DNA of 64,000 bases from an uncultured archaeon. Its GTDB lineage: Archaea > Iainarchaeota > Iainarchaeia > Iainarchaeales > 1-14-0-10-31-34. The stretch lies in the NCBI GenBank assembly GCA_964442255.1, contig CAYTYC010000002.1, positions 730 to 64,729 on the forward strand. The letters run 5' to 3'. A program made the translations under genes and the position numbers. Of the stretch, positions 1-64,000 are shown one piece after another (positions within the stretch are counted from its first letter, which is position 1; each line of letters begins with the position of its first letter). Under the pieces are notes generated by a model. The model was not told the DNA's origin. It did not search any database and saw only the letters and a list, made by a program, of their open reading frames with translations.

Positions 1-15
1 GAATTCTATTTAAGT

Positions 16-228
16 GTGGCTGAATTGAGGAAATTTTTTGTGCGCAGGGCGCAGGGCAGTGAAGGGAAAGGGCTGGAATTGTTTTCGGAAAACAAAGCGC
101 AAAGCGAATGGAGTTCAGTTTACATGCTCATTGTTTTGATTATCGCCGCCCTGTTGCTTATCGCCGTGATTAAGCCGATGTTCCAGCAGTCCCAGGACAT
201 CGTGAAAACAAGCGGCGATTCAGCCTGA
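16..228 (+). CDS. Small single-TM protein. Possibly 5'-truncated by the window edge or starting at the internal TTG at 79, which would give an MFSENKAQ|SEWSSVYMLIVLIIAALLLIAVI pilin-like N-terminus.
   Basis: The ORF is open to position 1 with no upstream stop. It has one ~22-aa hydrophobic helix. It is co-oriented with, and directly precedes, the pilin-like array. Confidence 0.3.
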   Translation: MAELRKFFVRRAQGSEGKGLELFSENKAQSEWSSVYMLIVLIIAALLLIAVIKPMFQQSQDIVKTSGDSA

Positions 229-238
229 GGGAATTTGA

Positions 239-808
239 ATGAAACAAAAGGGCCAGGAAGCCGCGCCGTTTGAACTGCTGATTGCGGTCATCCTGATGGG
301 TTTTGTCTTGTTTGTGGGATTGACTGCAATGAAGGAACTGGAAAGGCAGCAGTGCCTCGGCAAAGTGAACGAAAAGCTTTCCGAAATGGAGGGCGCAATT
401 GAAAGGGTGGTGAACAACAAGGACACGGTAAGCATTAACTTTAATTTTTCTTCCTGTGCGGCCGACGAAAGCGTGGTGATGAAGGACTGGTTAAATGAAA
501 CCTACTGCGGCGTGAGGTGCGGAAGGGACAAGAAAAGGTGCACGATTCTCACCTATTTTTCGCCTGCCGCGGACGTTGACCCGATTGAAAAATGCCTTGA
601 CATTCCCGCGGCAGTGGAATACGTTACCGAAAAGGACAGGGGCTGCGACATCGGCGAAAACTATTCCCTCATTAATTTGCGTGACACAACTGATGACAAC
701 CCGTTCTCCCAGTATTCCGGAATACCGAAAGGAAAGTACAGGCTCCAGTACCTTCCATTGGAAGGCGACTCAACACCGCATGTCTGCGCGTTCCTTGAGA
801 AAAGGTGA
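239..808 (+). CDS. Archaeal type IV pilin-like protein with a class III signal peptide.
   Basis: ATG start with GAGGGA about 10 nt upstream. The N-terminus is MKQKGQ|EAAPFELLIAVILMGFVLFVGL: a basic leader, a K-G-Q prepilin-peptidase-type site, then a ~20-aa hydrophobic helix. The mature part contains 8 Cys. It is the first of four co-oriented genes with overlapping or abutting boundaries. Confidence 0.6.
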   Translation: MKQKGQEAAPFELLIAVILMGFVLFVGLTAMKELERQQCLGKVNEKLSEMEGAIERVVNNKDTVSINFNFSSCAADESVVMKDWLNETYCGVRCGRDKKRCTILTYFSPAADVDPIEKCLDIPAAVEYVTEKDRGCDIGENYSLINLRDTTDDNPFSQYSGIPKGKYRLQYLPLEGDSTPHVCAFLEKR

Positions 809-812
809 ATGA

Positions 813-1505
813 ATGCTTGGATTCACTTTAAGCAAGCTCAACCTTCTTATACTGGTTATGGCAATTTTCACCATTTCCTCGTTTTTTTTGTTCGGCTTAA
901 GCGAAACCATCGTGAAAAAGGTTGCCGCGGACTTGACCACAAACCACGCGCGAAGCATTTACACCATGGTTAACAGCGAAACCTTCTGCGACTCCAAGGT
1001 TTTTTACCTGCCTGACTCGCTTGACACCAGCCCAAGCGGAAGGGGAGGAGGCTATTACTACGTTTTTTCGGTTAAGGCGCTTGAATACGATAAATCCGGA
1101 AGGCAGTTTTATAAGGTGGCTTTTGTTGTTTCGGACAGGAAAGAGGAAGGCAAAGTGATTGCCGCCTCCTCTTTTGATGTTCCCATCGCGGGGGAAAACG
1201 AAGAGGAGGGAAAGGTTGAAGAAATTGTTTTCTTTGATTATGTGGAACTTGAAAACAGCGTGCAGGGGCAGGGAAGCCCGGTACAGCACGAGGGACACGG
1301 GAAAGGAATTACTTTGGACCCGCAGGACCAGAGAAGGATTGACGCATACGTTTTTTTGAAGGAAACGCATGGGGCAAACAAAACGCTTTACTTTGTTCCG
1401 TGCTCTTCAACCGGCAGGACGTGCCTGGATTTTCTCATGGAAGCGGGGGAGGCGGCGCACCCGGGTGAAGGATTTAAGTGCACTCCTTTGAGGGCGGTTG
1501 AATGA
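813..1505 (+). CDS. Pilin-like protein whose N-terminus resembles the bacterial type IVa G|FTLxE motif.
   Basis: The N-terminus is MLG|FTLSKLNLLILVMAIFTISSFFLFGL, i.e. Gly then F-T-L then a hydrophobic helix, with K at +5 instead of E. It starts 5 nt after the previous stop, and its end overlaps the next ORF by 4 nt. Confidence 0.5.
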   Translation: MLGFTLSKLNLLILVMAIFTISSFFLFGLSETIVKKVAADLTTNHARSIYTMVNSETFCDSKVFYLPDSLDTSPSGRGGGYYYVFSVKALEYDKSGRQFYKVAFVVSDRKEEGKVIAASSFDVPIAGENEEEGKVEEIVFFDYVELENSVQGQGSPVQHEGHGKGITLDPQDQRRIDAYVFLKETHGANKTLYFVPCSSTGRTCLDFLMEAGEAAHPGEGFKCTPLRAVE

Positions 1506-2191
1506 AAAAAATTTTTTTTCCCCTAAAAGGCTTTCCGCGGGGCATTTTTTTCGGCAAAGCCTACCGCAAACCAATGGTTTGCGGAGCCCCTGAAAGGCAT
1601 TCTTTTGCGGGTTTTTCCGGAAAAGGCTTTCTTGGGCCTATTGGCGACGACCTGCCTTCCCTTATTCCCCTTATTTTTGCGTTGATTGTTTTTTTTTCGG
1701 TTTTTTATTCCGCAAACCAGGCCTTTGACAGAAAAACCTCTGTTTTTGAGGACGACATCACCTTAATGCAGATTGGAAATTCCCTGCGTTCAACCGGATT
1801 CATTTCCGGCTACCCTCATTTCAGCGATTTGTGCAATTCATTGAACGTGAGAAGGGTGAAGTTTGTTGCAGGGCTCGTGGACTACATTGAATTCAGGGAA
1901 AGGGAAGGAAAACAATGGCACGAGCTTGACCCTAACACTATTTTCAGCGAAGGCTTTGAGTTTTTTGGGGCGGAAAGCCCTGAGGAAGGGCAAGTGAAGT
2001 TTGTGTGCACAAATGTTCCTGCAGAAGGCAGGTGGGCAGGCTTTCCCGTTATTCCCGCGGAAAAGGAAAATGTTGTCACCCGAACTTATTCTGTTGTCCT
2101 TGATTTCGGGGAATTCCGGGACCCAAAACTTGAAAAGCCCTCGCATTACGTTAAACCAATGCTTTTGGTGATTGCTGCATGGCGGGCTTGA
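1502..2191 (+). CDS. Membrane-anchored secreted protein in the pilin operon. Possibly a minor pilin or pilus-associated protein; the leader is atypical.
   Basis: ATGA overlap with the upstream gene. A basic N-terminus is followed by a hydrophobic helix at about residues 52-75 (LPSLIPLIFALIVFFSVFY) that follows a GKGF motif. Contains several Cys. Confidence 0.4.
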   Translation: MKKIFFPLKGFPRGIFFGKAYRKPMVCGAPERHSFAGFSGKGFLGPIGDDLPSLIPLIFALIVFFSVFYSANQAFDRKTSVFEDDITLMQIGNSLRSTGFISGYPHFSDLCNSLNVRRVKFVAGLVDYIEFREREGKQWHELDPNTIFSEGFEFFGAESPEEGQVKFVCTNVPAEGRWAGFPVIPAEKENVVTRTYSVVLDFGEFRDPKLEKPSHYVKPMLLVIAAWRA

Positions 2192-3006
2192 ATTCTAAAG
2201 GGCAGGCCGCTGTAACCGATGCCTTGTTTTTTTTGATTGTGGTCATGGCCATATCCAGTTTTCTGCTTCTTTTTGTCACGGACTACGGGCAAAACCTGGG
2301 GGGCTTTATTTCAAACCGCTACAAGGCAGACTTCACGACTTCCGCGCTTAAAACAATCCTTTACTCCAATTATCCCCGTGACCCTGATTCAATGAATTTG
2401 GCCGGCGAGCCTGAGGTTGATTACCTTATGGCGTTGGTGAAAGAGGATTACGCGGTTTTGACCACTGAAGAAGCAGGCGACGATAAACATTATAAAATAG
2501 ACGAATACGATGTTGCTTTGGCGCGGCAGATAAGGGAAGTTATGCGCCCAATCAGCGACTCGCATGACTACCTTTTTTACATTAACACAAAAATTGACGA
2601 AAGGGAAGGGGAAGAGATTCCGTTCATGTTTTTGAAGCTCACCAAATTGGAGGTTCTTGAAGTGCCTGGCAAAGCGCCTTCCATTGCCAGGGAAGGAACC
2701 ACTGTTTATTACAGGTGTGCCCCTGGCAGGAGGGCGGACATCACGAATTTCACTGTTTCTTTGGGGGTTTCCGGGAGGACAGTGACTTCCGCGGCTTTCC
2801 CGAAAATAGTGGAAGACGGAAGAGGGGGATATGAGGTGGATGTTGAAAACAGCCTGATTGAGCTTGCCTCATGGCTTTCAACCGAAGTTGACATGCGTGA
2901 AGACAACCCGCAAACAGCTGTTGCGGAGGGAAGGCTTTTCCGTGCGCTTAACTGCACGAAATTCACGAAATTAACGGAGTCAATTCAGCCTATTCCTGAA
3001 CCGTGA
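2179..3006 (+). CDS. Archaeal type IV pilin-like protein with a class III signal peptide.
   Basis: The N-terminus is MAGLNSKGQ|AAVTDALFFLIVVMAISSFLLLFV: a K-G-Q site followed by a hydrophobic helix. It overlaps the previous ORF and carries N-x-S/T sequons (NFT, NCT). Confidence 0.55.
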   Translation: MAGLNSKGQAAVTDALFFLIVVMAISSFLLLFVTDYGQNLGGFISNRYKADFTTSALKTILYSNYPRDPDSMNLAGEPEVDYLMALVKEDYAVLTTEEAGDDKHYKIDEYDVALARQIREVMRPISDSHDYLFYINTKIDEREGEEIPFMFLKLTKLEVLEVPGKAPSIAREGTTVYYRCAPGRRADITNFTVSLGVSGRTVTSAAFPKIVEDGRGGYEVDVENSLIELASWLSTEVDMREDNPQTAVAEGRLFRALNCTKFTKLTESIQPIPEP

Positions 3007-3751
3007 ACCGTTTCCCGCACTTCGGGCACCTGTACTTCATTCTTCCCCCGCCTTTCTCCAAATCTTTTGCGCAAGCCAGACAGAACGCGTTTCCGCAGCT
3101 TGGGCAGTAAATTATTTTTTCCGTTTTTTTTCCGCAGCTTGGGCACAAATTTTTTTCCGGCTCTTTTTCACTGAATTCCTTCAATTCCTTCAGCTCTTCC
3201 CCTTCTTCTTCCATTCCCAGTTCTTTCTCCAAATCACCCAACCCCAGGCCCATTTCATCCCCCATTCCTTTGTTTTCCCCTTCCTTCAGGAGGTCCTCAA
3301 AGCTCTGCTTTTCCTTTGGTTCCCTTAACGGCCTAACTTCATTCCCATCTTCTTTGCCTCTTCTTCCTTTTCCCCCGCTTCTTTCATTCCTTTCAATTTT
3401 CACCTGCGGGAAAATGCTTTCAGCCATCGCGTCAACCTCGTTTTTGCTTGGCTCCCTTTTGTTTCGGTTCTTGAAGTTCCTTATTTCCTGCACTATTCTC
3501 TTTTTTTCTTCCCTGTTTCTTCCCCTGTGCTCCCTGTACAATGATTTTCTTTCCTCCGGGCTTAATCCCTGCAGTTCGTCCACTATTTCTTTTGTGCCTT
3601 CCCTGCCGGAGCCTTCCTCAAACTGCCCGTAAAAGTCCTCGTAGTTTGGCGGAGGCTCGCCCCTTTTTTCGGCCTGCCTGTAAAACCTCTTCAGCCTTCT
3701 TGGAATGTCTTCGTATTCCATTTTCCTTCGGCTAAAAGAAGGCACTTCCAT
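2990..3751 (-). CDS. Highly charged (E/K/R-rich), predicted disordered protein with a C-terminal double zinc ribbon.
   Basis: The C-terminus reads CPSCGKK...YCPSCGNAFCLACAKD...YRCPKCGKRF, i.e. three CxxC pairs. The rest is low-complexity EKR-rich sequence. It is divergent from the pilin array and convergently overlaps its last gene by 17 nt. Confidence 0.45.
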   Translation of the reverse strand: MEVPSFSRRKMEYEDIPRRLKRFYRQAEKRGEPPPNYEDFYGQFEEGSGREGTKEIVDELQGLSPEERKSLYREHRGRNREEKKRIVQEIRNFKNRNKREPSKNEVDAMAESIFPQVKIERNERSGGKGRRGKEDGNEVRPLREPKEKQSFEDLLKEGENKGMGDEMGLGLGDLEKELGMEEEGEELKELKEFSEKEPEKNLCPSCGKKTEKIIYCPSCGNAFCLACAKDLEKGGGRMKYRCPKCGKRFTVQE

Positions 3752-3795
3752 ATTTTAATTCTTTTTCCCCCCGCAAAGCTACTCATTTCCGTTAA

Positions 3796-3816
3796 GCGTA
3801 AACTTTTTAAGTAAAT
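3796..3816 (+). promoter_or_regulatory. TATA-like box for the ECF S-component gene (leaderless arrangement).
   Basis: AACTTTTTAAGTAAAT is centred about 27 nt upstream of the ATG at 3835, inside an 83-nt divergent intergenic region. Confidence 0.3.
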
Positions 3817-3834
3817 GCGCCGTCTTTTTTTAGC

Positions 3835-4362
3835 ATGAACCGCAACAAGGTTGTAATCGGCTCCGCGCTTCTCGCGGCATTAAGCCTGGTTTTCCAGTTC
3901 CTTCCTTTGTTCTACAAGTTTGGGGACATCCGCATTGACCTGGTCGGCTTTCCCTGGATTTTGTCCTCCCTTGCGTTCGGCTTAAGCGGAGGACTCTTAA
4001 CTTCGGTTATTTCCTCAATTGTGCTGGTTTTCACTCCCTCGGGGTGGGTGGGGGCGACGGCAAAATTTCTTGCGACAGTTCCGATGGTTGTTGTTTTCGG
4101 TTTGCTGAAGTTGAAGGGCAAAACCGCCTTAAAATTCCTTTTCGCGGGCTTCATTTTCGCAACAGTTTTCCGCGCAATTTTCATGTCTTTGTTCAACTAC
4201 TTTTTTGCTTTCCCCGTGTTTTGGGGCGTTCCGGTGGAAGAGGCGCTCAACTATCCTTTGGAGTTGATTGTGTTGCCGAACATTTTTCTTTCCGTGATAG
4301 AGTTTTCCCTTGCATACTTTGTCTTGTTTAAAACAAAGCTGAGGTCCAGGCTTAATGCTTGA
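3835..4362 (+). CDS. Putative ECF-type transporter substrate-binding (S) component.
   Basis: A 175-aa, 5-6 TM hydrophobic protein. It overlaps the downstream tandem ABC ATPase by 8 nt. Confidence 0.5.
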   Translation: MNRNKVVIGSALLAALSLVFQFLPLFYKFGDIRIDLVGFPWILSSLAFGLSGGLLTSVISSIVLVFTPSGWVGATAKFLATVPMVVVFGLLKLKGKTALKFLFAGFIFATVFRAIFMSLFNYFFAFPVFWGVPVEEALNYPLELIVLPNIFLSVIEFSLAYFVLFKTKLRSRLNA

Positions 4363-5581
4363 ATGCGAAAAATTAGGCATTTCTTTCGGGGAAAAAACCG
4401 CCGTAAAAGACTTTTTCCTTTCTTTGCGGGAAGGGGAATCAGTTGGAATAACGGGCGCAAACGGAAGCGGAAAAAGCTCGCTTGCCCTGCTCTTTGCGGG
4501 AATTATCCCGGAATTAATTGAAGCAAGGGTTGAAGGAAAATTTTCCTGCAAAGCCAAAACAGGCCTGATAATGCAGAACCCTTCCTCCCAGTTTTTTGCC
4601 TTAACCGTTAAGGAGGAGACAGGAAGGGCCGATTTAGGCGATTTCCGCGCCCAGCACCTCCTCCGGAAATCCGTTTTTGAGTTAAGCGAAGGGGAAAAGC
4701 AGAAAATAAACCTCATCTCCAACCTTTTGAATGAATCCGAACTGCTAATCCTTGACGAGCCTTTGGAGCTTTTGGACCCTTTTGAGGCGCGCGCCTTTAA
4801 AGAGCTCCTTGAGGAACAAAACAAGACGGTAATCTGGTTTGACAAGGACGAATCCTTTCTTAAGGGAATGAAAACATTTTCCCTTGGAAATCCCGTGGAA
4901 AACCATGAAATACGAAAGAGGGATTCCGCGGAAGAGGCGGAAAACCGTGAACGAAGAAAGGGAAATTCCGCGGAAAAAATTCCGCAAAAAAATTTTTTCC
5001 GCACTGTTTTGGACGCAAATTTTTCCCTGAAATTAAGCGGCTTAAGCCTTCAAAACCTTTCTTTTTCATTGGCTGAAGGCGAAAAGGTCGCACTCATCGG
5101 CGCGAACGGCTCCGGGAAAACATCTTTCCTTAAGTCGCTTGCCGGCCTGCACAAAGTAAGGGGAAAAATTTTTTCTTCCCTTCCCTTAAACCTTGTCCCC
5201 CAAAACCCTGCGCACATTTTTTTCAGGGAAACCGCGTTGCAGGAAATCTGCAGCCCTGAAACAGCGGAATTTTTGGGCATGAATGAATTTTCTTCCTGCG
5301 CCCCTGAAAAATTAAGCAAAGGCCAGCAAAAGCTTTTGTCCCTTGCAAGCTTTCCGGAAAAAAGCGTGATGCTTTTGGACGAGCCAACCACCTGGCTTGA
5401 TTCAGGAAACAAAAGCAGGGTCTATGACTTGATTGAAGGAAGCCCTAATTCAATGCTTGTCGCAACCCACGACAAACGCCTTGCGGAATTGTGCGACCGC
5501 GTGCTTTTATTGAACGGAGGCCTGAGCGAATGTTCCAGTTCAACCCTGAATCGGTTTTTTCGCGGCATCCCGCTGAACTGA
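4355..5581 (+). CDS. ecfA: Fused tandem ABC ATPase (EcfA-EcfA' type), very compact.
   Basis: It has two Walker A motifs (GANGSGKSS and GANGSGKTS), two signature-like motifs (LSEGEKQK and LSKGQQK) and two Walker B motifs (LLILDEP and MLLDEPT). Each half is about 200 aa. Confidence 0.75.
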   Translation: MLECEKLGISFGEKTAVKDFFLSLREGESVGITGANGSGKSSLALLFAGIIPELIEARVEGKFSCKAKTGLIMQNPSSQFFALTVKEETGRADLGDFRAQHLLRKSVFELSEGEKQKINLISNLLNESELLILDEPLELLDPFEARAFKELLEEQNKTVIWFDKDESFLKGMKTFSLGNPVENHEIRKRDSAEEAENRERRKGNSAEKIPQKNFFRTVLDANFSLKLSGLSLQNLSFSLAEGEKVALIGANGSGKTSFLKSLAGLHKVRGKIFSSLPLNLVPQNPAHIFFRETALQEICSPETAEFLGMNEFSSCAPEKLSKGQQKLLSLASFPEKSVMLLDEPTTWLDSGNKSRVYDLIEGSPNSMLVATHDKRLAELCDRVLLLNGGLSECSSSTLNRFFRGIPLN

Positions 5582-6135
5582 AGTTTTTCACGGTGCTTGC
5601 GGTGAGCGCCTTCGCGCTTTTCTTCAGGGACGCCTTTCCGCTTGCAGTCCTTTTCGCATTTTCCCTTATGCTGGTTTTGCTTGCAGGCCCCCGGGCCTTC
5701 CCCAAACTCCTCTTGAGCATTGCGCCTTTCCTTTTCCTCACCGACCTGAGCTTTCTTCTGTTCCTTTCCGCGTACATCCCCAATATTTGGGAAGTAATTA
5801 TTGTCTCCAACCTCCGCATGGCAGCCATCTTTCTTTCCTTCGCGTTTTTTTCCCTGAGCACGGATGTCTTTTCTTTGGTGAAGTTTTTTAAGAGGATTCA
5901 CCTGCCTAAAACAATTTACCTTTCCCTTTACATTGTGTTCCGTTTTTTTCCCGAAATTGAGCGGGATTTCCGTGAAATCAGGCAAATCCAGAGACTCCGG
6001 GGCTACTCCGGGAAAAACCCTTTCTCTTACCTGAAGGCAACCCTTTTTCCGCTGGTTTTCCTTTTGTTTGAAAGGATTGACGAAATTTCAGTCGCCTGTT
6101 ATTTAAGGGAAAAAAGGGGCGAAACCTTCGCTTAG
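5530..6135 (+). CDS. ecfT: ECF transporter transmembrane (T) component, CbiQ/EcfT-like.
   Basis: A multi-TM protein with a conserved cytoplasmic IRQIQRLRG coupling motif. The ORF track starts at 5491; the ATG at 5530 is preferred, although it still overlaps the ATPase 3' end by about 50 nt. Confidence 0.6.
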   Translation: MFQFNPESVFSRHPAELKFFTVLAVSAFALFFRDAFPLAVLFAFSLMLVLLAGPRAFPKLLLSIAPFLFLTDLSFLLFLSAYIPNIWEVIIVSNLRMAAIFLSFAFFSLSTDVFSLVKFFKRIHLPKTIYLSLYIVFRFFPEIERDFREIRQIQRLRGYSGKNPFSYLKATLFPLVFLLFERIDEISVACYLREKRGETFA

Positions 6136-6163
6136 CTTTTTTTCCCTCACTTCCCGCCTTTAC

Positions 6164-6180
6164 TAAACCTATATATATTA
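6164..6180 (+). promoter_or_regulatory. TATA box / BRE-like promoter for the 6204 membrane-protein gene (leaderless).
   Basis: CCTATATATATTA lies 25-38 nt upstream of the ATG at 6204 and is preceded by an A-rich CTAAA stretch. No SD-like sequence sits between the box and the ATG. Confidence 0.35.
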
Positions 6181-6203
6181 GTTGAATTCTATAATTTCCC
6201 TGT

Positions 6204-6737
6204 ATGGCTTTTCCAACGCCGATTGAGTTAGTGTTGTCTGTTTTCTCCTTTCTTAGGGGCGCGTTTCTCTTTTCTTTGGGCGTTTTTGTGCTGGCTTTCC
6301 TTGCCTCGCTTTTGAACAGGCACTGGTATAAAAGGTTTGACTGGAGCTGGTTCAGGGCGTCCTTTCTTTCCACTTACTTAATCCTGTTTGTTTTCCTGCT
6401 TTTGGTTTACGTTTTGCCGGTTTTTTTCGCTTTCTGGCAGGCAGACCCCGGCTTTATTCCGCCGGAATTCAGTTACACTTTTTCCGAATGGATTTCCATT
6501 GCCTTAACCCTTTTGCTGAAATCCCTTGCACTGGCCTTCCTTTTCGCCCTCCTTTTGATGCCGTTGGAATTCTTCGGGCTTTTTGTGATGGAAAAAATGG
6601 AGAAAAAGCATAAATTCCCGAAGGCCCTAAATATTTTTGCCGGGTGCTTTGCCTCAACCATGGCTGGAACGGCAGTTGTTTTGTTTGTTTTGCCTTTAAC
6701 CATTCCGGCATTAATTCACTTGATTTTCATGGTGTAA
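6204..6737 (+). CDS. Polytopic membrane protein of unknown function. Probably co-transcribed with the giant surface protein.
   Basis: 177 aa with 5-6 hydrophobic helices. It ends 6 nt before the ATG of the 1508-aa gene. Confidence 0.5.
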   Translation: MAFPTPIELVLSVFSFLRGAFLFSLGVFVLAFLASLLNRHWYKRFDWSWFRASFLSTYLILFVFLLLVYVLPVFFAFWQADPGFIPPEFSYTFSEWISIALTLLLKSLALAFLFALLLMPLEFFGLFVMEKMEKKHKFPKALNIFAGCFASTMAGTAVVLFVLPLTIPALIHLIFMV

Positions 6738-6743
6738 AAAAAA

Positions 6744-9700
6744 ATGCGCGCAAAAAAGGATTTCACGGTTTTTTTGCTGGTTTACCTTATTGCGGGCTCA
6801 ATTTTTTCGCCTTTCGCTTTCGCGCAGGAGAACGGAATGCCGGGCATTGACGGCATTTCCTCTGTTTCCCCTGACTTTGCCTGCTCAACCAAATCCCTTT
6901 CCAGGGAAGAAGTGGACGCAATCCATGAAAACGTACTGCAGGAAGGAATTGTGGCCGACGAACTGGGCTCAAGCGCGGCTCAAACTCCCCCTGAAGACAG
7001 GAAAGAGGTTGAAAACGCGACACTCGTTGACCCCGGGGAGGCGGGAGGGCAGGTCACCGCCTTCCAGATGCCCACCCGGATGATGGCGCCAGGCGAAATC
7101 GCTTACCTCTTGAACAGGTCAAGCACGGGCGCTTTTTCCTTTGGAATGCTTTTGAATGATTCCGTGAGGGCGGGAAGGTGCAAGGACCTGAACATGGACT
7201 GCCCCCTGGTTGCGGGCAGCCTTTTCCTGCGCAACAGCGGGGACGGAATAAAGGGCGACTTCATGAACGTCGTTGACCAGGTAAAGGAATGGACCAGCGA
7301 TGAAAAGCCCAACAATTTGACTGAAGAACAAAAGGCGGCAATGATAGTTGAATCCGAAGTATACAACGACAACAATTTCACCGCCCAAACGTTTGTGAGA
7401 ACCCCGGGCAAAATGATTCCAAACTCCCTTTTCACTGACTCCTTTACCGCAACAATGGCGACCTCCTGCGACCACTACCTTTGCTCAATTACAACCTACA
7501 GCATGTTTGACAAATACTTTAACTCCTGGTACAGCATGGACTTAACTTTTGCCAACTTTGGCCCCACAATCGTGGGCGGAATATGGAAAGCCTTTGGCTG
7601 GAGCGCCAGAAGGGGTTTTCTTGACAAATTCGGCCTGAAGTGGGCTGACAAGCTCAGGACAACTTTTTCCAAGCCAACCGATTTCCTTGGAAAAAACCGC
7701 CTTGCAAGATGGAAAGTTGAAAAGGACAGGTACGGCCTGGGGTCGGTCTGGACCCCGATGATTGAGCCAACAACAGGCGCAAGCACCGCGGGTTATTACG
7801 CGTTGAAGGGAGAGCCTTTCAGGAAATGGATGAACGAAATATGGCAGCCCGACGGATTGCTTGGAAAAATCAAGGACCCAAAAATAAAGGGCCACTTTTA
7901 TGATTCTTTCGCGAAATGGAGGGGCTATGTGAGAACGCAAACAGGGCTGATGGACATTGAAAGGGACCGGTTTTACTCAAGGCTTAAAAAGCTTGAATCC
8001 CAGTTTCCGAACGGGGAGCTTAGGGCGTGGAGAAGCAAGGAAGTAGGGGACGTGCAGTTTGAGGCGCTTACTCCGCAGGCAAGAGCCGCGGCGGATGCGG
8101 CACAGCTTGAATACAGCAGGGAGTTCTCGAAATTAATGCAGCGCTTTGATGACGACACCTCTTTTGACATTCCGGAATGGTTTGCGCGCTCAAAGGAATC
8201 AGGCTTATGGAATGCCGCGGTAAAGCAGGAGGGCGGGGAAGCGGTAATGCCGTTAATGGAAAACTCCAGGCACATCCAAAGGATTTTCGGTGAATTCGCG
8301 GAGCACGGCGACTTTTCCACCGTGAGCATGAAAAGCTTTTACAAGACCGCGGACAACGCGGGAAACATTGTGCGCGGCGGAAAAAACCTGCAGCTTTACC
8401 GCCCAAGCTCCCACGCCGTGTTGGCCCATGAAGTGGGGGCGGAAGAATTAAAGCACGCGGTCGCGGGCGGAAAATACGTTGAAAACTTCGCAAAGCTTGA
8501 CACAGGGGAAATGATGTCCATTACGCCGGGAACCCTTGAAATAATTGAGCGCAATACTTCAGGCCCGATTAAAATTTACACGGGCGGATGGGAGGCAGCG
8601 GAAGTGCTTACCCCGAACGAGCTTGCAAGAAGAATAAACGACTATGAATTCCAGACCAGGCTTCACACCGGGTTAAAGGAAAACGCGGAAAGAATGATGA
8701 ACACCTTAAAGGAAAGGGAATGGAAGAGCAGGAGGTATGCTTCGCTTTTGGACCAGGCAATGATGCAGGAAGAGCAGCTCATTAAAAGCTATTTTTCCGT
8801 GAGGGGAGGGGCAAAGTGGACGGCTTACCCTTACGCCTATTATTTCATGAAAAAAGGATTGTTCCAGGAAAACCTTTCAGGGTACATGCTTCCCGAGCAA
8901 TTTTATAAGGTAACCTATTACACGGGGGAAGAGGCAATATACGATGACGCGTTCGTGGACTTTTTTTCCAATGAGGGCTCCGACGACGGGGACATGTTTA
9001 TCCGCATAATCAAAAAGTTTCCATGGAAAATTGTTTTGGATGAGGTCTCCGAACATTACAACCCGATACGGGAATACTATGACCGCTTCACCAAGCACCT
9101 TATCAGGACAAAGGTGGGAAACCTCATTTACTATGCTGCCGGCCCGGAAGATTGCCCGGAATGCGGAATTTCGTTGAAGCCCACTGGCCTTGAATCCTTT
9201 AACGCTTCATTCAAGTCAAACAAGGAATTAACCTCCTTTATTTTGGAGGACACCCCTGAAGACAAGGAAGACGAAGGCCAGTTGCTGATTGCCTTTGGCT
9301 ACCACACAAACCTAAAAGGCGAGGCTCCGGGAGGCGAAGGCAGCCCTGAAAACATTGATTTGGTGAAAGCCAGGAAAGAGGGAACAACCTGCGGGCAAAA
9401 GCTTGAAGAGCTTTTCCGGGGCTGGGATAAGGCGTCAGAGTTCGGCGCAGCGGTCGGCGGGGCGCTTGCATTCAGTGAAACCCTGGGCTATTTTTTGTTC
9501 CATGGAAGCGGAATCTTCGGCAGCGCGGTAACGCAGATTGTGCTTGCCCCAAAATTCCAGGACTGCGTGGACGACAGGGAAGGCTATTACTCGCATTACT
9601 TCATGCCCGCGGAAAAGGAAATGGAGGAAAAAAAGGACTCCGAAAAAAACCTTGAAAAAAACGCCTTAAGCTTTTTTGAGGGCGTGAAGGAAACCTGGGA

Positions 9701-11270
9701 GAACGCTTTCGCTTCCACCGCCGGCCCGACCAATGACGCGGTGAAAAAAGTGGGGGAACAGATTGACCAGTTCGTTGAAAAGCCCTCCAAAAACCGTGTC
9801 GTGGAGGCAATACTTAAAACCCGGGGGCAGACTTCGGGAACGCTTTCCGCAATCGGGCTGTTTTATTACTGGGCGCAGGGAAACTCGGAAATGAATCCCT
9901 TAAAGTATTTGACTGAAGGCGATTTGCTTTTGCTTGACCATGACTCCAACACTTCCGTGAAACTTGACTTTGAAAAAGGCGAAATTGACGTGAACGGGGA
10001 AAAAATTGTGGACTCCGGGGACAACGTTAGAATGTCTTCAATTGACACCCGCATTCCGGGTGTTGTTGTTCCGCAAACCCTGGGCTCAGTCAGGCTGCCG
10101 AAGGACTCCAACGATTTGATGTTTGAAATGAATGCGGAAGGCGAATTAATTGTTTTGCTGGATGAAGTGAAGGACTGCCTGGTTGAGGGAATCCGCGGGC
10201 AAAAGGGAGGGAAATGGGGAACGGAAAATTTGAGCGACGTTTTTGGTTTGGTGAAAAGCGTTTCCACCGACGTTTACCCGAACATTTTTCCGAGGGACGG
10301 AAAAATTTTTGCTGAAGGAATCGGCCCCAGAAAAATCGCCTCCATGGAGGCAGGCGGAAAAATTCCTTTGCTGCAGATTCTGGCTGACAGGCGCTCCAAC
10401 CTTTTGGGGTCTGTGGATGGGGAGCCTTTTGTGGGAAGAATGGAGTCAATTCAAATGGAAAACGGTTACATGGTTTTCAAGCCTGAAACCAGTGAACTGC
10501 TTTTCTGGCTGCGCCGCCCCAAGGACGGAATACTGAACAAGGACGACATAACTGGGCTGAAACCGGCCCTTTCCCGTGAGCTTGGACCGGACGGATGCGA
10601 GGAACTGGGGCTTGACTTTGCAGTGCAGGCCGACCCCAATTCCCCGTATAAAACGGCTGCGGCAGAAAAATTTAACGCAATTCTCACCGATTACGGGCCT
10701 TTTGACGTGATTGACACTGAAAGGTTTTTGTTCATTTTTTATGAGGACGAGGACTGCAACCAGCACTTCAAGGTAATAGACAAGGAAACAGGGGAAGTGT
10801 ATGACTCAATTATTGACTCGATTTCCCAGACCCCTGAGGGAGTGCAGATTAAGACCCAGGACGGGAGAACGCATGACCTTTCCTTTAACGCCGAAAACGG
10901 CGTTCCAGGGGTTAACTACAATGGAATTGACTCCCTGATTAAGGCGATGATGGGCAAAAATGGTTCCTTCTGGTATGACCCGGAAACAGGGAACTGGTAC
11001 ACGGAAAACGGCCAAATTCTTCCCTTGCTTGAGGCCTTCAAACAGCACGGAATACAGACACAGGTCGGGGAAGACGGAAAAGTGCATTCAACGCCTGCAG
11101 GAAACGTGATGACCCTTAATATTGCTGCAGGCTCCCAGCAGCCCCCATGGGCCCTTCCATCAGTGCCGGAAAAGCTGTCCGAATTGTTGCCTTTCCTTGC
11201 GGTTTTGTTTTCTTTCCTTGCAGCAGTGTTTGTGCTGGTGAACCGGAAAAAAAGAATCCGGGCGCTTTAA
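6744..11270 (+). CDS. Giant (1508-aa) cell-surface protein with an N-terminal signal peptide and a C-terminal TM anchor plus basic tail. No recognisable catalytic motifs.
   Basis: The N-terminus MRAKKDFTVFLLVYLIAGSIFSPFAFA|QE looks like a signal peptide. The C-terminus is LPFLAVLFSFLAAVFVLVNRKKRIRAL. More than 20 N-x-S/T sequons are present. It is one uninterrupted ORF with uniform codon usage. Confidence 0.7.
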   Translation: MRAKKDFTVFLLVYLIAGSIFSPFAFAQENGMPGIDGISSVSPDFACSTKSLSREEVDAIHENVLQEGIVADELGSSAAQTPPEDRKEVENATLVDPGEAGGQVTAFQMPTRMMAPGEIAYLLNRSSTGAFSFGMLLNDSVRAGRCKDLNMDCPLVAGSLFLRNSGDGIKGDFMNVVDQVKEWTSDEKPNNLTEEQKAAMIVESEVYNDNNFTAQTFVRTPGKMIPNSLFTDSFTATMATSCDHYLCSITTYSMFDKYFNSWYSMDLTFANFGPTIVGGIWKAFGWSARRGFLDKFGLKWADKLRTTFSKPTDFLGKNRLARWKVEKDRYGLGSVWTPMIEPTTGASTAGYYALKGEPFRKWMNEIWQPDGLLGKIKDPKIKGHFYDSFAKWRGYVRTQTGLMDIERDRFYSRLKKLESQFPNGELRAWRSKEVGDVQFEALTPQARAAADAAQLEYSREFSKLMQRFDDDTSFDIPEWFARSKESGLWNAAVKQEGGEAVMPLMENSRHIQRIFGEFAEHGDFSTVSMKSFYKTADNAGNIVRGGKNLQLYRPSSHAVLAHEVGAEELKHAVAGGKYVENFAKLDTGEMMSITPGTLEIIERNTSGPIKIYTGGWEAAEVLTPNELARRINDYEFQTRLHTGLKENAERMMNTLKEREWKSRRYASLLDQAMMQEEQLIKSYFSVRGGAKWTAYPYAYYFMKKGLFQENLSGYMLPEQFYKVTYYTGEEAIYDDAFVDFFSNEGSDDGDMFIRIIKKFPWKIVLDEVSEHYNPIREYYDRFTKHLIRTKVGNLIYYAAGPEDCPECGISLKPTGLESFNASFKSNKELTSFILEDTPEDKEDEGQLLIAFGYHTNLKGEAPGGEGSPENIDLVKARKEGTTCGQKLEELFRGWDKASEFGAAVGGALAFSETLGYFLFHGSGIFGSAVTQIVLAPKFQDCVDDREGYYSHYFMPAEKEMEEKKDSEKNLEKNALSFFEGVKETWENAFASTAGPTNDAVKKVGEQIDQFVEKPSKNRVVEAILKTRGQTSGTLSAIGLFYYWAQGNSEMNPLKYLTEGDLLLLDHDSNTSVKLDFEKGEIDVNGEKIVDSGDNVRMSSIDTRIPGVVVPQTLGSVRLPKDSNDLMFEMNAEGELIVLLDEVKDCLVEGIRGQKGGKWGTENLSDVFGLVKSVSTDVYPNIFPRDGKIFAEGIGPRKIASMEAGGKIPLLQILADRRSNLLGSVDGEPFVGRMESIQMENGYMVFKPETSELLFWLRRPKDGILNKDDITGLKPALSRELGPDGCEELGLDFAVQADPNSPYKTAAAEKFNAILTDYGPFDVIDTERFLFIFYEDEDCNQHFKVIDKETGEVYDSIIDSISQTPEGVQIKTQDGRTHDLSFNAENGVPGVNYNGIDSLIKAMMGKNGSFWYDPETGNWYTENGQILPLLEAFKQHGIQTQVGEDGKVHSTPAGNVMTLNIAAGSQQPPWALPSVPEKLSELLPFLAVLFSFLAAVFVLVNRKKRIRAL

Positions 11271-11282
11271 AGTTTTTTTTTC
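11271..11282 (+). terminator. T-run terminator for the 1508-aa gene.
   Basis: A T9 run follows immediately after the TAA stop. Confidence 0.3.
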
Positions 11283-11413
11283 CGGCCTTTAAACCCAAAA
11301 TTGGCTGTAAAGAAAAAAAAGTTTTTTTTTGTTTGCTTTCTTTAACAACCCCTTTTCGGGAATCCCGCCTGTTTTAACGGGCGAATGAATTGTTTCCGTC
11401 AGGCCGTTTGCGG

Positions 11414-11428
11414 GAAAAAAAAAAATTC
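11414..11428 (-). terminator. T-run terminator for the convergent PAC2 gene.
   Basis: An A11 run on the plus strand (T11 on the minus strand) lies about 12 nt downstream of the PAC2 stop. Confidence 0.3.
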
Positions 11429-11437
11429 AGCGGATTT

Positions 11438-12184
11438 TTAAGTGTACATCGGGGTTTGTTCCTCGAATTTTTGTACAGTGGAATGCGTTTTCTTTAATTG
11501 CTCCAGCTGTTTCAGCAAATCTTTTTCGGTTTGCTGTGCCTCTTTCATCAGCGGCTCTGTCTTGATTTTTAGCCCCAGGATTCCGTTCAGTTTTTCAATT
11601 AATGCCGCGGCCGCTTTGTAGTCCGCCTGCAGGTTCACGTTTCCCAGTATGGAAAAAGCGTTGAAACGGGTTTTCCTTAACTCCAGCAGTATGAGCGCGG
11701 TTATTCCTGTTGTGATGCCTTCATCTATTATTTCCACATTGTGTTTTTCCATTTCTTTTCTTGATTCATCGTTTGCCGCTATTCCGTAAACTTTTTCGGT
11801 TTTCGGCTCTCCCGTGTTTATTCCCGCAAGGGAAATCACTTTCCCTATTTTTTTTTCGTTTATCCATTTTACGACCGCTTTCGCGACTTTTTCCGTGAAC
11901 TGCCTTGGAATTATTTGCTCGGAAATCAGCACAACCAGTTTTTTTTCTTCGTTCACGTAAATCCTTGAAGGGTAAACCGGAAAGCCCTTGTGTATTCGGA
12001 TTATGGGCACGAACACGTTTGCGTCCATGTGCCCTATTTCCCTGAATTTCAGCCTTTCCACCAGATACTTTGAGGCAATTGTCCCCACCAACCCCATTCC
12101 GGGAAAGCCTTCAATCAGCGTGTAGCCTGAAAGGTCTTTTTGCGTTGTTTCCGTGAAATTCACTTCAATGTGCTGCATGTTCAT
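11438..12184 (-). CDS. PAC2-family protein (proteasome assembly chaperone-like, PbaA/PbaB type).
   Basis: The N-terminal region has the GYTLIEGFPGMGLVGTIASKYLV motif (GFPGxGxVG) typical of PAC2/DUF75 proteins. Length is about 248 aa. Confidence 0.6.
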   Translation of the reverse strand: MNMQHIEVNFTETTQKDLSGYTLIEGFPGMGLVGTIASKYLVERLKFREIGHMDANVFVPIIRIHKGFPVYPSRIYVNEEKKLVVLISEQIIPRQFTEKVAKAVVKWINEKKIGKVISLAGINTGEPKTEKVYGIAANDESRKEMEKHNVEIIDEGITTGITALILLELRKTRFNAFSILGNVNLQADYKAAAALIEKLNGILGLKIKTEPLMKEAQQTEKDLLKQLEQLKKTHSTVQKFEEQTPMYT

Positions 12185-12279
12185 TCCAATCCACTATCAG
12201 GAAAGTTCAAAGTGTTATTAAAACCTTTCTTTTGAAACTGCTTTTTTTGGGGCAAAGCCTTTTGAAGTGCCTTGGAACT

Positions 12280-13308
12280 TCAGAAAAGGCATTTTTTCGG
12301 CGGCTTAGTTAAAACCCCTAAAAGAAGTTTGGTTGCGTTGTCTATGTCTTTTTTGTGCGCCACCCCTATGGTGGAATGCATGTTCCGGATTGGAACGCAT
12401 AAAACCGTTGAAGGCACTCCTCCGCGCGTCAGGCTGATGCTCATTGCATCGGTTGTCCCGCCTTCCGTTACCTCAAGCTGCAGCGGAATTTTCTCTTTTT
12501 TTGCTACTTCCGCAAACCACTGGTCAATGCACTGGTTTGTAATCATTTCCGCGTCCATTACCGTGAGGCAGGGCCCTTTTCCCAGGATTTTTGTTTTCTC
12601 GCCTTTTGCGTCGTCTGTTGTTGTTACGTCCACCGCAACCGCCCAATCCGGTTTGACCCTGTAAGCCGAGGTTTTTGCCCCATACAACCCCATTTCTTCC
12701 TGTACCGTGAACACAAAATAAATTTCTTCCCTTATTTTGCGCGCTTTTTTCGCCAATTCAATCAAAATACAGCATCCAATCCTGTCGTCCAATGCTTTCC
12801 CGGAAATTATTTCTTTGCTTCCCAGGTACTCGAATTTTTTTTCCGGAGTCAAATAGCTTCCCACTTTCACTCCCCTTGCCTGAAGCTCTTTTTTGTTCAG
12901 CCCCGTGTCCACGTAAAGTTCATCCATTCCCGGTATTTCCTCTATTTCGCTTCCTTCCTGGAGCTTGTGGCTTGTGATTACTCCGTGGATTTCGCTTTTG
13001 GTTGTCGCCACGTGCACTCTTTGCCCGACCAAGGTAATGGACTCCATTCCCCCAACCGCGGCAAACTTTATTTTTCCGTCTGAAGTTATTTTTCTCACCA
13101 TTATCCCTATTTCATCCATGTGCGCTGCAACCATTACCTTTGGGGAATGGCCTTTTTTTATCGCGATTAGGTTGCCCATTGAATCGGTTTTGATTTCGTC
13201 CACGTATTTCCTTATTTCCCTGCTGATAATTCTCCTCACAGAGTCCTCGTTTCCCGAGATTCCAAAGGCGTTGATTAATTCCCTTAAAAGCTTCATTTTC
13301 AACCACAT
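12280..13308 (-). CDS. M42-family (TET/FrvX-type) aminopeptidase.
   Basis: The N-terminus LLRELINAFGISGNEDSVRRII...SMGNLIA...KVMVAAHMDEIG has the metal-binding HxDE motif. D/E/H ligands lie downstream. The 342-aa length fits the family. Confidence 0.8.
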   Translation of the reverse strand: MWLKMKLLRELINAFGISGNEDSVRRIISREIRKYVDEIKTDSMGNLIAIKKGHSPKVMVAAHMDEIGIMVRKITSDGKIKFAAVGGMESITLVGQRVHVATTKSEIHGVITSHKLQEGSEIEEIPGMDELYVDTGLNKKELQARGVKVGSYLTPEKKFEYLGSKEIISGKALDDRIGCCILIELAKKARKIREEIYFVFTVQEEMGLYGAKTSAYRVKPDWAVAVDVTTTDDAKGEKTKILGKGPCLTVMDAEMITNQCIDQWFAEVAKKEKIPLQLEVTEGGTTDAMSISLTRGGVPSTVLCVPIRNMHSTIGVAHKKDIDNATKLLLGVLTKPPKKCLF

Positions 13309-13391
13309 AATAAAGGCGCAAAGTAGTATTTAATTTTTTTGAGTTGCCTCTTTTTTTCCTTGCGCGTTTCGGCCTTTTTTTTTCTGTCCAT

Positions 13392-14285
13392 TCACCCGAA
13401 CAGGAAGGCCGGGGGAATAAAGTAGAAGGCAAGGCTTAAGGGAAGCAGGAAAAGCGCATACACGAAGGATTTTTTGATGTTTCCTTCCTGCAGGGAAAGG
13501 AAAACGGCCGCCAGCAAAGCGTATTCAGCAACGTAAACCCGGGAGCCGAAAACAGCTGCCTGCAGGAGGGCTTCGCTTGCCTCTTTTCCTGCCCCTAATT
13601 CCCCCAAAAGTTCTGCGGGAAAATCCAGCCCCTGCACCAGCCCGGTGCTCAGCCCTATTATCAGGGGCACCACTATTCCGCCGGCAAAAATGAGGGTGAT
13701 TTTTTCTATCAGCAGACTGGACTGCTGTTCCCGGAAAATGTGCTGGGTTTCCAGCAAATCTTCAGCGGTTTCCCGCAGTAAGGAGCCCATGTCCGCTCCC
13801 GTTTTGTGCCCCACTGAAAGCAGTGAAGCCGCACGGGAAATGGCGGGGCTTCCGGATTCTTTTCCAAGCATTTGAAGCGCGTCTTCAGGCGAAACCCCTT
13901 TCCTTATTTTTGCCCCCGCCTTCAGGAAGTCTTTGGAAAGCGCCCCAAACGATTCTTTTCCCAGGTATTCAATTATTTCGCTTGTAGGGGTTTGCGGAGG
14001 AAAAACGCTTGCCTGCAGAAGCAAATCCGGCACCATTTCCTCTTTTTCTTTTTTCCGTTTTTCGGATGCATAGCCTTCCCACAACCCCTTCAATAATGCG
14101 GGAACAAAGAAAACAACCGGAAGAAAGCACAGCATCCAGTAAAATTCAAAAAACAGTGAAACAACAGCCCACCCGACAACCGCGGTCAGCCCGGGAAGCA
14201 GGAGAGAGTTTGCCGTTTCACCCGGTTCTTTCCTTTCTCCGGGAAACCTTTCCCGAAGACTTTTTTTCCAGGACTTTTCGCCCAA
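13392..14285 (-). CDS. Type IV pilus/archaellum platform protein, T2SSF-domain (TadC/FlaJ-half-like).
   Basis: Polytopic topology with a cytoplasmic domain between TM segments, as expected for GspF/TadC. It is adjacent to a second T2SSF-like gene and to the secretion ATPase. Confidence 0.6.
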   Translation of the reverse strand: MGEKSWKKSLRERFPGERKEPGETANSLLLPGLTAVVGWAVVSLFFEFYWMLCFLPVVFFVPALLKGLWEGYASEKRKKEKEEMVPDLLLQASVFPPQTPTSEIIEYLGKESFGALSKDFLKAGAKIRKGVSPEDALQMLGKESGSPAISRAASLLSVGHKTGADMGSLLRETAEDLLETQHIFREQQSSLLIEKITLIFAGGIVVPLIIGLSTGLVQGLDFPAELLGELGAGKEASEALLQAAVFGSRVYVAEYALLAAVFLSLQEGNIKKSFVYALFLLPLSLAFYFIPPAFLFG

Positions 14286-14294
14286 TTTTTTTTT

Positions 14295-15020
14295 TCACCT
14301 CAAATGCGCGGGGGTGCTGAAACGAATGAATGCAAGGATTGCCGCCGCAATGGACGGAAAGAAAACCGCCACAATAAGCAGAACTGCAATTGGGGTGAGG
14401 CTTAAATCCAGGAAAAGGCTGCCCGCAATAAGGAATACCTGGAACAGTGCGGGGGCAAGCGCGCTGAACGCGATGAACATAAGCGAGTAGAAGACGAGTT
14501 TTGAGGAAAACTTTTTTGACTCATGCTTTTGCTTCAAGAGTATTTCTTTCGCAATTTTTTTCAGGGGCTCTGCCCTGTTTTTTTTCTCTCCGCCGGCGTC
14601 CATTAGGCTTACAATCTGTGAAACCGCCCGCTTAAGCTCAAGTGAATTGTTTTTTTCCGCCATCCTTTTCAGCGCGTCCCTTGTGCTTGCCCCGCATTCC
14701 CTGATTTCTTTCCCGCATTTTTTGAATTCCTTGCCTGCCTTTTCGTATCCTTCTTTCCCGACTGCTTCAATTCCTTCCTCTATTTCCAGCCCTGTGTTCA
14801 GCTTTACCGCCAAAGAAAGCAGGGCCAGGGGAAGCGCTGCCTCCAGTTCCTGCGTTTCCCTTTCTTTTTTGAGTTTTGGGTGAAGGAATTCCGTGAACGC
14901 GCAATATCCTCCGGCAACAATTCCCGCGGCAACAAGGCTTAATGTAAGCTCCCGTAAAGCCAGTGAAGCCAGAAACCATGCCCCCGGAAAAAGTAGCGCA
15001 AGAAAAAACTTTTTTTCCAT
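14295..15020 (-). CDS. Type IV pilus/archaellum platform protein, T2SSF-domain (TadB/FlaJ-half-like).
   Basis: N-terminal TM hairpin, cytoplasmic helical domain, and C-terminal TM bundle. It abuts the ATPase gene (stop/start adjacent at 15020/15021). Confidence 0.55.
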   Translation of the reverse strand: MEKKFFLALLFPGAWFLASLALRELTLSLVAAGIVAGGYCAFTEFLHPKLKKERETQELEAALPLALLSLAVKLNTGLEIEEGIEAVGKEGYEKAGKEFKKCGKEIRECGASTRDALKRMAEKNNSLELKRAVSQIVSLMDAGGEKKNRAEPLKKIAKEILLKQKHESKKFSSKLVFYSLMFIAFSALAPALFQVFLIAGSLFLDLSLTPIAVLLIVAVFFPSIAAAILAFIRFSTPAHLR

Positions 15021-16556
15021 TTAATTTACTTCCTCCAAAAATTGTTTTGCGGTCAGGCCTTTTTTCGCCATTTTTTCCAGCAGTTTTTTTCTTTTCCTGA
15101 TTTCTTTTTGAATTCCTTTTTTGTTTGCCCCAAAGCATTTTTCCAGTGCAGGCAAAACTTTTTTTGGCGAAAATTTTTTCTCCCATTTTTTTTTCCTGTG
15201 GCTGTACTCCCAAAGGGGGTTTAATTCAAGTTTTCCTTCCGGGTTTAGGCATATTTCCGCTATTTCCGCCACTTTCCTTTCCTGTCTTCTTGTCCTGTTC
15301 TCCAAATCCTCTTTTCCCCACCTTTTTTGCACCACAATTAAGTCCATTCCGCCCAATTCAGTTTCATTTATTCCGAATGATTTCAGCCTGTTCACTGTTT
15401 CCCTTGCGCTTTGCGCGTGAAAGGTTGCGGCGCTTCCTTTTCCCTGCCCTGCAAGCAGCGTGTCCGCCATTGCTTTTGCTTCCTCCGGTTTTCTCACTTC
15501 CCCGACAATTATCCTGTCCGGGCGCATCCGCAGCGTTTCGTATATCAGCCCTGACATTGACGCCTTTTTTTCTTCCCCTGTCGTCAGCCTTGCCCAGTGT
15601 TTTTGGGGAAGCCTTAATTCAAGGGTTTCCTCAACGGAAACAATTCGTTCTTCCCGTGGAATAAAGTAAAACAATGCGTTTAGCGTGGTGGTTTTTCCCG
15701 AGGAAGTGTTTCCCGCAACAATTATGCTTGTGTCCGCAAGAAGCGCCATCCAAAGGAACGCCAATTGTTCCGCGTCAATTGTTTCCGTTGAAATCAGGTC
15801 CAGGGGAGTGAAGGGGGTGGGCGAAAATTTCCGTATGTTCAGGCTTGCGCCTTTCGCGCTTAACGGGGAAATGATTGCCTTTATTCTTGAGCCGTCCTTT
15901 AAGTGGGCGTTCAGGCTTGGCCGGCTTAAGCTAATTCTTCTCCCCGAGCCCAGCGCCATCCTGTTCACCAAGTCAATGAAGTTTTTTTCGCCTGGAATGT
16001 AAATGTTTGTTTCGCTCCACCCCATTCCCGCAAGAAACGCCCGGACAGGGTTTTCTTGCCCGAAGCCGGAAACGGTTATTTCCTCTATTTCTTGGTCTTC
16101 CATGAGCGCGTTTAATGGCCCAAAGCCGTAGACAAGCGAGTCCGCCATTTCAGGCAGGGTTTCTTTCTGTTCTTCGCTTAACTGTATGCCGTTTTTTTCG
16201 CAGTATTCCCTGAAAGTGAGCTTCAGTTCTTTTTCTTTTCCGTTTTCCGTTTCCTTTGACTGGAATTCTTTCACGGCTTCCTTAACCAGAAGCGCTTCCT
16301 GCGCGCTTAATTCCTGCCATCCCTGGACTGCGTAATAAAGTGAGCCGTTTTCCTGTTTTCTCAGCTCTTTTCCTTCTTCTTTTCTTATCAGCCTTTCGCC
16401 GTTGAATTGCCTGCAAATTATTCCCCACCCGAGCGCTTTCCCTATTTCCTTGGTTCTTTTCCCGCATTCCGGCAGGCATTCACTGCACTCTTCACAGCTT
16501 TTTTCTTCTTCCACAAAAGAATTCGGAGAACCGGAGAGCCTTTTAAACTCTTTCAT
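15021..16556 (-). CDS. FlaI/TadA/VirB11-family secretion ATPase for type IV pilus-like assembly, with an N-terminal Cys4 motif.
   Basis: Walker A is IIVAGNTSSGKTTTLNAL. The Asp/His boxes and the overall length are typical of the family. The N-terminus carries CEECSECLPEC (CxxCxxCxxxC). The ORF track extends to 16625 through a GC-rich spacer; the ATG at 16556 (MKEFKRL) is preferred. Confidence 0.85.
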   Translation of the reverse strand: MKEFKRLSGSPNSFVEEEKSCEECSECLPECGKRTKEIGKALGWGIICRQFNGERLIRKEEGKELRKQENGSLYYAVQGWQELSAQEALLVKEAVKEFQSKETENGKEKELKLTFREYCEKNGIQLSEEQKETLPEMADSLVYGFGPLNALMEDQEIEEITVSGFGQENPVRAFLAGMGWSETNIYIPGEKNFIDLVNRMALGSGRRISLSRPSLNAHLKDGSRIKAIISPLSAKGASLNIRKFSPTPFTPLDLISTETIDAEQLAFLWMALLADTSIIVAGNTSSGKTTTLNALFYFIPREERIVSVEETLELRLPQKHWARLTTGEEKKASMSGLIYETLRMRPDRIIVGEVRKPEEAKAMADTLLAGQGKGSAATFHAQSARETVNRLKSFGINETELGGMDLIVVQKRWGKEDLENRTRRQERKVAEIAEICLNPEGKLELNPLWEYSHRKKKWEKKFSPKKVLPALEKCFGANKKGIQKEIRKRKKLLEKMAKKGLTAKQFLEEVN

Positions 16557-16723
16557 TCGCTTATTGCCGTGCCGGCTGTTCCCGGCAGTGGAATCCCGCC
16601 TGCTCGCGGGAGTGGAGTGTGCCATACTCCGTATGGCACTGGCTCGGCTTTCGCCTCGCTATCATGCCTGTTTTCGTCCGGCCGGGAGTGAGAGAGAGGC
16701 GTAATTAGAACGGCAGTTGCCCC
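16557..16723 (-). promoter_or_regulatory. GC-rich structured intergenic element between the nucleotidyltransferase stop and the ATPase start. It may be a 5'UTR, an attenuator, or a small RNA.
   Basis: The 167-nt spacer is far GC-richer than other intergenic DNA. It holds a perfect 9-bp hairpin GTGCCATAC-TCC-GTATGGCAC (16619-16639) and a CCCGC-CTGCTC-GCGGG hairpin (16596-16611). No T-run terminator is present. Confidence 0.3.
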
Positions 16724-17197
16724 CTACCGCCCGCGTATTTTTTTCAGCGTTTCAGAAGTCGAGTAGCCCGGCACCTTTTTTTCCAAAACAATTTTGCACC
16801 CAATCCTTTCAAGCGCTTCCCTCTCCCCTTTATCCAGCGTCTCCAGAGCGTAGTCCCCGCCTTTAACGTACACCTGCGGCTTTAGCTCTTCAATGAGGGA
16901 AGTGATTCTTTCCTCCGGAAACACGACCACAAAATCGACTGCCTGCAGGCCTGCAAGGACAATTGCCCTGCTTTTTTCGTTGTTTAAGGGCCTGCCTTTG
17001 CCCTTTAATTTCCTGACGGATTCATCCCCGTTTAATGCAACCACCAAACAATCCCCTTTTGCCCGCGCTTTTTCCAGGTACTGCACGTGCCCTGCGTGCA
17101 ATAAATCAAAGCACCCGTTTGTCAACACAATGCGCTTAAACTTTTCACCCAGGTCTTTGAGATTTTTCCTTGGAATAATTTTTTCTTTGGCCTGCAT
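16724..17197 (-). CDS. Sugar-1-phosphate nucleotidyltransferase, RfaE domain II-like (D-beta-D-heptose-1-P adenylyltransferase type). Standalone, with no kinase domain.
   Basis: The sequence has TNGCFDLLHAGHVQYLEKARAKGDCLVVALNGDESVRKLKGKGRPLNNEKSR...VDFVVVFPEE...VKGGDY. These match the (H/T)xGH cytidylyltransferase-fold motif and the RfaE-II signature RLKGxxRP...VDxVxxF.E...VKGGDY. Confidence 0.8.
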   Translation of the reverse strand: MQAKEKIIPRKNLKDLGEKFKRIVLTNGCFDLLHAGHVQYLEKARAKGDCLVVALNGDESVRKLKGKGRPLNNEKSRAIVLAGLQAVDFVVVFPEERITSLIEELKPQVYVKGGDYALETLDKGEREALERIGCKIVLEKKVPGYSTSETLKKIRGR

Positions 17198-17339
17198 ATT
17201 GAATCCCGTAAAAAAGAAGCCTGTTTAGGTTTTTTTAACCCTTTCCAAAGGTTTTTTTTTTTCCTGCCTTGGCTCGGCGGTCGGGCGTGTTGAAGGTGCC
17301 AGTCCGTGCGTTGGCATGAAATGTTTAATTTCCTGTAAT

Positions 17340-17390
17340 GCGCGTAAAAAACAAAAAAAAATAGAAAAAGCGAAGGCTTACGCCTTCTTT
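17340..17390 (-). terminator. Intrinsic-type terminator (hairpin plus T-tract) for the 664-aa surface-protein gene.
   Basis: The GAAGGC-TTAC-GCCTTC hairpin (17372-17387) spans the TAA stop codon. On the minus strand it is followed by GCTTTTTCTATTTTTTTTTGTTTTTT. Confidence 0.5.
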
Positions 17391-19372
17391 TTTGGCTTCA
17401 TTGCGTTTTCTTCAGGCGCAATTGGTTCGGCTCCGCCTTCCCGCCCTTTTTTGGAGTAAAAGTACCATCCTGCGATGATTACTGCCACCACGATTATCAG
17501 GATGATGAATCCCTCCATTCCAGGCATTGCAGCGGGCTTTTGTTGGGGAGCCGTTTTCACGCAGTTTCCTGCCTGGCATGTTCCTTCCGGGCAGATTGAG
17601 CCGTCAGGCAGCGCCTCGTTCACGCACTGTCCGGTGGCTGCATTGCAGTAGTCCCTTGTGCACGGGTTTCCGTCGTCGCAGTTCACTCCCTCACAGGGGT
17701 CAACCACAACTTTTGCCCCTATTTCAGTTACAACCGGGGAAACGGTTTCCAAAAACGCTGAATCCGTTATTTTTTTGCCCACACTGTATTTTACTTCATA
17801 AGAGCTGTTGGGGTTGATGTAAGGCACCAGGAACTCTAATACGGGGTCTTCCACCAGCACCTCAAATTCCTCGTCACTGCTTATTTCTGAGGCTTTTTGC
17901 GCAATGCTTTTTGGCACTGTTGCAAGCACTTTCACGTTCTCCCACCTTTGGCCGGAATTGTTTTCAACTGTTATTGTGAGCGTTGTCATGTAGCTCACAA
18001 CTCCTCCGGCTGAGGTTAGTTTCTCCACTTGGTATGTGAAGGTGATTGTTTCAATGTCCTCCATTGCCTCAAGCGCCTCTGCAATCTCTTCAGGGGTAAA
18101 GCCGGCATCTGAAAGTATTTCAGTTACCTTTTCGTCTGTCGGCGTGTAGGTTGTGCTGTTTTCCGCAATCACTTCGGTGGTGGCTTCACCTGTTTCGCCT
18201 CCTCCTGTTCCTCCGTTCCCACCCGGCCCGGCCGGGGTTGTGGGGCTTGTTCCCCCTGTGGAGGTGTCCGTGGCGAAAGCGTATTCAGAGAATGAGTCAA
18301 TGTTTACCTGTACGTAGTCCCTGTCGGTGTTCACTGTTTTTCCTGAACTGATTTTTGTCCAGCTTGAGCCATCGTATTTCCAGATGTTCAGGTTTGCGCT
18401 TTGCGCCTGTTCATCCGTAATGAAGCCCGTGTAAGTCAGCCTGAGGGTTGCGTTTCCGTTGTTGTTTACGGTCAGCCCGGTTTTGCTTGAGCCAAAGGAA
18501 AACCTTGGCGCATCGTTGTCCAGGCTTGCGCCGGAAGGCGTTTTTGCTGCTGATTCAGCGTTGATGTCAACCGTGATGAAGTCTGTTCCGGCTGTGCCGT
18601 TTGTTCCGTCCTGTGGAATGCTGAAGTACATTCTTTCCTGCCCTGTTGCGTCAGTGAAGTTCAAATCAGTTACCCCGGATGCCTGGATTGTCTTTATTCC
18701 GACTATTGCGTTTGGTTCAACGTTTGCGCCGCTTTGATCTGAATCATACCCTGACTCGCTTACCGCCAGCCCGTTTATGAACGGCACGGCTGAAATGTAT
18801 ATTCCGTCCGGCAGGTCTTCAAACGTGAAAACGCAGGTGAATGTTCCCGCGTAATTGTATGCGTGCCCGTAATACGCTATTTCTGGGTCCCATTGCGTGA
18901 ACTTTGCGCCCACGTTGTTGTCCAGCACTCCGGGGGCCCCTGCATCCGGGTCAAAGTCAACATAGCCGTATTCCAGGATATTCAAATCGTGTCCTGCAAT
19001 GTCTGTGACGTACTGCGAGAGCCCGTAGCTGTAGTAATCGGAGTTTGCGGTGCAGTTTACATCGGTGTTTGACTGCGCGCTCAGTCCCCCTGTATTGGGG
19101 TCCCCGTTTGTGTTCATTTTAATCAGGCGCGCTGAAATTGTTCCAATGGCTTCATATCTTTCCTTGTAGAATGTGACCGTGACGTTTATGTCGTCTGTTC
19201 CCGGGTCGTGCTGGGTTGTGGGGGAGGCGGTGACATAGAAGGCCGCGGGGTTTCCGCTGTTGTAAACCAAATGGAAAACTATTCCCGCGATTACCGCGAT
19301 AACAAAAAGCCTTTTTGCGATGTATTTTTTGTCAAGATGAATTTCTTTCTCCAGCCCCATTTCACCACACAC
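17378..19372 (-). CDS. Cell-surface protein with an N-terminal signal/anchor, a Thr/Gly-rich linker, a C-terminal Cys-rich module and a TM anchor.
   Basis: The N-terminal hydrophobic segment is LFVIAVIAGIVFHLV. The linker is TGGTSPTTPAGPGGNGGTGGGETGEATTE. The Cys-rich module reads CEGVNCDDGNPCTRDYCNAATGQCVNEALPDGSICPEGTCQAGNC. The C-terminal TM IILIIVVAVIIAGWYFY is followed by a basic tail. Many N-x-S/T sequons. Confidence 0.65.
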   Translation of the reverse strand: MCGEMGLEKEIHLDKKYIAKRLFVIAVIAGIVFHLVYNSGNPAAFYVTASPTTQHDPGTDDINVTVTFYKERYEAIGTISARLIKMNTNGDPNTGGLSAQSNTDVNCTANSDYYSYGLSQYVTDIAGHDLNILEYGYVDFDPDAGAPGVLDNNVGAKFTQWDPEIAYYGHAYNYAGTFTCVFTFEDLPDGIYISAVPFINGLAVSESGYDSDQSGANVEPNAIVGIKTIQASGVTDLNFTDATGQERMYFSIPQDGTNGTAGTDFITVDINAESAAKTPSGASLDNDAPRFSFGSSKTGLTVNNNGNATLRLTYTGFITDEQAQSANLNIWKYDGSSWTKISSGKTVNTDRDYVQVNIDSFSEYAFATDTSTGGTSPTTPAGPGGNGGTGGGETGEATTEVIAENSTTYTPTDEKVTEILSDAGFTPEEIAEALEAMEDIETITFTYQVEKLTSAGGVVSYMTTLTITVENNSGQRWENVKVLATVPKSIAQKASEISSDEEFEVLVEDPVLEFLVPYINPNSSYEVKYSVGKKITDSAFLETVSPVVTEIGAKVVVDPCEGVNCDDGNPCTRDYCNAATGQCVNEALPDGSICPEGTCQAGNCVKTAPQQKPAAMPGMEGFIILIIVVAVIIAGWYFYSKKGREGGAEPIAPEENAMKPKKKA

Positions 19373-19533
19373 CTTCCCGCAATTTTTGTTTTAAATTGTA
19401 AATTGTATGTATTTTGACTTTTCTTTATTTAAATGTTTCGCTGCCGTGAAACCGCGTTTTGTGTGGAGTTTTCCCTGTTTGGTGGCTACAAAACAAAAAC
19501 GTTATGTATAAATTCAGCCGTTTTTTTTCGGTT

Positions 19534-19899
19534 TCACTGGAGGCATTCCACTTTGTCCGCCTTTATTATAATCCAGTTTATTGTTCCCAGGGTTCCCCTT
19601 ACCCGGGTTACCTGCCTTTTTTTTACTTCCCCGTGCACCCTCACTTTTTTTGTGGGGCAGCTTGTTTCTTTTTCCAGCAGCAGCGGCAGGCCGACTTCCT
19701 TTTTTTGGTCCTTCCACAGGTAGCCGCGGATTTCGCCTTCAGTGAATATTTCCGCGGGGTAGTTTGCTGAACCGTTTATGTACCCGTCCAGGACAATTTT
19801 TTTTCCGTCGTGCTGTTCGTAAACGTTGTCCCACCCTGCCCCCACACAGCCGGATAAAGCCGCAAGCGCCAGAACCGCCGGAAAAAACAGTTTTTTCAT
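19534..19899 (-). CDS. Small predicted lipoprotein.
   Basis: The signal is MKKLFFPAVLALAALSG|C, containing an L-S-G-C lipobox. The mature protein is about 100 aa. Confidence 0.5.
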   Translation of the reverse strand: MKKLFFPAVLALAALSGCVGAGWDNVYEQHDGKKIVLDGYINGSANYPAEIFTEGEIRGYLWKDQKKEVGLPLLLEKETSCPTKKVRVHGEVKKRQVTRVRGTLGTINWIIIKADKVECLQ

Positions 19900-19904
19900 T
19901 TAAA

Positions 19905-20303
19905 TCAGGTTCTTGTTATCAGGAAGCTTCCCAGTGCGATTAAAATTATTCCTGCCCACCTTACTGCGGTAACGTTTTCTTTAAGGAAAACAAAGGCGCC
20001 TATTGCGACAAGCACGTATGCTATGCTTAACAGGGGGTAAATGTAGCTTACATCCAGTGAGGAAAGCGCCCCAAGCCAAAGCACTGCCAGAAAGGCGTAA
20101 AGCAGCACACCCCCAACCAAGTATTTGTTTGTTATTATTTTGAAAAAAGTGTCTTTGCTGAAAAGAGACTGCAGGCTTTTTTGTTCCCCTACTTCATTCA
20201 TTCCTTTTTTCAGGATTATCTGCCCGAATACTGCTCCCCCAATGCAAACCAAAACCAAACTCAAGGCAAACAAGCTCATCCCCCTCACTTGCATTTGCTT
20301 CAC
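19905..20303 (-). CDS. EamA/SMR-like 4-TM small transporter, possibly an ArnE/ArnF-type flippase subunit for lipid-linked sugars.
   Basis: 132 aa with four hydrophobic helices in an EamA-like pattern. It lies at the edge of the glycan island. Confidence 0.5.
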   Translation of the reverse strand: MKQMQVRGMSLFALSLVLVCIGGAVFGQIILKKGMNEVGEQKSLQSLFSKDTFFKIITNKYLVGGVLLYAFLAVLWLGALSSLDVSYIYPLLSIAYVLVAIGAFVFLKENVTAVRWAGIILIALGSFLITRT

Positions 20304-20333
20304 TTTCTTTTTTTAATTGCTTGGAAGTTTTTA

Positions 20334-21131
20334 TTAACCCTTTCCTTTTGCTTCCAGCTTCTCCACGAATTCCTTCAGCGAACACCCGGTTTCAATGTTC
20401 TTTTCTTTAACTTTTCCCAAAATTTTTTCCAGAATTTTTTTCCCTTCCCCAAAGGACTGGATATGGAAAAGAAACACAAAGAATTTTTTTTCTTCAATTC
20501 TTTTCAGCATTTTTTCCGTGAACTCCATTGCCTTTTCTTCGCTGTACTGGAACTGCATTATTGGGTCACACACACTCTCCGCAGGCACAACCCGCAGCCC
20601 TTCAGCTGTCTTCCATGTCTTTGGCTTAAAGAAATAAGAATCTGAAGAATAAAGGAAGCCGTTTTCTTTGAGCTCTTTTTCCCTTCCCCGGTGGAGGTGA
20701 AACCTTGGGCTCCTGTAGCCGTCAACCTTTTTCCCAAACCTTTCCTCAAGAATTTTTTTTCCTTCAGAAACAAGTTTTTTTCGTGTTTCCTTTTTTTCTT
20801 TCACTATTTCGTTTCTTTCGTGCGTCAGCCCGTGCTGCGCAATTTCATGCCCCTTCAGTATTGCCGTCATTTCCGCAGCTTTCTCCTTGCTTAATGTTTT
20901 TCCGTATACTTTTGGTATAACAAAAAAGGTTCCCTTTACCTTGAATTTTTTCAGCATCCATGCAAGCCCCTTTAAGTCGGATAAATCTGTTTTTTCGCTT
21001 AAATCGTCGCAGGTGAACAGAAAAAATTCGTTGCTTAGCAAAGGCTTTCTTAGGGCGCTTATTGGGGGAAAATGCATGAACAAATCCAGCCCTTTTGCGT
21101 TCAGTGCCTTTATAAAACCGGTTAAATGCAT
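20334..21131 (-). CDS. Polysaccharide deacetylase (CE4/NodB-like).
   Basis: It has FLFTCDDLSE (a TFDDG-type Asp motif) and HEIAQHGLTHE (an H-x4-H metal-binding motif). Length is 265 aa. Confidence 0.6.
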   Translation of the reverse strand: MHLTGFIKALNAKGLDLFMHFPPISALRKPLLSNEFFLFTCDDLSEKTDLSDLKGLAWMLKKFKVKGTFFVIPKVYGKTLSKEKAAEMTAILKGHEIAQHGLTHERNEIVKEKKETRKKLVSEGKKILEERFGKKVDGYRSPRFHLHRGREKELKENGFLYSSDSYFFKPKTWKTAEGLRVVPAESVCDPIMQFQYSEEKAMEFTEKMLKRIEEKKFFVFLFHIQSFGEGKKILEKILGKVKEKNIETGCSLKEFVEKLEAKGKG

Positions 21132-21358
21132 TTTTCTGTCACGCTTTAAATCTTTTTCTTCCCCCTGTATCTTCTATCCCGTTAATTTGATTAAAGGAAT
21201 GTTGGGTAAAAAATAGGGGCAACTTAATTGGGTGCTGTAGAATTGGTTCATTTAACGTACTTTAATGCAAAAAACGGTTTTTTTGCTTTTCTTGTAAAGC
21301 ACTTGCCAAGAATCGTTAAAAAGGAAAAAAGGCTGCCCCGGTTTTCTGAGTGAATCTA

Positions 21359-22096
21359 ATGGGTAAAACATGTTTGGAAGGGATTGAAAGATGGGACAGA
21401 ATCTGGCAGCAGACACATTCCACGAAACCAAATGAAAGCCTTGTCTTTTGTGTTTCTTCCTTGTTTGAAGACTTAAACGGAAAACGTTTTTTAGACATTG
21501 GCGCAGGGCGCGGAAACGACATAACCTTTTTTGCAGAAAAAGGCGCAAAAGCGTTTGCCTTGGATTATTCGAAGCAGTCGGTTAAGCTTATCAAAAAACT
21601 TTCAAAAGAAAAAAATGCAGCAGTAAATATTGTTATAGCGGATTTGAATTCACTGCCTTTTTCAGGTAATTCATTTGACTTGGTTTATTCGCAGGGGGTC
21701 CTGGAGCACTTCAAAGAGATTGAGCCCTTTATTAAAGCCCAAAAAAGGGTGCTGAAAAAAGGCGGCTTCTTGCTTGTGGATGTTCCCCAAAAATATTCCC
21801 TTTACACTTTATGGAAGCAACTCATGGGGGAAAAGCACTGGACTCTTGGCTGGGAAACACAGTACTCGTTTTTTGAATTGAAAAGAGTTCTGGAAAAAAA
21901 CGGTTTTAGGGTTTGCAGTTCATATGGCACAGAATTTTTCCCTTACCTTCATTTGATTGGGCAAGGCATAACCGGAAAACCTTTTATGCCTGGATCCCTG
22001 AGAAAAATTTACTTGAAGTTGGTTAAATCCCTGGAAAAAAGTTTTTTTGGGCCTTTCTTTTGTGTCTCAGTTGGAGTTGTCGGGGTAAGACTTTAG
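21359..22096 (+). CDS. Class I SAM-dependent methyltransferase.
   Basis: Motif I is FLDIGAGRGNDITFFAEKG. An acidic residue ends beta2 (ALDYS), and motifs II/III lie downstream. The track begins at GTG 21350; the ATG at 21359 is preferred. Confidence 0.75.
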   Translation: MGKTCLEGIERWDRIWQQTHSTKPNESLVFCVSSLFEDLNGKRFLDIGAGRGNDITFFAEKGAKAFALDYSKQSVKLIKKLSKEKNAAVNIVIADLNSLPFSGNSFDLVYSQGVLEHFKEIEPFIKAQKRVLKKGGFLLVDVPQKYSLYTLWKQLMGEKHWTLGWETQYSFFELKRVLEKNGFRVCSSYGTEFFPYLHLIGQGITGKPFMPGSLRKIYLKLVKSLEKSFFGPFFCVSVGVVGVRL

Positions 22097-22105
22097 GGGA
22101 GTTAA

Positions 22106-23554
22106 ATGGGCGAAGTAAGAACAATAGCCAAAAATATGGTTGTACTCACTGCTTCAAGAGCAGTCGGCATGTTCTTGTCTTTTGCTTTGTTGATTCTTGT
22201 TGCCCGCCATTATGGGGCGGAGCTTTTTGGGGAATACAACTTTGCACTGGCTTTCTCCATTTTCTTTGTTATTGTGTCTGATTTTGGCTTGACCACGATT
22301 GCAATAAGGGATGTCGCAAGATGCAAAAGCGACAAAAAAAAGTATTTAACAAACATCTTTGCACTCAAGCTCGGGCTGACTTTCCTTGTGGCTTTAACCG
22401 TTTTTTTTGTTGTTCTTTTTTTGGGTTACCCTTCTCACCTGACTTCAATTATTTGCATTATTGTTGCAGCTTCTTTGGTTGAATCCTTTTCCAACACTTT
22501 CCGCCTTTACTTTAAAGCCTTTCAGAGAATGGAATTTGAGGCTTTACTGGTTTTCCTGCAGAGCCTCTTTTTCTTTGTTTTGGGTTGGACTGTTGTAACC
22601 AACAGTTTGGACATCGTTTTCCTGGCTTTGGCTTACTTGCTTGTCAACGTTTTTATTCTTTTCTTAAGCGCGTTCCTTGCACTGAAAAAAATTACTTCTT
22701 TCAGCTGGCGCCTTGACCCCGCACTTTTGAAGTATTTGCTTGTCAGCTCCGCGCCACTAATGCTAATTGGTTTTCTGGAGGCGGTTTACACCAGAATTGA
22801 CGCAGTGCTTTTGTCAAAACTTACCTTTGAGCCGATTAAGGCAATAGGCCTTTACAGCTCAGTTTACAGGCTTATTGACGCCCTCACAGTATTGCAAGTG
22901 AGCTTTTTTATTGCAATTTTTCCGGTTTTGTCTGAATTCTTTCACTCCAACCGGCAAAGGTTTGAATTTCTTTACACCCGCTCATTCAAGCTGATAATAA
23001 TTTTTTCTTTCCCCCTGGCTTCACTTATTTCAGTTTTTTCCCTTCAGATCGTTCAAATAATTTATGGCCGGGAATTCATTGAAGCTGCAAGCGCCTTAAC
23101 TGTCCTTGCATGGGTTTTGCCTTTCACTTTCCTGAACTCTTTGCTTTTCAATGTCCTTTACTCAAGTGAAAAACAAAAATGGGCAATGGTCTTTTTCGCA
23201 TTAACAGCCGGCTTAAACATTTTGCTGAACCTCTTGTTAATTCCTGTTATGAGTTTTGTTGGGGCAAGTGTCAGCGCACTAATGAGTTCAGCGTTTTTGT
23301 TTGCCCTTCTTTTCTTTTACGTTTCCAGAAAAACAGCCAAGCCCGCTATTATGCGTTACCTTCCAAAACTTTCAGTCCTGAATATGCTGTTTTTCGCACT
23401 TGTTTTCCTGTTTAATGAGTCCTTTGGCTTGACTTTTTTCTCATTTATATTAATTCTTTTTGTTTCAATATTGTATTTGTTTCTTCTCTTTGTTTTAAGG
23501 GTTGTGGATGAGAAGGACTTGGGTCTGCTAAGGCAGCTTACCGGAAGAAGGTGA
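22106..23554 (+). CDS. wzx: Wzx-type oligosaccharide flippase (MOP superfamily polysaccharide biosynthesis protein).
   Basis: The N-terminus IAKNMVVLTASRAVGMFLSFALLILVARHYGAELFGEYNFALAF is the classic Wzx/RfbX start. The protein has about 12-14 TM over 482 aa. Confidence 0.8.
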   Translation: MGEVRTIAKNMVVLTASRAVGMFLSFALLILVARHYGAELFGEYNFALAFSIFFVIVSDFGLTTIAIRDVARCKSDKKKYLTNIFALKLGLTFLVALTVFFVVLFLGYPSHLTSIICIIVAASLVESFSNTFRLYFKAFQRMEFEALLVFLQSLFFFVLGWTVVTNSLDIVFLALAYLLVNVFILFLSAFLALKKITSFSWRLDPALLKYLLVSSAPLMLIGFLEAVYTRIDAVLLSKLTFEPIKAIGLYSSVYRLIDALTVLQVSFFIAIFPVLSEFFHSNRQRFEFLYTRSFKLIIIFSFPLASLISVFSLQIVQIIYGREFIEAASALTVLAWVLPFTFLNSLLFNVLYSSEKQKWAMVFFALTAGLNILLNLLLIPVMSFVGASVSALMSSAFLFALLFFYVSRKTAKPAIMRYLPKLSVLNMLFFALVFLFNESFGLTFFSFILILFVSILYLFLLFVLRVVDEKDLGLLRQLTGRR

Positions 23555-23561
23555 ACTTGAA

Positions 23562-25289
23562 TTGAATGTTTTGGGTATCTCAGCTGAATTTGTTCACGAC
23601 TCTGGTGCAGCGCTGGTAAAGGACGGAAAACTTGTCGCTGCGGCAGAAGAGGAAAGATTTTCGAGAAAAAAGCACGACTACTCCGCCCCGCTTGAATCCA
23701 TTAAATTCTGCCTAAACCAGGCCAACCTGACAATGGATCAAATAGATTTTGTGGCTGTTCCGTGGCTGCCGTTCAGTGCCTTCTCCTATGGAAATGTTTT
23801 CAGCTGGCTTTCCCGGGGAAGGGATGTCTGGCCTTTGGGGGCCCATTTTCTCTTAAACAAGGGGCTTAACTCCGCTGTTAAACTGTGGAAGTCAGGAAAA
23901 AACTCTAACCAGCTTGAAGTTGAAAAACTTTGCCAGGGCACTGTCGCCTATCTTTCAGAGCAATACCTTGACATTCCTGAAGTAAAATACTTTGAACACC
24001 ACAAAGCGCATGCAGCCAATGCATTCTACTGCTCCGGCTTTGATGATGCCTCAGTCATAAGTGTTGACGGAAACGGCGAGGCAAACGCAACTGTTGTCTG
24101 GAATGCGGACGGAAACTCAATCGAAAAAGTCAGGGAAGAGCTTTGCCATAATTCCTTGGGAATGTTTTACCTTACTGTAACAAATTTTTTGGGGCTTGGA
24201 AGGTTTGGGGAAGGCAAAACAATGGGGCTCGCAGCCTACGGAAAGAAAAACAAATCCCTGGAAAAAAGAATCCGTGAAAAAATAATTGACACCGAAAAAC
24301 CGGAATGGTACAAGCTTGGCTTCCCTTCTTTAACGTATGAATCAAACGCAATAAACAAACAGGTTTTGGGTTTTCCCAGCCGAACAAATGAATCCCCCCT
24401 TGGAAAAAATTATGCTGACTTTGCTTTTGCTTCCCAGAAGGCGTTGGAAAAGGCTGTTTCAAATATTGCGGAATGGGCTGTTGAAAAAACAGGCCGCCCC
24501 AATCTCTGCTTAAGCGGGGGGGTTGCCTTAAATTGCCTTGCAAACTCTGTTGCAATGAATTCACACAATGTAAACGGTTTTTTTGCTTTCCCTGCAGCAA
24601 ATGACGGCGGGACCCCTGTTGGGGCGGCACTGCTTTGCGCTGCAGAGCACGGAGAGAAAGTCAAGCACAAGATGGAGCATGCTTACTTTGGCCCAGCTTA
24701 CTCCAATAAGGAAATCGAAAATCTGTTAAAAAAAATTAAAGCCGATTACACTGAAAGCAGGGACATCTCAGGCGAGGTAGCGGAACTCCTTGCAAAAAAC
24801 AGGATTGTGGGCTGGTTTCAGGGCAGAATGGAGCTCGGACCAAGGGCTTTGGGGAACAGAAGCATTCTTTCAAATCCAACAAAAAAATCCACAAAAGACA
24901 AGGTAAACAAGTTAAAGGGGCGGGAGTTTTGGCGTCCTTTGGCTCCTTCCATGCCGGATGAAGCAAAAGAAGAATACTTGGAGGCTGCTGTTGAGTCCCC
25001 GTTTATGATTTTAAGTTTTAACATCAGGAAAGAAAAACTAAAAGAAATTCCTTCCGCCTCCCACGTTGACGGCTCCACCAGACCCCAAACAGTAAAGAAA
25101 AAATCCAACCCAAAGTATCACCGTCTTATAAAAGAGTTTGAAGGCTTAACCTCTGTTCCAGTTGTCTTAAACACTTCCTTTAATTTGAAACACGAGCCAA
25201 TTGTCTGCAGCCCTTTGGATGCTGTCCGGACATTTTACTCCTCCACACTTGACGCCGCCGCAATAGGGGATTTTTTGTTGTTAAAGTAA
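23562..25289 (+). CDS. NodU/CmcH-family carbamoyltransferase.
   Basis: The N-terminus MNVLGISAEFVHDSGAALVKDGKLVAAAEEERFSRKKHD is highly characteristic of the family. The 575-aa length also fits. Confidence 0.85.
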   Translation: MNVLGISAEFVHDSGAALVKDGKLVAAAEEERFSRKKHDYSAPLESIKFCLNQANLTMDQIDFVAVPWLPFSAFSYGNVFSWLSRGRDVWPLGAHFLLNKGLNSAVKLWKSGKNSNQLEVEKLCQGTVAYLSEQYLDIPEVKYFEHHKAHAANAFYCSGFDDASVISVDGNGEANATVVWNADGNSIEKVREELCHNSLGMFYLTVTNFLGLGRFGEGKTMGLAAYGKKNKSLEKRIREKIIDTEKPEWYKLGFPSLTYESNAINKQVLGFPSRTNESPLGKNYADFAFASQKALEKAVSNIAEWAVEKTGRPNLCLSGGVALNCLANSVAMNSHNVNGFFAFPAANDGGTPVGAALLCAAEHGEKVKHKMEHAYFGPAYSNKEIENLLKKIKADYTESRDISGEVAELLAKNRIVGWFQGRMELGPRALGNRSILSNPTKKSTKDKVNKLKGREFWRPLAPSMPDEAKEEYLEAAVESPFMILSFNIRKEKLKEIPSASHVDGSTRPQTVKKKSNPKYHRLIKEFEGLTSVPVVLNTSFNLKHEPIVCSPLDAVRTFYSSTLDAAAIGDFLLLK

Positions 25290-26093
25290 GTGATTTTTAT
25301 GCAAAAGATTTCAGCCTGCATTGTCGCAAAAAATGAGGCCCACTGCATTGCGGAATGCCTTGAAAGCGTTAAGTGGGCTGACGAAATAGTCTTGGTTGAC
25401 CAGCAAAGTTCAGACGCCACCACTGCAATCAGCAAAAGGTTTGGGGCAAAAATTTTCAGGTGCAGGAAAACAGGGTTTGTTGAACCCGCAAGGGAATTTG
25501 CGGTTGGAAAAGCCTCTAACCAGTGGGTGCTTGTTTTGGATGCAGATGAAAGCCTTAGCAAAGAACTGCAGAATGAAATAAAAGAAATGCTTGAAAGAGA
25601 AAGCTCTTTTGACGGTTTTCTTCTGCCCTTTCAGACAATTTTCCTGGGCAAAACCTTAAACCATTCCGGTGAAACTTTTTTCCAGGCAAGGCTTTTCAAG
25701 AGCTCCAAAGCAGTTTTTCCAACCGAACTCCACCAGCCCATTCAGGTAAACGGAAAACTTTCACAGTTAAACGGAAAAGTGTTTCATGAACCATACAGGG
25801 ACCTGGAAGAATTAAGGGAAAAAACCGTTTTGTATAGTTCGATTGAAGCCCGCCAGGATTTTTCCAAGGGAAAAAGTTTTTCCCTTTTAAAACTCTTGTT
25901 TTCTCCTTTTGCTTCTTTTGCACACAAATTTTTTTTTCGCATGGGTTTCCTGGACGGCAGGCGCGGGCTTACCTTGGCTTTTTTTGCTGCAAAATATAAA
26001 TTCTTAAAGCAAAAAAAGCTGAAGGCCCTTGCTTCAGGACATTCGGCTCACTTAAAAAATCCAGCCAAATTATCAAGCAATGAAAAACGGTAA
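25290..26093 (+). CDS. Family 2 glycosyltransferase.
   Basis: It has ISACIVAKNEAHCIAECLESV...VLVDQQSSDAT and VLVLDADE (DxD). Rossmann-like GT-A N-terminus. Confidence 0.8.
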   Translation: MIFMQKISACIVAKNEAHCIAECLESVKWADEIVLVDQQSSDATTAISKRFGAKIFRCRKTGFVEPAREFAVGKASNQWVLVLDADESLSKELQNEIKEMLERESSFDGFLLPFQTIFLGKTLNHSGETFFQARLFKSSKAVFPTELHQPIQVNGKLSQLNGKVFHEPYRDLEELREKTVLYSSIEARQDFSKGKSFSLLKLLFSPFASFAHKFFFRMGFLDGRRGLTLAFFAAKYKFLKQKKLKALASGHSAHLKNPAKLSSNEKR

Positions 26094-27433
26094 AATTTTT
26101 CCATGAACCCCTGCACAGTTATTTTCCCGTTAAGCAAACCCTTAACCATGTCAAACGGGGTTCCTTCAACTCCGTCAATGAATCCAAAGTGTTCAGTGAA
26201 CATTAACGTCAAAGAATATAAGGCCAGAACTGCCCCCAAAGCTATTCCGAGTTTCCTGTGCTTTTTCAGAAAAACTGAATAGCCCACAACGAACACCGGA
26301 AAAAGGGAAGTCAAATACCTCTGGGAAAAGCTCCAGCCCCCGCTCCACTCCGAAAAAAAACTGTACGCAACAGTCAGGCTCAAAAACATTCCTAAAAAGA
26401 AAACCCCCGGGCCCCTTTTTTCCTTAACCAAATAAATCAAGCCAATGATTGAAAGAACAGTCAACGGAGACCACAGAAAGAGCCCGTGCACAGGGTTTAA
26501 CAGGATGTTCAGGAAATTCATTGCAGGAATTGGCGCGGCACTGCTTGAAGCAATCAACGCAATGTTTTCCTCTCCCATTGCCCCAATGTGTGCGTTCCAG
26601 TAAAAAGGCAAAACCCAAATCAATGACAGAAACCCCGCCCCTAAATGCTTTGTGTGCCCCATTTTCTTAAAATAAATATAGTAAACGAAAAGAAAAACAA
26701 AGAACACCGCATTCGCATATCTCACCCACATGCTTGCCGCCAAAAGTGCTCCGACAAAAAACTGGTATTTTGGGTTTTTGTCCCTTAAAAACAGAAACAG
26801 GAATACAAACAAGCTGATCACAAAAGCGTCAACTGCATGAGTGAAAGAGGGAACAAAAACAGAGTAGTAAAGCAGAGGCGTTGAAACGAAAACCGCCAGC
26901 ACAGTGAAGGAAGACTTTTTCAGTTTTAGTTGCCCCAAAATCCCCAGGCAAATGAAAAGAGTCAATATCCCGTAAAAGTTGCTTGAAATGTTCACTGAAG
27001 CCATGTGAATCCATAACTCTTCAACTGTTCCCTGCACTCCAAGCTCTGCAGAAAATTTTGCCTGAAAAAAGCCATCCAAAGCCAAAGCAACAATATAAAA
27101 AGGGGCATTAAAGAGCGCGGTCCCAAATGAAGCATTTGTATTGAATCTTTCATGTTTTGGGTCCCATGTCACCAGATAAATGTGCTGGTCTGGTTCCTGC
27201 ATTACCTGGTTTGTTAACTCAAAGTCAAGGTCCTGGGCCATTGATTTCATTAGTGTGTAATGCGCAAACCCGTCGCTCCAGACAACGTAGCTGTTAAAGT
27301 TTGCCGCAAAAAAAACAAACACCGCCGCAACAAACAAACACTGTTTGTGCCTTGACGCGAATTCCTTGACTTTTTTGAAGGAGGGTTTCTCCATTTTTCC
27401 GCCTTGCCAGTGTTTAATAATTTTTCCGCTCAA
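26048..27433 (-). CDS. Polytopic membrane protein, possibly a GT-C-type glycosyltransferase.
   Basis: First TM, then a ~90-aa loop carrying acidic motifs (SDGFAHY, DLDFE), then more than 10 TM helices. It is convergent with the upstream GT2 and overlaps it by about 46 nt. Confidence 0.4.
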   Translation of the reverse strand: MSGKIIKHWQGGKMEKPSFKKVKEFASRHKQCLFVAAVFVFFAANFNSYVVWSDGFAHYTLMKSMAQDLDFELTNQVMQEPDQHIYLVTWDPKHERFNTNASFGTALFNAPFYIVALALDGFFQAKFSAELGVQGTVEELWIHMASVNISSNFYGILTLFICLGILGQLKLKKSSFTVLAVFVSTPLLYYSVFVPSFTHAVDAFVISLFVFLFLFLRDKNPKYQFFVGALLAASMWVRYANAVFFVFLFVYYIYFKKMGHTKHLGAGFLSLIWVLPFYWNAHIGAMGEENIALIASSSAAPIPAMNFLNILLNPVHGLFLWSPLTVLSIIGLIYLVKEKRGPGVFFLGMFLSLTVAYSFFSEWSGGWSFSQRYLTSLFPVFVVGYSVFLKKHRKLGIALGAVLALYSLTLMFTEHFGFIDGVEGTPFDMVKGLLNGKITVQGFMEKFYRFSLLDNLAGFFK

Positions 27434-27484
27434 TTACCTTATCTAAAACATCAATGAATATTTTAATACTAGTGACGGGAGAAA

Positions 27485-28738
27485 ATGGCTGACAGATTGC
27501 TGAAGTACGGAAGCCTTTTGTTTGTCGTGAACGTGTTTGCGGCATTCGTGAACTACCTGTTTCACGTTGTCTTGGGCAGAATGCTTGGCCCTGCGGAGTA
27601 CGGGGCGTTTGCCTCTCTCCTCGCCTTTTTCTATGTTTTGTCAGCCCCCACCCTCACAATCCAGACAACGCTCGCAAACTTTGTTTCAAAATTCAATTTC
27701 CTGAAAAAATTTGATGAAGTAGGCTGCCTTCTTTCCAGGGCGACCAAAAAATTCTTGGTTTACTTTTCGGCGGCCTTTGTTTTGATTGCCTTGTTCAGCG
27801 GAACCATTTCGGATTTTCTTCACATTTCTTCTCCTTTGCCTGTAATCCTTTTAGGGCTTCTTGTATTGTTTTATTCCCTTTTGTTTGTTCCCTTGGGTTT
27901 TTTGCAGGGGCTGCAGAGGTTTGTTGAATTCAGCGCAACATCGCTTTTGATGTCTGTCCTGAAGCTTTTGCTTGCGGTTCTGTTTGTTTGGCTTGGTTTT
28001 GCGGTAAGCGGGGCGTTGTTTGGCTTTGCTTTGGCTGCACTCATTGCCCTTTTTCTTGGCTTGTTTTTCTTGAGGGGCTTTTTCGGGGGAAAAAAAGTCT
28101 TGGTTGGAAAAAAGGCGATTTACGCCTATTCTTTTCCTGTTCTTGCGGCGTTTTTCTGCCTGATGGTTTTGATTCATGTTGACGTCGTATTGGTGAAGCA
28201 TTTTTTCTCTTCCGTTGACGCAGGGAATTATGCGGTTGCGTCAGTTCTCGCGAAAGTCATTTACTTTATGGCCCTTTCCCTGGCTATCGTGTTTTTCCCG
28301 ATGGCCGCGGAGGAAGCAAACCCACGGAAAGTTTTTTCCCTTCTGAAAAAGGGCCTGATTTATGTCTTTGCTTTCTCTTCCTTGGTTGCGTTTGTTTACT
28401 GGTTTTTCCCTTACTTTGTCGTGCTTCTTTTCTTTGGCTTGCCTTACGTTAACTCCGCCGGGCTCATTGGCTTGTTCGGGCTTGCAATGACTTTTTTTGC
28501 CTTAACCAATGTACTGGTCTACTACAGCCTTGCGCTCAACAAGAAAAGATTTTTGTTTCCCCTGATTTTTTTCACTTTTTCAGAACCCGTACTGATTCTT
28601 TTCTTCCACGCCTCCTTGGTTCAGGTTTTGCATATAATGGTTTCAGTCAATGCCTTGCTGTTTTTCTCGCTTTTAATTAACATGCTTTTAGGAGTTAATA
28701 AGAAGAAAGTTCAACGAATCCCTTTTTCCGGCCCTTAA
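27485..28738 (+). CDS. wzx: Wzx-type flippase (MOP superfamily), second copy.
   Basis: The N-terminus LLKYGSLLFVVNVFAAFVNYLFHVVLGRMLGPAEYGAFASL fits the family. About 12 TM over 417 aa. Confidence 0.75.
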   Translation: MADRLLKYGSLLFVVNVFAAFVNYLFHVVLGRMLGPAEYGAFASLLAFFYVLSAPTLTIQTTLANFVSKFNFLKKFDEVGCLLSRATKKFLVYFSAAFVLIALFSGTISDFLHISSPLPVILLGLLVLFYSLLFVPLGFLQGLQRFVEFSATSLLMSVLKLLLAVLFVWLGFAVSGALFGFALAALIALFLGLFFLRGFFGGKKVLVGKKAIYAYSFPVLAAFFCLMVLIHVDVVLVKHFFSSVDAGNYAVASVLAKVIYFMALSLAIVFFPMAAEEANPRKVFSLLKKGLIYVFAFSSLVAFVYWFFPYFVVLLFFGLPYVNSAGLIGLFGLAMTFFALTNVLVYYSLALNKKRFLFPLIFFTFSEPVLILFFHASLVQVLHIMVSVNALLFFSLLINMLLGVNKKKVQRIPFSGP

Positions 28739-29417
28739 CTTTTTTTTTTGCGCAGACAAAGACTTCCTGGGACGCAAAACCAAAATCCAAGTCAAATGGA
28801 AACCTTAACCCAAAGATTTTGAGGGTAAATCCCTTTAAGGTAAAGGAATCAAAGCCGCCTGAAAAAACTATTTCAGCGCCTGAAGAGGAAACCGCTTTTT
28901 CCAGGGACTTAACTGAATAATTTTTCTCGTAGCCGTGCACCCAGCGCTTTCCTTTCAGTTTCCTGTACGCCTGCCAGAGGTTGAATCTTCCTGGAACAAA
29001 AACCAACAGAAGCCCTTCCTTGCTTAAAACCCGGGCCATTTCGCTTAACGCCTTTTTTTCCGATTCAAAGTGTTCAATTACCCCCGCATTGAAAACCAGG
29101 TCAAAAGAGTTTTCCTTAAACGGAAGCCTTTCAATGTCTCCCTGCACAGTTCCCGGGATTTCTTTCTTTACCTGCGGTAAAGCTGTCTTGCTCAAGTCAA
29201 GGGCAAAACGCTTGTTTTCTTTTTTAAGCAGCCGGATGTTTGAACCCGTACCGCATCCGGCTTCAAGAATCCGGGGATTTTTTTTTCCGATCCTTTCAAG
29301 CGCTTTTTTTATTTCCTTGTTTCTTTTTTCAATGTAAAACTTTTCCGCTTTTGATGTGCGGTGAGTTTTCCAGAAATCGTCCCATGTTTTCATGTCCTCA
29401 ACGCCAATTAAAAGCAA
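28695..29417 (-). CDS. Class I SAM-dependent methyltransferase.
   Basis: Motif I is ILEAGCGTGSNIRLL. Downstream motif II is DLVFNAGVIEHF. Confidence 0.8.
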   Translation of the reverse strand: MLLIGVEDMKTWDDFWKTHRTSKAEKFYIEKRNKEIKKALERIGKKNPRILEAGCGTGSNIRLLKKENKRFALDLSKTALPQVKKEIPGTVQGDIERLPFKENSFDLVFNAGVIEHFESEKKALSEMARVLSKEGLLLVFVPGRFNLWQAYRKLKGKRWVHGYEKNYSVKSLEKAVSSSGAEIVFSGGFDSFTLKGFTLKIFGLRFPFDLDFGFASQEVFVCAKKKVKGRKKGFVELSSY

Positions 29418-29464
29418 AAGTTTTTTTACTATGGTTGGTCATACCATTTTTTGCGGGGGATTAA

Positions 29465-30550
29465 ATGAAGATTTTGTGGCTCAGCTGGAAGGACATCAAG
29501 CACCCGTGGGCCGGGGGCGCGGAAAGGATAAGCTTTGGCTTGATGAAACGGCTTGTAAAGTCAGGGCATGAACTCACTTTATTCACCTCAACCTTTGACG
29601 GCTGCAGGGCGCTGGAAAAAATCGAGGGAGTCAATGTTGTGAGGGACGGCGGGAGATACACTGTTTACCTTAAAGCATTCAATTATTACAGGAAGAAAGC
29701 AAAAGGAAAATTCGATTTGATTGTCGATGAAATAAACACAATTCCTTTTTTCAGCCCCCTTTACGTTAAAGAAAAAAGGCTTGCTCTGCTTTACCAGCTT
29801 TCAAGAAAAGTTTGGTTCTTTGAAATGCCATTTCCTGTTTCGTGGATAGGTTATTTTCTTGAGCCCCTTTTCCTCCGCCTTTACAGAAAAGACTGCCTTG
29901 TAACTATTTCCAGTTCAACAAGGCAGGACCTTGAAGAAGCAGGAATTTCAAACATTGATTTGCTTCCGGTGTGCATAAACTTCAAGCCCCTTCTACGGCC
30001 TCCCGTAAAGGAAAAAAAGCCAACTCTTTTGTTTGTCGGCAGGCTTACTCGGGGCAAGCGCCCTGACCACGCTTTTGAGGCATTTAAGCTAGCGAAAAAG
30101 GAAATCCCTGACCTGCAGTTATGGATTGCCGGAAGCGGATTTTTCGCGGAGAAACTCAGGAACATTGTTCATAAAGGATTCAAGTTTTTTGGCTATCTTC
30201 CATTAAAAAAGAAAGCCGAGTTAATGCAAAAAGCGCACCTCGTTCTTGTCACAAGCGTAAGGGAGGGCTGGTGCCTGGTTGTAACCGAAGCAAATGCCCG
30301 CGGAACCCCTGCAGTCGGCTACAACATTCCTGGGCTAACGGAGTCAATTAAAGACGGAAAAACCGGCTCAATTGTTGAACCCGACCCGGAGGCAATGGCA
30401 AAAGAAGTCGTCAGAATACTGAAAAACAAAAAGTTATGCAAAAAACTAAGCTTAAATGCGCTGAAAGACTCAAGGAATTACACCTGGGACAAAACGGAAA
30501 AAGCCTTTAAGAACATTCTTTCAAAGACTGTTAAACAAAATAAAACCTAA
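29465..30550 (+). CDS. Family 4 (GT-B) glycosyltransferase.
   Basis: The N-terminus is MKILWLSW...AGGAERISFGLMKRLVKSGHELTLFT. The C-terminal EGWCLVVTEANARGTPAV...DGKTG is an E-x7-E-type motif. Confidence 0.85.
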   Translation: MKILWLSWKDIKHPWAGGAERISFGLMKRLVKSGHELTLFTSTFDGCRALEKIEGVNVVRDGGRYTVYLKAFNYYRKKAKGKFDLIVDEINTIPFFSPLYVKEKRLALLYQLSRKVWFFEMPFPVSWIGYFLEPLFLRLYRKDCLVTISSSTRQDLEEAGISNIDLLPVCINFKPLLRPPVKEKKPTLLFVGRLTRGKRPDHAFEAFKLAKKEIPDLQLWIAGSGFFAEKLRNIVHKGFKFFGYLPLKKKAELMQKAHLVLVTSVREGWCLVVTEANARGTPAVGYNIPGLTESIKDGKTGSIVEPDPEAMAKEVVRILKNKKLCKKLSLNALKDSRNYTWDKTEKAFKNILSKTVKQNKT

Positions 30551-30562
30551 AAGGGTCTTTGA

Positions 30563-32359
30563 ATGCGTTTCGGGGAATTTTTCCGGTTTTCAAACAAAAA
30601 GTTTTTGCTCTTGTTTTTCTTCCTGCTTTTCTTTGTTTTCTTCCGCTTCCAGCCGATTCCCTTTAACGGAGACGATTTTGGTTACCTTACAACATACAAA
30701 ACCGTTTTCCCGGGACCAATTACGGCGGAAACCCTGGATGAATTAAGCCAGCTGAATGTCCTTCCCAGGCCTTTTGCTTTGCTTATTTTTTTTCCAATAA
30801 TTTTTCTCTTCGGCTTTGGCCCTTATGTTTTGGTTTACGCAATGCATTTTTCCGCTGTGGGGATAACCCTTGCAATGCTTTACCTGAATTTTAAGTTGTT
30901 CTCAAAGCGTTACGGCTTTAACACAGGGGCGCTCTCCACGTTTCTTCTTGCAACAACTTACACAACCTCTTATGTAATCGGCTACATTGGAACCCTTAAC
31001 ATCACGCTTAGTGCGGTTTACTGGCTGGCTTTTCTGTTACTTTTGAATTCCTTCAGTAAAACCAAAAACCTGCTTATCGCGTCACTACTGGTTGCGGTTG
31101 CGTTGTTTACGCGTGAGGCGATTGGAGTTGCTTTCCTTGCAGTTATTGTTTTCCTTTTGTTTGTGGATTTAATTAATTTCACCCAAAAAAAGCCAGGCGC
31201 AATCTCTTCTTTCATGGGGCTTGCAAAAAAGTACGCAATCCTTTTCCTTCCATTTATTGTTTTTTGGGCTTTTTTAACTATCTTCTTTGGCGGAATTGGG
31301 GGCTTCCAGCAGGGGATGATGGAGGAAAACTTTTTCCTGGCCGCAAAAGATTTTTTCCTTCCGCCCAATGAATCCGGAATACTCTATTATGCCACTTATT
31401 TCACCCAAAACTATTTGGCCCCAATTTTCCTGTTTGCCTTTGCGCTTCTCGCTTTTTCTTTTCTTCGTTCGCCTTCCTTCACCTTTCCTTCAGTTGGCTC
31501 TTTCATCAACCGCCACCTCTTTTCACTTGTTTTGCTTGCCTCGCTTGCGGGAATGGCTGTGCCAATTTTCTTGAATTCCCATGAAGCATTCAGATATTTG
31601 GCTCCGGTTCTTCCAATTATCTTTGTTTTCTTTTCCAAAATATTTTCCGACCACCTGCTCTCAAAACTGGATTCAATGCCTCTTAAGCTCTTGGCTTTGG
31701 GTTTTTTCCTTAACCTTGTTTTCTGGATTCTGTTCTTCAATGCATGGATTTTTTCCCCTGAAGCCGCAACACTTTTACTGAACATTTTTTTCTTTTTTAT
31801 TTTGGCGTTTTCCTTTTCTCCGATTTTTTTTGCATTGCTGAAAGGGCTTCCAAGAAAACAGCGCCTCCTGAATTCCGCTCTCGCGGTTCTGCTTGTCCTT
31901 CTTTCAGTTTCAGTCGTAGCTCAAGTGAATGAAGTTTACGGGGGCTTTTACTCCGTGCACTACACTAACTCCAAACTAGCCTTTGACTCCGGGCTTTTCA
32001 TTGCCTCTTCATTTCCTGAAAACTCCCGTGTTTTTACAGTGCAAGCGCATCCCTGGTTTTGGTGGGGCTCAATGAAGGCCCTTGGAAGGGAAGACACAAT
32101 TATCGTGCACAGGGTTCCTGAACCAAGTGAACTTAACCAAAAGGATTTTCTCATCCAAAACAGTATTGATGGAGGCAACTCTATCCAAAAATTTGTTGAC
32201 GAAAACCCCGAAAAATTCCGTGAACTAAAAAGCTTTGGTGAGGAGTACCGGTTCCATCCCCGGTCAACTTTAAGCGTCAAAATGCTTTCAGAAAAACTTC
32301 TGTTGTTTGAATTCTTCCGGGACAGGTCCCCGGAAATAATATTATTTGAAGTCAGGTGA
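30563..32359 (+). CDS. GT-C-fold membrane glycosyltransferase (putative).
   Basis: An N-terminal TM is followed by a loop-1 motif FNGDDFGYL (acidic DD at codons around 30671). There are more than 11 TM and a ~130-aa C-terminal soluble domain. Total 598 aa. Confidence 0.55.
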   Translation: MRFGEFFRFSNKKFLLLFFFLLFFVFFRFQPIPFNGDDFGYLTTYKTVFPGPITAETLDELSQLNVLPRPFALLIFFPIIFLFGFGPYVLVYAMHFSAVGITLAMLYLNFKLFSKRYGFNTGALSTFLLATTYTTSYVIGYIGTLNITLSAVYWLAFLLLLNSFSKTKNLLIASLLVAVALFTREAIGVAFLAVIVFLLFVDLINFTQKKPGAISSFMGLAKKYAILFLPFIVFWAFLTIFFGGIGGFQQGMMEENFFLAAKDFFLPPNESGILYYATYFTQNYLAPIFLFAFALLAFSFLRSPSFTFPSVGSFINRHLFSLVLLASLAGMAVPIFLNSHEAFRYLAPVLPIIFVFFSKIFSDHLLSKLDSMPLKLLALGFFLNLVFWILFFNAWIFSPEAATLLLNIFFFFILAFSFSPIFFALLKGLPRKQRLLNSALAVLLVLLSVSVVAQVNEVYGGFYSVHYTNSKLAFDSGLFIASSFPENSRVFTVQAHPWFWWGSMKALGREDTIIVHRVPEPSELNQKDFLIQNSIDGGNSIQKFVDENPEKFRELKSFGEEYRFHPRSTLSVKMLSEKLLLFEFFRDRSPEIILFEVR

Positions 32360-32966
32360 ATCTTTTTTTTGCTGTTTTCCTGAATTTTGTTATGTGGCTC
32401 AGGCACAGCCTGTAAAAGGGAAAAGGGACCTTTTTTGTTTCCCGTATCTCCAGGCCAAAAAGTGATTCAATTTCTTTTGGAGTGAATCGGTTCAAATGCG
32501 CGGGCACCCTTAAAGGAAACCTTAACACAAAAAGCCTTCCAAGCCGGAGGTTGGTTTCGTTTGGCGCGGAAATTACTATCTCTCCACTGTCCTTTGCAAC
32601 CCTCTTGATTTCCTTTATGGCTTTCCTGTAATCCTTTACGTGCTCCAAGACTTCAGAGCACACCACTGTGTCAAATGTTCTGCTTTTGAAGGGCAGTTTT
32701 GAGGCATCCGATTTAACCAAAAGGAATGTTTTGTTTTTTTCTTTTGCCTTTATTAGCTTCTCTTCCAGTGGGTCAATTCCGAAACGTTTTCCCTTAACTT
32801 TGATTAAAAAAAAACCTTCCCCGCAGCCTACATCCAGGATTTTTCCCTTCGGCTTAACCATTTTTGCCACTTCATTCAGCCTCTGGTTGTGGAAAAACTT
32901 GATTAACGGGTTTCTTGCGTTGTAGACGTCCTTGTCCTGGTCTGATTCAATTGCCCTTTCTTCCAT
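32352..32966 (-). CDS. Class I SAM-dependent methyltransferase.
   Basis: Motif I is ILDVGCGEGFFLIKV and motif II is DTVVCSEVLEHV. The ORF track extends to 33113, where it would overlap the divergent GT2. The internal ATG (MEERAIE...) at 32966 is preferred. Confidence 0.75.
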   Translation of the reverse strand: MEERAIESDQDKDVYNARNPLIKFFHNQRLNEVAKMVKPKGKILDVGCGEGFFLIKVKGKRFGIDPLEEKLIKAKEKNKTFLLVKSDASKLPFKSRTFDTVVCSEVLEHVKDYRKAIKEIKRVAKDSGEIVISAPNETNLRLGRLFVLRFPLRVPAHLNRFTPKEIESLFGLEIRETKKVPFPFYRLCLSHITKFRKTAKKRFT

Positions 32967-33035
32967 GCTTCCGATAATTTTTAACGTCAATCTGTTTTTT
33001 ATTCTTTTGTGGCTTATTTGCTCTGGGTTGTTTTC

Positions 33036-33743
33036 ATGGATAAAAGCCTGAGCATCATCATTCCGGCCTACAACGAGGAAAACAGGGTTCTTCCCACAAT
33101 AGAATCGTATCATTCTTTTTTTTCCCGCAAATTCAAGGACTTTGAGTTGATTGTTGTGTGCAACAACTGCTCTGATTCAACCCCTAAAAAAGCGGAACAG
33201 GTCAGCAGAAGATTAAAAAATCTCAGATGCCTGAATTTTCCTTTTTACACAGGGAAAGGCGGCGCGGTTTACAGGGGTTTTGATGCCGCAAGCGGCGAAA
33301 TGCTTGGGTTTACTGACGCGGACAACTCCATCCCTCCGGAAGAATTTGAAAAAATTGTGAAGGCCTTGTCTGAAGGCAATGCGGATGCCGCAATCGGTTC
33401 CCGTGCATTAAGGAATTCAGTGATAGAAAAAAGACAGCCTCCCCACAGGGTCTTCAGCGCAAAGGCTTTTAGCTTGCTTGTTAACCTGATGTTTTCTTTG
33501 GGAATCCCTGACACCCAATGCGGGGCAAAGGCATTCAAAAAAACCGCGGTAAAAAAAATTAAAAATTCTTTAAAGTCTACGGGCTGGGAGTTTGATGTGG
33601 AGCTTTTATGGAAACTGAAAAAAAATGGCTTTAAAATAAGGCAGGTTCCGGTTAAGTGGACCGATTCAGAGGAAACAAAGTTCAGTTTTTCTGCGGTTCC
33701 GGGAATGTTTTTTAGCCTGCTTAAAATAAGGCTCGGCCTTTGA
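33036..33743 (+). CDS. Dpm1-like GT2, a polyprenyl/dolichyl-phosphate hexosyltransferase.
   Basis: It has LSIIIPAYNEENRVLPTIES...ELIVVCNNCSDST...FTDADNS (DxD). The ~235-aa soluble GT-A is typical of Dol-P-Man/Glc synthases. Confidence 0.8.
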   Translation: MDKSLSIIIPAYNEENRVLPTIESYHSFFSRKFKDFELIVVCNNCSDSTPKKAEQVSRRLKNLRCLNFPFYTGKGGAVYRGFDAASGEMLGFTDADNSIPPEEFEKIVKALSEGNADAAIGSRALRNSVIEKRQPPHRVFSAKAFSLLVNLMFSLGIPDTQCGAKAFKKTAVKKIKNSLKSTGWEFDVELLWKLKKNGFKIRQVPVKWTDSEETKFSFSAVPGMFFSLLKIRLGL

Positions 33744-33749
33744 ATTCGC

Positions 33750-35183
33750 CTACGAAAAAGCCCGGATCATTTTCAGCCCCTGAATGTTTCTTTTGATGTC
33801 TGTCCATCCCCGTATCTTCAGAATCCTTTTAAGTACATAATTTGGCCGCAAATAAAATTTCCTGAACGCCTTTTTTTGGAGTTCCTTTATTTCCTCAATG
33901 CTTTTGTATCCGTGGGGAATGAAAACAGGCTCCCAAATGCTGTACTTGTCAAAGTCTTCAATCAGTTTTCCGTATTTTTTTGCGTCCTCGTAAAGCTGTG
34001 TCCCGGGAAAAGGGGTTGTGATGCAGAACTGCGCGTAATCCACGTCAAGTTCAACTGCAAAGTCAATTGTTTTTTCCGCAAGTTCAGGCGTTTCTCCCGG
34101 CAACGCAAGCATGAAGGAGCCCCTCGCCTCAATTCCGGCTTCTTTTGTCAGCTTCACCGCCTTCCTTATCTGCTCCGGGTTTGTCCGCTTGTTTATTATG
34201 TCCAACAGCTTTTGGCTTCCGCTTTCAATTCCGTAAAAAATGTTCCAGCACCCGGCTTCCTTCATTTTATCCAAAAGCCCTTTGTCAACAGTATTCACCC
34301 TGCCGTAACAGCTCCAAGTCAAGTCCAGTTTTTCTTTAATCATCAAATCGCATAATTCATGGAGCCATTTTTTGTTTGCTGTGAGGGTGTCGTCCCAGAA
34401 GGAAATTTCTTTTATCCCGAATTCTTTAATGATTCGCTTCATTTCTTCCACTGCCTTGAAAGGGCTTCTTGCCCGTATTTTTCTTCCAAACATTGAGTGG
34501 CTTGAGCAATAAGTGCAGTTGTATGGGCATCCCCTGATTAAAACCATGTTCGCCACTGGCTTTCTTTTGTACTGGTTTGGAAGAGGCAGATACTTTTCCA
34601 TTGGCAGGAGCTCCCTTGCCGGAAACGGAAGCTTGTCTAAATCTTCTATGAGCTCCCTTGGCTTTGTTTTAACTATTTTTTCCCCTGACAAAAAATAGAT
34701 TCCATCAATTTTTTTGAGCTTCTCCTTTTTTTCAATTATTTTTTTGTCCCGCTTTAATTCGCTTAAAAGTTCCGTGAAAGTTTTTTCGCCTTCCCCGTAA
34801 ACCAGGACATCAAAAACCCCTTTTTTCATTACCTCTTCCGGCAGGATTGTTGCATGGTGTCCCCCGACAACAAGAACAATTTCCGGAAACCTTTCCCTCA
34901 GCTTCTCTGCGAGAAAAAGTGTTCTGTTAAAGGTCGGCGTCAAAGAGGAAAACCCGACAACCATTGGCCTGAGTTCCGCTATTTTTTCCAGCACGCCTTC
35001 CATTGAAAGCCCTAAAACAGGGGCATCCAGAATTCCTGCGCTGAAGCCCTCTTCTTTCAGCACGGCTGCAAGCGTGGCGAGCCCCAATGGAGGCATATGC
35101 CCCCCGACATCCCCAACCCCGTGAGCATATCTTTCATCTATTGAAATGGGGGGAAAAACCAGCAGGCAGTCCAGCATACCCAC
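33750..35183 (-). CDS. Class B (B12-binding) radical SAM enzyme.
   Basis: An N-terminal cobalamin-binding Rossmann-like domain (VLVVGGHHAT...) is followed by a radical SAM core with CPYNCTYC (CxxxCxxC). Length is 477 aa. Confidence 0.85.
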   Translation of the reverse strand: MGMLDCLLVFPPISIDERYAHGVGDVGGHMPPLGLATLAAVLKEEGFSAGILDAPVLGLSMEGVLEKIAELRPMVVGFSSLTPTFNRTLFLAEKLRERFPEIVLVVGGHHATILPEEVMKKGVFDVLVYGEGEKTFTELLSELKRDKKIIEKKEKLKKIDGIYFLSGEKIVKTKPRELIEDLDKLPFPARELLPMEKYLPLPNQYKRKPVANMVLIRGCPYNCTYCSSHSMFGRKIRARSPFKAVEEMKRIIKEFGIKEISFWDDTLTANKKWLHELCDLMIKEKLDLTWSCYGRVNTVDKGLLDKMKEAGCWNIFYGIESGSQKLLDIINKRTNPEQIRKAVKLTKEAGIEARGSFMLALPGETPELAEKTIDFAVELDVDYAQFCITTPFPGTQLYEDAKKYGKLIEDFDKYSIWEPVFIPHGYKSIEEIKELQKKAFRKFYLRPNYVLKRILKIRGWTDIKRNIQGLKMIRAFS

Positions 35184-35216
35184 TTAATACCTGGAAAACA
35201 TTATTAAACACTTTTA

Positions 35217-37196
35217 ATGCCAGTTGTTTTGATGGAAAGCCGGCGTTCATCCAGGAAAATCTTTTTCTTTTTTTTAGTTTGGCTTTTTTTATTTTGCGCT
35301 TCATTTTTGTTTTTTGGGGCCTCGGTTGACAACTTTTTTGTGAGCGACGATTTCCTGCTTCTTGACTACGGAAAAAACTTTTCCATTGAAAAATTTTTTG
35401 AACCCCTTCTTGACTCCTATTTCAGGCCGTTTTTGGGCTTCCTTTACTCAACCCTGCTGTTTTCCTTTGGCCTGGAGCCTTCATACTACAGGCTCTTCGC
35501 AATCTTAATGCACTCGGTTAACGCCTTCCTTGTTTTCCTTTTTGCAAGAAAAATCCTGAAAAACAGCCTGCCTTCTTTTTTTGCCTCCTTTTTCTTCCTG
35601 GTTTTCTTCCTCAATTACGAGGTTTTGTTTCAGGTAAGCACATTAAACGAAATATTTCTTTTCTTTTTTTCAATCCTTTCACTTTTGTTTTTTGCACATT
35701 ACCTTGAGCACAAAAGAAAAGCTTTTTACGCCTTTTCTTTTGCCTTTTTTTCCCTTGCTTTGCTGACCAAGGAGTCGGCTGTGATACTTTTCATTATTTT
35801 TATTTTGTTTGAGTTTTTTTTCCACTCCAAAGGGAAGCTTTTTTCACAAACCAGAAAAAGGGCCCTGCTTTTTGCGCCCTTCTTTTTTGCGGCCCTGCTT
35901 TCAGCTTCCCTCAAGGCATTATTGGCGCCTTTTTACGGGGAAGCGCCCCACCTATTCTTCTATTTGTTGTTCTACAGGGACGCGCTTGCATTCCTTTTGC
36001 TTCCGGCGCCTGACCTGCTTGTTTTCCTTGTGCAGTCGTCAGTTGACTTTCCATTTCGTTTTGCAGCAGGAATCCTGTTCATTGTTTTTTTTCTCGCATT
36101 AAATTACTTTGTTTTCTTCAGGTCGCGAAAACCGGCGTTTAAATTCTCCCTGCTTTGGATTTATTTTACCCTGCTTCTGCCGCTTGCTTTTGGCTCACCG
36201 CAGGCACGGTACTTTTATCTGCCGTCTGCCGGCTCTTCAATCCTGATTGGATACTTTTTATGGTGGCTTATAAAATCAAGTGCCTTGACTCAAAGAAAGC
36301 TTGATGCAAAACGTTTTGCGGGAATTGTTTTTTCTGCGGTGGTGATTGTCCTTATTGTTGGTTCAAGTTTTGTGTACACCTGGCAAAAGGAAAGCGAATG
36401 GGATTCAGCCGGAAAAATCTCTGAATCAACCCTTGCTGAGGCGTCAGCACATTTAAGCTATTCCCCTGAAGCCCCTGTGTTTTTCGTTTATGAAAGGGAT
36501 TCCTTTGAAGGGATTTTCTTTTTTGACCGCGTGCTGGTCTGGAGAAACGGATTTGAGGAAGCCATGGAACTCTTCCATGGAATTTCACCGGAATGGCGGG
36601 AAAAATTTTCTTTAAGCGAGGTTTTCTGTGAAAACCCGGAGCCAAAACAAGGAAAGCTTTTTTTGCTCTTCAATTCAAGCGAAAAAAAAGCCAAGAAAAT
36701 TGAGTGCATCAGGAAAGGCGAAAACATTCTTTCAAACCCGGGCTTTGAAATTGCGGAAAACGGAAAACCTGTGGGCTGGACAGGCAAAGTAATCCAGGAC
36801 AATTCAAGGGCTTTCTCCGGAAACTCAAGCGGATTAATTGCAGCGGGTTTTTTCCCTGAAGAAAAAGCGTTTTCCGTGGATTACCCCACGGGCAAAAGCC
36901 ACGCATACTATCTCCTGTCTGCAAAGGCTTTTGGCGAAGGTTCTCGCCCGCAAATGCATTTATTCGGGAAAGGCAAACTTTACTCTGGCTTTCTCTTAAA
37001 CTTTGATTTGCCTTACTGGGAAATCCTGTGGTTTAACATTAGAGGGGAAAGCGGATGGTTTAAGGCGGAAAAAATAGTTGAGGTTCCGCCTGAAGCAGAT
37101 TCCATTTACATCAGGCTTGACAACGACGGCTCAGGAAAAGTATGGTTTGACGAAGTGGAGTTAAGAAAAATAGAACCAGTTTTTGGGGATTCCTGA
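35217..37196 (+). CDS. GT-C-fold membrane glycosyltransferase with a C-terminal extracytoplasmic beta-sandwich (CBM4/9-like) domain.
   Basis: An N-terminal TM is followed by a loop-1 motif VSDDFLLLDYG (D44/D45, about 35346). There are more than 10 TM. The C-terminal ~160 aa (about 36715-37190), ILSNPGFEIAENGKPVGWTG...VWFDEVELRKI, resembles a carbohydrate-binding module. Confidence 0.55.
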   Translation: MPVVLMESRRSSRKIFFFFLVWLFLFCASFLFFGASVDNFFVSDDFLLLDYGKNFSIEKFFEPLLDSYFRPFLGFLYSTLLFSFGLEPSYYRLFAILMHSVNAFLVFLFARKILKNSLPSFFASFFFLVFFLNYEVLFQVSTLNEIFLFFFSILSLLFFAHYLEHKRKAFYAFSFAFFSLALLTKESAVILFIIFILFEFFFHSKGKLFSQTRKRALLFAPFFFAALLSASLKALLAPFYGEAPHLFFYLLFYRDALAFLLLPAPDLLVFLVQSSVDFPFRFAAGILFIVFFLALNYFVFFRSRKPAFKFSLLWIYFTLLLPLAFGSPQARYFYLPSAGSSILIGYFLWWLIKSSALTQRKLDAKRFAGIVFSAVVIVLIVGSSFVYTWQKESEWDSAGKISESTLAEASAHLSYSPEAPVFFVYERDSFEGIFFFDRVLVWRNGFEEAMELFHGISPEWREKFSLSEVFCENPEPKQGKLFLLFNSSEKKAKKIECIRKGENILSNPGFEIAENGKPVGWTGKVIQDNSRAFSGNSSGLIAAGFFPEEKAFSVDYPTGKSHAYYLLSAKAFGEGSRPQMHLFGKGKLYSGFLLNFDLPYWEILWFNIRGESGWFKAEKIVEVPPEADSIYIRLDNDGSGKVWFDEVELRKIEPVFGDS

Positions 37197-37239
37197 GGCG
37201 GCAGGCAATCAATAAATTATTAATTAGTTTAAGACACAA

Positions 37240-38103
37240 ATGTTTCCTGTTATGGCCAAAAACGCTGTTTCCGTTGTAATGCCCGCATTTAACGAGGAAA
37301 ACGCTGTTTCAGGCGTGATTTCAGGGGTGAAGAAAGCCCTCAAAGGCTTTACCCATGAAATAATTGTTGTGGATGACGCCTCCACTGACCGGACAGCGCG
37401 GGCAGTCGGAAAAAAAGCCCTTCTCCTCAGCCACACCCAAAACCGCGGATACGGCGCAAGCATTAAAACAGGAATTAAAAAAGCAAAACACGAATGGATT
37501 CTCATAATCGACGCTGACGGCAGCTACCCAACCGAAGCAATCCCAAAGCTGTTGCCTTTCGCAGGAACATTTGATATGGTTGTCGGGGCGAGAACAGGAA
37601 AAAAAGTTAACGCCCCGTTAATCAGGAAGCCCGCAAAATGGTTTCTTACAAAACTTGCAAACTATCTCACAGGCACAAGAATCCCTGACCTTAACTCCGG
37701 GTTAAGGCTGTTCAGGAATGAAAGTGCATTGAAGTTTTTTTCCATTCTCCCAAACGGCTTTTCCCTTACCTCAACAATCACGATTGCCTTTCTTTCAAAC
37801 GATTTTTCAGTAAAATATGTTCCAATAGACTACCTTAAAAGAAAAGGCAAGTCCAAAATCAGCCCAATAAAGGACACAGTGAATTTTACTTTGCTTATTC
37901 TCAGGGCAATAACCTATTTCAGGCCCCTGAAAATTTTTCTCCCTGTTTCTTTTGTGTTATTTGTTTTGGGTTTTATTTACGCCCTTTACATCGGGTTTTT
38001 CAGGGGCCAGCTGCCTGACTCTTCTGTTTTGCTTATGGTAATGGCGGTGCAGTTTTTTTTCCTCGGGCTGATTGCGGATTTGATGTCAAAAAACAGGGGC
38101 TAA
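37240..38103 (+). CDS. GtrB/ArnC-like GT2 (polyprenyl-phosphate sugar synthase) with a C-terminal TM hairpin.
   Basis: It has VSVVMPAFNEENAV...IIVVDDASTDRT...IIDADGS, plus two C-terminal TM helices. Total 287 aa. Confidence 0.8.
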   Translation: MFPVMAKNAVSVVMPAFNEENAVSGVISGVKKALKGFTHEIIVVDDASTDRTARAVGKKALLLSHTQNRGYGASIKTGIKKAKHEWILIIDADGSYPTEAIPKLLPFAGTFDMVVGARTGKKVNAPLIRKPAKWFLTKLANYLTGTRIPDLNSGLRLFRNESALKFFSILPNGFSLTSTITIAFLSNDFSVKYVPIDYLKRKGKSKISPIKDTVNFTLLILRAITYFRPLKIFLPVSFVLFVLGFIYALYIGFFRGQLPDSSVLLMVMAVQFFFLGLIADLMSKNRG

Positions 38104-39063
38104 GTGGCTGGAAAAATGGGAAATAAGACAAAAGTCCTGCTTTCAGGAACAATAACCGCGGTTTTGGTTTTTTTTCTGCTGACCCAATTCAATGCCCTCA
38201 AAACGGTTGAGTTAATCTCCAATATTTCGCCTGCCTGTATTGCTTTGGCTGCAGCAATATACTTTTTAATAACCCTTTCCAAGGCTTTGAGGTTCAGGCT
38301 CTTGCTTGGGCCTGACCTGAAGGTAACCGGGCTTTTCAAGATTGCCTCAATCCACACCCTGTTCATAAACCTTCTTCCCTCCAGAACCGGGGAGTTAAGC
38401 GGGCTCTATCTTTTAAGGAAGCATAATGTTTCCCTTGCAAGTGCGACCTCTGCTTTGGTTGCCTCACGGGTTTTCGATTTTTTTGCGCTTTCAGGAATAT
38501 TTTTTGCGGTGGTTTTGCTCCTTCCGGAACTCCCTGAATTAATTTCAAGGGCCATTTTTTTGGTTGCGCTTTTGGTTTTCATGCTTTTCTTTATTGTTCT
38601 TCTCATTTTGTATTTCGGGGAAAAAGTTGTTTTTTTGCTTATAAAATTTTTTCCCAAAACCGGCTTGCGGGAAAAACTCGGAAACCTGCTTCTGGAAGTG
38701 GTTCACGCTTTTAGGGTAATAAAGTCAAAAGATATCCTGTTTTCGGTTTTCCTGGTTTCCGTTGTGAGGTGGCTGCTGCTCATATCCTTTATTTTTGTCG
38801 TTTTGCAGGGCATGATGGTGGATGTTACGCTTCTCATTGTTTCCATTGCCACTTCTTTTCTGAAACTTCTCGACTTCATTCCTGTACAGGGCCTGGCAGG
38901 CTTTGGAACCGTTGAAGGGTTTTACTCAATTGTTTATATTTCGCTTGGAATGGGGAAGCAAACAGCCCTGGCTTCAGGCTTTGCATACCATCTGTTGTTG
39001 TTGGCTTACTCAATTGTTTTCGGATTGTTTTGCATTTTCTTGGAAAGGAAAAAAGTTTTCTAG
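38104..39063 (+). CDS. UPF0104/MprF-flippase-domain-like polytopic membrane protein, a putative lipid-linked sugar flippase.
   Basis: 319 aa and 8 TM. Its start abuts the stop of the GtrB-like GT2, the same arrangement as GtrA/flippase partners. Confidence 0.45.
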   Translation: MAGKMGNKTKVLLSGTITAVLVFFLLTQFNALKTVELISNISPACIALAAAIYFLITLSKALRFRLLLGPDLKVTGLFKIASIHTLFINLLPSRTGELSGLYLLRKHNVSLASATSALVASRVFDFFALSGIFFAVVLLLPELPELISRAIFLVALLVFMLFFIVLLILYFGEKVVFLLIKFFPKTGLREKLGNLLLEVVHAFRVIKSKDILFSVFLVSVVRWLLLISFIFVVLQGMMVDVTLLIVSIATSFLKLLDFIPVQGLAGFGTVEGFYSIVYISLGMGKQTALASGFAYHLLLLAYSIVFGLFCIFLERKKVF

Positions 39064-40571
39064 CGCTTTTGCGCAAGGACTGTCGCCATGTTCGGTCTTT
39101 TCCCCGGAAAAAGGTCGGAAAGCAGGATAAGGGGGTAAATGAAAGGGAAAACAATAAGCTGAAGCAATGGGTTTAAGCGGTAATAGTATTTGTTTGCCAG
39201 GTCCCTGGTTTCAATGAATTCGTAATCCAGAACCCTGAAGCCGTTTTTTTCCAGAACCTTTTTCAGGCGCATGAAATTGTATCCGCTCCTGAAGTGCCCT
39301 GCTTTTCTTTCGTGTTCTTCGGAGATTATTCTCCTTGTGTCAGAGTCAACGCATAACACAAGGAATCCTTTGTCTTTCAGGAATTTCGGGAACTCGCTGA
39401 AAACAAGTGCATCGTTTTTAATGTGGCCCATGAGGTTTGACGCAAGAACGCAGTCAAATTTTTTTCCCGGCGAAAACCTTTTCTCCAGGTCAGCATATTT
39501 GAATTCCACGTTCAAACCGTGTTTTCTTGCAACAGTCCTTGCAACCTCTATCCTCTTTAAGTCGTTGTCCACGGCCAGAACGCTTGCCTTGAATTTGTCG
39601 GAAATAAGCACAGCAATGTCCCCGATTCCGCAGCCCAAATCCAGCACGCTTTCAAACGGCGCGGCCTTTTTGAAGTGCTTAAGCATGCTTTTGACCCTTA
39701 AGCGCTTGAAAACAAGCGGAGGGCCTATTACATTCAGGTAAAGTTTCAGCAGGGGCTTTGGGATTTTCTTTTTTGTTGCCAGCACATTTGAGACGTAAAG
39801 CTTGTTCCTTATTTTCTTGAAGTTTATCCTGCCCTCGGATTTTTTCCTTTTGAATCCGATTCCCCCGACTTTTTTTGTGAAAATCCTGTCAGGCTTTCCG
39901 TACAGCTTGAAGTTTATTTTGAAGAAAAGGTGGTAAAGCGAGGTAAGCGCCTTTGCCGGGTAATTCAATGGGTTGCTGTACAGGACATAATAGTCTATCG
40001 GAAAAACCTCTGCATCCTTGAATCCCTTGAACCTGAAGATTTGCTTGAGGCTGTAGCCCGTGAAAAAAGAGTAATGGTCAACGTTTTGGTGCGGCGCAAC
40101 AGGGCCTATAAGGGGATTTGCGGGGTTAAGGGAATTCACCAGAAAGGCTCCGCCTTCCCTCAGGCTTTTTTTTGCAAGGTCAAGCAATAGGAGGACTTCC
40201 TTTTTTGTCAGGTGGTTGAGTTCCTGTTCCGCGAAAATGAAGTCAAATTTTTCCCTGTTTTTTGCAAGAAAGTCTAAGGAATCCCCTGTCTTGCAGGCAA
40301 AGCCCTTGAATGATGCGTACTCTGTTTTTTCGCTGTCCGCATCCATTCCCAAAGCGTTTTTGTAGCCAAGCTTTTTCAGGAAATTCAGGAAGTATCCATG
40401 CCCGCAGGACATCACAAAAATTCTTGCGTTCTTGTCTTCAGGCAAAAACCTTGCGTAGTTTTTCCTGTAAAATTTGTAAAACAGGCGGTAGTCGCTTTCA
40501 ACATTGCCTGTTCCCTCACAAAAGCTTGTGAACGGCCTGAACTCCGCTGTCAGCTTCATTTCTTTCCCCAC
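39060..40571 (-). CDS. Tandem-domain class I SAM-dependent methyltransferase.
   Basis: Two separate motif I regions are present: ARIFVMSCGHGYFLNFL in the N-terminal half and VLDLGCGIGDIAVLIS in the C-terminal half. Confidence 0.7.
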   Translation of the reverse strand: MGKEMKLTAEFRPFTSFCEGTGNVESDYRLFYKFYRKNYARFLPEDKNARIFVMSCGHGYFLNFLKKLGYKNALGMDADSEKTEYASFKGFACKTGDSLDFLAKNREKFDFIFAEQELNHLTKKEVLLLLDLAKKSLREGGAFLVNSLNPANPLIGPVAPHQNVDHYSFFTGYSLKQIFRFKGFKDAEVFPIDYYVLYSNPLNYPAKALTSLYHLFFKINFKLYGKPDRIFTKKVGGIGFKRKKSEGRINFKKIRNKLYVSNVLATKKKIPKPLLKLYLNVIGPPLVFKRLRVKSMLKHFKKAAPFESVLDLGCGIGDIAVLISDKFKASVLAVDNDLKRIEVARTVARKHGLNVEFKYADLEKRFSPGKKFDCVLASNLMGHIKNDALVFSEFPKFLKDKGFLVLCVDSDTRRIISEEHERKAGHFRSGYNFMRLKKVLEKNGFRVLDYEFIETRDLANKYYYRLNPLLQLIVFPFIYPLILLSDLFPGKRPNMATVLAQKR

Positions 40572-41644
40572 CCTGGGACAACGTTATTGTACAGGTATGC
40601 AAGATTTTTAAAGGTTTGAGGGATGCAGCTTTCACACGGCAGGTAAGGCCGTTCTTTCATTTTGGTTTTTTTCCTTAACTCAACATATTTTTTGTTGTTC
40701 CACACTCCCTCAAATCCGTCCCTTAAAACATTCCCCAGAATTCCTTCCCCGCGTTTCCACACAAACATCTGGCACGGTCTTACATCCCCGTTGAATTCAA
40801 TGTAAGTGTGCGTCCAAGGAAAATGGCACACCCTTCCGGTGTCCCGGAATTCTTCTGCCGGCCGCATTTTGTTGTAGTACATCCCCAAATCCCTTAAAAG
40901 AATCGGAATGTTTGTTTTCACTTTCAAAGTGTTTGCTTTTTCAAGGCCTTTTTCCAGTTTTTCCTTTAGTTCATTGAATGAAAGGTTTCCGACAACAACC
41001 TTTTTTTTGTATTCCATGTTCACGAACTCCATGTACTGCACGTAAACGGCCTTTGCCCTAAAATCCTTTGCCATCCCGACCACTTCATCCAGTTCATCCA
41101 AATTGTCCCTTTGGAGAGCGAAGTTCAGCCTGAGCTCGGGCTTTTCCAGCCCGTGCTTTTCCTTGAATTCCTGGAGCTTCCTTATGTTTTCGGTTACCAA
41201 CTCAAAGCAGTCTATTCCGCGGATTTTTTTGTAGTTTTTTTTGTTTGAGGAATCAATTGAAACCTTTACCATGTCCAGCCCGCTTCCGCAGATTTCCTTT
41301 ATCTTGTCCCCAACAAGGGTAAAATTGGTTGCAAGCCCAACCGGAATTCCTTTGGATTTTGCGTATGAAACCATTTCCAAAAAATCCTTGTTCAGGAATG
41401 ACTCCCCCATTCCCGTAAGGTTTAAGGTTGCGGGCTTAACCTCGTCCACTATCTTTTTGAATTCCTTCAGTGACATGAAACCCGGGTTTTTTATTGTTTC
41501 CCTGTGGTTGCACATCTGGCATCTGGAGTTGCAGGCGTTTGTGACCTCAAGCTGCAGGTACAGCGGCCTGTTCGGCGCCTTCGCAGGCTTGAACAAAAAA
41601 GAGTAAGCTGTCAAAAGAATGTTCTTTATTTTGTTTAAATTCAT
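40556..41644 (-). CDS. Radical SAM enzyme with a C-terminal SPASM/twitch domain.
   Basis: The core has CNSRCQMC (CxxxCxxC). A C-terminal Cys cluster reads C...CQMF...G...GN...CESC. It overlaps the upstream GT4 by 4 nt (ATGA). Confidence 0.8.
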   Translation of the reverse strand: MNLNKIKNILLTAYSFLFKPAKAPNRPLYLQLEVTNACNSRCQMCNHRETIKNPGFMSLKEFKKIVDEVKPATLNLTGMGESFLNKDFLEMVSYAKSKGIPVGLATNFTLVGDKIKEICGSGLDMVKVSIDSSNKKNYKKIRGIDCFELVTENIRKLQEFKEKHGLEKPELRLNFALQRDNLDELDEVVGMAKDFRAKAVYVQYMEFVNMEYKKKVVVGNLSFNELKEKLEKGLEKANTLKVKTNIPILLRDLGMYYNKMRPAEEFRDTGRVCHFPWTHTYIEFNGDVRPCQMFVWKRGEGILGNVLRDGFEGVWNNKKYVELRKKTKMKERPYLPCESCIPQTFKNLAYLYNNVVPGWGKK

Positions 41645-42792
41645 TTTCCCGTGCCCCGCGAACTTTCATATATTTTCAGGTAATCCAATGCAACCTTCTT
41701 CCAGGTAAGCTTTTCAACCGCCTTCTTTCGGTTTTCTTTCCCCATTTTTTCCCTCATCCCAGTGTCTTCAGCCATTCTCTGCAGTGCGTCAGCGAGTTCC
41801 CCTGAATTCTCGGGCTCAACAAGCAGCCCGTTGACATTGTTTTCAACTGTTTCCGGAATGCCCATTGCATTGCTTGCCACTATGGGCAAGCCGCATGCCA
41901 TTGACTCCGCAAAAACCAGCCCAAAGGACTCCGCAAGCGAGGGAAGGACAAACACATCCGCTTCCCTGTAGGCTTCCGGCAGCCCTTCCCCTTTAATGTA
42001 TCCCCTGAAAAAAACCGCATTCCTTAAACCAAGTTTTGCGGAAAAACTTTCCAGTTCTTTTTTGTGCGCGCCTTCACCGTAAATGTCCAGGCGAATGTTT
42101 TCAAGGCCTTTTTCTTGCAGCATTTTAACTGCCTCCAGAAGGTATTCTATTCCTTTCCTTTTTGTGAGCCTTGTGGTGCAAACCAGCCTGAAATTTTTTG
42201 AATGAACTTTTTTCAGGGGCCTGAATTTTTTGGAGTCAATTCCGTTGCCTATCACAGCGTAATCAATTTCCGGAACAAATTCCTCTGCAAGTTTTTCCAG
42301 CCCCCTGCTTAAGGCCACAACTTCTGAGGCTTCTTTCCACACCCCTCTGTTCACCGGCCTCAATATTCCGTGCTGCAACCCATACCCTGATTTATCGTAT
42401 CCGGGAACATCGGAGCCGCGCAATGAAACAATGTAATTTTTCCCGTAAAGCTTTTTCCCGAGCCACGGAATTATTCCGGTGGGGACACTGAAAAAGGCGT
42501 GCACTGCATCGTACTCCTTTTCCTTTAAGAGTTTCCTGTATTTCAGGAACCCGTTGAAGACATAAAGCGCCATTCCCAGACTGCCGCTGTCATGGATTCC
42601 TTTTCTTTTCATCCCGGCCCTGTAAACATTAATGCCTTCAGTTTTTTCCAGTTCCCTGAATTTTCCCGTGCCTCCTGTCAGGATGTCAACCTCATGCCCT
42701 AATTTTGCCAGTTCCCGCCCGATGTTGTAGGTTGCCCTGCCTGCGCCTCCCCCGACAGGCGGAAACTCCGGGTTAAGCAAAAGAATGCGCAT
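41641..42792 (-). CDS. Family 4 (GT-B) glycosyltransferase.
   Basis: The N-terminus is MRILLLNPEFPPVGGGAGRATYNIGRELAKLGHEV. The C-terminus ESFGLVFAESMACGLPIVAS is E-x7-E-like. Confidence 0.85.
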   Translation of the reverse strand: MRILLLNPEFPPVGGGAGRATYNIGRELAKLGHEVDILTGGTGKFRELEKTEGINVYRAGMKRKGIHDSGSLGMALYVFNGFLKYRKLLKEKEYDAVHAFFSVPTGIIPWLGKKLYGKNYIVSLRGSDVPGYDKSGYGLQHGILRPVNRGVWKEASEVVALSRGLEKLAEEFVPEIDYAVIGNGIDSKKFRPLKKVHSKNFRLVCTTRLTKRKGIEYLLEAVKMLQEKGLENIRLDIYGEGAHKKELESFSAKLGLRNAVFFRGYIKGEGLPEAYREADVFVLPSLAESFGLVFAESMACGLPIVASNAMGIPETVENNVNGLLVEPENSGELADALQRMAEDTGMREKMGKENRKKAVEKLTWKKVALDYLKIYESSRGTGK

Positions 42793-42889
42793 TTTTGGCT
42801 CCTCTTACCATTCTTTGGGCTGTTATCATTTTAAAAGTTTAAACACCCTTCCTTCTTTTAGGGGTTTTTTGGTGGGGCTGCCTGAAGTT

Positions 42890-44392
42890 TTGAAGCGGAA
42901 CAGGACCGCGTTTTTGCTGGCATTTTTTTTCCTTTTCTATGCTTTTTCACTGAACGGCTTTCTCGGCGCAAACGGCGACGACGCAAATTACGCGATTCTT
43001 GCAAAAGCCCTGGCTGAAGGAAAAGGCTACACTGACTTGCAGTCTCCGGGGCAACCGTTCCATGCGCACTTTCCGCCTGTTTTTCCCCTTCTTATTTCCC
43101 CGTTGGTTTTTTTCTTTGGTCTGAACTTTTTTGCGGTGAAGTTTTTGGTTTCCTTTATCGCAGTTTTGGTCCTTTGCCTTGTCTTTATTTTCTTCAAAAG
43201 GCACTGCTCGGAAAACCTTGCAATCGCGCTCACAGCCCTGTTGGGCTTTTCCCCTCTTTTCTTTTCCTATTCCCACCAGGTGATGGCTGAAATTCCGTTC
43301 ATGTTTTTTGCCTTCCTTTCCCTGTTTTTTTTCGCGAAATTCACTGAAACCAATTCCCGAAACTTTTTCGCGTTTTCCCTGTTGTTTGTTTTGCTTGCAT
43401 TTTTCACCAAGCTTACTGGAATCACTTTTGTTGCCGCACTTCTTTTCGTTTCCTTCCGTAAGGGAATGCTTAAGGACAGGAAAAACCTTTTTCTCGCTTC
43501 TTTGGCGGTTCTTGCCGTTGTTTTCTGGTTTTTTGTTGGAACCCTTGCCCCGGGAAACCCAACCCAGCATTACCTTGAGCTCGCGGCGGTTTCAGACCCA
43601 AGGGACACGGACTTGGGCAGTGTCGGTGTGGAAGGCTTTTTTTCCAGGGCAATCCACCATGCACTGTTTTATGTTTCAAACACCGCCTCAAACCTTTTCC
43701 CGGGATACAATTCCTTTTTCCCGCATTCAAGCATTTTAAGGCATTTCCTTTCCCCACTGATTTTCGCCCTGGTTTTAACCGGTTTTCTCAGTTCACTGCA
43801 CCGGAAAGCCGAGCTAAAGGAAGTCTATTTTCTCTTTTACTTTGCCTTGCTTATTTTTTTCACGAGCTTTGAAGAAAGATACCTCCTTCCGCTTCTGCCT
43901 TTCCTGTTTTATTACTTTTTCACCGGAACGGGGTTTTTGCTGGGCAAACTGAATTTTTCTTTGGGCCTGAAGAAAAACATTCCAAGGTTTTTTTTCCTTT
44001 TGATTCTTTTTCTGGGGGTAATTGCCTCTGCAGGCATTTTTTTGCAGGAAAGGAACCCGAATTACGTTGAAGAAGTCCAAGGCCAGGGCTGGCACAATTA
44101 CCTTAAGGCAGCGGAATGGGCAAAGCAAAACACGCCTGAAGATGCCGTGATTGTAGCAAGGAAACAAAACAACTTTTACATTTACTCCGGGAGAAAGGCT
44201 TTCCATTTTTTCTTCGGCAGCGATGAGGAAAGAATCCTTTCCGAGTTTGAGGAAAAAGGCGCTGGCTTTGTTGTGGTGGACGAATTCAACCTTGAAACAA
44301 AAAAATTCCTTGAGCCTGTGGTCAGGAACAACCCTGAAAGGTTTTCCCTTGTAAAGGAATTCGGGGAAACCCGAATCTACGAATTCACCTGA
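42890..44392 (+). CDS. GT-C-fold glycosyltransferase, PMT_2/ArnT-like (GT39/GT83-type).
   Basis: The loop-1 motif NGDDANYAILAKALAEGKGY (D65/D66, about 42977) matches the PMT_2 pattern DxxxYAxxAxxxxxxG. There are more than 10 TM and a C-terminal soluble domain. The track starts at ATG 42785; the TTG at 42890 (MKRNRTAFLLAFFF) is preferred. Confidence 0.55.
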   Translation: MKRNRTAFLLAFFFLFYAFSLNGFLGANGDDANYAILAKALAEGKGYTDLQSPGQPFHAHFPPVFPLLISPLVFFFGLNFFAVKFLVSFIAVLVLCLVFIFFKRHCSENLAIALTALLGFSPLFFSYSHQVMAEIPFMFFAFLSLFFFAKFTETNSRNFFAFSLLFVLLAFFTKLTGITFVAALLFVSFRKGMLKDRKNLFLASLAVLAVVFWFFVGTLAPGNPTQHYLELAAVSDPRDTDLGSVGVEGFFSRAIHHALFYVSNTASNLFPGYNSFFPHSSILRHFLSPLIFALVLTGFLSSLHRKAELKEVYFLFYFALLIFFTSFEERYLLPLLPFLFYYFFTGTGFLLGKLNFSLGLKKNIPRFFFLLILFLGVIASAGIFLQERNPNYVEEVQGQGWHNYLKAAEWAKQNTPEDAVIVARKQNNFYIYSGRKAFHFFFGSDEERILSEFEEKGAGFVVVDEFNLETKKFLEPVVRNNPERFSLVKEFGETRIYEFT

Positions 44393-45821
44393 TTCCTGGC
44401 CAAAAATCTGCCTTGCTTTCCTTCAGCAAATCCCTGTCCAAAAAAATGTTTGCTGCAATGTAAACAGTTAGGCCTGCAACTGCAAGCAAAACAAGTGAAA
44501 CCAGCCCTCCGGGCATCAGTTCCTTAAGAAATAAAAGCACTGCAGCCATTGCAATTGAAGCAAGAAAAGGTTTCCCAATCCTTTCCACTGAACCGGAAAA
44601 CCTTTCCCCAGCAATCCTTGTTGCCTTGAAGATTGCCAGGGAATTCACAAACAAACAAGCCAAAATCACGGTTATTGCCACACCCATTGCCCCTGCATTA
44701 GAAACAGCCGGAAGAATTAAAACAGCCAAAATAGTGAGGTGAAGCAGTTCGATTTTTGCAAAAAGCCCCGGGTTTCCTGTCGCAAGAAAAAAGTTTCCCG
44801 CAACCGCGCCAATCACCCTGACAGCCCCAAACAATGCAAGTACCTGCATCAGCCCGACCATTGGCGCCCATTTTGCGCCGAAAACAACTGAAACAAACTC
44901 CGGAGCCAGGGCAAACAACCCAAAGCAAAGCAGGAAAACCACAAGGCATGTGTAATGAAGGGTTTTCCTGAAGCCGGCCAAAAGCTTTTCCTTTTCTGCC
45001 CTGATTGAAGAGTAAGTCGGAAACATTACCCTGTTGATTACTGAACTCATCAGTACAGCCGGAAGGTTTGAAATCACCAAAGCCATTGAATAAAATCCAA
45101 GCAGCTCCATCCCCAAAAATTTTCCCACCACCCCGATGTCCAGGTTCAGTATAAGGAAAGTCAGGACACTTGAAACCAAAACAAATTTTCCGTAGCCGAA
45201 CAGCTCCCGCGCAATCCTTTTGTCAAACTCCAGTTTTGGCCTCCAAGAAAACACCAGGTAAAGCATTAATGTGTTTACCACCGAAAGCACAACTGAACCG
45301 TAAACAAGCGCCCAGACACCAAAGCCATTTGCGGCAAAGAAAACAGCACAGGCAAAGTATGCGGTGTATGAAACCAACTGCGCCTGAACAGTTTTCTTGA
45401 ACTTAAGCTGTTTTTCAAGCAAAAAATAGTTCACGTTTCCAAGGGAATGGAAAACAAAAACCAGTGCAAGAATCCTTGTAATCCATTCAATCCTTGCGTC
45501 CCCAAAAAACCCCGCAATAAAAGGCGCGGAAAAGAAAATCAACACAAAAAAGACTGCGCTTACAGCCATTTCAATCCAAAAATTCGTGTTAGCGGCCTTC
45601 CCTATTTCTTCTTTCCTGTAAACAAGCGCCGCACTTATGCCCAAACCCTTGAATGTCTCAAGAAAACCTATTACCGCAAAGCCTATTGCAAACAGCCCGA
45701 ATGCCTCTGGCAAAAGAAACCATGCAAGGATTATCCGGCTCAAAAACTGGATTAAAGTGGTGTAAACATTTGAGCCCAAAACCAGCCCAAGGCTTTTTAC
45801 AGTTCTTAAGGTCAACCCCAT
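44385..45821 (-). CDS. wzx: Wzx-type flippase (MOP superfamily), third copy.
   Basis: The N-terminus is LRTVKSLGLVLGSNVYTTLIQFLSRIILAWFLLPEAFGLFAIGFAV. About 14 TM over 478 aa. Confidence 0.75.
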   Translation of the reverse strand: MGLTLRTVKSLGLVLGSNVYTTLIQFLSRIILAWFLLPEAFGLFAIGFAVIGFLETFKGLGISAALVYRKEEIGKAANTNFWIEMAVSAVFFVLIFFSAPFIAGFFGDARIEWITRILALVFVFHSLGNVNYFLLEKQLKFKKTVQAQLVSYTAYFACAVFFAANGFGVWALVYGSVVLSVVNTLMLYLVFSWRPKLEFDKRIARELFGYGKFVLVSSVLTFLILNLDIGVVGKFLGMELLGFYSMALVISNLPAVLMSSVINRVMFPTYSSIRAEKEKLLAGFRKTLHYTCLVVFLLCFGLFALAPEFVSVVFGAKWAPMVGLMQVLALFGAVRVIGAVAGNFFLATGNPGLFAKIELLHLTILAVLILPAVSNAGAMGVAITVILACLFVNSLAIFKATRIAGERFSGSVERIGKPFLASIAMAAVLLFLKELMPGGLVSLVLLAVAGLTVYIAANIFLDRDLLKESKADFWPGIR

Positions 45822-45892
45822 TCAAATCAGCCTACCTTTTATTAATTGCACAAATAAATAAAAAAGGGGTTAGGGACAAACTTATTTCAGCC

Positions 45893-47065
45893 ATGCAGCC
45901 AAAACCTGAAACAAAAAAACCGGGCGGAAAAATGAAGGTCTGCCTTTTTGGGACTTACGATCCCCTTTACGCCCGCAACCGCGTGCTCCGGAAGGCAATG
46001 CAAAAGCAAGGCATTGAAACAGTTGAATGCAATTCCCCTCTTCCTGCATTTGAGGGAAAAGTGGAAGACAAACTCTCGCACATAAATTTTTTGCTTAAGA
46101 CAAGCTGGGAAAAACTGAAGACCTACTCCTACCTTACTTTAAGGTTCTGGAGAAATGGAAGGGACTGTGACGCAATTTTTGTGCTTTTCCCTTGGGAATG
46201 GGACGTTCCCCTTGCAAGGGTTTTCTCTTTTTTCACGCGCCAGCCGGTTGCTTTTGATGTTTTTGTTTCCAAATACAACACTTTTGTGTTGGACAGCAGG
46301 ATTTTCCCTGAAAAATCTTTTCAGGCGCGCTGGCAGAAATTCAAGGACACTTTTTCATGCTCTTTGGCTGACACAGTGCTGATTCAAACAGAGGCGCAGA
46401 AAAAAGTCTTCATTGAACTGCTTGGAGTTGAAAGAAAAAAATTGAAGACAGTTTACCTCGGCGCAGAGGATGACCTGTTTTTCCCCCGCCCTGAACCAAA
46501 AAACAAGTCATTTAATGTGTTGTTTTTCGGAAGCTTTGTTCCTTTGCAGGGCGCCCACCACATAATCCGGGCAATAAAGCTGCTGGAAAACGAGAAAGAC
46601 ATCCGTTTTAGGCTGATTGGAACAGGGCAAACTTATAGAGAATGCATGAAACTCGCGGAAGATCTTGGAATAAAGAGAACAACTTTTGCGGGCTGGGTCG
46701 ACTATGAATTCATTCCACGGGAAATTGCAAAAGCAGACCTTTGCCTTGGGCAGTTCGGGGAAAGCTTTAAGGGCAGCCTTTTCATCGGCCACAAGGTTTT
46801 TCAGGCAATGGCAATGCAGAAGCCAATAATAAACGGCGATTATGCTGCCGCAAAAGAACATCTTAAGCACAGGGAAAACATTTTCCTCTGCAAAACCGCT
46901 GATGAAAAGGCCTTGGCGGATGCAATCCTGCTATTGAAAAAAAACCCTGCTCTCAGGAAAAAAATCGCCTTCAACGCCTTCAAAACATTTAATGAACGGT
47001 TTTCCACTGAACATATCGGAAAAGAGTTAAAGAATGTTTTCAGCCAATTGCTTAAAGGGAATTAA
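45893..47065 (+). CDS. GT-B (GT4/GT1-like) glycosyltransferase.
   Basis: The N-terminus MKVCLFGTYDPLYARNRVL... is followed by C-terminal FGSFVPLQGAHHIIRAI...GTGQ...QKPIING. The track start at 45653 runs into the divergent Wzx gene; the ATG at 45893 (or 45932) is preferred. Confidence 0.7.
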   Translation: MQPKPETKKPGGKMKVCLFGTYDPLYARNRVLRKAMQKQGIETVECNSPLPAFEGKVEDKLSHINFLLKTSWEKLKTYSYLTLRFWRNGRDCDAIFVLFPWEWDVPLARVFSFFTRQPVAFDVFVSKYNTFVLDSRIFPEKSFQARWQKFKDTFSCSLADTVLIQTEAQKKVFIELLGVERKKLKTVYLGAEDDLFFPRPEPKNKSFNVLFFGSFVPLQGAHHIIRAIKLLENEKDIRFRLIGTGQTYRECMKLAEDLGIKRTTFAGWVDYEFIPREIAKADLCLGQFGESFKGSLFIGHKVFQAMAMQKPIINGDYAAAKEHLKHRENIFLCKTADEKALADAILLLKKNPALRKKIAFNAFKTFNERFSTEHIGKELKNVFSQLLKGN

Positions 47066-47090
47066 GTGCTTAAAATAAAGAGTTGATTTC

Positions 47091-47870
47091 ATGCCAAGAT
47101 TCGGCAAAAACTTTCCCTTAACACAGGGCCTGAACTTTTTTGGCAGACTCGGCTATCTGATTCACGGCTATCACTTCATTGGCGGATTCCAGAGAAGCAT
47201 TTACTTCAGGAAAGCGATAAAGGGGTTAAGTTTTGAGAGAATTCTTGACGCAGGATGCGGGGCGGGGGAATACAGTTTTTTTCTTGCGGAAAAATTTCCG
47301 TTCGCAAAAATTGATGCAATGGACAAGAATAAAACCGCCATCGAACTGAATAAAGCACTGCAGAAAAAACTCAAATTATTGAACATAACCTTTTTTCAGG
47401 GCGACCTAACCAAGCTAAGCAAAAGAAACGAATACGATTTTGCGTTTTCAGTGGATGTATTGGAGCACTTAAAGGAAAACGAGAAGGCAGTCAGGCTGCT
47501 TTTCAAGTCACTGAAAAAAGGGGGCTTTCTTTTTTTGCATATGCCTTCCGGCAAACACACCGAAAAAATGCTTAAAGAAAGAAAACTGAAGCGTTACGCC
47601 GAGTTCGTGAAAGAAGAGCACATAGGAAAAGGGTTTGAACTGGATGAAATGGTTTCCTTTCTGGAGTCTTTGGGGCTTAAAGTTCTCAGTTCAGGGAATT
47701 CGTTTGGCTTCTTTGGCGGAAAGGCCTGGCTGGTTGAACAGGTTCTTCATGAAAAAAGCCTTGGATATTTGAAGGCTATTGCGCTTCCCTTCCTTAAGCT
47801 CTTATGCCATTTGGATGCTTTAATGAAAAACAGGGAAGGTTTTGCGTTCTATGTTTTAGCGCAGAAGTGA
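47091..47870 (+). CDS. Class I SAM-dependent methyltransferase.
   Basis: Motif I is ILDAGCGAGEYSFFLAEK and motif II is DFAFSVDVLEHL. Confidence 0.8.
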   Translation: MPRFGKNFPLTQGLNFFGRLGYLIHGYHFIGGFQRSIYFRKAIKGLSFERILDAGCGAGEYSFFLAEKFPFAKIDAMDKNKTAIELNKALQKKLKLLNITFFQGDLTKLSKRNEYDFAFSVDVLEHLKENEKAVRLLFKSLKKGGFLFLHMPSGKHTEKMLKERKLKRYAEFVKEEHIGKGFELDEMVSFLESLGLKVLSSGNSFGFFGGKAWLVEQVLHEKSLGYLKAIALPFLKLLCHLDALMKNREGFAFYVLAQK

Positions 47871-49004
47871 AGAATAAATTCCGGCTATTTCTTTTGCGGC
47901 CCTTTCAACCGAAAACTCTTTTCTGGCACCTTCTCTTCCCTTTTTGCCCAGCTCTTCCGCGAACTCTTTTTCCCTTAAAAGTTTTTTCACTGCCTCAGCC
48001 AATTCTTCCGCTTTTCCCTCTTTAACCAGCAGCCCTTTCCCTTGAATGTATTCCTCTAAACTTCCCGCCCGGCTTCCCACAACAGGACAGCCTTGAACCA
48101 TTGCCTCCGCCCAGGTCAAGCCAAAGACCTCCGGCCAGAGAGGCGGGCAAACGTAAACGGCCGCCTTTGCATACTCTTCTCTTAGCTTCTTTTCTCCCAT
48201 AAATCCTTTGAACTCAATGTTTCTTGAGACACCTTCTTTTTCCGCCAGTTCTTCAACCTCTTTCCGTAAAGGGTTTTCCTTTTCCTGTTCCATTCCAACA
48301 AACCTTAATTTTGCTTCAGGAAATTCTTTCACTATTTTTCCCATGGCTTTAACCGCAATTCTTGAGCCCTTGAATTCCGCCATTGGCCCTGCAAAAAGAA
48401 TTGTGCTTTCTTCCCTGCCCGCTTCCTTAAGGTCTTTGAAATCAACCCATGGAACAACTGTTTTCCATTTTCCCTTGAGCAATCCGTTTTTTTCGTAGAT
48501 ATTTTTGACTTTCTCGCCTGCTGCAATGCCCAGGTCGCACAGGTTTACTGCTTTTTTGTTTTTCCTTGTCGCAATTAAAGCCCCCATCCCGACGCATGCA
48601 ATGCAGTTCATCCCCCGAACTTTTTCGCAAACCTTTTTGTCTTTTGAAAAGAGAATCCTTTTCCCGCACAGCGGCCAGTAATCATGCCCGAAGTATACAA
48701 CCGGCATTCCGGTTTCCTTTGCCTTCCGGATGGACTGCGTCCCAAGAAGCAGAACATTGTGAACCTGAACCAAATCAATTCCTTTTTCTTCCACAATTTT
48801 TTTCACCAGCCCCTTTGAATCCTTTTTGCTGCTTTTGTGTATTTTTATTTTGGAATGTGAACTCGGGGCCGGGTGGGAGGATGATTCAATTAAGTGAATT
48901 TCCTCCACAAAGCCTTTTTCCAGGAATTCGTTGAGCAGGAGCCTAAGCCTTTTTTCTGTCCCTGAACAGGAGATTCCGTAGTCATTGAGCACAAGTAATT
49001 TCAT
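47856..49004 (-). CDS. Family 4 (GT-B) glycosyltransferase.
   Basis: The N-terminus is MKLLVLNDYGISCSGTEKRL. The C-terminal EVFGLTWAEAMVQGCPVVGS is an E-x7-E-like motif. The track start at 49100 is trimmed to the ATG at 49004. Confidence 0.8.
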   Translation of the reverse strand: MKLLVLNDYGISCSGTEKRLRLLLNEFLEKGFVEEIHLIESSSHPAPSSHSKIKIHKSSKKDSKGLVKKIVEEKGIDLVQVHNVLLLGTQSIRKAKETGMPVVYFGHDYWPLCGKRILFSKDKKVCEKVRGMNCIACVGMGALIATRKNKKAVNLCDLGIAAGEKVKNIYEKNGLLKGKWKTVVPWVDFKDLKEAGREESTILFAGPMAEFKGSRIAVKAMGKIVKEFPEAKLRFVGMEQEKENPLRKEVEELAEKEGVSRNIEFKGFMGEKKLREEYAKAAVYVCPPLWPEVFGLTWAEAMVQGCPVVGSRAGSLEEYIQGKGLLVKEGKAEELAEAVKKLLREKEFAEELGKKGREGARKEFSVERAAKEIAGIYSSLLR

Positions 49005-49176
49005 TTCGTTTTCTCCCTCATTATTTGCACGAGCCTTTCCATGCAGCTTCTTCAGCTCCAGCCCGGATGCTGAATAAAACCCGCATTTAGTTGACCGCAT
49101 TTAACTAAAACGTCTATTTTTTTTAATACCTTTCTACATTATTCTTCTTTAGGCTCACGCCACAGGAAAGAAGCAA

Positions 49177-49941
49177 ATGAAACAGAAAAAGATTGCTGTC
49201 TTTATAATTGCCTACCAAGCGGTGACCACACTTATTTCCGCGATTGACAGGATTCCCCCGGGTTTGATGAAAAAATCCAGAGAAATTTATGTTTTCGATG
49301 ACTGCAGCAATGACAACACCTACTATGCGGGAATAGGCTACAAGTGCCTCAATAAGCTTAACAAGCTGAATGTTTACAGGAACAAGAAAAACCTCGGCTA
49401 CGGCGGAAACCAGAAAAAAGGCTACAATTACGCCATCAGGAAAGGCTATGACATTGTTGTAATGCTTCACGGGGATGTGCAGTATGCCCCGGAAAAAATA
49501 CCTGAATTAATTGCCCCCCTGGAAAAAGGCGAAGCCGACATGGTTTTCGGTTCAAGGATGAAGGGAAACCCCAGGAAAGGCGGAATGCCCCTATGGAAAT
49601 TTTTTGGGAACAAGTTTCTTACTTTCGTTGAAAACAAGGCCCTTGGGCTTAACCTTTCAGAATTCCATTCGGGTTTCAGGGCTTACTCTTGCGGGGCGCT
49701 CAAGAAGCTTCCATTCAACAAAATAACAGACGACTACTACTTTGACACCGAAATATTCATTCTCCTGAAAGAGAAAGGAATGCGGATAAGGGAAATCCCT
49801 ATCCCCACCCACTACGGGCCTGAGTCACATAAAATAACTTTCACGAAATCCGTCAAATATGGTGCAAACATCCTTAAAACTCTGACCAGGTATGTGCTGC
49901 ACAAGAGGGGCATAATAACCGTTGAAAAATTCAATGTTTAA
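49177..49941 (+). CDS. Family 2 glycosyltransferase.
   Basis: It has IAVFIIAYQAVTTL...YVFDDCSNDNT...VVMLHGDVQY. GT-A fold. Confidence 0.8.
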   Translation: MKQKKIAVFIIAYQAVTTLISAIDRIPPGLMKKSREIYVFDDCSNDNTYYAGIGYKCLNKLNKLNVYRNKKNLGYGGNQKKGYNYAIRKGYDIVVMLHGDVQYAPEKIPELIAPLEKGEADMVFGSRMKGNPRKGGMPLWKFFGNKFLTFVENKALGLNLSEFHSGFRAYSCGALKKLPFNKITDDYYFDTEIFILLKEKGMRIREIPIPTHYGPESHKITFTKSVKYGANILKTLTRYVLHKRGIITVEKFNV

Positions 49942-51549
49942 GGGGTAATCAAAATAAGGAAAAACCATTTTCTTATCGCATCAATTGTTTTCTTTGCATT
50001 TGTTTTAAGGCTTTTTCTTCTCCTCCAAAAAAAAGTTGTTTCAAGCGGAGATGAAGCGGGTTTTCTTTTGGCTTCCCTCAACATCTTCAATGTTTTCCAG
50101 GCCTCAGGTCAAGGCGCTTTCCTGCACATTTTTCGTTTTCTTGCTTTTCCCTGGGGTTACGTCAACATACTGGTAAATTCAGTTAACATTTCCCTGCTGT
50201 CTTTTTTTGGGGCCCCTTTAACCGAATTCACCTTATTTTTTCCCTTTGTTGTTCTGGGGAGCGCTTCAATATTTCTTGTTTACCTTGTCGGAAAAGAAAT
50301 CATGAATGAAAAAGCCGCCTTGATTGCGTCCGCAATTTTTGCGTTTATGCCTTTCCAGATAATGCATTCCGTAAGAAACCTTAACCTTGTGCCGCCGGCT
50401 TTTCTTTTTCTGCTTACAATCTATTTTTTAACCAAACACTTCAAAAACAGGGACTCAAAAAAGTTTGCCCTGCTCTCCGCCTTTTCCCTTGCAATGTATT
50501 TCTCCTCAGACAATGTTTTTTTGATAATGTTTCCGGCGCTTTTTTTCCTTGGGTTCTTTTTCTCAACCGGCAGGGACCTTGCCTCAAGAATTCGCGGGAT
50601 TTTTAACAGGCGTTTTATTGGAATAATTATTTTGACCCTGGTTTTGCTTCTGCCGCTCCTGCTTGTCCAGGCTTATTTTGTCTTTACAGGAAACCTCACC
50701 CAAGGCTTTTGGGGGCACCTGTTTGAAGGAAAGGCAAAACCGGGTTTTTTTTTGCTTGGCTTTTTATACCTTTTTTCAAGTTACTCCGGGATAGTTTTTA
50801 CATTGTTTTTGTTGCCTGCAGTTATTTTTGCGTTAAAGGAGTTCAAATCCAGGGAAAAAGACTTTTTTTTGGCACTGTTTCTGGTTTCATCCTTTATTTG
50901 GGTTTTTGTGGTTCCCAACACCCAGACAATTGTCAGGAATTACATGTATCATTCGGCGATTGCAGCGGCTTTTTTGGTTGGGTTTTTTCTTGAACGCATT
51001 GACTCCCATTTTGTCCTCAAAAAACGTTTTTACTGGACTGCCCCTGCTCTTGTTGCTTTGATTGTTTCATTTGCTTTGTTTGGCGGTTTTCTTGGCTTGG
51101 TTGGCACTGTATTGGATAAAAACACCGGAGTTAAAACCGCGGGCTATTATGCCAGGGAAAACATTGCACAAGGTGAAGCCGTTTTTACTGACCAGGACCC
51201 GACAATTGCAAGGTACTATTTTCACCTGGACACATTGGCTGTTTACGACTCCCATTCAGCCGATTTATGGGGTTACTTTGATTCAGTGAAAGAAAAAACC
51301 TCTTTCATTATTGTTGAGGCAAAAAACAGGGAAGAGGCTGAAAATCGGATGGGTTCGGCGTTCAGCAAAACAGCCGAAATTTTTTACGGGGGAAAGCCCG
51401 TGATGTTCATTTATTCAAAAGAAAAACTGCCTCTCCGAAGAATGAATTCCGAAGACTTTGACAAACTTTTTGACAAAAAATACGGCAAAATTGAATCCCT
51501 GCTGACTGAAAAAATCTGGGAGACCGCAAGCAATCAGGAAATCCGCTGA
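49942..51549 (+). CDS. GT-C-fold membrane glycosyltransferase paralogue with an ambiguous start. Its N-terminal TM and acidic loop motif are encoded immediately after, and in frame with, the upstream GT2 stop.
   Basis: The frame is open from the codon after the GT2 TAA (49939-41) and encodes IKIRKNHFLIASIVFFAFVLRLFLLLQKKVVSSGDEAGFLLASL (TM1 plus loop-1 DE at about 50050). The first ATG/GTG/TTG in frame is the TTG at 50068, which lies after the DE motif. It has 11 or more TM and a ~130-aa C-terminal domain. Confidence 0.5.
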   Translation, partial: GVIKIRKNHFLIASIVFFAFVLRLFLLLQKKVVSSGDEAGFLLASLNIFNVFQASGQGAFLHIFRFLAFPWGYVNILVNSVNISLLSFFGAPLTEFTLFFPFVVLGSASIFLVYLVGKEIMNEKAALIASAIFAFMPFQIMHSVRNLNLVPPAFLFLLTIYFLTKHFKNRDSKKFALLSAFSLAMYFSSDNVFLIMFPALFFLGFFFSTGRDLASRIRGIFNRRFIGIIILTLVLLLPLLLVQAYFVFTGNLTQGFWGHLFEGKAKPGFFLLGFLYLFSSYSGIVFTLFLLPAVIFALKEFKSREKDFFLALFLVSSFIWVFVVPNTQTIVRNYMYHSAIAAAFLVGFFLERIDSHFVLKKRFYWTAPALVALIVSFALFGGFLGLVGTVLDKNTGVKTAGYYARENIAQGEAVFTDQDPTIARYYFHLDTLAVYDSHSADLWGYFDSVKEKTSFIIVEAKNREEAENRMGSAFSKTAEIFYGGKPVMFIYSKEKLPLRRMNSEDFDKLFDKKYGKIESLLTEKIWETASNQEIR

Positions 51550-51566
51550 CTCCACAGCCAATAAAT

Positions 51567-52709
51567 TCATTTTTCCGCAACCTTCCTCAGCTCTTCAGCC
51601 AACAACTTTGCACATTTGTCCAAGGAGTATTCCTCCAAAGCTTTTTTTCTTGCCTTTTTTCCCATCTTTTCCGATTCACCCGAATTTTCTTTAAGCCAGC
51701 AGACCTTTTCCGCAATTTTTTCCGGGGAAGGAAAAGTCATTTCCCCGTACTTTGGATTTTTCCTTAAAGGAACACAGAACCCGGTTTTTCCATCCTCAAC
51801 TATTTCATTCATTGGCGGCTTGTCTGCCGCAATGCACGGAATGCCTGAAGCCATTGCCTCAACCAACGGAACGCCAAAACCTTCATTGTTGCTTGGAAAA
51901 ACCAAAACATTTGCGTTAAAATATTTTTCCGGCATTTCCTTGAATTCAGTCCACTGTGTCTCGGAAAAAAAGTTTTCTGAAAAACTTTTCTTTGTTTCCT
52001 TTATTTTCTTCGCTATTTTCCCCGCATGCGGGGAATATCTGTCCAAAGGGGCGTGAACCCTGAAAACAATTTCAGGGTGTTTTTCCAGAACAAATGGAAT
52101 TGAATCCAGGAAGGGAAGGATTCCTTTCGCGTAATGCGCCCTGTTAACAAACAAAACCTCAAACCCGCTTTTCCCGTCTTTTGGGGAAAAAAGTTCGGTG
52201 TCAACACCCAAGGGAATGTTCTCAACATTTTCCAGCCCATTTGCCTTGAACTCTTCTTTTGCCCATTTGCTTGTGCTTACAGTGAGGTCTGCTGCCTTTG
52301 CAAGCTCGAGGATTTTTCCCTTTTTTTCCGTTAGGTTTTCCGCCTCATGGATTGTCTGGAAGAAAACAGTCTTCGCCTTCGCTTTTCCCAAGATTTTTTC
52401 CAGGTTAACCCCTAAACAGAAGAAAACAATTGCATCCAAAAAACTGTCCTCCGGCTTTGCGAAACCGATTCCAGGGAAAAGCTTTTTGTCTATTCTGTTT
52501 CCGTAAGGGACTGCGTAAACGTCTGTTCCTTTTTCCTGCATCAGTTTTCCTACAAAGTAATAAGTTACAGCCGCGGCACCGTTTTCTGTTGGCGGGAACA
52601 GCGAGCACCACCCGACATTCAGCTTGTCTGGGTCAACTCTTGCCCTGCTTTTCGCCAAATCAATCGGAGTCAGGCTTGTTTCCAAATATTTTTTGGTTCT
52701 TCCTATCAC
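51567..52709 (-). CDS. Family 4 (GT-B) glycosyltransferase.
   Basis: The C-terminal motif is FPSNNEGFGVPLVEAMASGIPCIAADKPPMNEIVEDGKTG. Confidence 0.8.
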   Translation of the reverse strand: MIGRTKKYLETSLTPIDLAKSRARVDPDKLNVGWCSLFPPTENGAAAVTYYFVGKLMQEKGTDVYAVPYGNRIDKKLFPGIGFAKPEDSFLDAIVFFCLGVNLEKILGKAKAKTVFFQTIHEAENLTEKKGKILELAKAADLTVSTSKWAKEEFKANGLENVENIPLGVDTELFSPKDGKSGFEVLFVNRAHYAKGILPFLDSIPFVLEKHPEIVFRVHAPLDRYSPHAGKIAKKIKETKKSFSENFFSETQWTEFKEMPEKYFNANVLVFPSNNEGFGVPLVEAMASGIPCIAADKPPMNEIVEDGKTGFCVPLRKNPKYGEMTFPSPEKIAEKVCWLKENSGESEKMGKKARKKALEEYSLDKCAKLLAEELRKVAEK

Positions 52710-53632
52710 TTGTTTCCACCGAAATTGATTTTCAAAAGCTTAAGCGAAAGCCCTGCCTTTTCCCTTGCTTTTTCTTTGTCTGAAAGATATGAAACAGGAA
52801 AAAAAGCAACTTCTGCCAAGTTGCTGAGGGAGACCGCGGCTTTTAATGCTGTTGTCTTTGCGTTCCCGTGGTGTTTTTCGAAAAACTTCAACAAGTTTTT
52901 GTACTGCATTTCCTTTTTTTTCAGGGAATCCTTTGTGCTTTTTCCCCCGTAATGGATTGCTTTTACGCCGGGAAAAAAGTATAGTTTCCAGCCCTTTTTT
53001 TTCATCCTGTAAAACCAGTCGGTTTCCTCCACGTAGGCAAAAAAGCTTTCATCAAACATTCCCGTATCTTTTATTGCCTGCTTTTTCACTAAGTAACAGC
53101 TTCCACTGAAGTTCTCTATCTCTTCTATTTCTCTGTATCCGCATGAATCTTTTGCCAGTAACCGGTTTGCAAAAGGAATCCTTGCCCCAAACTCATTTGC
53201 AAGGGTGGGAAAAGGCGAACAGTTCTTCTGCACGCTTAAATCCTCATTCAGTATTTTGCAGCTTGCTGCCCCTGCCTTTGAATTCGAGTCCAAAAATTTA
53301 ACCATTGCCTTTATATCAGAGGAAAGCACTTTGACGTCACTGTTCACTATCATGACATATTTTCCCTTGCTTTTCCGTATTGCCTGATTGTGTGCCTTCC
53401 CGAATCCAAGGTTCTCCTTGTTCTTTATGAGGAGCGCTTCAGGAAACTCTTTTTCCACCATTTCTGCACTGCCGTCTTTTGAGTTGTTGTCCACCACAAT
53501 TATTTCAAGGCTTTTGCCTTTAAGCTCTTTTTTTATTGACTTAATGCATTGTTTTGTGAGTTCTCTTGTGTTCCAGGACGCAATGCTTACTGAAATGTCT
53601 GTTCCTTTCCGCATATAAAAAAAACACTGCAA
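52706..53632 (-). CDS. Family 2 glycosyltransferase.
   Basis: It has VSIASWNTRELTKQCIKSI...IIVVDNNSKDGS...MIVNSDV. It overlaps the upstream GT4 by 4 nt. Confidence 0.8.
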   Translation of the reverse strand: MQCFFYMRKGTDISVSIASWNTRELTKQCIKSIKKELKGKSLEIIVVDNNSKDGSAEMVEKEFPEALLIKNKENLGFGKAHNQAIRKSKGKYVMIVNSDVKVLSSDIKAMVKFLDSNSKAGAASCKILNEDLSVQKNCSPFPTLANEFGARIPFANRLLAKDSCGYREIEEIENFSGSCYLVKKQAIKDTGMFDESFFAYVEETDWFYRMKKKGWKLYFFPGVKAIHYGGKSTKDSLKKKEMQYKNLLKFFEKHHGNAKTTALKAAVSLSNLAEVAFFPVSYLSDKEKAREKAGLSLKLLKINFGGNK

Positions 53633-53649
53633 AAAACTTTTAATAAACT

Positions 53650-54723
53650 CTAACGGGCTGACTCAATGATTTTTTTCCATTTCTTGATGTAAACGGCTGA
53701 ATCAAATCTTTTGCTCCATTCAATACAGTCTTTTTTCATTGCCTTGGCCCGATTTTCATTTAACCCCCTGACTGCCTTGATTATTTCCTCTTTTTTTGGT
53801 TCAACAGGAAAACCGGTTTTTTCTTTGACCACTGTTTCCCTGCAGCCTCCCTCATTCACCGCAATGCAGGGCTTTCCTGAAGCATTGCCTTCCAACGGAA
53901 CCATTCCAAAGTCCTCATCCACTGGCATATAAACTGTCGCAAAGCAGTTCGCGTAATATTCCGCCAGTTTTTTTTCCGTAAGCCTTCCCACACACTTAAT
54001 GTTCCCGTGTTTTTCGGCAATCTTCCTTATGTTTTTTTCTTCAGGCCCGAAACCCGCTATCACCAGCTTTTTCTCCTGCATCTCCGCGAATGCCTCTGCA
54101 ATTAACCCAAACCTTTTTTCCGGAACAAGCCTGCCTGCAGTAAAATAAAAGTCACCGAATTTGCTGAAGTAATATTTCTTTGTTTCAATGGGGGGGTAAA
54201 CAATCTCTGAATCCAAACCATAAAATTTTTTCACCCGTGACTGCACGTTCTTTGAGATTGAAACGATTTTTTTGAACCTTTTTTTAACGGCTTTCTGGTC
54301 CCTTGGGCAAAAAAAATCAATATACCGTTTCCAAAGCAGTTTCTGCAGAAAACCCAATTCATTCATTCTTCGCTTGCGCAAATCGTAAAGAGTCCTGTTT
54401 GGCGTAACGCACAACCATATGTTGTTTTGATTTTCCTGTGCCCCGTAAACGGAAAAAAACCCTGAAAAAATGTTCACGTCATACTCGAATCTTTTCCTAT
54501 TAAGATAAAACCTTGCCGCGCTTTCCAGCCACCCCAGTCTTTCATTAAACTTAACGCTCCAGTTTCCCAAATCAATTACTTTTCCCTTAACCCATTCCCT
54601 GTAAACTTCTTTTCTGTAGCCGCAGGTTATGATGTCCGCATTCAGTTCGTTCGCCAGCACGGCTGAAATCCTTTCCGCGCCCCCTCCCTGCATAAAGGAG
54701 TCAAAACAAATCGATATCCGCAT
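53650..54723 (-). CDS. Family 4 (GT-B) glycosyltransferase.
   Basis: The N-terminus is MRISICFDSFMQGGGAERI. The C-terminus is DEDFGMVPLEGNASGKPCIAVNEGGCRETV. The track start at 54783 is trimmed to the ATG at 54723. Confidence 0.8.
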   Translation of the reverse strand: MRISICFDSFMQGGGAERISAVLANELNADIITCGYRKEVYREWVKGKVIDLGNWSVKFNERLGWLESAARFYLNRKRFEYDVNIFSGFFSVYGAQENQNNIWLCVTPNRTLYDLRKRRMNELGFLQKLLWKRYIDFFCPRDQKAVKKRFKKIVSISKNVQSRVKKFYGLDSEIVYPPIETKKYYFSKFGDFYFTAGRLVPEKRFGLIAEAFAEMQEKKLVIAGFGPEEKNIRKIAEKHGNIKCVGRLTEKKLAEYYANCFATVYMPVDEDFGMVPLEGNASGKPCIAVNEGGCRETVVKEKTGFPVEPKKEEIIKAVRGLNENRAKAMKKDCIEWSKRFDSAVYIKKWKKIIESAR

Positions 54724-56398
54724 CCTTTTTCCCCGCATGCTTTCTCCACCCCTTTGTCCATTTGGATTCAAAAACCTTGTCAAATTCCTTACCGGAAACC
54801 AAATGCCCCTGCCCTTTTTCCTTATCCAAAAGCCCTATCCCTGTGTCTTTGCCTAATCCGTCTCGCCAGTCAATTGCCCTGCGGTGGTCAAACTCCTTCT
54901 CAAAAGAATAATATGTCAAGTGGTTTGGGATAAGACTTGGCTCCCGTGTTCCTGTAAACAGCCCCAACGGAAATAAAAGAACAAAAACCAAAACAAGGTT
55001 TCTTTTTTGCTTTGGAAGCCTTGCCAGGAACATGAATGCAAAAAGCCCCAAAAAAAGGACAAGATAGTTCAAGGTTCTTATTTCAAAGTTTGCAAAGCCT
55101 TCCTTAAGGAAGAATCCCGCAAAAAGCGTTAAAGCAAAAATACAAAGCAAAGGCGCAATAACAAAAAACACCCACCCAAGCCTTCTTAAATCATTTTTTC
55201 TGGTCATCTCAGCCAAAGTGAGGGAGCCGGCAGCCAAAAGAAAAAAGTCAGTTGAATGCAGAACCAAAAATACAGTCGGATTAAGGTATGAACGCGTTAT
55301 TTCATTTAAGTGCAACACTGATTGTATTGTTATGGCCGCAAGAATCAGCCCCAGCAAAGTTAATCGGATTCGATTTGGCTTGGTTTTTTTGGCAAGCGCC
55401 AGAACTGCGTTAAAAACACGCGATATCCTTTTATGGGCTAATTTCAGGCCGGCTAAAGCAAGGAAAGTCAGTCCTGTCAGCAGGAGTGCGGGAACAAAAA
55501 CAAGGTATGAAAAATTCAGGCCTGATTCAAGGACATGGAGCTTCAGCAGACCGGGGTAAGCAATCTCGTTGTATAGACCTCCAGCCCCCATTGCTTCCCT
55601 TACCACAAAGTGCAGGTCCCAGAGTATTCCCGCAAGGGAAAGGAAAAGCATTAGTGAAGCCATCCAGAGAAACAGAAGTGCGGCAAACCCTGCCCTGAGC
55701 TTAAGCGGGTTTTTCTTCAAAAAAACGTAAAACAAGGCGAATGTAAGGAATAAATAAGAGAGAAGGAGGGACCACAAGTGCATAAAGGCCAACGGCACCA
55801 GAACCAAAGCCGCAAGAAAAACAAAGGAAGCCTTTTTTTGCTTCAATGCTTTCACCAAAAGCAGCGCCAAAGCAAAGAACAGAACCATGCCTGCAGACTG
55901 CGGTTTGAGCTCAATAAGCGGCCAGATAAAAAAACCGGAAAACATTGTGCAGAGTACGCCCCCAAATGCAATCCTCTGGTTTGATGTGACTTCCCTTAAA
56001 AGCGCAAAAGCAATCAGGACGGTGAAGGCGCTGAAAAACAGGTCCAAAAAGGCAATAAGGAACCCGAGCTCAAATCCTGCAAAGCCATCCAACTGCAACT
56101 GCGTAAGCAAAGCCAGGAAACCGGGCCCAGAGCTGTGGGACTTAAATATGCTTCCCGCATTTTCAGAGACATCAAAGTTCTGCTTCAAAATGTTTTCATC
56201 AGTTGAATTGAAAATAAATTCATGGCTTAAACCAAACCTTGCGTAAACCGAAAAAAAAACTGAAAGCAGCACCAAGGCAAGGAGAAAAAATTTCAGTTTT
56301 TTTTCGAAAAACTTTTCATTGTTTCTTAAAACCAGAAGCAAAAGCAGGGCCACTGCGCCCCAAATAAGGAACAAAAAAATCGCTGAAAAAGCGTTCAT
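54701..56398 (-). CDS. Polytopic membrane protein. Possibly a Wzy-type polymerase/ligase or a GT-C-like enzyme; function unresolved.
   Basis: 565 aa and at least 12 TM, with a ~80-aa C-terminal soluble tail. No WWDYG (AglB/STT3) motif was found. It overlaps the upstream GT4 by 4 nt. Confidence 0.4.
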   Translation of the reverse strand: MNAFSAIFLFLIWGAVALLLLLVLRNNEKFFEKKLKFFLLALVLLSVFFSVYARFGLSHEFIFNSTDENILKQNFDVSENAGSIFKSHSSGPGFLALLTQLQLDGFAGFELGFLIAFLDLFFSAFTVLIAFALLREVTSNQRIAFGGVLCTMFSGFFIWPLIELKPQSAGMVLFFALALLLVKALKQKKASFVFLAALVLVPLAFMHLWSLLLSYLFLTFALFYVFLKKNPLKLRAGFAALLFLWMASLMLFLSLAGILWDLHFVVREAMGAGGLYNEIAYPGLLKLHVLESGLNFSYLVFVPALLLTGLTFLALAGLKLAHKRISRVFNAVLALAKKTKPNRIRLTLLGLILAAITIQSVLHLNEITRSYLNPTVFLVLHSTDFFLLAAGSLTLAEMTRKNDLRRLGWVFFVIAPLLCIFALTLFAGFFLKEGFANFEIRTLNYLVLFLGLFAFMFLARLPKQKRNLVLVFVLLFPLGLFTGTREPSLIPNHLTYYSFEKEFDHRRAIDWRDGLGKDTGIGLLDKEKGQGHLVSGKEFDKVFESKWTKGWRKHAGKKDADIDLF

Positions 56399-57537
56399 AA
56401 GCCTTTCACTGCATTTAAATAAACGTCTTCAATTTTTAAAGCAATTTTTTTCCAGCCAAACTCTTTTTCCGCTTTTTTCCTTCCGTTTTTTCCCATTCTT
56501 CTGCACATGCTTTTATTCCCCAAAAGTTTTTCCATTTTCTCCGCCAAATCAATTGAATCCCTTGGATTCACAAGCAGCCCGTTTATGCCTTTTTCAACCA
56601 AGTTCCTTACTCCCGGCAAGTCAGATGCAATAACCGCTTTCCCGCAGGCCATTGCCTCAGCCAAAACCAATCCAAATGCTTCGCCTTTGTCTGTTGACGG
56701 AAGCACTGCGAAATCCGCAAGCGCGTAAAACTCAGGCAAAACTTTTTCTTCAACTCTTCCCGTAAAAACAACCCGCTCTTTTATCCCTAATTCGGAAGCC
56801 TTTTTCCTGTAATATTTTTTGAGTTCGCCTTCCCCCACAACAAGCAGTAAAGCATTTTTTTCTTGTATTTTGCTGAATGCATCAAGCAAAACATTCACTC
56901 CCTTAAAGTAATGCGCCTTATCCAGTGCGCCCACAAACAAAACAACTCTCCTGTTCCTTAAACCAAGTTTTTTCTTTAGCCCGCTGCAGTCAATCTTTGG
57001 ATTGAATTTTTCCAATCCAACCCCGTTTGGGATTGCGGAAACATCCTCTTTTCTTTCTTTAAAAATTTCTTTAATGTTAGAGTTTTCTGCATAATCCATA
57101 GAGCTGACAATAATTTTTTTCGAGTTTCCCAGAACAGATTTAAGGAAAACCTTTTCATGGAATTTGAAGAACCGCTTTTTCCACCCCTTTCCCACCACAT
57201 CCATTTGATATGTTGAAACCATTGGAATTCCCCTTGCCTTGGAGGCAAGTGCCGCCAGTTCTCCCCCAAAGTGGTAAGGAAGATGCAAATGCACCAAATC
57301 AAATCCCTTCAATTTAACCAGTCCGGGAGTAAGAATTCCGTTCCCCAGCTTAAACCAGTAATTAAGCCTTTCAACCCCGATTTCCTTTGGATAAGGAAAA
57401 TTTCCTTTCGGGTAGTTTGAGGTGAAAACCTTTACTTTGTGCCCGAGCCTTGCGATTTCCAGTGCATTATGGAACGCGGTATTCCCCACCCCCCCAAAGT
57501 AGGGGGGAAAAGGGGATGCAACAACAGCCACCTTCAC
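56395..57537 (-). CDS. Family 4 (GT-B) glycosyltransferase.
   Basis: The N-terminus is MKVAVVASPFPPYFGGVGNTAFHNALEIARLGHKV. The C-terminus is GEAFGLVLAEAMACGKAVIAS. Confidence 0.85.
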   Translation of the reverse strand: MKVAVVASPFPPYFGGVGNTAFHNALEIARLGHKVKVFTSNYPKGNFPYPKEIGVERLNYWFKLGNGILTPGLVKLKGFDLVHLHLPYHFGGELAALASKARGIPMVSTYQMDVVGKGWKKRFFKFHEKVFLKSVLGNSKKIIVSSMDYAENSNIKEIFKERKEDVSAIPNGVGLEKFNPKIDCSGLKKKLGLRNRRVVLFVGALDKAHYFKGVNVLLDAFSKIQEKNALLLVVGEGELKKYYRKKASELGIKERVVFTGRVEEKVLPEFYALADFAVLPSTDKGEAFGLVLAEAMACGKAVIASDLPGVRNLVEKGINGLLVNPRDSIDLAEKMEKLLGNKSMCRRMGKNGRKKAEKEFGWKKIALKIEDVYLNAVKGL

Positions 57538-58253
57538 TTTCTCTGCCCCCTAAACCTTAACGCAAAACACTCCAAAAGAATTGAGCCATACTTTCCCCCG
57601 ATATCCAGGAGCTTCATTTTGGCTTCCCCTGCTTTCCTGTTTTTCCAGGTTGTGGGCACTTCAGCAATTTTTGCGTTCCTTAAAACCATTGGCTTCAAAA
57701 TCATTTCAGCGGTCAACTCAAAGCAGGTGCTCTTTAATCTTATTCCCTTGAAAACTTCTTTCCTGTAAGCCTTAAACGCGTTTGAAAAGTCTTTAATGTT
57801 TTTTCCGAAAACAAGTGCCAAAACATTGTTGTAAAGCCTGTTGCAAAAAAGCTTAATGAAAGGATACTCAACTGTTTTTCCTCCTTTTACAAACCTTGAA
57901 CCGATCACAATGTCGTACCCTTCACCGACTTTTTTAATCATTTTTGGGATTGTTTTAGGGTCATCGGAAAGGTCAGCCATAACAGGCAAAATGACATTCC
58001 CTTTAGCTTTTTTGAATCCGTCCCTTACAGCCAAGCCAAACCCGTTTGGTGGGGAGCGGTGAATAACCGAAATATTTGAATTCTTTCCTGCAAGCTTGTC
58101 CGCAATTTTTCCGGTCTCATCTGAACTGCAGTCGTCCACAATAATTATTTCACAGCCCAGTTTTCCGCATTCCCGGTAAACTGATTCCACGCATTTCTCC
58201 AGGTTTTTTTCCTCGTTGTGCGCCGGAATAACTATGCTTGCATTCATTTTCAT
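57534..58253 (-). CDS. Dpm1-like GT2, a polyprenyl/dolichyl-phosphate hexosyltransferase.
   Basis: It has MNASIVIPAHNEEKNLEKCVESV...IIIVDDCSSDET. The ~235-aa soluble GT-A is trimmed to the internal ATG (MKMNAS...). Confidence 0.8.
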   Translation of the reverse strand: MKMNASIVIPAHNEEKNLEKCVESVYRECGKLGCEIIIVDDCSSDETGKIADKLAGKNSNISVIHRSPPNGFGLAVRDGFKKAKGNVILPVMADLSDDPKTIPKMIKKVGEGYDIVIGSRFVKGGKTVEYPFIKLFCNRLYNNVLALVFGKNIKDFSNAFKAYRKEVFKGIRLKSTCFELTAEMILKPMVLRNAKIAEVPTTWKNRKAGEAKMKLLDIGGKYGSILLECFALRFRGQRK

Positions 58254-59458
58254 CACAAAACCGTTGTTACGAGATACAAACCCCATATGTCCAAAAGGAA
58301 CAAAAAAACAAAGAAAGAATATTCATTTAACTTCTTCAGAAAGCATGTTTTCAGCACGTCCCTTGTTCCTGCGACAAAAAGCATTGCAATCGGCGCAATA
58401 ACAGGAAAAAAGTGCCTGCCTTGCGGCGATAAATGCTTCAAACTATAGAATAATTCAATCGCGAAAAGAACCGCTACGCTTAAAGCACAAAGCATAACCG
58501 CTTTTCCCTGAATTTTTTCCAGAAAAACCTTCCCTTCCCTCAACCCAAAAAAAACCTTCATCAACCCTGCAAACGCAATAAAGGAAACCAGATAAAGAAA
58601 CGCATACACTGTCCCTGGAAACCTAACCTGATTTGTTATTCCAAACGCGCCCCAAAACGTCTCAAAAATGTTCATCACAAAAAAGTGCGCCTCCCAAAAC
58701 CCAAAAGACGCAATTGCAGGCGCAGCAATCGCGGCTCCAGTCAAGTCCCCGTAAACCGCGAGGTTCCGCGCAAACCACGGCGCGACAACTGCTGCAGCTA
58801 ACCCAACTGCAATCAGGGACTTTTTCAGGAAACCCTTTTTTGTTCCGTTAAAGTAAAACGCAAGCACCGCAACAGGCACCCCGATGAAGAGGGTGTACTT
58901 TGTGAGGATTCCTGCAGCCAAAAGCACGCCAACCAAAACCGCTGTCAATGTTCCTGGCTTTTCCTGCACAGCTTTCACTAAATAGTAAAGCAAAACTGAA
59001 AAAACAAGGTAAGAGAACGTGTCGTTTCCGATTACCGCGGTCATTGCAATGTGCGCCGGAAGCAATGCAACAAACAATGCCGAGCCAACAGCAAGCCATT
59101 CCTTTTCAGGAAAAACTTTTCCCGCAATCCTGTACACAAGGTAAATTCCAAGTACCCCCAGGAAAACAGACAAAAGCCTTAACGCGTAAATCGCCGGCAA
59201 TTCACCAAAGCCCGCAAAAAGGCTGAAAGGAATCAATGCAACCAAATAATATGCCGGGGGCTGCCAGTTCTGGTAGTCCTTGTGTCCGGAAACCATGCTG
59301 TGCTCCGCAACAGGAAAAGCCTTGTTTTCATTAAGGAAGAGGATGTAATTGTAGTGCGGCTCTTCATCAGGCGCCTCCCAGACAGGAATGCTGAAGCAAA
59401 AAATCAGCCGCAAAAGCAATGCCAGAACCAAAACAATTGCGATTTTGTTTTTATCCAC
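58253..59458 (-). CDS. GT-C-fold glycosyltransferase, ArnT/PMT_2-like.
   Basis: The N-terminus is MDKNKIAIVLVLALLLRLIF, and the loop-1 motif is EAPDEEPHYNYILFL (D31 about 59368). There are more than 10 TM. It lies directly upstream of a Dpm1-like GT2. Confidence 0.55.
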   Translation of the reverse strand: MDKNKIAIVLVLALLLRLIFCFSIPVWEAPDEEPHYNYILFLNENKAFPVAEHSMVSGHKDYQNWQPPAYYLVALIPFSLFAGFGELPAIYALRLLSVFLGVLGIYLVYRIAGKVFPEKEWLAVGSALFVALLPAHIAMTAVIGNDTFSYLVFSVLLYYLVKAVQEKPGTLTAVLVGVLLAAGILTKYTLFIGVPVAVLAFYFNGTKKGFLKKSLIAVGLAAAVVAPWFARNLAVYGDLTGAAIAAPAIASFGFWEAHFFVMNIFETFWGAFGITNQVRFPGTVYAFLYLVSFIAFAGLMKVFFGLREGKVFLEKIQGKAVMLCALSVAVLFAIELFYSLKHLSPQGRHFFPVIAPIAMLFVAGTRDVLKTCFLKKLNEYSFFVFLFLLDIWGLYLVTTVL

Positions 59459-59459
59459 T

Positions 59460-60377
59460 TCACTTCCCCCAAAACCATTTCTGCCCGCTCAGAACTCTGC
59501 AAACATTTTTGGGAAGAAATTTTCCGTTTTTCCCCGCAGTCAGCCCTGAAAACTTTACCGTGCCTGAAACAAGCGCGTAAGGAATTAGGTGTGAGAGGTT
59601 TTCTTTTTGCAGCCACCCCACTAATTCCCTGTAAAACCCTATTCCTGATTTAGTGAAACGGGCTGAATCAAAGTTTTCATGGATCTGCGAATAAGAGTAG
59701 CCGATGTCAAAGTGTCTCCTGAAATCCGATGCCAATCCATGGCTATGGGAATGAAGTACAGCTGCTTCCGGTTCGTAAACTATGTCAAAGCCTTTCCGCA
59801 TAACCCTGAAGGCCCATTCATAGTCCTCTGAGACAATTGTTTTCTCGGAGAAAGGCTCTTCCAGAAAAAGTTTTCTTTTAACCGCGGAATTCGCATTAGA
59901 AAAAACAATGTCCTCTTCACCCCGGTTTTTGGAGTTTCGGAAAATTTTTTTGTTTCCATATTTTTTTCCGTAAAAAAACTTTTCCATTGGCGAAGAGTTT
60001 TTCCTTGCAACCTGCCTTCCATAAGTGCCTGCAACATTTTTTTCTTTCAGCCCCTGCACAAGCTTCTTCAGCCATTCTATGGTTTCCGGAACAGCATCTT
60101 GTGTAAGGAAAACCAAATACTTTCCTTTTGCTTCCCTTGCCATCGCATTCCTGGTTTTTCCGTGCCCGAATTCTTTTGGGGAAATGGTCTTTAGCTTTAC
60201 AGGAAACTTTTCCGCTATTTCCCTTGTGCAGTCGGTTGAACCGGAATCCCACACCACAACATCAAAGGAAACCCCTTTCTGGGCAAACACCTGTTCAAGG
60301 ACTTTTTGAAGGCCTTTTCCTGCGTTTCTTGTGGGGATAAGGACAGAGGCATCTGTTGCTGGCATTAAAGAGAACAT
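59460..60377 (-). CDS. Family 2 glycosyltransferase.
   Basis: It has ASVLIPTRNAGKGLQKVLEQV...VVVWDSGSTDCT...FLTQDAV. Confidence 0.75.
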   Translation of the reverse strand: MFSLMPATDASVLIPTRNAGKGLQKVLEQVFAQKGVSFDVVVWDSGSTDCTREIAEKFPVKLKTISPKEFGHGKTRNAMAREAKGKYLVFLTQDAVPETIEWLKKLVQGLKEKNVAGTYGRQVARKNSSPMEKFFYGKKYGNKKIFRNSKNRGEEDIVFSNANSAVKRKLFLEEPFSEKTIVSEDYEWAFRVMRKGFDIVYEPEAAVLHSHSHGLASDFRRHFDIGYSYSQIHENFDSARFTKSGIGFYRELVGWLQKENLSHLIPYALVSGTVKFSGLTAGKNGKFLPKNVCRVLSGQKWFWGK

Positions 60378-60391
60378 GCTGGGAAAACAAT

Positions 60392-61933
60392 TTATTCCTT
60401 TACAGGCGCGGGCATAAGTTTTCTTGCCATTGAAATAAGCCTTTCCAGCCCTATTCCTGTGAGAAGGATTATTGTGTAAACAAGCATTGTCACAAGAATT
60501 GTGTAGGATACAAGAAAATGCGTTGAAATAACCGGGTTAAGGTAAATAAAGAAAAGCATGAAAACAAGAAGTATGACAAGGATTTTTGCCCTTTTGCTGA
60601 AAACACTGAAGTAAAAGCCAACCATTGCGATAATGAAGTGTGAAAGGCTCACATAGTAGAGGACATTCAAAAGGTTTCCTGCGGTTGGCTGGAAAGAGAA
60701 AAGGTTTGAAGCCAGGACAAGCATCACGACGCTTGCGCCAGCCCAAAAAAGCACAAGCCTCTTTGAGGCAATGCTTTTGAATTCGGTTGCAAGATAGAAA
60801 AGAAAAACAAAGAAAAGCACCGTGAAGAGTTCCCTGCTGAAGATGAACAGCGTAGCGTAAGGAATTAAGGTGAACACATACCTTTGTATATTCTCCCTTC
60901 CAAACGTCACAAGTATTCCATAAAGCGCGGCAATAAACAGCCCGAAGCCGATAAGCATGTTGAAAGGAAGCAGTGTTATGCTATTAAGGAAATTAAAAGA
61001 AAAAACCAGGGTAATTGAAGACAAAGTGCTTGCAAGGAAGTTTCCTTTTGTCATGTAAATCATCAGGCTGTAAGTTAAAACAAGGAGTGTGGAAGAAAAA
61101 AGAAAAGGCGCGAGTTCAAAACCCAAGAAACCAAAGGAATAGTTTGAGGTATAAAAGTTTTTGGTGAGCCCGAAACTAACCGCCAAATGCGTTACAAGGT
61201 TAACCGCAAGCAGGAAAGGAAGGAGCGCCATGTTGTACTTCACTACTCTCGGGTTGCGCAAAAACTTCAAGTCAAAAAGCCTTCTTGCAATTTTCACTCC
61301 GTCCCTGAATGCGTTAAGTTTGGGTTCATCCCCGCGAGTGCGGTAGGTAATCGGAATTTCGGTGAACAAAAAATCCCTGTGGGTGCATTCACTGAAAAGG
61401 TTTGCCTCAATGTCAAACCCTTCCGCAGTGAGTTCAACCCCTTTAATGACTTTTTTCCTGAAACCCCAATATCCAGTGCACAAATCAGTTATCTTTGAGC
61501 CGAACAAAAGGTTTGCAATAAAGGTAAGCCCCCTATTTCCCAGGAGGTTTGTTCCGCTCATCGCACCTTTTTGTATGGAGCCCTTAAGCCTTGACCCCAA
61601 AACCACGTCCGAGCCTTTTTCCAGTTCGCCCAAAATCGGGATAATGTACTCCCCGGGGTAGGTTTCATCAGCGTCAAGCATTATGGTGTAATCCGTTTGA
61701 ATATAATTGAATGCATCCCTTACTGCGTTTCCTTTCCCTTTCCTTGTCTGGATAACTGTTGCGCCTTTTTTTTTCGCGATTTCCTCTGTCCTGTCAGTGG
61801 AGGGGCCATTAACTACAAGCACCCCTGTTTTGAAGCCCATTTCCCTTAATTTCTTGAGCGGAATTTCCCCTATAACATTTCCAATATGTTTTTCCTCGTT
61901 CAAAGCCGGGATAAAAATAGTCAATGATTCCAT
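60392..61933 (-). CDS. AglD-like fusion: a Dpm1-type GT2 domain followed by a polytopic C-terminal membrane domain.
   Basis: The N-terminal ~230 aa is GT-A (LTIFIPALNEEKHIGNV...VLVVNGPSTDRT...MLDADE). Another ~280 aa carrying 8 or more TM helices follows. Confidence 0.7.
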   Translation of the reverse strand: MESLTIFIPALNEEKHIGNVIGEIPLKKLREMGFKTGVLVVNGPSTDRTEEIAKKKGATVIQTRKGKGNAVRDAFNYIQTDYTIMLDADETYPGEYIIPILGELEKGSDVVLGSRLKGSIQKGAMSGTNLLGNRGLTFIANLLFGSKITDLCTGYWGFRKKVIKGVELTAEGFDIEANLFSECTHRDFLFTEIPITYRTRGDEPKLNAFRDGVKIARRLFDLKFLRNPRVVKYNMALLPFLLAVNLVTHLAVSFGLTKNFYTSNYSFGFLGFELAPFLFSSTLLVLTYSLMIYMTKGNFLASTLSSITLVFSFNFLNSITLLPFNMLIGFGLFIAALYGILVTFGRENIQRYVFTLIPYATLFIFSRELFTVLFFVFLFYLATEFKSIASKRLVLFWAGASVVMLVLASNLFSFQPTAGNLLNVLYYVSLSHFIIAMVGFYFSVFSKRAKILVILLVFMLFFIYLNPVISTHFLVSYTILVTMLVYTIILLTGIGLERLISMARKLMPAPVKE

Positions 61934-62030
61934 CGAAAAAATATGCGCTAAACCCAATTTAAAGCTTTATGGGGCCCGGAAGGCAATCAAATAAATTTTA
62001 ATTCATTAAACACTATTATAAAGTGTTACA

Positions 62031-63596
62031 ATGAACAGGGACTTAATTGCAAAAGCGTTTTTATGGGCAGGGCTTATCGCTTTTTTCTTTCTGCTTAGCT
62101 GGTTTTTTACCTACTCAATCCACGACTTTTACCCTCTTCCATATCATTCGGATGAATGGGACCACATCGCAATTGCAAACGAAATCGCCAGAACAGATGG
62201 CCTGGTGAACTACAACCCTTATTGGAGGGAAGGATGGGACCCGCAGTGGGAGCAAAACTACCATGTGCTGATGGTTCTCCTGATGAATGCGACCGGCTGG
62301 GATGTCGCGGATTTGGGCGGGGTTTATGTTGCCCTTTTCATTCCCGTTTTAATGACTTTTCTGATGGTTTTTTTCACTTTCCTTCTTGTAAGGCATTTGA
62401 CTGGAAGCAACATCGCCGGACTGATAGCTTCCGTAACAGTTCTCTTGACCCGGCCAAACCCCACCCTCCTCGGTTACTGGTTTGCTGTTCCAATGGCTTT
62501 TGGATTGGCTTTCATTCCAATGGTTTTGTTTCTATTCGTAAAGGCTTTTTCCTCTAAGGGATACGCATACTTTGCCGCTCTTTCCTTGGTGTTTGCGAAC
62601 CTTACTTTGGTGCACCCGGCTTCCGCAATAATTTTCCTTCCGGCTTTTTTTGTTTACTTAATGATTCACCCAAAGCTTTTGGTCCAAAACAAATACAAAA
62701 TGGCTTTCGTTGTTTTGGAGCTTGCGGCCCTTGCCTTGCTTATGGTTACCTATTCAATCGCCGATTTTTCTTTTGGCACAAGGGCTGAATTCATTGAAAC
62801 AGTGTTTAGGACAATTACCTTCACTACCTCCCTTTACGAAGTGCAGGTCTTCTTTTTTCTTCCAAGGTTTTTAACCTGGGCTGGCTTTGCTTTGGGTTTG
62901 ATTGGAATGGGTTACATGTTGCTTCTAAGGAACCGTGAAGCAAAAATTCTTCCCCTGCTTGCCATAACCCTGGTGCCCTTGATTTACCTTTTCTTTACCC
63001 AGGAAAGAATTTTTTTGGCTGACTACCGGCGGGTTTTCATGTACGTTGCAACTGTTTTTGCGATTCTTTCGGGAATCGGAATTTACGCAATTGTTTCCGG
63101 ATTAAACCATTTGCTTAAGAAAAAAATTTCAAAACTCAGCATCCGAAACAAAATCGGATTGATTCGTTTTCCGCAGGCATTGATAGCGTTGGTTGTGGGC
63201 TTTCTGCTGTTAAACCAGCTTCTGCTGATTCCTTTCACCCATCTCCCCTATCTTTACCGTGTTATAGAGGAAGATGATGTTCCCGCGATTTTGTGGCTCA
63301 AGCACAACTCCAATATTGATGAAGTTGTTTTGGCTTTGCCCGGCCATTCCCGTGCGATACACGGGATAGCCGGAAACAAGGTTTTGTATGTTAATATGGC
63401 CCGCCTCCGCGGTCCACGGGGGGAGGAAGAGGCATTTGAATTCTTGAGCGTTGGATGCGAGCAAAGGGCCAAAATGCTTTACGGGCGCCCCAACTTTGTT
63501 TACAGCGCAGAACCTTTGGGGTGTGATTTTTTAAAGGAAGTTTATTCAATTAATGACAGGCACGTTTACCGGGTGGATTACAGTGAAATCACTTAA
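62031..63596 (+). CDS. GT-C-fold glycosyltransferase, ArnT/PMT_2-like.
   Basis: The N-terminal TM is followed by a loop-1 motif YHSDEWDHIAIANEIARTDG (D41 about 62151). There are more than 11 TM and a C-terminal soluble domain. Confidence 0.55.
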   Translation: MNRDLIAKAFLWAGLIAFFFLLSWFFTYSIHDFYPLPYHSDEWDHIAIANEIARTDGLVNYNPYWREGWDPQWEQNYHVLMVLLMNATGWDVADLGGVYVALFIPVLMTFLMVFFTFLLVRHLTGSNIAGLIASVTVLLTRPNPTLLGYWFAVPMAFGLAFIPMVLFLFVKAFSSKGYAYFAALSLVFANLTLVHPASAIIFLPAFFVYLMIHPKLLVQNKYKMAFVVLELAALALLMVTYSIADFSFGTRAEFIETVFRTITFTTSLYEVQVFFFLPRFLTWAGFALGLIGMGYMLLLRNREAKILPLLAITLVPLIYLFFTQERIFLADYRRVFMYVATVFAILSGIGIYAIVSGLNHLLKKKISKLSIRNKIGLIRFPQALIALVVGFLLLNQLLLIPFTHLPYLYRVIEEDDVPAILWLKHNSNIDEVVLALPGHSRAIHGIAGNKVLYVNMARLRGPRGEEEAFEFLSVGCEQRAKMLYGRPNFVYSAEPLGCDFLKEVYSINDRHVYRVDYSEIT

Positions 63597-64000
63597 GGAC
63601 TTGGTTTTGGCTTTGGTTTTCCTTTCAGCTGTTTTTTCTTCAGCCGTGCTTGTGGTTTCCGAGCTGACAGAGCCGGCTGAAGCATTTAACGAGCTGAGCG
63701 GATTTTGGAGGGTTCCCCTTGGAATTTATCTTCTTCTTTTTCCGACAGGCTTTATCCTTTATTCCTTACTTTTCGTTAACAGGAAAACCGACGCACTTGA
63801 AATCTTTGGCTTAAGCATTGCTTTATCGGTTTCAACAATAACCCTTGCAGCGGTTATGGCTAACGTGTTGCTTTCTTTTCCACTTGGCCTTCTCCACAAC
63901 CTGTTGGTAATCAATGCCTTGAATGTGTTGTTTTACTTTTTGTTTGTTTTCAGGGAAAAAGTTTCCCCTATAATTTCCCACGCATTAGGCTACTATGAGT
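63553..64000 (+). CDS. Polytopic membrane protein, 3'-truncated by the window end.
   Basis: An ATG at about 63553 opens an ORF that runs to the window end and is hydrophobic throughout (LVLALVFLSAVFSSAVLVVSEL...). It overlaps the previous gene's 3' end by about 44 nt in another frame. Confidence 0.3.
   Translation, partial: MTGTFTGWITVKSLKDLVLALVFLSAVFSSAVLVVSELTEPAEAFNELSGFWRVPLGIYLLLFPTGFILYSLLFVNRKTDALEIFGLSIALSVSTITLAAVMANVLLSFPLGLLHNLLVINALNVLFYFLFVFREKVSPIISHALGYYE

Follow-up and report, generated by a model that had tools for sequence, protein, structure and literature searches.

To our knowledge, nearly all radical SAM enzymes described as acting on sugars belong to antibiotic pathways (BtrN, DesII, NeoN, BlsE), and RiPP maturation is the role of most SPASM/twitch enzymes that have been characterised. 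The SPASM domain reportedly (Grell et al. 2015) has the seven-cysteine motif CX9-15GX4C - gap - CX2CX5CX3C - gap - C, which is said to bind two clusters, AuxI and AuxII. The twitch domain is a shortened form of SPASM with one auxiliary cluster, whereas the full domain has two (PMC9012708). BtrN, the 2-deoxy-scyllo-inosamine dehydrogenase of butirosin biosynthesis (PDB 4M7T/4M7S), is a twitch enzyme that abstracts hydrogen from a carbohydrate-like polyol and then completes a two-electron oxidation; its single auxiliary [4Fe-4S] cluster has four cysteine ligands, whereas the auxiliary cluster of MoaA has three and an open iron site (PMC9012708). The aminoglycoside sugar epimerases NeoN and HygY are also twitch enzymes that abstract hydrogen from a sugar carbon. 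A single cysteine sets the epimerase or dehydrogenase outcome: Cys249 of NeoN is the hydrogen donor, and the title of a HygY paper cited in PMC10991966 makes the same point. BlsE (cytosylglucuronate decarboxylase) and DesII (TDP-4-amino-4,6-dideoxyglucose deaminase/dehydrogenase) act on nucleotide-linked sugars. One union of a SPASM-family radical SAM enzyme with a glycosyltransferase and an O-methyltransferase is known, that of mycofactocin (MftC, MftF and MftM; PMC9679996). The substrate of MftC is the peptide MftA, on which it acts together with the chaperone MftB; MftC has two auxiliary clusters.

Here we describe a radical SAM gene placed between glycosyltransferase and methyltransferase genes in the glycan operon of a DPANN archaeon, the lineage being judged from a FlaI-like ATPase. 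Our literature search, which was not exhaustive in coverage, found no characterised radical SAM enzyme in glycan, O-antigen or archaeal N-glycosylation loci, and neither a paper on this family nor a characterised member of it. Below, the window means the whole 64 kb stretch of DNA that was analysed.

Domain architecture

The protein belongs to the radical SAM superfamily: Pfam Radical_SAM (PF04055) covers residues 33-160 (E 4e-18; 66.5 bits, above the gathering threshold of 29.5), the string CNSRCQMC supplies the CX3CX2C motif (C38/C42/C45), and the partial (beta/alpha)6 TIM-barrel fold and a GGE-type SAM motif are present. Pfam SPASM (PF13186) matches residues 273-340 (E 5e-13; 49.7 bits against a cutoff of 21.5), where the C-terminal cysteines lie: C273 (RVCHFPW), C291 (RPCQMF) and C337/C340 (PCESC). 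The catalytic core begins after a stretch of just some 30 residues that forms one helix; Pfam gives only Radical_SAM and SPASM, with no RRE or PqqD domain in the protein.

All seven cysteines are retained in 98-100% of 148 family members (98-99% for the CX3CX2C motif, 99-100% for the C-terminal four), so the pattern is not a product of chance, and the cysteine signature given in the preliminary description is real. Its assignment to the SPASM/twitch class stood for the twitch part and fell for the full SPASM part. The seven-cysteine motif is absent, since only C273-x12-G-x4-C291 and C337-x2-C340 can be read and no cysteine follows downstream in the window protein, nor is one conserved there in the family. 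In the family profile these four align one-to-one with the four cysteines of the BtrN twitch segment. With exactly four conserved C-terminal cysteines, the domain is a twitch, predicted to hold one auxiliary [4Fe-4S] cluster; PF13186 matches it nonetheless because that model describes the N-terminal part that both domains share. Across the 148 members, neither the window protein nor its subclade showed a further conserved cysteine. In 82% of the wider family a fifth cysteine occupies position 292 ('PCC'), whereas Q or P stands there in the subclade of the window protein.

Gene neighbourhood

The gene order is GT4, radical SAM, methyltransferase (MTase), with start/stop overlaps on both sides of the radical SAM gene (Table 1). 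The ATGA overlap with the GT4 had been noticed before and is present in the sequence; coupling to the GT4 only was an incomplete picture, as a second ATGA overlap, with the MTase, had been missed. This second junction depends on the start of the fused double MTase, which is probably 40559 rather than a GTG at 40571; gene calls in the related loci L001 and L002 begin at the position equivalent to 40559. Overlaps of 4 nt are common locally (the mechanical ORF list has at least six such pairs on the same strand), so that an ATGA overlap shows operon membership and is not unusual in itself. On this arrangement, the radical SAM gene is predicted to be co-transcribed with the GT4 and MTase genes.

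Table 1. Predicted features of the locus, in window coordinates.
Feature	Coordinates	Strand	Basis or remark
Twitch-domain radical SAM gene (central finding)	40556..41644	-	362 aa
CX3CX2C motif, C38/C42/C45, for the SAM-cleaving [4Fe-4S] cluster	41510..41533	-	Read from sequence
Twitch (truncated SPASM) core, C273-x12-G286-x4-C291...C337-x2-C340	40625..40828	-	Cysteine positions, conservation, BtrN alignment
ATGA overlap, GT4 stop / radical SAM start	41641..41644	-	Sequence GGGAAAATGAATTTA
Second ATGA overlap, radical SAM stop / MTase start	40556..40559	-	Sequence AAGAAATGAAGCTG
GT4 glycosyltransferase, conserved partner	41641..42792	-	Pfam Glycos_transf_1, 157 bits
N-terminal MTase domain of the fused double MTase, second conserved partner	39831..40559	-	Matches separate ~250-aa genes
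C-terminal MTase domain, canonical class I SAM MTase	39060..39830	-	Pfam Methyltransf_23/25/31/11, residues 300-448
LPG_synthase_TM, flippase-like membrane protein, syntenic module	38104..39063	+	Pfam; also in L002 and L003
GT2 with C-terminal membrane helices, polyprenyl-phosphate glycosyltransferase-like, syntenic module	37240..38103	+	Pfam; syntenic in L002
PMT_2 / GT-C family membrane glycosyltransferase, syntenic module	35217..37196	+	Pfam; PMT_2 also in L002, L003-5
B12-binding radical SAM enzyme, the module's second radical enzyme	33750..35183	-	Pfam B12-binding and Radical_SAM

Pfam bears out the flanking by MTase and GT genes that had been described. The nearest solved structures are BshA and MshA for the GT4 and 3dli, an uncharacterised MTase, for the N-terminal half of the double MTase. 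The B12-binding radical SAM enzyme scores 237 bits on the NCBIfam model for BchE and 226 bits on that for HpnJ, both below cutoff. Across the window, Pfam scans count seven GT4, eight GT2, four PMT_2, three Wzx-like and five MTase genes. The roughly 40-kb glycan island of the window contains no SDR-type sugar dehydratase/epimerase and no aminotransferase, and the operon encodes neither a reductase nor an aminotransferase nor anything else that would plainly use up a keto-sugar, a point against the oxidation proposed below.

No precursor peptide gene is seen in the window. Between 33,009 and 45,821 neighbouring genes are never more than 43 nt apart, and only six gaps in the whole window reach 120 nt, none of which holds a credible small Cys- or Gly-rich ORF, in keeping with the earlier remark that no small ORF is adjacent. 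Orthologous loci are equally tight, and a search of all their gaps found no precursor ORF beside any orthologue. Nor is there a PqqD-like or RRE neighbour among the window genes or beside orthologues, or a sulfatase domain in the approximately 55 scanned window ORFs of at least 150 aa or beside orthologues.

Related loci and natural fusions

Related loci were searched with an alignment of eight close sequences, and the family has 237 representatives at E<=1e-30. The orthologous loci (37% identity or more) came from DPANN archaea and Desulfobacterota. All of those long enough for a judgement keep the orthologous GT4 (298-352 bits in L002-L004, L006, L007 and L009), and all but one keep the orthologous N-terminal MTase half; in L007, where the GT4 scores 298 bits, the adjacent MTase has no match to that half. 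Residues 1-243 of the window MTase match separate genes of about 250 aa (232-266 bits) in L002, L003/4, L006 and L009, and its C-terminal half corresponds to a gene of its own in L002 (213 bits). L002, at 56% identity, retains the order GT4, radical SAM, MTase, MTase, LPG_synthase_TM, GT2, PMT_2, GT2, MTase and B12-radical SAM, the last being the counterpart of the window's own B12 enzyme at the end of that locus. L003/4, L006 and L009, from Desulfobacterota and related loci, are set among Wzx/GT/AsnB or exosortase EPS genes; there the retained GT4 orthologue scores 309-322 bits and the retained N-terminal MTase half 232-240 bits. The trio of GT4, radical SAM enzyme and MTase, as read from gene content, is conserved across archaea and bacteria.

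Of the 72 homologous loci, 46 have a GT no more than 5 kb away, directly adjacent in 23, and a B12-radical SAM gene lies within 5 kb of the homologue in 25. Among the 150 best matches in 1.84 billion representatives we also found single-chain fusions. One protein (P0081) joins GT4 to radical SAM in the order of the window genes, its halves being 31% and 33% identical to the window GT4 and radical SAM protein, the GT4 part over 370 aa. It is a single uninterrupted ORF on its NCBI contig; this protein is known from one 4.9-kb contig and may be a frameshift artefact. Independent of it are three other types: radical SAM-GT4 (P0108), MTase-radical SAM (P0075), and GT2-radical SAM (P0138), in which the radical SAM part is tethered to a membrane-embedded GT2. 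Fusion partners are GT and MTase domains, never peptide-handling domains. We define here a 'GT-coupled twitch rSAM' family, whose members across phyla share a locus or a polypeptide with GT4/GT2 and class I MTase.

Comparison with characterised enzymes

When the family profile was compared with all PDB sequences, BtrN came out best (E 1e-28, 103 bits), and BlsE scored 64 bits. BtrN and the window protein share the four cysteines and aligned G-x4-C / GN / W / R / CxxC landmarks. However, identity is only about 18%, the BtrN barrel is shorter, and the aminoglycoside context of BtrN contrasts with the GT4/MTase/glycan assembly setting here, there being no aminoglycoside genes in the window. BtrN is found only by profile, being absent at E<=0.01 from a single-sequence phmmer search. 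By sequence relationship and gene context the protein is not a BtrN orthologue. BlsE is the best fold match and the best single-sequence PDB match, but BlsE and DesII are 15-17% identical to the window protein, belong to antibiotic pathways and are coupled to neither GT4 nor MTase; RiPP maturases nearly equal the sugar enzymes on fold score, and as the scores of BlsE and DesII do not clearly exceed theirs, the ranking is only suggestive. NeoN and HygY are alike by description, but the window protein lacks a conserved non-ligand cysteine.

The best NCBIfam model is TIGR04317 ('tungsten cofactor oxidoreductase radical SAM maturase'), an uncharacterised family whose model of 349 positions is matched from one end to the other, residues 29-340 aligning with positions 5-313. 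We rejected a tungsten-cofactor maturase, as the match reaches 147 bits against a 380-bit cutoff and the window has no aldehyde:ferredoxin oxidoreductase (AOR) gene. A mycofactocin-like system was likewise rejected (MftC model 72 bits against a cutoff of 265; no mftA or mftB here), as was a biological-conflict system. The 'GT4-conflict' model gives the GT4 58 bits against 157 for the generic one, and the vWA-MoxR and peptide effectors which such systems use (PMC7159879) are absent.

Discussion

Taken as a whole, we consider it reasonably probable that the gene encodes a cytoplasmic twitch radical SAM enzyme that tailors a carbohydrate in a glycan-assembly operon together with the GT4 and MTase. 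That its substrate is a carbohydrate of the glycan pathway, the part of this statement held with good confidence, rests on the GT4 and MTase kept in orthologous loci, the GT near 46 of the 72 homologues and the single-chain fusions. The earlier preference for a sugar or glycan over a RiPP is thus supported by a trio conserved in two domains of life, a fused GT4-radical SAM protein elsewhere and the lack of a peptide partner. In the proposed mechanism, the reduced [4Fe-4S] cluster would cleave SAM to a 5'-deoxyadenosyl radical, which would take a hydrogen atom from a carbon of the sugar, either the nucleotide-sugar donor of the GT4 or its lipid-/acceptor-linked product. A two-electron oxidation of CH-OH to a keto-sugar, of the BtrN/DesII/SpeY type, may then follow, the auxiliary cluster serving as the way out for the electron. 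The coupled MTase might methylate the keto/enol intermediate or a neighbouring hydroxyl, and the adjacent GT2, flippase-like and GT-C genes would carry the modified sugar into a surface glycan. By analogy, a closed four-cysteine cluster and the similarity to BtrN would favour two-electron oxidation. With an all-cysteine cluster as in BtrN, no MoaA-type open site and no hydrogen-donor cysteine in the subclade, oxidation would be the most likely reaction, though dehydrogenation specifically is proposed only tentatively.

Other chemistry on the same class of sugar is a conceivable but doubtful alternative: NeoN/HygY-like epimerisation, BlsE-like decarboxylation, DesII/AprD4-like dehydration or deamination, or C-C bond formation on the sugar of the GT4. 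An AsnB-type amidotransferase directly follows the radical SAM gene in three Desulfobacterota orthologous loci, and a CapK-like adenylating enzyme does so in L003; as both enzyme types act on carboxylates, they hint at a uronic-acid-type sugar. The archaeal operon, however, contains no uronic-acid or amidotransferase genes, and a BlsE-like decarboxylase is at odds with the far stronger BtrN profile match (103 against 64 bits). The cysteine at position 292 of the wider family could serve as hydrogen donor like Cys249 of NeoN, but with Q or P in its place and no other conserved free cysteine in the window subclade, a Cys-dependent epimerase mechanism is unlikely for the window protein. A lipid target (a polyprenyl/dolichyl carrier, a glycolipid head group or a membrane lipid, with carbocycle formation involving the B12-radical SAM enzyme as one example) we regard as improbable. 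Archaeal radical SAM chemistry on head groups does exist, Cds being an example (PMC13459092). Hopanoid HpnH/HpnJ and the archaeal calditol synthase offer analogies, the module's GT2, LPG_synthase_TM and B12-radical SAM genes resemble hpnI/hpnL/hpnJ (the last at 226 bits on HpnJ), and the GT2 fusion ties a family member to the membrane. Yet every hpn-type score is far below cutoff, the window has neither a squalene-hopene cyclase nor a lipid-synthesis gene, and the match to GDGT-MAS among the PDB hits is confined to the generic radical SAM core. The partners most tightly linked to it, and kept over the widest range of loci, are no lipid enzymes but a soluble GT4 and a soluble MTase.

It is very improbable that the protein is instead a peptide or protein maturase, of RiPP type or modifying either the glycosyltransferase or a protein of the surface or S-layer, with its substrate encoded elsewhere in the genome. 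SuiB, SkfB, CteB and PqqE match strongly by both fold and profile, and the window encodes large candidate surface proteins at 6744-11270 and 17378-19372, of which the second has a Cys-rich repeat; we found no support for a surface-protein substrate. Against a maturase stand the missing precursor ORF in the window and beside every orthologue, a catalytic core that begins at about residue 30 with no RRE/PqqD domain, fusions to GT and MTase domains only, and RiPP equivalog models that score far below cutoff (in bits, MftC 72/265, PqqE 60/381, StsB 63/625, WgkB 57/650, AlbA 43/850). A relative of the anaerobic sulfatase-maturating enzymes, forming formylglycine on a sulfatase, is effectively refuted: the protein has four of the seven SPASM cysteines and so no second auxiliary cluster, no anSME model is among its 25 best NCBIfam matches, and no sulfatase partner was found in the window.

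In the primary surface-glycan operons of uncultivated anaerobes from both domains, a twitch enzyme of this kind is a constant companion of glycosyltransferases and is sometimes covalently fused to them. More speculatively, and with little confidence, GT-coupled twitch enzymes and their accompanying B12-radical SAM enzymes might constitute an unrecognised, oxygen- and NAD-independent sugar toolkit in DPANN, CPR, Omnitrophota and anaerobic Desulfobacterota/Planctomycetota, docked on or fused to GTs and making novel sugars, with the switch from C292 to Q/P marking a change from epimerase to dehydrogenase. The products of such a toolkit would be keto, C-branched, carbocyclic or otherwise rearranged units absent from described glycans. 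The GT4-radical SAM fusion is a ready-made construct for biochemistry, and in genome mining SPASM/twitch genes adjoining GTs should not be counted as orphan RiPP clusters. If the proposed role is true, part of the cell-surface sugar diversity of these uncultivated anaerobes would be made by radical chemistry.

A twitch radical SAM protein with a predicted closed auxiliary site

The radical SAM protein contains a Pfam Radical_SAM domain (residues 33-160, 66.5 bits against a cutoff of 29.5) and a SPASM domain (residues 273-340, 49.7 bits against a cutoff of 21.5), and has cysteines at positions 38, 42, 45, 119, 146, 273, 291, 337 and 340. Across 148 aligned homologues (320-400 aa), C38, C42 and C45 (the CX3CX2C motif) and the cysteines of the C-terminal pattern (C273-x12-G286-x4-C291 plus C337-x2-C340) show 98-100% conservation, unlike C119 and C146. 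The ORF with a CNSRCQMC-type core and a C-terminal cysteine pattern, as reported in the preliminary description, is therefore real, with seven conserved cysteines. A full SPASM domain holds two auxiliary clusters; in BtrN, which carries out a two-electron oxidation, four Cys ligate the auxiliary cluster, and that of MoaA has three together with an open Fe site that binds the substrate (PMC9012708). Since exactly four C-terminal cysteines are conserved, and no additional SPASM cysteines occur in either the sequence or the family alignment, we read the protein as a twitch enzyme with two predicted cluster sites, the auxiliary one being closed and of the BtrN type. Of the earlier SPASM/twitch assignment, the twitch part thus stands (four C-terminal cysteines, one auxiliary site) but the full SPASM domain does not.

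The protein belongs to the radical SAM superfamily and the twitch subclass, and is a member of no curated functional family. It reaches the cutoff of no NCBIfam model, the best being the uncharacterised TIGR04317 (147 of 380 bits), and on RiPP maturase models, whose cutoffs lie at 265-850 bits, it scores 43-72 bits. When a confident AlphaFold2 model (25 homologues; pLDDT 91, pTM 0.91) was compared using Foldseek, DesII, BlsE, SuiB, SkfB and CteB were found together at about 1e-12. The family sequence profile discriminates among these PDB relatives: against all PDB sequences its top match was BtrN (E 1e-28, 103 bits), spanning the core and twitch segment with the four cysteines aligned, followed by PqqE, SkfB, CteB and BlsE. 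Among known enzymes BtrN is the most similar in cluster anatomy, and the likeness to BlsE and DesII lies in the fold, but the gene context resembles that of none of the three.

Operon coupling and conserved partners

The start ATG of the radical SAM gene shares bases with the stop codon (TGA) of the GT4 gene that precedes it, so the ATGA overlap described earlier is indeed present; a second ATGA, previously missed, joins the radical SAM stop to the ATG of a 499-aa protein with two class I methyltransferase domains. In the mechanical ORF list this methyltransferase begins at a GTG 12 nt further upstream, but on related contigs the start called is the overlapping ATG. Because ATGA overlaps occur at both ends of the radical SAM gene, the transcription unit is GT4, radical SAM, then the double methyltransferase. 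As 4-nt overlaps are common in this compact genome (at least six same-strand pairs in the mechanical ORF list), such an overlap is a sign of operon membership and is not exceptional. The N-terminal half of the methyltransferase has an atypical glycine loop (SCGHG) and the C-terminal half a canonical one (LGCGIG); the gene is a fusion of two that are separate, though overlapping, at the orthologous locus of 56% identity (L002, 3809-5325). At two places divergent genes, as mechanically called, also overlap at their 5' ends; the plus-strand genes there probably start further downstream, with short divergent promoter regions in between.

A word-indexed search returned 36 homologues of the radical SAM protein, three of them at 56-61% identity, and an exhaustive search raised this to 237 cluster representatives (E<=1e-30), or 10,353 with E<=1e-10. 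L002 is syntenic over the whole module (GT4, radical SAM, MT, MT, LPG_synthase_TM, GT2, PMT_2, GT2, MT, B12-binding radical SAM). Orthologues at 37-44% identity, from Desulfobacterota and related metagenome contigs, sit in classical polysaccharide loci (GT2, GT2, GT4, GT4, Wzx, MT, MT, radical SAM, AsnB-type amidotransferase), one of them instead in a locus with LPG_synthase_TM, three MTs, radical SAM, CapK-like, DUF362, PMT and exosortase EpsH/EpsI genes. A GT4 matching that of the window at 298-352 bits occurs at L002, L003/4, L006, L007 and L009, and a methyltransferase matching residues 1-243 of the window protein at 232-266 bits occurs at all of these save L007. As both partners are otherwise kept, the conserved core consists of the GT4, the radical SAM protein and the N-terminal methyltransferase half. 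In Brocadiia orthologues, a different GT4 abuts the radical SAM start. Organisms that are in culture or have complete genomes also carry homologues, among them Methanospirillum stamsii Pt1 (L047), Desulfobacterota M19 (L006) and 'Ca. Velamenicoccus archaeovorus' LiM (L050). Directly downstream of the radical SAM gene lies an AsnB-type glutamine amidotransferase in the Desulfobacterota loci L006, L007 and L009, and a CapK-like adenylating enzyme with a DUF362 Fe-S protein in L003 (8132-10935); these neighbours suggest that the glycans of those loci may contain a carboxylated or amidated sugar.

Of the 72 loci in the wider family that span 8 kb or more, 46 had a glycosyltransferase within 5 kb of the radical SAM homologue, which directly adjoined it in 23; a B12-binding radical SAM gene was found within 5 kb in 25/72, mostly in DPANN, CPR and Omnitrophota. 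Single-chain fusions found among the 150 best representatives join the radical SAM domain to a GT4 in either order (P0081, GT4-radical SAM; P0108, radical SAM-GT4), to a membrane GT2 (P0138, GT2 first) and to a class I methyltransferase (P0075, methyltransferase first), and further fusions occur in P0167 (B12-binding radical SAM plus radical SAM) and P0168 (TPR, two radical SAM modules and a sulfotransferase). The N-terminal half of P0081 is 31% identical to the window GT4 over 370 residues and its C-terminal half 33% identical to the window radical SAM protein over 333 residues; its domain order is that of the operon, and its reading frame runs without a break along an NCBI contig on which GT2 and methyltransferase genes are also found. 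Among single arguments that the GT4 and radical SAM protein act together, P0081 is the strongest. Six representatives (P0094, P0163, P0178, P0176, P0167 and P0168) are giant proteins of 900-1450 aa with two to four tandem radical SAM/SPASM modules, some bearing a B12-binding domain, or TPR repeats and a sulfotransferase.

The host and its glycan-assembly island

The window lies on a 75.6-kb NCBI contig, and its sequence also turns up in Logan SRR7048218. In the left 20 kb are genes for a PAC2 proteasome-assembly protein, two FlaJ-like half proteins and a FlaI-like ATPase. Since the named relatives of the FlaI-like ATPase (41-48% identity) come from 'Ca. Diapherotrites' and Micrarchaeota, the host is a deep-branching DPANN archaeon. 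A glycan-assembly island of ~40 kb follows, from ~20 kb to 61 kb, in which Pfam scans identified 7 GT4, 8 GT2, 4 PMT_2/GT-C, 3 Wzx-like flippase and 5 methyltransferase genes, and no SDR-type sugar dehydratase/epimerase or aminotransferase. The island is lower in GC (0.41-0.45) than the left flank (0.47-0.50), a drop suggesting that this part of a presumably small DPANN genome is variable or was acquired. The island also encodes one B12-binding radical SAM enzyme, whose best NCBIfam matches, BchE (237 bits) and HpnJ (226 bits), are both under cutoff; together with PMT_2, GT2 and LPG_synthase_TM it forms a set that is syntenic in L002 and resembles hopanoid hpnI/J/L in gene content. Two large ORFs in the left flank are possible surface or S-layer proteins and glycan acceptors.

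Features of the window discussed in the text
Feature	Position	Strand	Remarks
Large ORF, 1508 aa	6744-11270	+	No Pfam match
Archaeal markers	11438-16625	-	PAC2 chaperone, M42 peptidase, two half-size FlaJ/TadC-like proteins, FlaI-like ATPase
Large ORF, 664 aa	17378-19372	-	Sole feature a Cys-rich Dicty_CTDC repeat
Polysaccharide deacetylase	20334-21131		Glycan island
Carbamoyltransferase	23562-25289		Glycan island
B12-binding radical SAM enzyme	33750-35183	-	Adjoins the next entry
GT-C (PMT_2), GT2, LPG_synthase_TM	35217-39063	+	
Double methyltransferase	39060-40559	-	499 aa
Second ATGA	40556-40559		Radical SAM stop/methyltransferase start
Radical SAM ORF	40556-41644	-	362 residues
Codon of residue 292	40769-40771		
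GT4	41641-42792	-	
GT4/PMT_2 divergent overlap	42785-42792		8 nt
Wzx/GT4 divergent overlap	45653-45821		169 nt

Substrate and reaction

Peptide and sulfatase partners were also sought. Intergenic gaps between 33,009 and 45,821 are at most 43 nt, and the six window gaps of at least 120 nt hold no credible Cys- or Gly-rich ORF, so the earlier statement that no small precursor ORF lies nearby held. As the catalytic core is preceded by ~30 residues forming one helix, the protein has no RRE domain by Pfam or in the AlphaFold2 model. Pfam scans found no sulfatase in the glycan island, and a role as anaerobic sulfatase maturase, which the preliminary description had named as a possible counter-reading, is ruled out by the number of cysteines together with this absence of a sulfatase. 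Nothing speaks positively for a peptide or protein substrate, and the proposed sugar or glycan role is favoured over RiPP maturation by the conserved coupling to, and fusions with, glycosyltransferases and by the missing peptide partner.

We propose that the 5'-deoxyadenosyl radical would attack the sugar used or made by the GT4, taking an H atom from one of the sugar carbons. We favour two-electron oxidation to a keto-sugar, with the auxiliary cluster as electron conduit, because all ligands of this cluster are predicted to be Cys and a polyol dehydrogenase is the nearest relative by sequence. The coupled methyltransferase would methylate the product, with export or transfer via the GT2, flippase-like and GT-C genes. 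Other chemistry on the same sugar (epimerisation, decarboxylation, dehydration or C-C bond formation) is the serious rival, since BlsE is the best fold match and the bacterial AsnB and CapK neighbours point to a possible carboxylated sugar. Less probably, the substrate is a lipid or head group, as the HpnI/J/L-like module content and the membrane-tethered P0138 would allow; every such match is sub-threshold.

The residue next to ligand C291 may bear on the reaction outcome. Position 292 is Cys ('PCC') in 122 of 148 family members, and Q or P in one subclade alone, the one (L001-L009) in which the orthologous GT4 and N-terminal methyltransferase half are retained. In the sugar epimerase NeoN the H atom is returned by a free Cys, and a paper title cited in PMC10991966 has the dehydrogenase activity of HygY unmasked by loss of one Cys. 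Should C292 be the H donor in most members, the subclade of the window would be the dehydrogenase variant; the change at this residue could act as a natural switch between reaction outcomes.

To conclude, these findings remove a false 'orphan RiPP' reading of the radical SAM protein. Within an incomplete coverage of the literature, we found no published radical SAM enzyme integral to, or GT-fused in, surface-glycan operons. Radical sugar chemistry is already known, so the finding is unsurprising in principle, but the conserved coupling and fusion of such a protein to glycosyltransferases in both domains defines an uncharacterised and directly testable enzyme class.

What the first reader, a model, noticed from the sequence alone, without database searches (positions are those of the whole stretch)
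42890..63596. Expanded family of GT-C-fold paralogues sharing an acidic loop-1 motif.
At least six polytopic proteins begin with one TM followed by a short loop carrying an acidic pair: FNGDDFGYL (30563 gene), VSDDFLLLDYG (35217), NGDDANYAILAKAL (42890), SSGDEAGFLLASL (49942), APDEEPHYNYILFL (58253) and HSDEWDHIAIANEIA (62031). This is the catalytic-loop position of GT-C enzymes such as ArnT and PMT, which use polyprenyl-phosphate sugar donors outside the membrane. Three of the six fit the PMT_2 pattern DxxxYAxxAxxxxxxG. Six to eight such enzymes in 35 kb is an extreme expansion for what looks like a small genome. It suggests combinatorial or phase-variable surface mannosylation/glycosylation.
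Basis: partly seen in the sequence, partly recalled or inferred. Interest (0 to 1): 0.6.

Follow-up and report, generated by a model that had tools for sequence, protein, structure and literature searches.

The report
Eight GT-C glycosyltransferases in one archaeal island
A roughly 43-kb surface-sugar gene island of a small (DPANN-type) archaeon carries eight very different membrane glycosyltransferases of the ArnT/PMT/oligosaccharyltransferase fold next to the enzymes that make and flip their lipid-linked sugar donors; this is a dense but recognisable version of a known system, not a recent or switchable gene expansion.

Summary

- **Evidence per protein:**
  - Four (35217, 42785, 49942, 58253) pass Pfam PMT_2.
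  - 62031 and 54701 have no Pfam hit, but their AlphaFold models match only GT-C enzymes.
  - 26048 and the orphan 30563 align full-length to the 42785 family by hhalign, at 87% and 93% probability.
- **Conserved residues:** In the three families I could align, one Asp just after a transmembrane helix and one Arg about 290-375 residues later are invariant or nearly so. The second acidic residue is conserved in two families and variable in the third.
- **Likely donors:** Five neighbouring GT2 genes resemble dolichyl-/undecaprenyl-phosphate sugar synthases. An ArnE/F-like protein, a flippase-like protein and three Wzx flippases are also present. This is the known three-component layout (GtrABC, ArnC/EF/T, AglD/R/S).
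- **Not supported:**
  - Recent expansion. The paralogues share at most about 30% identity, and some have closer, syntenic orthologues in other DPANN contigs.
  - Phase variation. There are no simple repeats, no invertible segments, and no excess of homopolymer tracts.

Verdict: new members of a known kind, including two GT-C families without a Pfam model of their own. Moderate interest.

The parts
20334..63596 (.). Whole glycosylation island. It holds 8 GT-C genes, about 9 GT2, about 7 GT4, 3 Wzx/MOP flippases, a flippase-like protein, 5-6 SAM methyltransferases, 2 radical-SAM enzymes, a carbamoyltransferase and a deacetylase.
   Evidence: Pfam scans. GC falls from about 0.48 to about 0.43 at about 20 kb.
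26048..27433 (-). GT-C candidate H (461 aa), motif SDGFAHY after TM1.
   Evidence: NCBIfam LA_3751/LA_3752 putative glycosyltransferase, 8.1e-11, below the family cut-off. hhalign against the 42785 family: 85-87%, E 4e-6, residues 19-441.
30563..32359 (+). GT-C candidate A (598 aa), motif GDD. An orphan, and the least certain of the eight.
   Evidence: No Pfam, NCBIfam or PDB hit. No homologue found. hhalign against the 42785 family: 93.4%, E 2.6e-7, residues 5-565, with GDD on GDD and the C-terminal soluble domain at 95%. It also has 'FRYLAPVLP' resembling 'ERYLLPLLP'.
35217..37196 (+). GT-C B (659 aa), PMT_2, motif SDD. First gene of a GT-C -> GT2 -> flippase-like run on the same strand.
   Evidence: PMT_2 2.8e-7, 31.3 bits against a cut-off of 26.1. 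hhalign 97.5%, E 6e-12.
37240..38103 (+). GT2 resembling a polyprenyl-phosphate sugar synthase.
   Evidence: AglJ 1.8e-34, Dol-P-hexose transferase 2.6e-24, ArnC 5.9e-19, PpgS 2.9e-18. All are below the equivalog cut-offs.
38104..39063 (+). Flippase-like membrane protein (LPG_synthase_TM / TIGR00374).
   Evidence: Pfam 6.2e-28. TIGR00374 at 63.6 bits against a cut-off of 43.2.
42872..44392 (+). GT-C C (506 aa as deposited; the ORF is open from 42785), PMT_2, motif GDD. It lies tail-to-tail with the Wzx gene 44385-45821.
   Evidence: PMT_2 4.4e-10, PMT 3.7e-4 (below cut-off), DUF6798. In the family alignment D36, R336 and P343 are invariant. The C|Wzx|GT4|methyltransferase order is conserved in L007.
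49177..49941 (+). GT2 resembling AglJ/PpgS, directly upstream of GT-C D.
   Evidence: AglJ 1.1e-16, PpgS 6e-10, Dol-P-hexose transferase 4.8e-8, all below cut-offs.
49954..51549 (+). GT-C D (about 531 aa), PMT_2, motif GDE. Probable ATA start.
   Evidence: PMT_2 5.1e-9. hhalign 97.0%, E 1e-10. No canonical start lies upstream of the motif. GGGG + 7 nt + ATA fits the Shine-Dalgarno pattern seen across the island.
54701..56398 (-). GT-C G (565 aa), from a family with no Pfam model. Motifs: S[ST]DE after TM2, WPxIExRPQQxG, H207, N437, R441.
57534..58286 (-). GT2 resembling a Dol-P-hexose synthase. It overlaps the 3' end of GT-C E.
   Evidence: Dol-P-hexose transferase 6.7e-26, AglJ 1e-24, ArnC 1.8e-23, all below cut-offs. 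The ORF coordinates overlap.
58253..59458 (-). GT-C E (401 aa), PMT_2, motif PDEE. It has no C-terminal soluble domain.
   Evidence: PMT_2 3e-13, 50.7 bits. hhalign 96.4%, E 1e-9.
60392..61957 (-). I: an AglJ-like GT2 fused to a membrane domain of about 7 TM helices. Divergent partner of F.
   Evidence: AglJ 1.2e-55, Dol-P-hexose transferase 2.6e-33, both below the equivalog cut-offs. Orthologues sit beside F orthologues in L004-L006 and L008.
62031..63596 (+). GT-C F (521 aa), DUF6541-like family. H39, D41, E42, W43 and R334 are invariant.
   Evidence: Alignment A1. DUF6541 is hit by two homologues. hhalign against the 42785 family: 98.1%, E 9.6e-14, 431 columns. AlphaFold2 pLDDT 78, pTM 0.81. 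The top 28 Foldseek hits are all GT-C, and ArnT gives TM-score 0.57-0.59.
33009..33743 (+). GT2 whose best NCBIfam match is AglJ.
   Evidence: AglJ 8.8e-16, ArnC 6.4e-10, PpgS 1.6e-9, all below cut-offs.
19905..20303 (-). Small 4-TM EamA-type protein resembling ArnE/ArnF. Candidate lipid-phosphate-sugar flippase at the left edge of the island.
   Evidence: EamA 2.4e-7. ArnF 7.6e-12 and ArnE 6.7e-8, both below cut-offs.
22106..23554 (+). Wzx/MOP flippase.
   Evidence: Polysacc_synt 3.4e-28.
27485..28738 (+). Wzx-like flippase (weaker match).
   Evidence: Polysacc_synt 1e-8.
44385..45821 (-). Wzx/MOP flippase.
   Evidence: Polysacc_synt_3 3e-74. MOP flippase family 3e-71.

Best explanation
Window 20.3-63.6 kb is a surface-glycan biosynthesis island of a DPANN archaeon. 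The nearest reference genome found is a Candidatus Iainarchaeum MAG, and related contigs are labelled Micrarchaeota.

It encodes eight anciently diverged GT-C-fold glycosyltransferases:
- five ArnT/PMT_2-like (35217, 42872, 49954, 58253, 26048);
- one DUF6541-like (62031);
- one orphan related to the 42872 family (30563);
- one from an unmodelled family whose fold is closest to oligosaccharyltransferases (54701).

Proposed mechanism (inferred, not shown):
1. AglJ/DPM1/GtrB/ArnC-like GT2 enzymes encoded next to them load single sugars onto dolichyl phosphate on the cytoplasmic face.
2. An ArnE/F-like protein, the LPG_synthase_TM-type flippase-like protein or the Wzx proteins move these donors across the membrane.
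3. Each GT-C enzyme transfers its sugar, on the outer face, to a growing glycan on a lipid carrier or on a surface glycoprotein. The conserved Asp at the start of the first outside loop acts on the acceptor or metal. The conserved Arg about 290-375 residues later holds the donor phosphate.

The cytoplasmic GT4 and GT2 enzymes, methyltransferases, radical-SAM enzymes and the carbamoyltransferase build and decorate the core glycan.

The set is a co-located collection of distinct subfamilies with some cassette-like differences between genomes. It is not a recent duplication burst or a phase-variable system.
For: **Shown.**
- PMT_2 above its gathering score for four proteins.
- Near-full-length profile alignments of A, B, D, E, F and H to the C family with the Asp motifs in register.
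- Asp and Arg invariant or nearly so within the three families with alignments.
- A matching R-x-x motif in all eight proteins.
- K/R-containing N-termini and net-acidic first loops.
- Five GT2 genes whose best NCBIfam matches are polyprenyl-phosphate sugar synthases.
- Gene order: B -> GT2 -> flippase-like; GT2 -> D; E -> GT2 overlapping; I divergent from F.
- ArnF/ArnE-like protein and a flippase-like protein above its cut-off.
- Orthologues of C, F, G and I in conserved synteny in other DPANN contigs.

**Known precedents.**
- Three-component systems in bacteria (PMC11127046).
- AglD/AglR/AglS in Haloferax (PMC3871713).
Against: - None of the GT2 or ArnE/F matches reaches NCBIfam's equivalog cut-off, so the donor sugar and even the synthase role are inferred.
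- Only one GT-C (B) has a complete same-strand triad. A, C, G and H have no adjacent synthase-like GT2.
- F and G score best against oligosaccharyltransferases, which use lipid-diphosphate oligosaccharide donors.
- Protein A rests on a 93% hhalign match. An HMMER search with the same family profile is not significant.
- Residue-level equivalence of the Asp with the catalytic Asp of ArnT, PMT or PglB could not be checked.
- Membrane topology rests on the positive-inside rule and a crude helix predictor.
- D may be poorly translated or a pseudogene.
Confidence: 0.72

Rival explanations
1. One reading: a recent, lineage-specific expansion of one GT-C family that provides phase-variable or combinatorial surface glycosylation.
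For: High local density: eight GT-C genes in 37.5 kb. One GT-C + GT2 pair (58253/57534) is absent from the syntenic stretch in relatives. Gene D lacks a canonical start codon, which could in principle be an off state.
Against: - No significant pairwise BLASTP hit among the eight; identity is at most about 30%.
- No shared DNA repeats.
- C, F and G are closer to proteins in other genomes (51%, 61%, 34% identity) than to any neighbour, and their synteny is conserved.
- No simple-sequence repeats, and homopolymers are at background density.
- No inverted repeats flank promoters.
Confidence: 0.05
2. Some members, especially G (54701) and F (62031), are not monosaccharide transferases. They would transfer or polymerise en bloc from dolichyl-diphosphate oligosaccharides, acting like AglB/PglB oligosaccharyltransferases or as glycan ligases or polymerases. 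The three Wzx flippases would supply their substrates.
For: - G has a D/E motif, then an E-x-R motif about 100 residues later, then a late Arg. From my own knowledge of PglB, this layout resembles it.
- G has GT4 genes on both sides rather than a synthase-like GT2.
- No Wzy-type polymerase was found in the island.
Against: - None of the eight has a WWDYG-type motif.
- In the G model everything after residue 492 is low-confidence, with no folded C-terminal domain predicted. F's C-terminal domain is only about 110 residues.
- F aligns full-length with PMT_2-type proteins, and its highest TM-scores are with ArnT.
- WaaL-type ligase and SEDS proteins score at noise level.
Confidence: 0.15
3. The polytopic proteins without database hits (A 30563, and to a lesser extent H 26048) are not glycosyltransferases. 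They would be unrelated membrane proteins, such as transporters or structural proteins, whose Phe/Leu-rich helices align spuriously.
For: A has no Pfam, NCBIfam, PDB or homologue hit at all. An HMMER search with the C-family profile gives a negative score for A. No structural model was made for A or H.
Against: - hhalign places A's GDD on the family's invariant Asp, and its C-terminal soluble domain matches at 95%, E 3e-8. That part is not compositionally biased.
- A also carries the R-Y-L-x-P-x-L-P motif.
- H hits a curated putative GT-C family at 8e-11.
Confidence: 0.08

Closest known systems
ArnT / PMT_2 (Pfam PF13231; CAZy GT83/GT39-type GT-C enzymes)
   Same: Four proteins pass the PMT_2 model. 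All have many TM helices and a conserved Asp just after TM1, and most have a soluble domain after the last helix. Modelled member F superposes on ArnT at TM-score 0.57-0.59. An ArnC-like GT2 and an ArnE/F-like small membrane protein are also in the island.
   Different: No member reaches any curated NCBIfam family cut-off, and no sequence-level hit to a solved structure was found. The acceptor cannot be lipid A in an archaeon. The second acidic residue of the 'DE/DD' pair is not conserved in the 42785 family. E lacks the C-terminal domain.
Three-component extracytoplasmic glycosylation systems (GtrA/GtrB/Gtr*, CsbB-YfhO, ArnC/EF/T; in archaea AglD/AglR/AglS)
   Same: A GT2 resembling a polyprenyl-phosphate sugar synthase lies beside a GT-C enzyme, with a flippase candidate nearby. 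B -> GT2 -> flippase-like is a complete same-strand triad.
   Different: Five synthase-like GT2 genes and eight GT-C genes sit in one island, rather than one to three pairs scattered around a genome. One flippase candidate is of the LPG_synthase_TM type rather than GtrA/SMR or MATE. Several GT-C genes have no adjacent synthase.
STT3 / AglB / PglB oligosaccharyltransferases
   Different: There is no WWDYG motif and no large C-terminal acceptor-binding domain. There is no significant sequence match; the only hits to archaeo_STT3 are 22.5 and 13.6 bits against a cut-off of 450.
Pfam DUF6541 (uncharacterised membrane family)
   Same: Two close homologues of F hit it (best E 1.7e-12).
   Different: F itself does not hit it. 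The family has no assigned function. The evidence here assigns F and its relatives to the GT-C fold.

Membership tests
GT-C fold glycosyltransferases (superfamily) | 8-13 transmembrane helices | tested here: met
   A crude hydropathy count gives 10-14 helices for all eight. The AlphaFold models of F and G show 11-14 long helices. The definition is taken from PMC5836110.
GT-C fold glycosyltransferases (superfamily) | Acidic motif (DXD, DDX, DEX or similar) in an extracytoplasmic loop, typically the first | tested here: met
   The motif is present after TM1 in seven proteins and after TM2 in G. The Asp is invariant or nearly so in the three families with alignments. The outside location is inferred from K/R-containing N-termini and acidic loops, not measured.
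GT-C fold glycosyltransferases (superfamily) | Three-dimensional similarity to solved GT-C enzymes | tested here: met
   Met for F and G only.
GT-C fold glycosyltransferases (superfamily) | Uses a lipid-phosphate-linked sugar donor | not testable with these tools
   Only contextual evidence: neighbouring synthase-like GT2 genes and flippase candidates.
Pfam PMT_2 (PF13231) | Score above the gathering threshold (26.1 bits) | tested here: met
   Met for B (31.3), C (40.4), D (37.0) and E (50.7). Not met for A, F, G and H, which have no hit.
STT3/AglB oligosaccharyltransferase | WWDYG-type motif in a C-terminal soluble domain, and a match to the family HMM | tested here: not met
   No W[WYF]D[YWF]G or WWD in any of the nine proteins checked. 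The archaeo_STT3 matches are 22.5 and 13.6 bits against a cut-off of 450.
Three-component glycosylation system | Polyprenyl-phosphate sugar synthase (GT2) encoded with the GT-C gene | tested here: inconclusive
   Five GT2 genes have AglJ, Dol-P-hexose transferase, ArnC or PpgS as best matches (1e-16 to 1e-55), but all are below equivalog cut-offs. Adjacency holds for B, D, E and F, and not for A, C, G and H.
Three-component glycosylation system | Dedicated flippase for the lipid-monophosphate sugar | tested here: inconclusive
   Candidates are the flippase-like TIGR00374 protein above its cut-off, an ArnF/ArnE-like protein below its cut-off, and three Wzx/MOP proteins. Activity cannot be tested here.
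Phase-variable (contingency) loci | Simple-sequence repeats or invertible segments in or upstream of the genes | tested here: not met
   No di- to heptanucleotide repeats. There are 68 homopolymers (A/T runs of 8 or more, G/C runs of 7 or more) in the window, 17 of them in the eight genes against about 13.6 expected. No promoter-flanking inverted repeats.
Recent paralogous expansion | Paralogues closer to each other than to proteins of other genomes | tested here: not met
   Best in-window pairs have 27-29% identity over about 110 residues. External homologues have 51% (C), 61% (F) and 34% (G) identity, with conserved synteny.

The most novel reading that the evidence does not exclude
The island is a modular 'glycan coat' toolkit of an ectosymbiotic DPANN archaeon. 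GT-C + synthase cassettes would be swapped between lineages to change the surface glycan, and so host or virus recognition. Some of the PMT_2-like members would be the still-unidentified archaeal protein O-glycosyltransferases, acting on the Thr/Ser/Gly-rich surface proteins encoded just upstream (6744-11270 and 17378-19372). G and F would found new GT-C families.
Probability: 0.15. Interest if true: 0.7.

Novelty: new member of a known kind. Interest (0 to 1): 0.38.

Why it matters
**Annotation.** It assigns a fold and a likely role to several 'hypothetical' membrane proteins of DPANN archaea. These are the DUF6541-like F family, the unmodelled G family, and the orphan A.

**Biology.** A genome that is probably small devotes a large block to outside-the-membrane glycosylation, which fits a lifestyle that depends on cell-cell contact.

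**What it offers experimentally.**
- Candidate enzymes for archaeal surface glycosylation steps, including O-glycosylation, which to my knowledge has no identified enzyme in archaea.
- Clear mutational targets: D41/E42/R334 in F, D67/E68/E163/R165/R441 in G, and D36/R336 in C.

It does not reveal a new mechanism.

Tried and rejected
**Searches that found nothing useful.**
- Sequence searches of A, F, C, E and the F- and C-family profiles against all PDB chains gave no meaningful hit. The Asp therefore could not be mapped residue by residue onto ArnT, PMT or PglB.
- The word-indexed homologue search for A found only A itself.
- Metagenome scans for A and D found nothing.
- An exact-DNA search of the reference genomes found nothing. 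The organism was placed only through a 44%-identical pilus ATPase.
- The afdb50 fold library was unavailable.

**Methods that proved unreliable.**
- My whole-protein positive-inside tally was inconsistent, because helix miscounts flip the parity. I rely only on the N-terminus and first-loop charges.
- An HMMER profile search is too weak for A and G.

**Ideas considered and rejected.**
- Transporters: fold searches rule these out.
- Wzy/WaaL/SEDS-type enzymes: these score at noise level.
- True oligosaccharyltransferases: there is no WWDYG motif.
- Tandem duplication: there are no DNA repeats between the genes.
- Phase variation: there are no repeats and no homopolymer enrichment.
- tRNA-flanked mobile island: there is no tRNA in the window.


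Full report
**What is in the sequence**

A six-frame ORF map with hydropathy counts and Pfam scans of nearly every ORF from 20 to 64 kb give one continuous glycosylation island from about 20.3 kb to at least 63.6 kb. GC content falls from about 0.48 to about 0.43 at its left edge. The island contains:
- about nine GT2 and seven GT4 glycosyltransferases;
- three Wzx/MOP flippases;
- a flippase-like LPG_synthase_TM protein;
- five or six SAM methyltransferases;
- two radical-SAM enzymes, a carbamoyltransferase and a deacetylase;
- eight polytopic proteins of 401-659 residues.

The first 20 kb carry archaeal-type pilins, a pilus ATPase and platform protein, a PAC2 proteasome chaperone, and two large anchored surface proteins.

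The pilus ATPase is 44% identical to that of a Candidatus Iainarchaeum MAG, which is the nearest reference genome found. Close homologues of window proteins come from groundwater contigs and from a MAG labelled Micrarchaeota. The organism is therefore a DPANN archaeon. Its own contig in NCBI is 75.6 kb. A relative's contig is 1.19 Mb.

**Checking the observation**

All six quoted motifs are present exactly as written, each just after the first hydrophobic helix. Each such helix is preceded by a K/R-containing N-terminus. The loop that follows has a net charge of -1 to -8. By the positive-inside rule this puts the loop outside the cell, but that is an inference. My whole-protein charge tally was unreliable.

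Two more proteins show the same pattern:
- 26048-27433(-), with 'SDGFAHY';
- 54701-56398(-), with 'STDE' after a second helix.

**Are they GT-C enzymes?**

| Protein | Coordinates | Evidence |
|---|---|---|
| B | 35217 | PMT_2, 31.3 bits (cut-off 26.1); hhalign to C family 97.5%, E 6e-12 |
| C | 42785/42872 | PMT_2, 40.4 bits |
| D | 49942 | PMT_2, 37.0 bits; hhalign 97.0%, E 1e-10 |
| E | 58253 | PMT_2, 50.7 bits; hhalign 96.4%, E 1e-9 |
| F | 62031 | No Pfam hit; profile and structure evidence below |
| G | 54701 | No Pfam or NCBIfam hit; structure evidence below |
| H | 26048 | Leptospira LA_3751/3752 putative glycosyltransferase, 8e-11 (below cut-off); hhalign 87% over residues 19-441 |
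| A | 30563 | Orphan; hhalign 93.4%, details below |

*F (62031).* It has nine homologues, two of which hit DUF6541. H39, D41, E42, W43 and R334 are invariant in the family alignment. The F-family profile aligns over 431 columns with the C-family profile at 98.1% probability, E 9.6e-14, with HSDEWDH on NGDDANY. Its AlphaFold model has pLDDT 78 and pTM 0.81. The 28 best Foldseek matches in the PDB are all GT-C enzymes: STT3/PglB at E 1e-8, then DPY19, AftA, ArnT at TM-score 0.57-0.59, and EmbB. Transporters appear only at E above 0.1 and TM-score about 0.1.

*A (30563).* It is an orphan, with no family hit, no PDB hit and no homologue. hhalign still aligns residues 5-565 to the C family at 93.4%, E 2.6e-7, with GDD on the invariant Asp. 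Its C-terminal soluble domain matches at 95%, E 3e-8. It also shares 'FRYLAPVLP' with C's 'ERYLLPLLP'. I rate A as probable rather than certain.

**What is actually conserved**

- In the C family the only invariant residues besides the start are the first Asp of 'GDD', R336 and P343. The second 'acidic' position is D/N/S/F/G/E.
- In the F family both D41 and E42 are invariant, and in the G family D67 and E68 are nearly invariant.
- So the shared feature is a single Asp, and the pair holds only in some families.
- All eight window proteins have an Arg in an R-[YHRNT]-x motif about 290-375 residues after the Asp. Within the F, C and G families this Arg is invariant or nearly so.
- In both models the Asp sits at the start of the first helix after the membrane helix.
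- From my own knowledge of ArnT, PMT and PglB, this matches the position of their loop-1 catalytic or metal-binding Asp, and the Arg is a plausible phosphate ligand.
- I could not verify this residue by residue.

**How it probably works**

Five GT2 genes have their best NCBIfam matches to polyprenyl-phosphate sugar synthases: AglJ, haloarchaeal Dol-P-hexose transferase, ArnC and PpgS. These are 33009, 37240, 49177, 57534, and the GT2 half of 60392. E-values run from 1e-16 to 1e-55, all below the equivalog cut-offs.

Their placement is telling:
- B is followed on the same strand by GT2 37240 and then the flippase-like gene 38104.
- GT2 49177 ends three bases before D's reading frame opens.
- E overlaps GT2 57534.
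- The GT2-membrane fusion 60392 is the divergent neighbour of F, and this pairing is conserved in four related contigs.

A 132-residue EamA-type protein at the island's left edge is most similar to ArnF (7.6e-12) and ArnE.

This is the layout of three-component extracytoplasmic glycosylation: a synthase, a flippase and a GT-C enzyme. It is described for bacteria in PMC11127046. In Haloferax the equivalent is AglD, AglR and AglS, which add the final mannose to the N-glycan (PMC3871713).

The acceptors are unknown. The anchored surface proteins just upstream are plausible candidates by position only. One has a Thr/Ser/Gly-rich linker and many N-x-S/T sites.

**What is not supported**

*Recent expansion.*
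- BLASTP among the eight finds nothing significant. The best pairs share 27-29% identity over about 110 residues.
- There are no DNA repeats between them.
- C, F and G have closer relatives elsewhere, at 51%, 61% and 34% identity.
- The orders F|I-GT2...GT4-G-GT4 and C|Wzx|GT4|methyltransferase recur in other contigs.
- So these are old, distinct subfamilies that sit together.

*Cassette differences.* The E + GT2 57534 pair is missing from the syntenic stretch in relatives, where a GT2 and a radical-SAM gene sit instead. This supports cassette-like differences between genomes.

*Phase variation.*
- There are no simple-sequence repeats.
- The window has 68 homopolymers (A/T runs of at least 8, G/C runs of at least 7). 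Seventeen are in the eight genes, against about 13.6 expected from their length.
- There are no promoter-flanking inverted repeats.

*Oligosaccharyltransferases.* None of the proteins has a WWDYG motif, so none is an AglB-type enzyme. G's and F's closest folds are nevertheless of that type. This keeps open, at about 15%, the possibility that they use diphosphate-linked oligosaccharide donors.

**Verdict**

The core interpretation holds: these are GT-C enzymes with an outside-facing Asp that use lipid-phosphate sugar donors. The 'expansion' and 'phase-variable' parts do not hold. This is a dense example of a known kind of system. Its added value is the assignment of two families without a Pfam model of their own (F/DUF6541-like and G) and one orphan (A) to the GT-C fold.

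Noticed in passing
window 49939-50070: GT-C gene D has no ATG/GTG/TTG between the upstream stop codon (TAA 49939-41) and TTG 50068, yet its first membrane helix and GDE motif are encoded in that gap. A GGGG box followed 7 nt later by ATA (49954) fits the ribosome-binding pattern of the other island genes. This suggests either a non-canonical ATA start or an ATG-to-ATA change. An automatic call from TTG 50068 would cut off the catalytic loop.
   Followed up: partly
window 60392-61957 (-): An AglJ-like GT2 is fused to a membrane domain of about 7 helices. hhalign aligns this domain (84.7%, E 6.7e-6) to the middle and late helices of the F-family GT-C core, but it has no Asp loop. It might be a degenerate GT-C-like domain fused to a Dol-P-sugar synthase. 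It is conserved next to F in four related contigs.
   Followed up: partly
window 19905-20303 (-): A small 132-residue EamA-type membrane protein whose best matches are ArnF (7.6e-12) and ArnE, the flippase subunits for undecaprenyl-phosphate aminoarabinose. It sits at the left edge of the island.
   Followed up: partly
window 30563-32359 (+): Protein A has no detectable homologue. The word-indexed search of 5.8 billion proteins returned only A itself, and a metagenome scan returned nothing. Its very Phe/Leu-rich sequence may have swamped the word index.
   Followed up: partly
window 33750-35183 (-), 39060-40571 (-), 40556-41644 (-), 23562-25289 (+): The island also encodes a B12-binding radical-SAM enzyme, a SPASM-domain radical-SAM enzyme, a 503-residue protein with two methyltransferase-domain matches (by Pfam stretch count), and a NodU/CmcH-type carbamoyltransferase. 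Together these suggest unusual sugar modifications such as C-methylation or carbamoylation.
   Followed up: no
window 239-3006, 13392-16625: An archaeal type IV pilus-like locus: several small proteins with pilin-type N-termini, plus a T2SSE-family ATPase and a T2SSF-family platform protein.
   Followed up: no
window 6744-11270 (+) and 17378-19372 (-): Two large anchored surface proteins with no Pfam family, apart from a Cys-rich Dicty_CTDC repeat in the second. The second has a Thr/Ser/Gly-rich linker and many N-x-S/T sites. They are possible acceptors for the island's enzymes.
   Followed up: no
window about 20000: GC content drops from about 0.48-0.50 to about 0.41-0.44 at the start of the island and stays low to the end of the window. 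No tRNA gene was found anywhere in the window.
   Followed up: partly
window 42785-42890: The long ORF of GT-C C would overlap the start of the divergent GT4 gene 41641-42792. The deposited protein (P0011) starts at GTG 42872.
   Followed up: yes

Follow-up and report, generated by a model that had tools for sequence, protein, structure and literature searches.

Where does translation of a gene begin when its reading frame opens directly behind the stop codon of the preceding gene and offers no canonical start codon over 42 codons? This question is raised by the junction between a GT2 gene and a downstream GT-C gene in the window, that is, the whole stretch of 64,000 nucleotides of archaeal DNA analyzed here. 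The junction is a real but modest oddity of annotation and initiation. The GT-C locus is part of a large island of glycan-synthesis genes, apparently evolving fast, in the genome of an uncultured DPANN archaeon.

Sequence of the junction

The reading frames on either side of the junction are as follows.

49177..49941, + strand: GT2 gene, 254 residues, matching Pfam PF00535 with 69 bits and resembling soluble polyprenyl/dolichyl-phosphate sugar synthases
49954..51549, + strand: proposed full GT-C coding sequence, 531 codons from ATA, stop TGA at 51547-49
50068..50070, + strand: TTG, first canonical start, beginning of the public 493-residue product P0001 (NCBI, Logan)

Reading of the sequence places the terminator of the GT2 ORF, a TAA, at 49939-41, from where the same frame continues with GGG GTA ATC AAA ATA AGG ..., corresponding to GVIKIRKNHFLIASIVFFAFVLRLFLLLQKKVVSSGDEAGFL, until the TTG at 50068. 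None of the 42 in-frame codons between the GT2 stop and this TTG is ATG, GTG or TTG, and the only near-cognate codons in frame are ATC 49948, ATA 49954, AGG 49957, ATC 49975, ATT 49984 and AGG 50008. A preliminary description of this DNA had reported both the uninterrupted continuation of the frame behind the GT2 stop and the lack of an in-frame canonical start upstream of the TTG, and the codon listing agrees with it on both points. The GT-C gene is the sole gene of the window in which a long hydrophobic open extension precedes the first canonical start; no non-canonical initiation was seen in other genes of the window. An independent Logan re-assembly of SRR7048218 is identical to the contig at 5000 of 5000 bases, junction included, which makes an assembler error unlikely, both assemblies being possibly built from the same reads.

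The open extension encodes the N-terminus of the GT-C protein

Residues of the GT-C protein are numbered from the first codon after the GT2 stop. Two elements of its N-terminal part lie wholly upstream of the TTG.

49960..50028, + strand: transmembrane helix 1 (TM1, residues 7-29), an AlphaFold2 block with pLDDT 89-92 that aligns with TM1 of 18 homologues
50050..50055, + strand: Asp37-Glu38 (GAT GAA), the loop-1 acidic motif between helices 7-29 and 36-52, with Asp37 in 19 of 19 sequences

The 42-residue peptide was compared with a profile for which only the N-terminal parts of the 18 homologues were used, with the query left out. It scores 32.5 bits (E = 5.5e-9), the best of 2000 composition-preserving shuffles reaching 14.5. 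Asp37 (GAT 50050-52) is invariant in the 19 aligned sequences and Arg23 nearly so (18/19). Phmmer alignments with homologues of 536-580 residues start within residues 4-15 of the query and 4-16 of the target, and in the family profile the SSDE motif is aligned one column off the EFDP of human STT3A, at the loop-1 Asp of the latter. An acidic residue is thus found in the first extracytoplasmic loop after TM1, provided that translation begins upstream of 50050. These comparisons show, at the level of homology, that these first 42 codons belong to the coding sequence and correspond to the N-terminus of the GT-C family; profile, alignment and AlphaFold2 model together bear out the initial assignment of this stretch to a GT-C TM1 followed by the loop-1 acidic motif. 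In each of the 18 aligned homologues the start lies 19-29 residues ahead of the conserved Arg, thus upstream of the DE motif, and a search for orthologues starting downstream of that region found none among them.

The evidence for the N-terminus was taken from these distant homologues in place of the supposed paralogues within the window (30563, 35217 and 42785). The latter give no significant pairwise BLAST match to GT-C and have in common with it only the general TM1-G-D-D/E pattern, for which reason they are weak evidence here.

Over the remaining 535 codons the GT-C ORF is intact. The protein keeps 32 of 44 family-conserved positions, which falls within the 72-95% seen in the family, and has Ile at position 319, where Pro is found in 18/18 homologues. 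Its place at the divergent end of the family, together with Ile319, is compatible with relaxed constraint on the sequence.

It follows from the position of TM1 and the acidic motif that the public 493-residue annotation is N-terminally truncated, lacking TM1 and the invariant Asp. That the protein initiated at TTG 50068 is nevertheless a real, functional product is hardly credible: the codon is the first canonical start and is called in both NCBI and Logan, but it falls inside the predicted helix 36-52, every homologue starts farther upstream, its product loses TM1 and Asp37, and the Shine-Dalgarno (SD)-like matches ahead of it are weak, the best one at 12 nt. Moreover, loss of one transmembrane helix would be expected to flip the topology of the remaining helices. 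Modelling or expressing the 493-residue product would then give an inverted, inactive protein, and gene callers limited to ATG, GTG and TTG would repeat the truncation.

Family and fold of the GT-C protein

The protein matches Pfam PMT_2 (PF13231) over residues 94-216 with 37.0 bits, the cut-off being 26.1; none of the NCBIfam models reaches its cut-off. Phmmer recovers 268 homologues (best E = 4.7e-64), the closest at 36% identity. This family surfaced by exhaustive HMMER search, word-indexed protein searches with the single protein or with the 19-sequence alignment having returned only self or marginal matches. Single-protein scans of genome and metagenome contig collections gave no orthologue, nor did the contig collections contain a match to a degenerate DNA pattern spanning the junction (GGG(N0-2), ATN allowed).

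The AlphaFold2 model (pLDDT 87.2, pTM 0.89) has a multi-spanning membrane architecture, for which Foldseek lists AglB (3wak, 1e-9), yeast and human STT3, ArnT (5ezm), ALG12, Pmt4 and PglB as top matches, identity to any solved structure being 12-16%. The family profile also matches STT3 chains with E = 3.9e-9. As judged from this predicted structure, the downstream gene encodes a GT-C glycosyltransferase whose fold resembles STT3, AglB and ArnT; we take it to be a stand-alone protein.

The GT2 and GT-C genes form a two-gene module

Below threshold, the upstream protein matches the NCBIfam models of AglJ, PpgS, dolichyl-phosphate hexose transferase and ArnC; in the PDB it matches the Pyrococcus DPM synthase (5mlz, 6.5e-8). 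Both ORFs share one frame and are separated by the stop alone, which would suit a single fusion protein, made either by readthrough of the TAA or from a former fusion gene that a nonsense mutation has recently broken or that a sequencing error interrupts. Such a protein would have a permissible topology, with GT2 cytoplasmic and TM1 running from inside to outside; there is also a functional link between the two enzyme types, and their genes lie near each other at homologue loci. We regard the fusion as highly improbable all the same. Among the best 150 of the 268 GT-C homologues none exceeds 699 residues, which is below fusion length, and the longer ones tested carry no GT2 domain; the 18 full-length homologues examined have 536-578 residues and a Met start. 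At every homologue locus examined GT2 is a separate gene, nearby in five of seven, sometimes downstream or 1-1.5 kb off, and the linked GT2 homologues (229-242 residues) end at the same position as the present GT2. Readthrough is further opposed by the use of TAA as terminator of 17 of the 53 tabulated ORFs, and a sequencing error by the presence of the TAA at 49939-41 in both assemblies.

The preliminary description had proposed a broken GT2-GT-C fusion or stop-codon readthrough, and a comparison of loci as the means of finding the genes fused or separate. This comparison has them separate everywhere, and with no fusion-length protein among the best 150 homologues the first proposal fails; the second is contradicted by the 17 ORFs of 53 that end in TAA and by a GT2 that ends where its homologues do. 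The same two observations speak against reassignment of TAA. An "AglD-like" gene had been cited as a natural fusion precedent nearby. This gene (60392-61957) encodes a GT2 resembling AglJ and dolichyl-phosphate hexose transferase, followed by about 350 further residues without Pfam match; since no GT-C domain is detectable in them, it is no precedent of the same kind.

As far as the homologue loci are compared, they show the GT2/GT-C pair to be a conserved two-gene module of the GT-C family and not a fusion. The most likely task of GT2 would be to charge dolichyl or polyprenyl phosphate with a sugar on the cytoplasmic side, and GT-C would most likely use this lipid-linked sugar at the outer face of the membrane. 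The lipid-linked donor is proposed for GT-C on the grounds of its fold and of the GT2 of the polyprenyl-phosphate sugar synthase type that lies next to it or nearby.

Position of the initiation codon

The elements that come into consideration for the start of the GT-C gene are the following.

49940..49946, + strand: SD-like AAGGGGT, overlapping the GT2 stop, duplex energy -6.4 to -8.3 kcal/mol
49954..49956, + strand: ATA, the likeliest start slot, fifth in-frame codon behind the stop, at distances of 8 nt from GGGG and 12 nt from TAA
49948..49950, + strand: ATC, alternative near-cognate start, in frame, 2 nt after the GGGG core
49934..49945, + strand: ATG TTT AAG GGG, rival start in the +1 frame (translation MFKG*), its last four bases forming the GGGG run 49942-45

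AAGGGGT is one of the two strongest sites in a scan of 49900-50110, duplex energies being computed against a generic anti-SD. Sites of -6 kcal/mol or below precede 39% of the 41 gene starts in the window and 12% of random positions, an approximately threefold enrichment; a strong SD is absent in 60% of the genes of the window, and the SD evidence amounts to a likelihood ratio of about 3. The distance from SD to start is 4-11 nt in the window, to which ATA 49954, at 8 nt, conforms. The layout TAA-ggggtaatcaaa-ATA with its gap of 12 recurs ahead of the GT-C-like ORF 30563, where the junction with 29465..30550 (30548-30565) reads TAA-aagggtctttga-ATG and the gap is again 12. The junction from 21350 to 22106 (TAG-gggagttaa-ATG) is similar, and a further one in the window reads ggTGA-acttgaa-TTG. 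Translated from the ATA, the protein begins M-RKNHF... and has the conserved Arg at residue 19, within the homologue range of 19-29; this would be the shortest N-terminus in the family (mean 23.7, sd 2.6). A weak AU-rich hairpin at 49954-49976 would take in the ATA. Weighing these points, we see an even chance that GT-C is a stand-alone gene which starts at the ATA 49954 slot behind the AAGGGG SD.

The in-frame ATC 49948, 6 nt beyond the stop, would give M-KIRKNHF..., with the Arg at residue 21 and an N-terminus of family-typical length, and might be reached by SD-independent reinitiation after the TAA. Archaeal termination-reinitiation operates over very short distances only, where it is most efficient, and is nearly abolished by about 20 nt (PMC10666635); near-cognate reinitiation is undocumented for archaea in the literature cited here. 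The ATC lies 2 nt from GGGG, outside the 4-11 nt spacing of the window, and has, unlike the ATA, no positional analogue among the junctions of the window, so that we consider it improbable as the start. The preliminary description had named ATC 49948 and ATA 49954 alike as candidates for a non-canonical start: this was the best-fitting of its three options, in which the SD spacing favours the ATA far over the ATC.

A start within the GT2 gene, at ATG 49934 or TTG 49922 in the +1 frame, had not been considered in that description; it is the main rival of the ATA. Its connection with the main ORF would lie at GGGG 49942-45: either one base was lost from an ancestral GGGGG, leaving a fresh frameshift pseudogene, or the ribosome slips by -1 on G GGG with TAA 49946-48 in the A site. 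Homopolymer indels are a common mutation type, and tRNA-Gly would re-pair perfectly on GGGG after a -1 shift. With an extra G the protein would read MFKGVIKIRKNHF..., its conserved Arg at residue 26 being close to the family mean of 23.7, and GT2 stop and GT-C start would overlap by 8 nt. An overlap of this form, ATGctTGA, is present at 4355-4362, and overlaps are frequent in the window. We hold such a start to be unlikely, however. No SD precedes the ATG (-0.9 kcal/mol), and the strong AAGGGG downstream of it would be a coincidence; the run has four Gs in both assemblies. The canonical slippery heptamer X XXY YYZ is absent from TTT AAG GGG TAA, GGGG allowing single-tRNA slippage only, and no structure follows downstream (the fold of 49925-50045 has z = +0.9, 166 of 200 shuffles being at least as stable). 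From TTG 49922 the Arg would come to residue 30, an N-terminus longer than in any homologue.

The two hallmarks of programmed -1 frameshifting, a slippery heptamer and a stimulatory structure, are thus both absent from the junction. No frameshift-stimulating or other RNA structure was found at the junction, and neither the Rfam nor the tRNA scan of the window gave a match. A sigma-70 promoter and terminator scan, based on models not appropriate for an archaeon, gave background-level matches only.

Weak initiation or recent silencing

Returning to the ATA 49954 slot as the preferred start, we infer that it was formerly an ATG, from which it is one G-to-A transition away. The ATA could be read by initiator Met-tRNA with a few percent of normal efficiency, possibly aided by ribosomes coming directly from termination 12 nt upstream; alternatively, the gene could have been silenced very recently. 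The balance between the two leans slightly to weak initiation. In E. coli, initiation from AUA, AUC or AUU reaches 1-2% of that from AUG (bioRxiv 10.1101/063800), and the archaeal start codons named in review are AUG, GUG and UUG, with no other (PMC7531240). A stronger proposition, that this DPANN archaeon uses AUA 49954 as a genuine initiation codon under selection, read by the initiator tRNA behind a good SD, appears conceivable but doubtful. Were it correct, the amount of GT-C made would be a few percent of that of the soluble GT2, its partner, a built-in control of stoichiometry, and the locus would represent a documented near-cognate start in Archaea. For near-cognate (AUA) initiation in archaea the gene is a clean candidate, confined to a single gene; alternatively, it is a glycosylation gene caught just after the loss of its start codon.

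Comparison with known systems

The infC and pcnB genes of E. coli have near-cognate AUU start codons. As in these, conserved coding sequence precedes the first canonical start of GT-C, with a near-cognate codon at SD-appropriate spacing. GT-C differs from them in that the collections searched gave no orthologue in which the codon is conserved, and in that its host is an archaeon, for which only AUG, GUG and UUG starts are reviewed (PMC7531240); the ATA of GT-C may be a simple start-codon mutation.

With archaeal coupled gene pairs, GT2 and GT-C have in common that they are co-directional and functionally linked and that the stop of the first gene overlaps the SD of the second, and short gaps and overlaps predominate between the genes of the window. 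Documented coupled pairs overlap by 4 or 1 nt (-4 or -1) and have canonical starts (PMC10666635), whereas GT2 and GT-C would be separated by a 12-nt gap and the start of the latter would be non-canonical.

Finally, GT-C has, in the prediction, the same multi-helix fold as the lipid-phosphate-sugar-dependent glycosyltransferases of the GT-C(A) fold, namely the AglB/STT3/PglB oligosaccharyltransferases, ArnT and PMT, and like them carries an invariant Asp in the external loop that follows TM1; it differs from all of these by its lack of a canonical start codon. Instead of the large periplasmic domain of OST, the model of the approximately 535-residue GT-C has a small C-terminal alpha/beta domain. 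ArnC pairs with ArnT, and DPM synthase with PMT; GT-C is likewise paired with a GT2 that resembles polyprenyl-phosphate sugar synthases.

The GT2/GT-C junction

Reading of positions 49700–50300 together with the ORF listing confirms the preliminary description, according to which the GT-C N-terminus follows the GT2 stop codon in frame, without a canonical start before the TTG at 50068. The elements concerned are:

49177–49941 (+): GT2 ORF, terminated by TAA at 49939–41
50068 (+): TTG, the earliest canonical start in the GT-C frame after the GT2 stop

Past this TAA the GT2 frame runs on free of stops as GVIKIRKNHFLIASIVFFAFVLRLFLLLQKKVVSSGDEAGFL, and the only in-frame near-cognate codons before TTG 50068 are ATC 49948, ATA 49954, AGG 49957, ATC 49975, ATT 49984 and AGG 50008. 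Both the NCBI and Logan gene calls put the GT-C start at TTG 50068, yielding the public 493-aa product P0001; the independent Logan assembly of run SRR7048218 shows 0 mismatches over the same 5 kb, junction included.

Coding evidence upstream of the annotated start

The protein extended to the codon after the GT2 stop (535 aa, numbering used hereafter) matches Pfam PMT_2 above threshold. A word-indexed protein search with the GT-C protein returned the self-match only; phmmer, run exhaustively against 1.84 billion representative proteins, recovered 268 homologues, the best at 30–36% identity, with E-values down to 4.7e-64 and, for high-scoring full-length members, lengths of mostly about 540–580 aa. 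The phmmer alignments of these full-length members open at query residues 4–15 and target residues 4–16, which indicates colinearity of the homologues with the extended rather than the annotated ORF. In an alignment of 19 sequences Asp37 (GAT 50050–52) is invariant and Arg23 is found in 18, both codons lying upstream of TTG 50068. The 42-aa peptide scores 32.5 bits against an HMM built from homologue N-termini only (maximum of 2000 shuffles: 14.5). Judged from these comparisons, the 42 codons between the GT2 stop and TTG 50068 are coding sequence.

The AlphaFold2 model of the extended protein, computed with the 19-sequence alignment, is confident (pLDDT 87, pTM 0.89) and assigns the first transmembrane helix to residues 7–29 and the next helix to residues 36–52. 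Its Foldseek neighbours are AglB, STT3, PglB, ArnT, ALG12 and Pmt4; moreover, the family profile matches STT3 chains at 4e-9, its SSDE motif adjoining EFD of human STT3A in the alignment. Within the GT-C superfamily the protein represents a new and divergent member. In GT-C enzymes the loop-1 aspartate following TM1 serves in catalysis or metal binding. A product initiated at TTG 50068 would be devoid of this aspartate (Asp37) and of the helix formed by residues 7–29, and SD-like matches upstream of this TTG are weak or badly spaced; despite the concordant gene calls, we regard the 493-aa protein as a highly improbable product.

Position of the start codon

Gene starts in the window are often preceded by GGAGG, GGGG or GGTG 4–11 nt upstream, and an anti-SD duplex at or below −6 kcal/mol, scored within 20 nt of each start, is present at 39% of 41 starts versus 12% of random positions. 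The sequence AAGGGGT (49940–46), overlapping the GT2 stop, is one of the two strongest SD-like sites scanned near the junction. ATA 49954 lies 8 nt past its GGGG core, within the observed spacing range, whereas ATC 49948, only 2 nt past the core, is out of that range and an improbable start.

Selected stop/start junctions, from a table covering all co-directional junctions in the window
21350 to 22106: TAG-gggagttaa-ATG, gap 9 nt
22106 to 23562: ggTGA-acttgaa-TTG, gap 7 nt
29465 to 30563 (GT-C-like ORF downstream): TAA-aagggtctttga-ATG, gap 12 nt
49177 to 49954 (target): TAA-ggggtaatcaaa-ATA, gap 12 nt

The junction at 30548–30565 (ORFs 29465..30550 and 30563..32359) served as the positional comparison for ATA 49954; its downstream ORF encodes a GT-C-like membrane protein of 598 aa (N-terminus MRFGEFF...NGDDFGY) without Pfam match. 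At both junctions a G-rich motif directly follows the stop and the gap is 12 nt, which places the ATA at the exact start-codon position of this genome. ATA 49954 is one transition away from ATG, and we conclude, on sequence grounds, that it is the putative start-codon slot of the GT-C gene, either used at low efficiency or perhaps disabled only recently. Among the options raised beforehand, a non-canonical start is thereby supported, the ATA conforming to both the SD spacing and the junction pattern of the window. It counts against the ATA that initiation here would make the conserved Arg residue 19, the minimum of 18 homologues (range 19–29, mean 23.7, sd 2.6). A weak 9-bp AU-rich hairpin (49954–49976, AUAAGGAAA/UUUUCUUAU) spans the candidate codon; around it, a 121-nt segment folds no more stably than its shuffled versions (z = +0.9).

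In E. coli, AUA, AUC and AUU initiate at 1–2% of AUG (bioRxiv 10.1101/063800), and the archaeal starts given in one review are only AUG, GUG and UUG (PMC7531240). Archaeal termination-reinitiation weakens sharply as the distance grows, with almost none left at about 20 nt (PMC10666635), so that over a 12-nt gap terminating ribosomes would give partial help at most.

The main alternative, which we consider unlikely, is a start at ATG 49934 in the +1 frame, which reads ATG(49934) TTT AAG GGG TAA, joined to the GT-C ORF at the GGGG run 49942–45 either by one more G in this run or by a −1 shift of tRNA-Gly on G GGG while a stop codon occupies the A site. The product would read MFKGVIKIRKNHF..., placing the Arg at residue 26, and the resulting 8-nt stop/start overlap has a counterpart at 4355–4362. 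However, this ATG has no SD-like site upstream, the region contains neither a canonical slippery heptamer nor downstream structure (the same z = +0.9), and both assemblies have four Gs at 49942–45.

Relation to the GT2 gene

A broken GT2–GT-C fusion, or readthrough of the TAA, had also been proposed; it is not borne out and appears most unlikely. None of the 150 best GT-C homologues exceeds 699 aa, and the longest ones tested have no GT2 domain, carrying PMT_2, PMT or STT3 domains only, or none. A separate GT2 gene is present at five of the seven homologue loci fetched, the linked GT2 proteins stop at the same alignment position as that of the window, and TAA terminates 17 of the 53 tabulated ORFs.

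Position of GT2 genes at the loci of seven GT-C homologues (P0003–P0009)
P0003: 239-aa GT2 immediately downstream, 13-nt overlap
P0004: short contig, no GT2 seen
P0005: GT2 about 1.5 kb upstream
P0006: 229-aa GT2 upstream, 171-nt spacer
P0007: GT2 about 1.2 kb upstream
P0008: GT2 about 1.3 kb upstream
P0009: short contig, no GT2 seen

These positions indicate that GT2 and GT-C form a recurring two-gene module with separate genes. The window GT2 is similar to AglJ, PpgS, DPM synthase 5mlz and ArnC, below family cut-offs, and this resemblance to polyprenyl/dolichyl-phosphate sugar synthases would fit the classical pairing of donor synthase and GT-C. Compared with three linked GT2 proteins it carries about 11 inserted residues shortly ahead of its C-terminal end (LHKRGIITVEK, ~49897–49929), a stretch that would overlap with the start region of the GT-C gene in the frameshift alternative. 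The 'AglD-like' gene at 60392–61957 (−) encodes a GT2 closest to AglJ (189 bits) and dolichyl-phosphate hexose transferase (115 bits), both scores being under the equivalog cut-offs, and its C-terminal half (about 300 residues) matched no Pfam family, GT-C domain included.

Genomic surroundings

The host is a DPANN archaeon whose genome is absent from the GTDB species representatives searched. Encoded in the window are a homologue of the PAC2 proteasome-assembly chaperone, split T2SS-E/F-type secretion or pilus ATPase and membrane proteins, and an M42 peptidase closest (50–57% identity) to Aenigmatarchaeota, Micrarchaeota, Woesearchaeota and Nanoarchaeota MAG proteins. No Pfam match at E <= 0.001 was found for the 1508-aa ORF at 6744–11270 (+), and likewise none for its neighbours 239–3006 and 6204–6737.

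From ~20000 to 64000 extends a very large glycan-biosynthesis island, with a GC content (about 0.42–0.45) below that of the first 20 kb (about 0.48). It comprises at least four GT-C-like membrane ORFs (30563, 35217, 42785, 49942), several GT4 and GT2 genes, many methyltransferases, two Wzx/MurJ-type flippases (22106, 44385), a carbamoyltransferase (23562) and a B12-radical SAM enzyme (33750); a similar mix (radical SAM, DegT, epimerases, methyltransferases) occurs at the homologue loci. The TTG starts listed mechanically for 53650–54783, 60392–61957, 26048–27433 and 52706–53632 (all −) are probably too far upstream: the first gives an 83-nt overlap with the upstream gene and has an internal ...ggggtggagaaagcATG with a good SD, and the other three have an early internal Met with a typical N-terminus (MESLTIFIP, MEKPSFKK and MRKGTDISV).

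State of the GT-C gene

The GT-C ORF is unbroken over 535 codons and keeps 32 of the 44 family positions conserved at >= 75%; this 73% is at the low end of the leave-one-out range for family members (72–95%). At position 319 (50896–50898), in the P-W/Y-x-F motif, it has Ile versus Pro in 18/18 aligned homologues, and Leu and Ser stand in place of the conserved Trp312 and Tyr316 close by, which may reflect divergence or relaxed constraint. The state of the ORF is compatible both with a functional gene translated at a low level and with a very recent inactivation. No close GT-C orthologue was found in any collection searched. No other window gene has a comparable coding extension ahead of its first canonical start, so non-canonical initiation is no visible habit of this genome. 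AUA initiation in an archaeon, if shown, would raise the interest of the finding. The start anomaly, by which the annotated GT-C protein is truncated, belongs to a known class, that of near-cognate initiation or start-codon loss.
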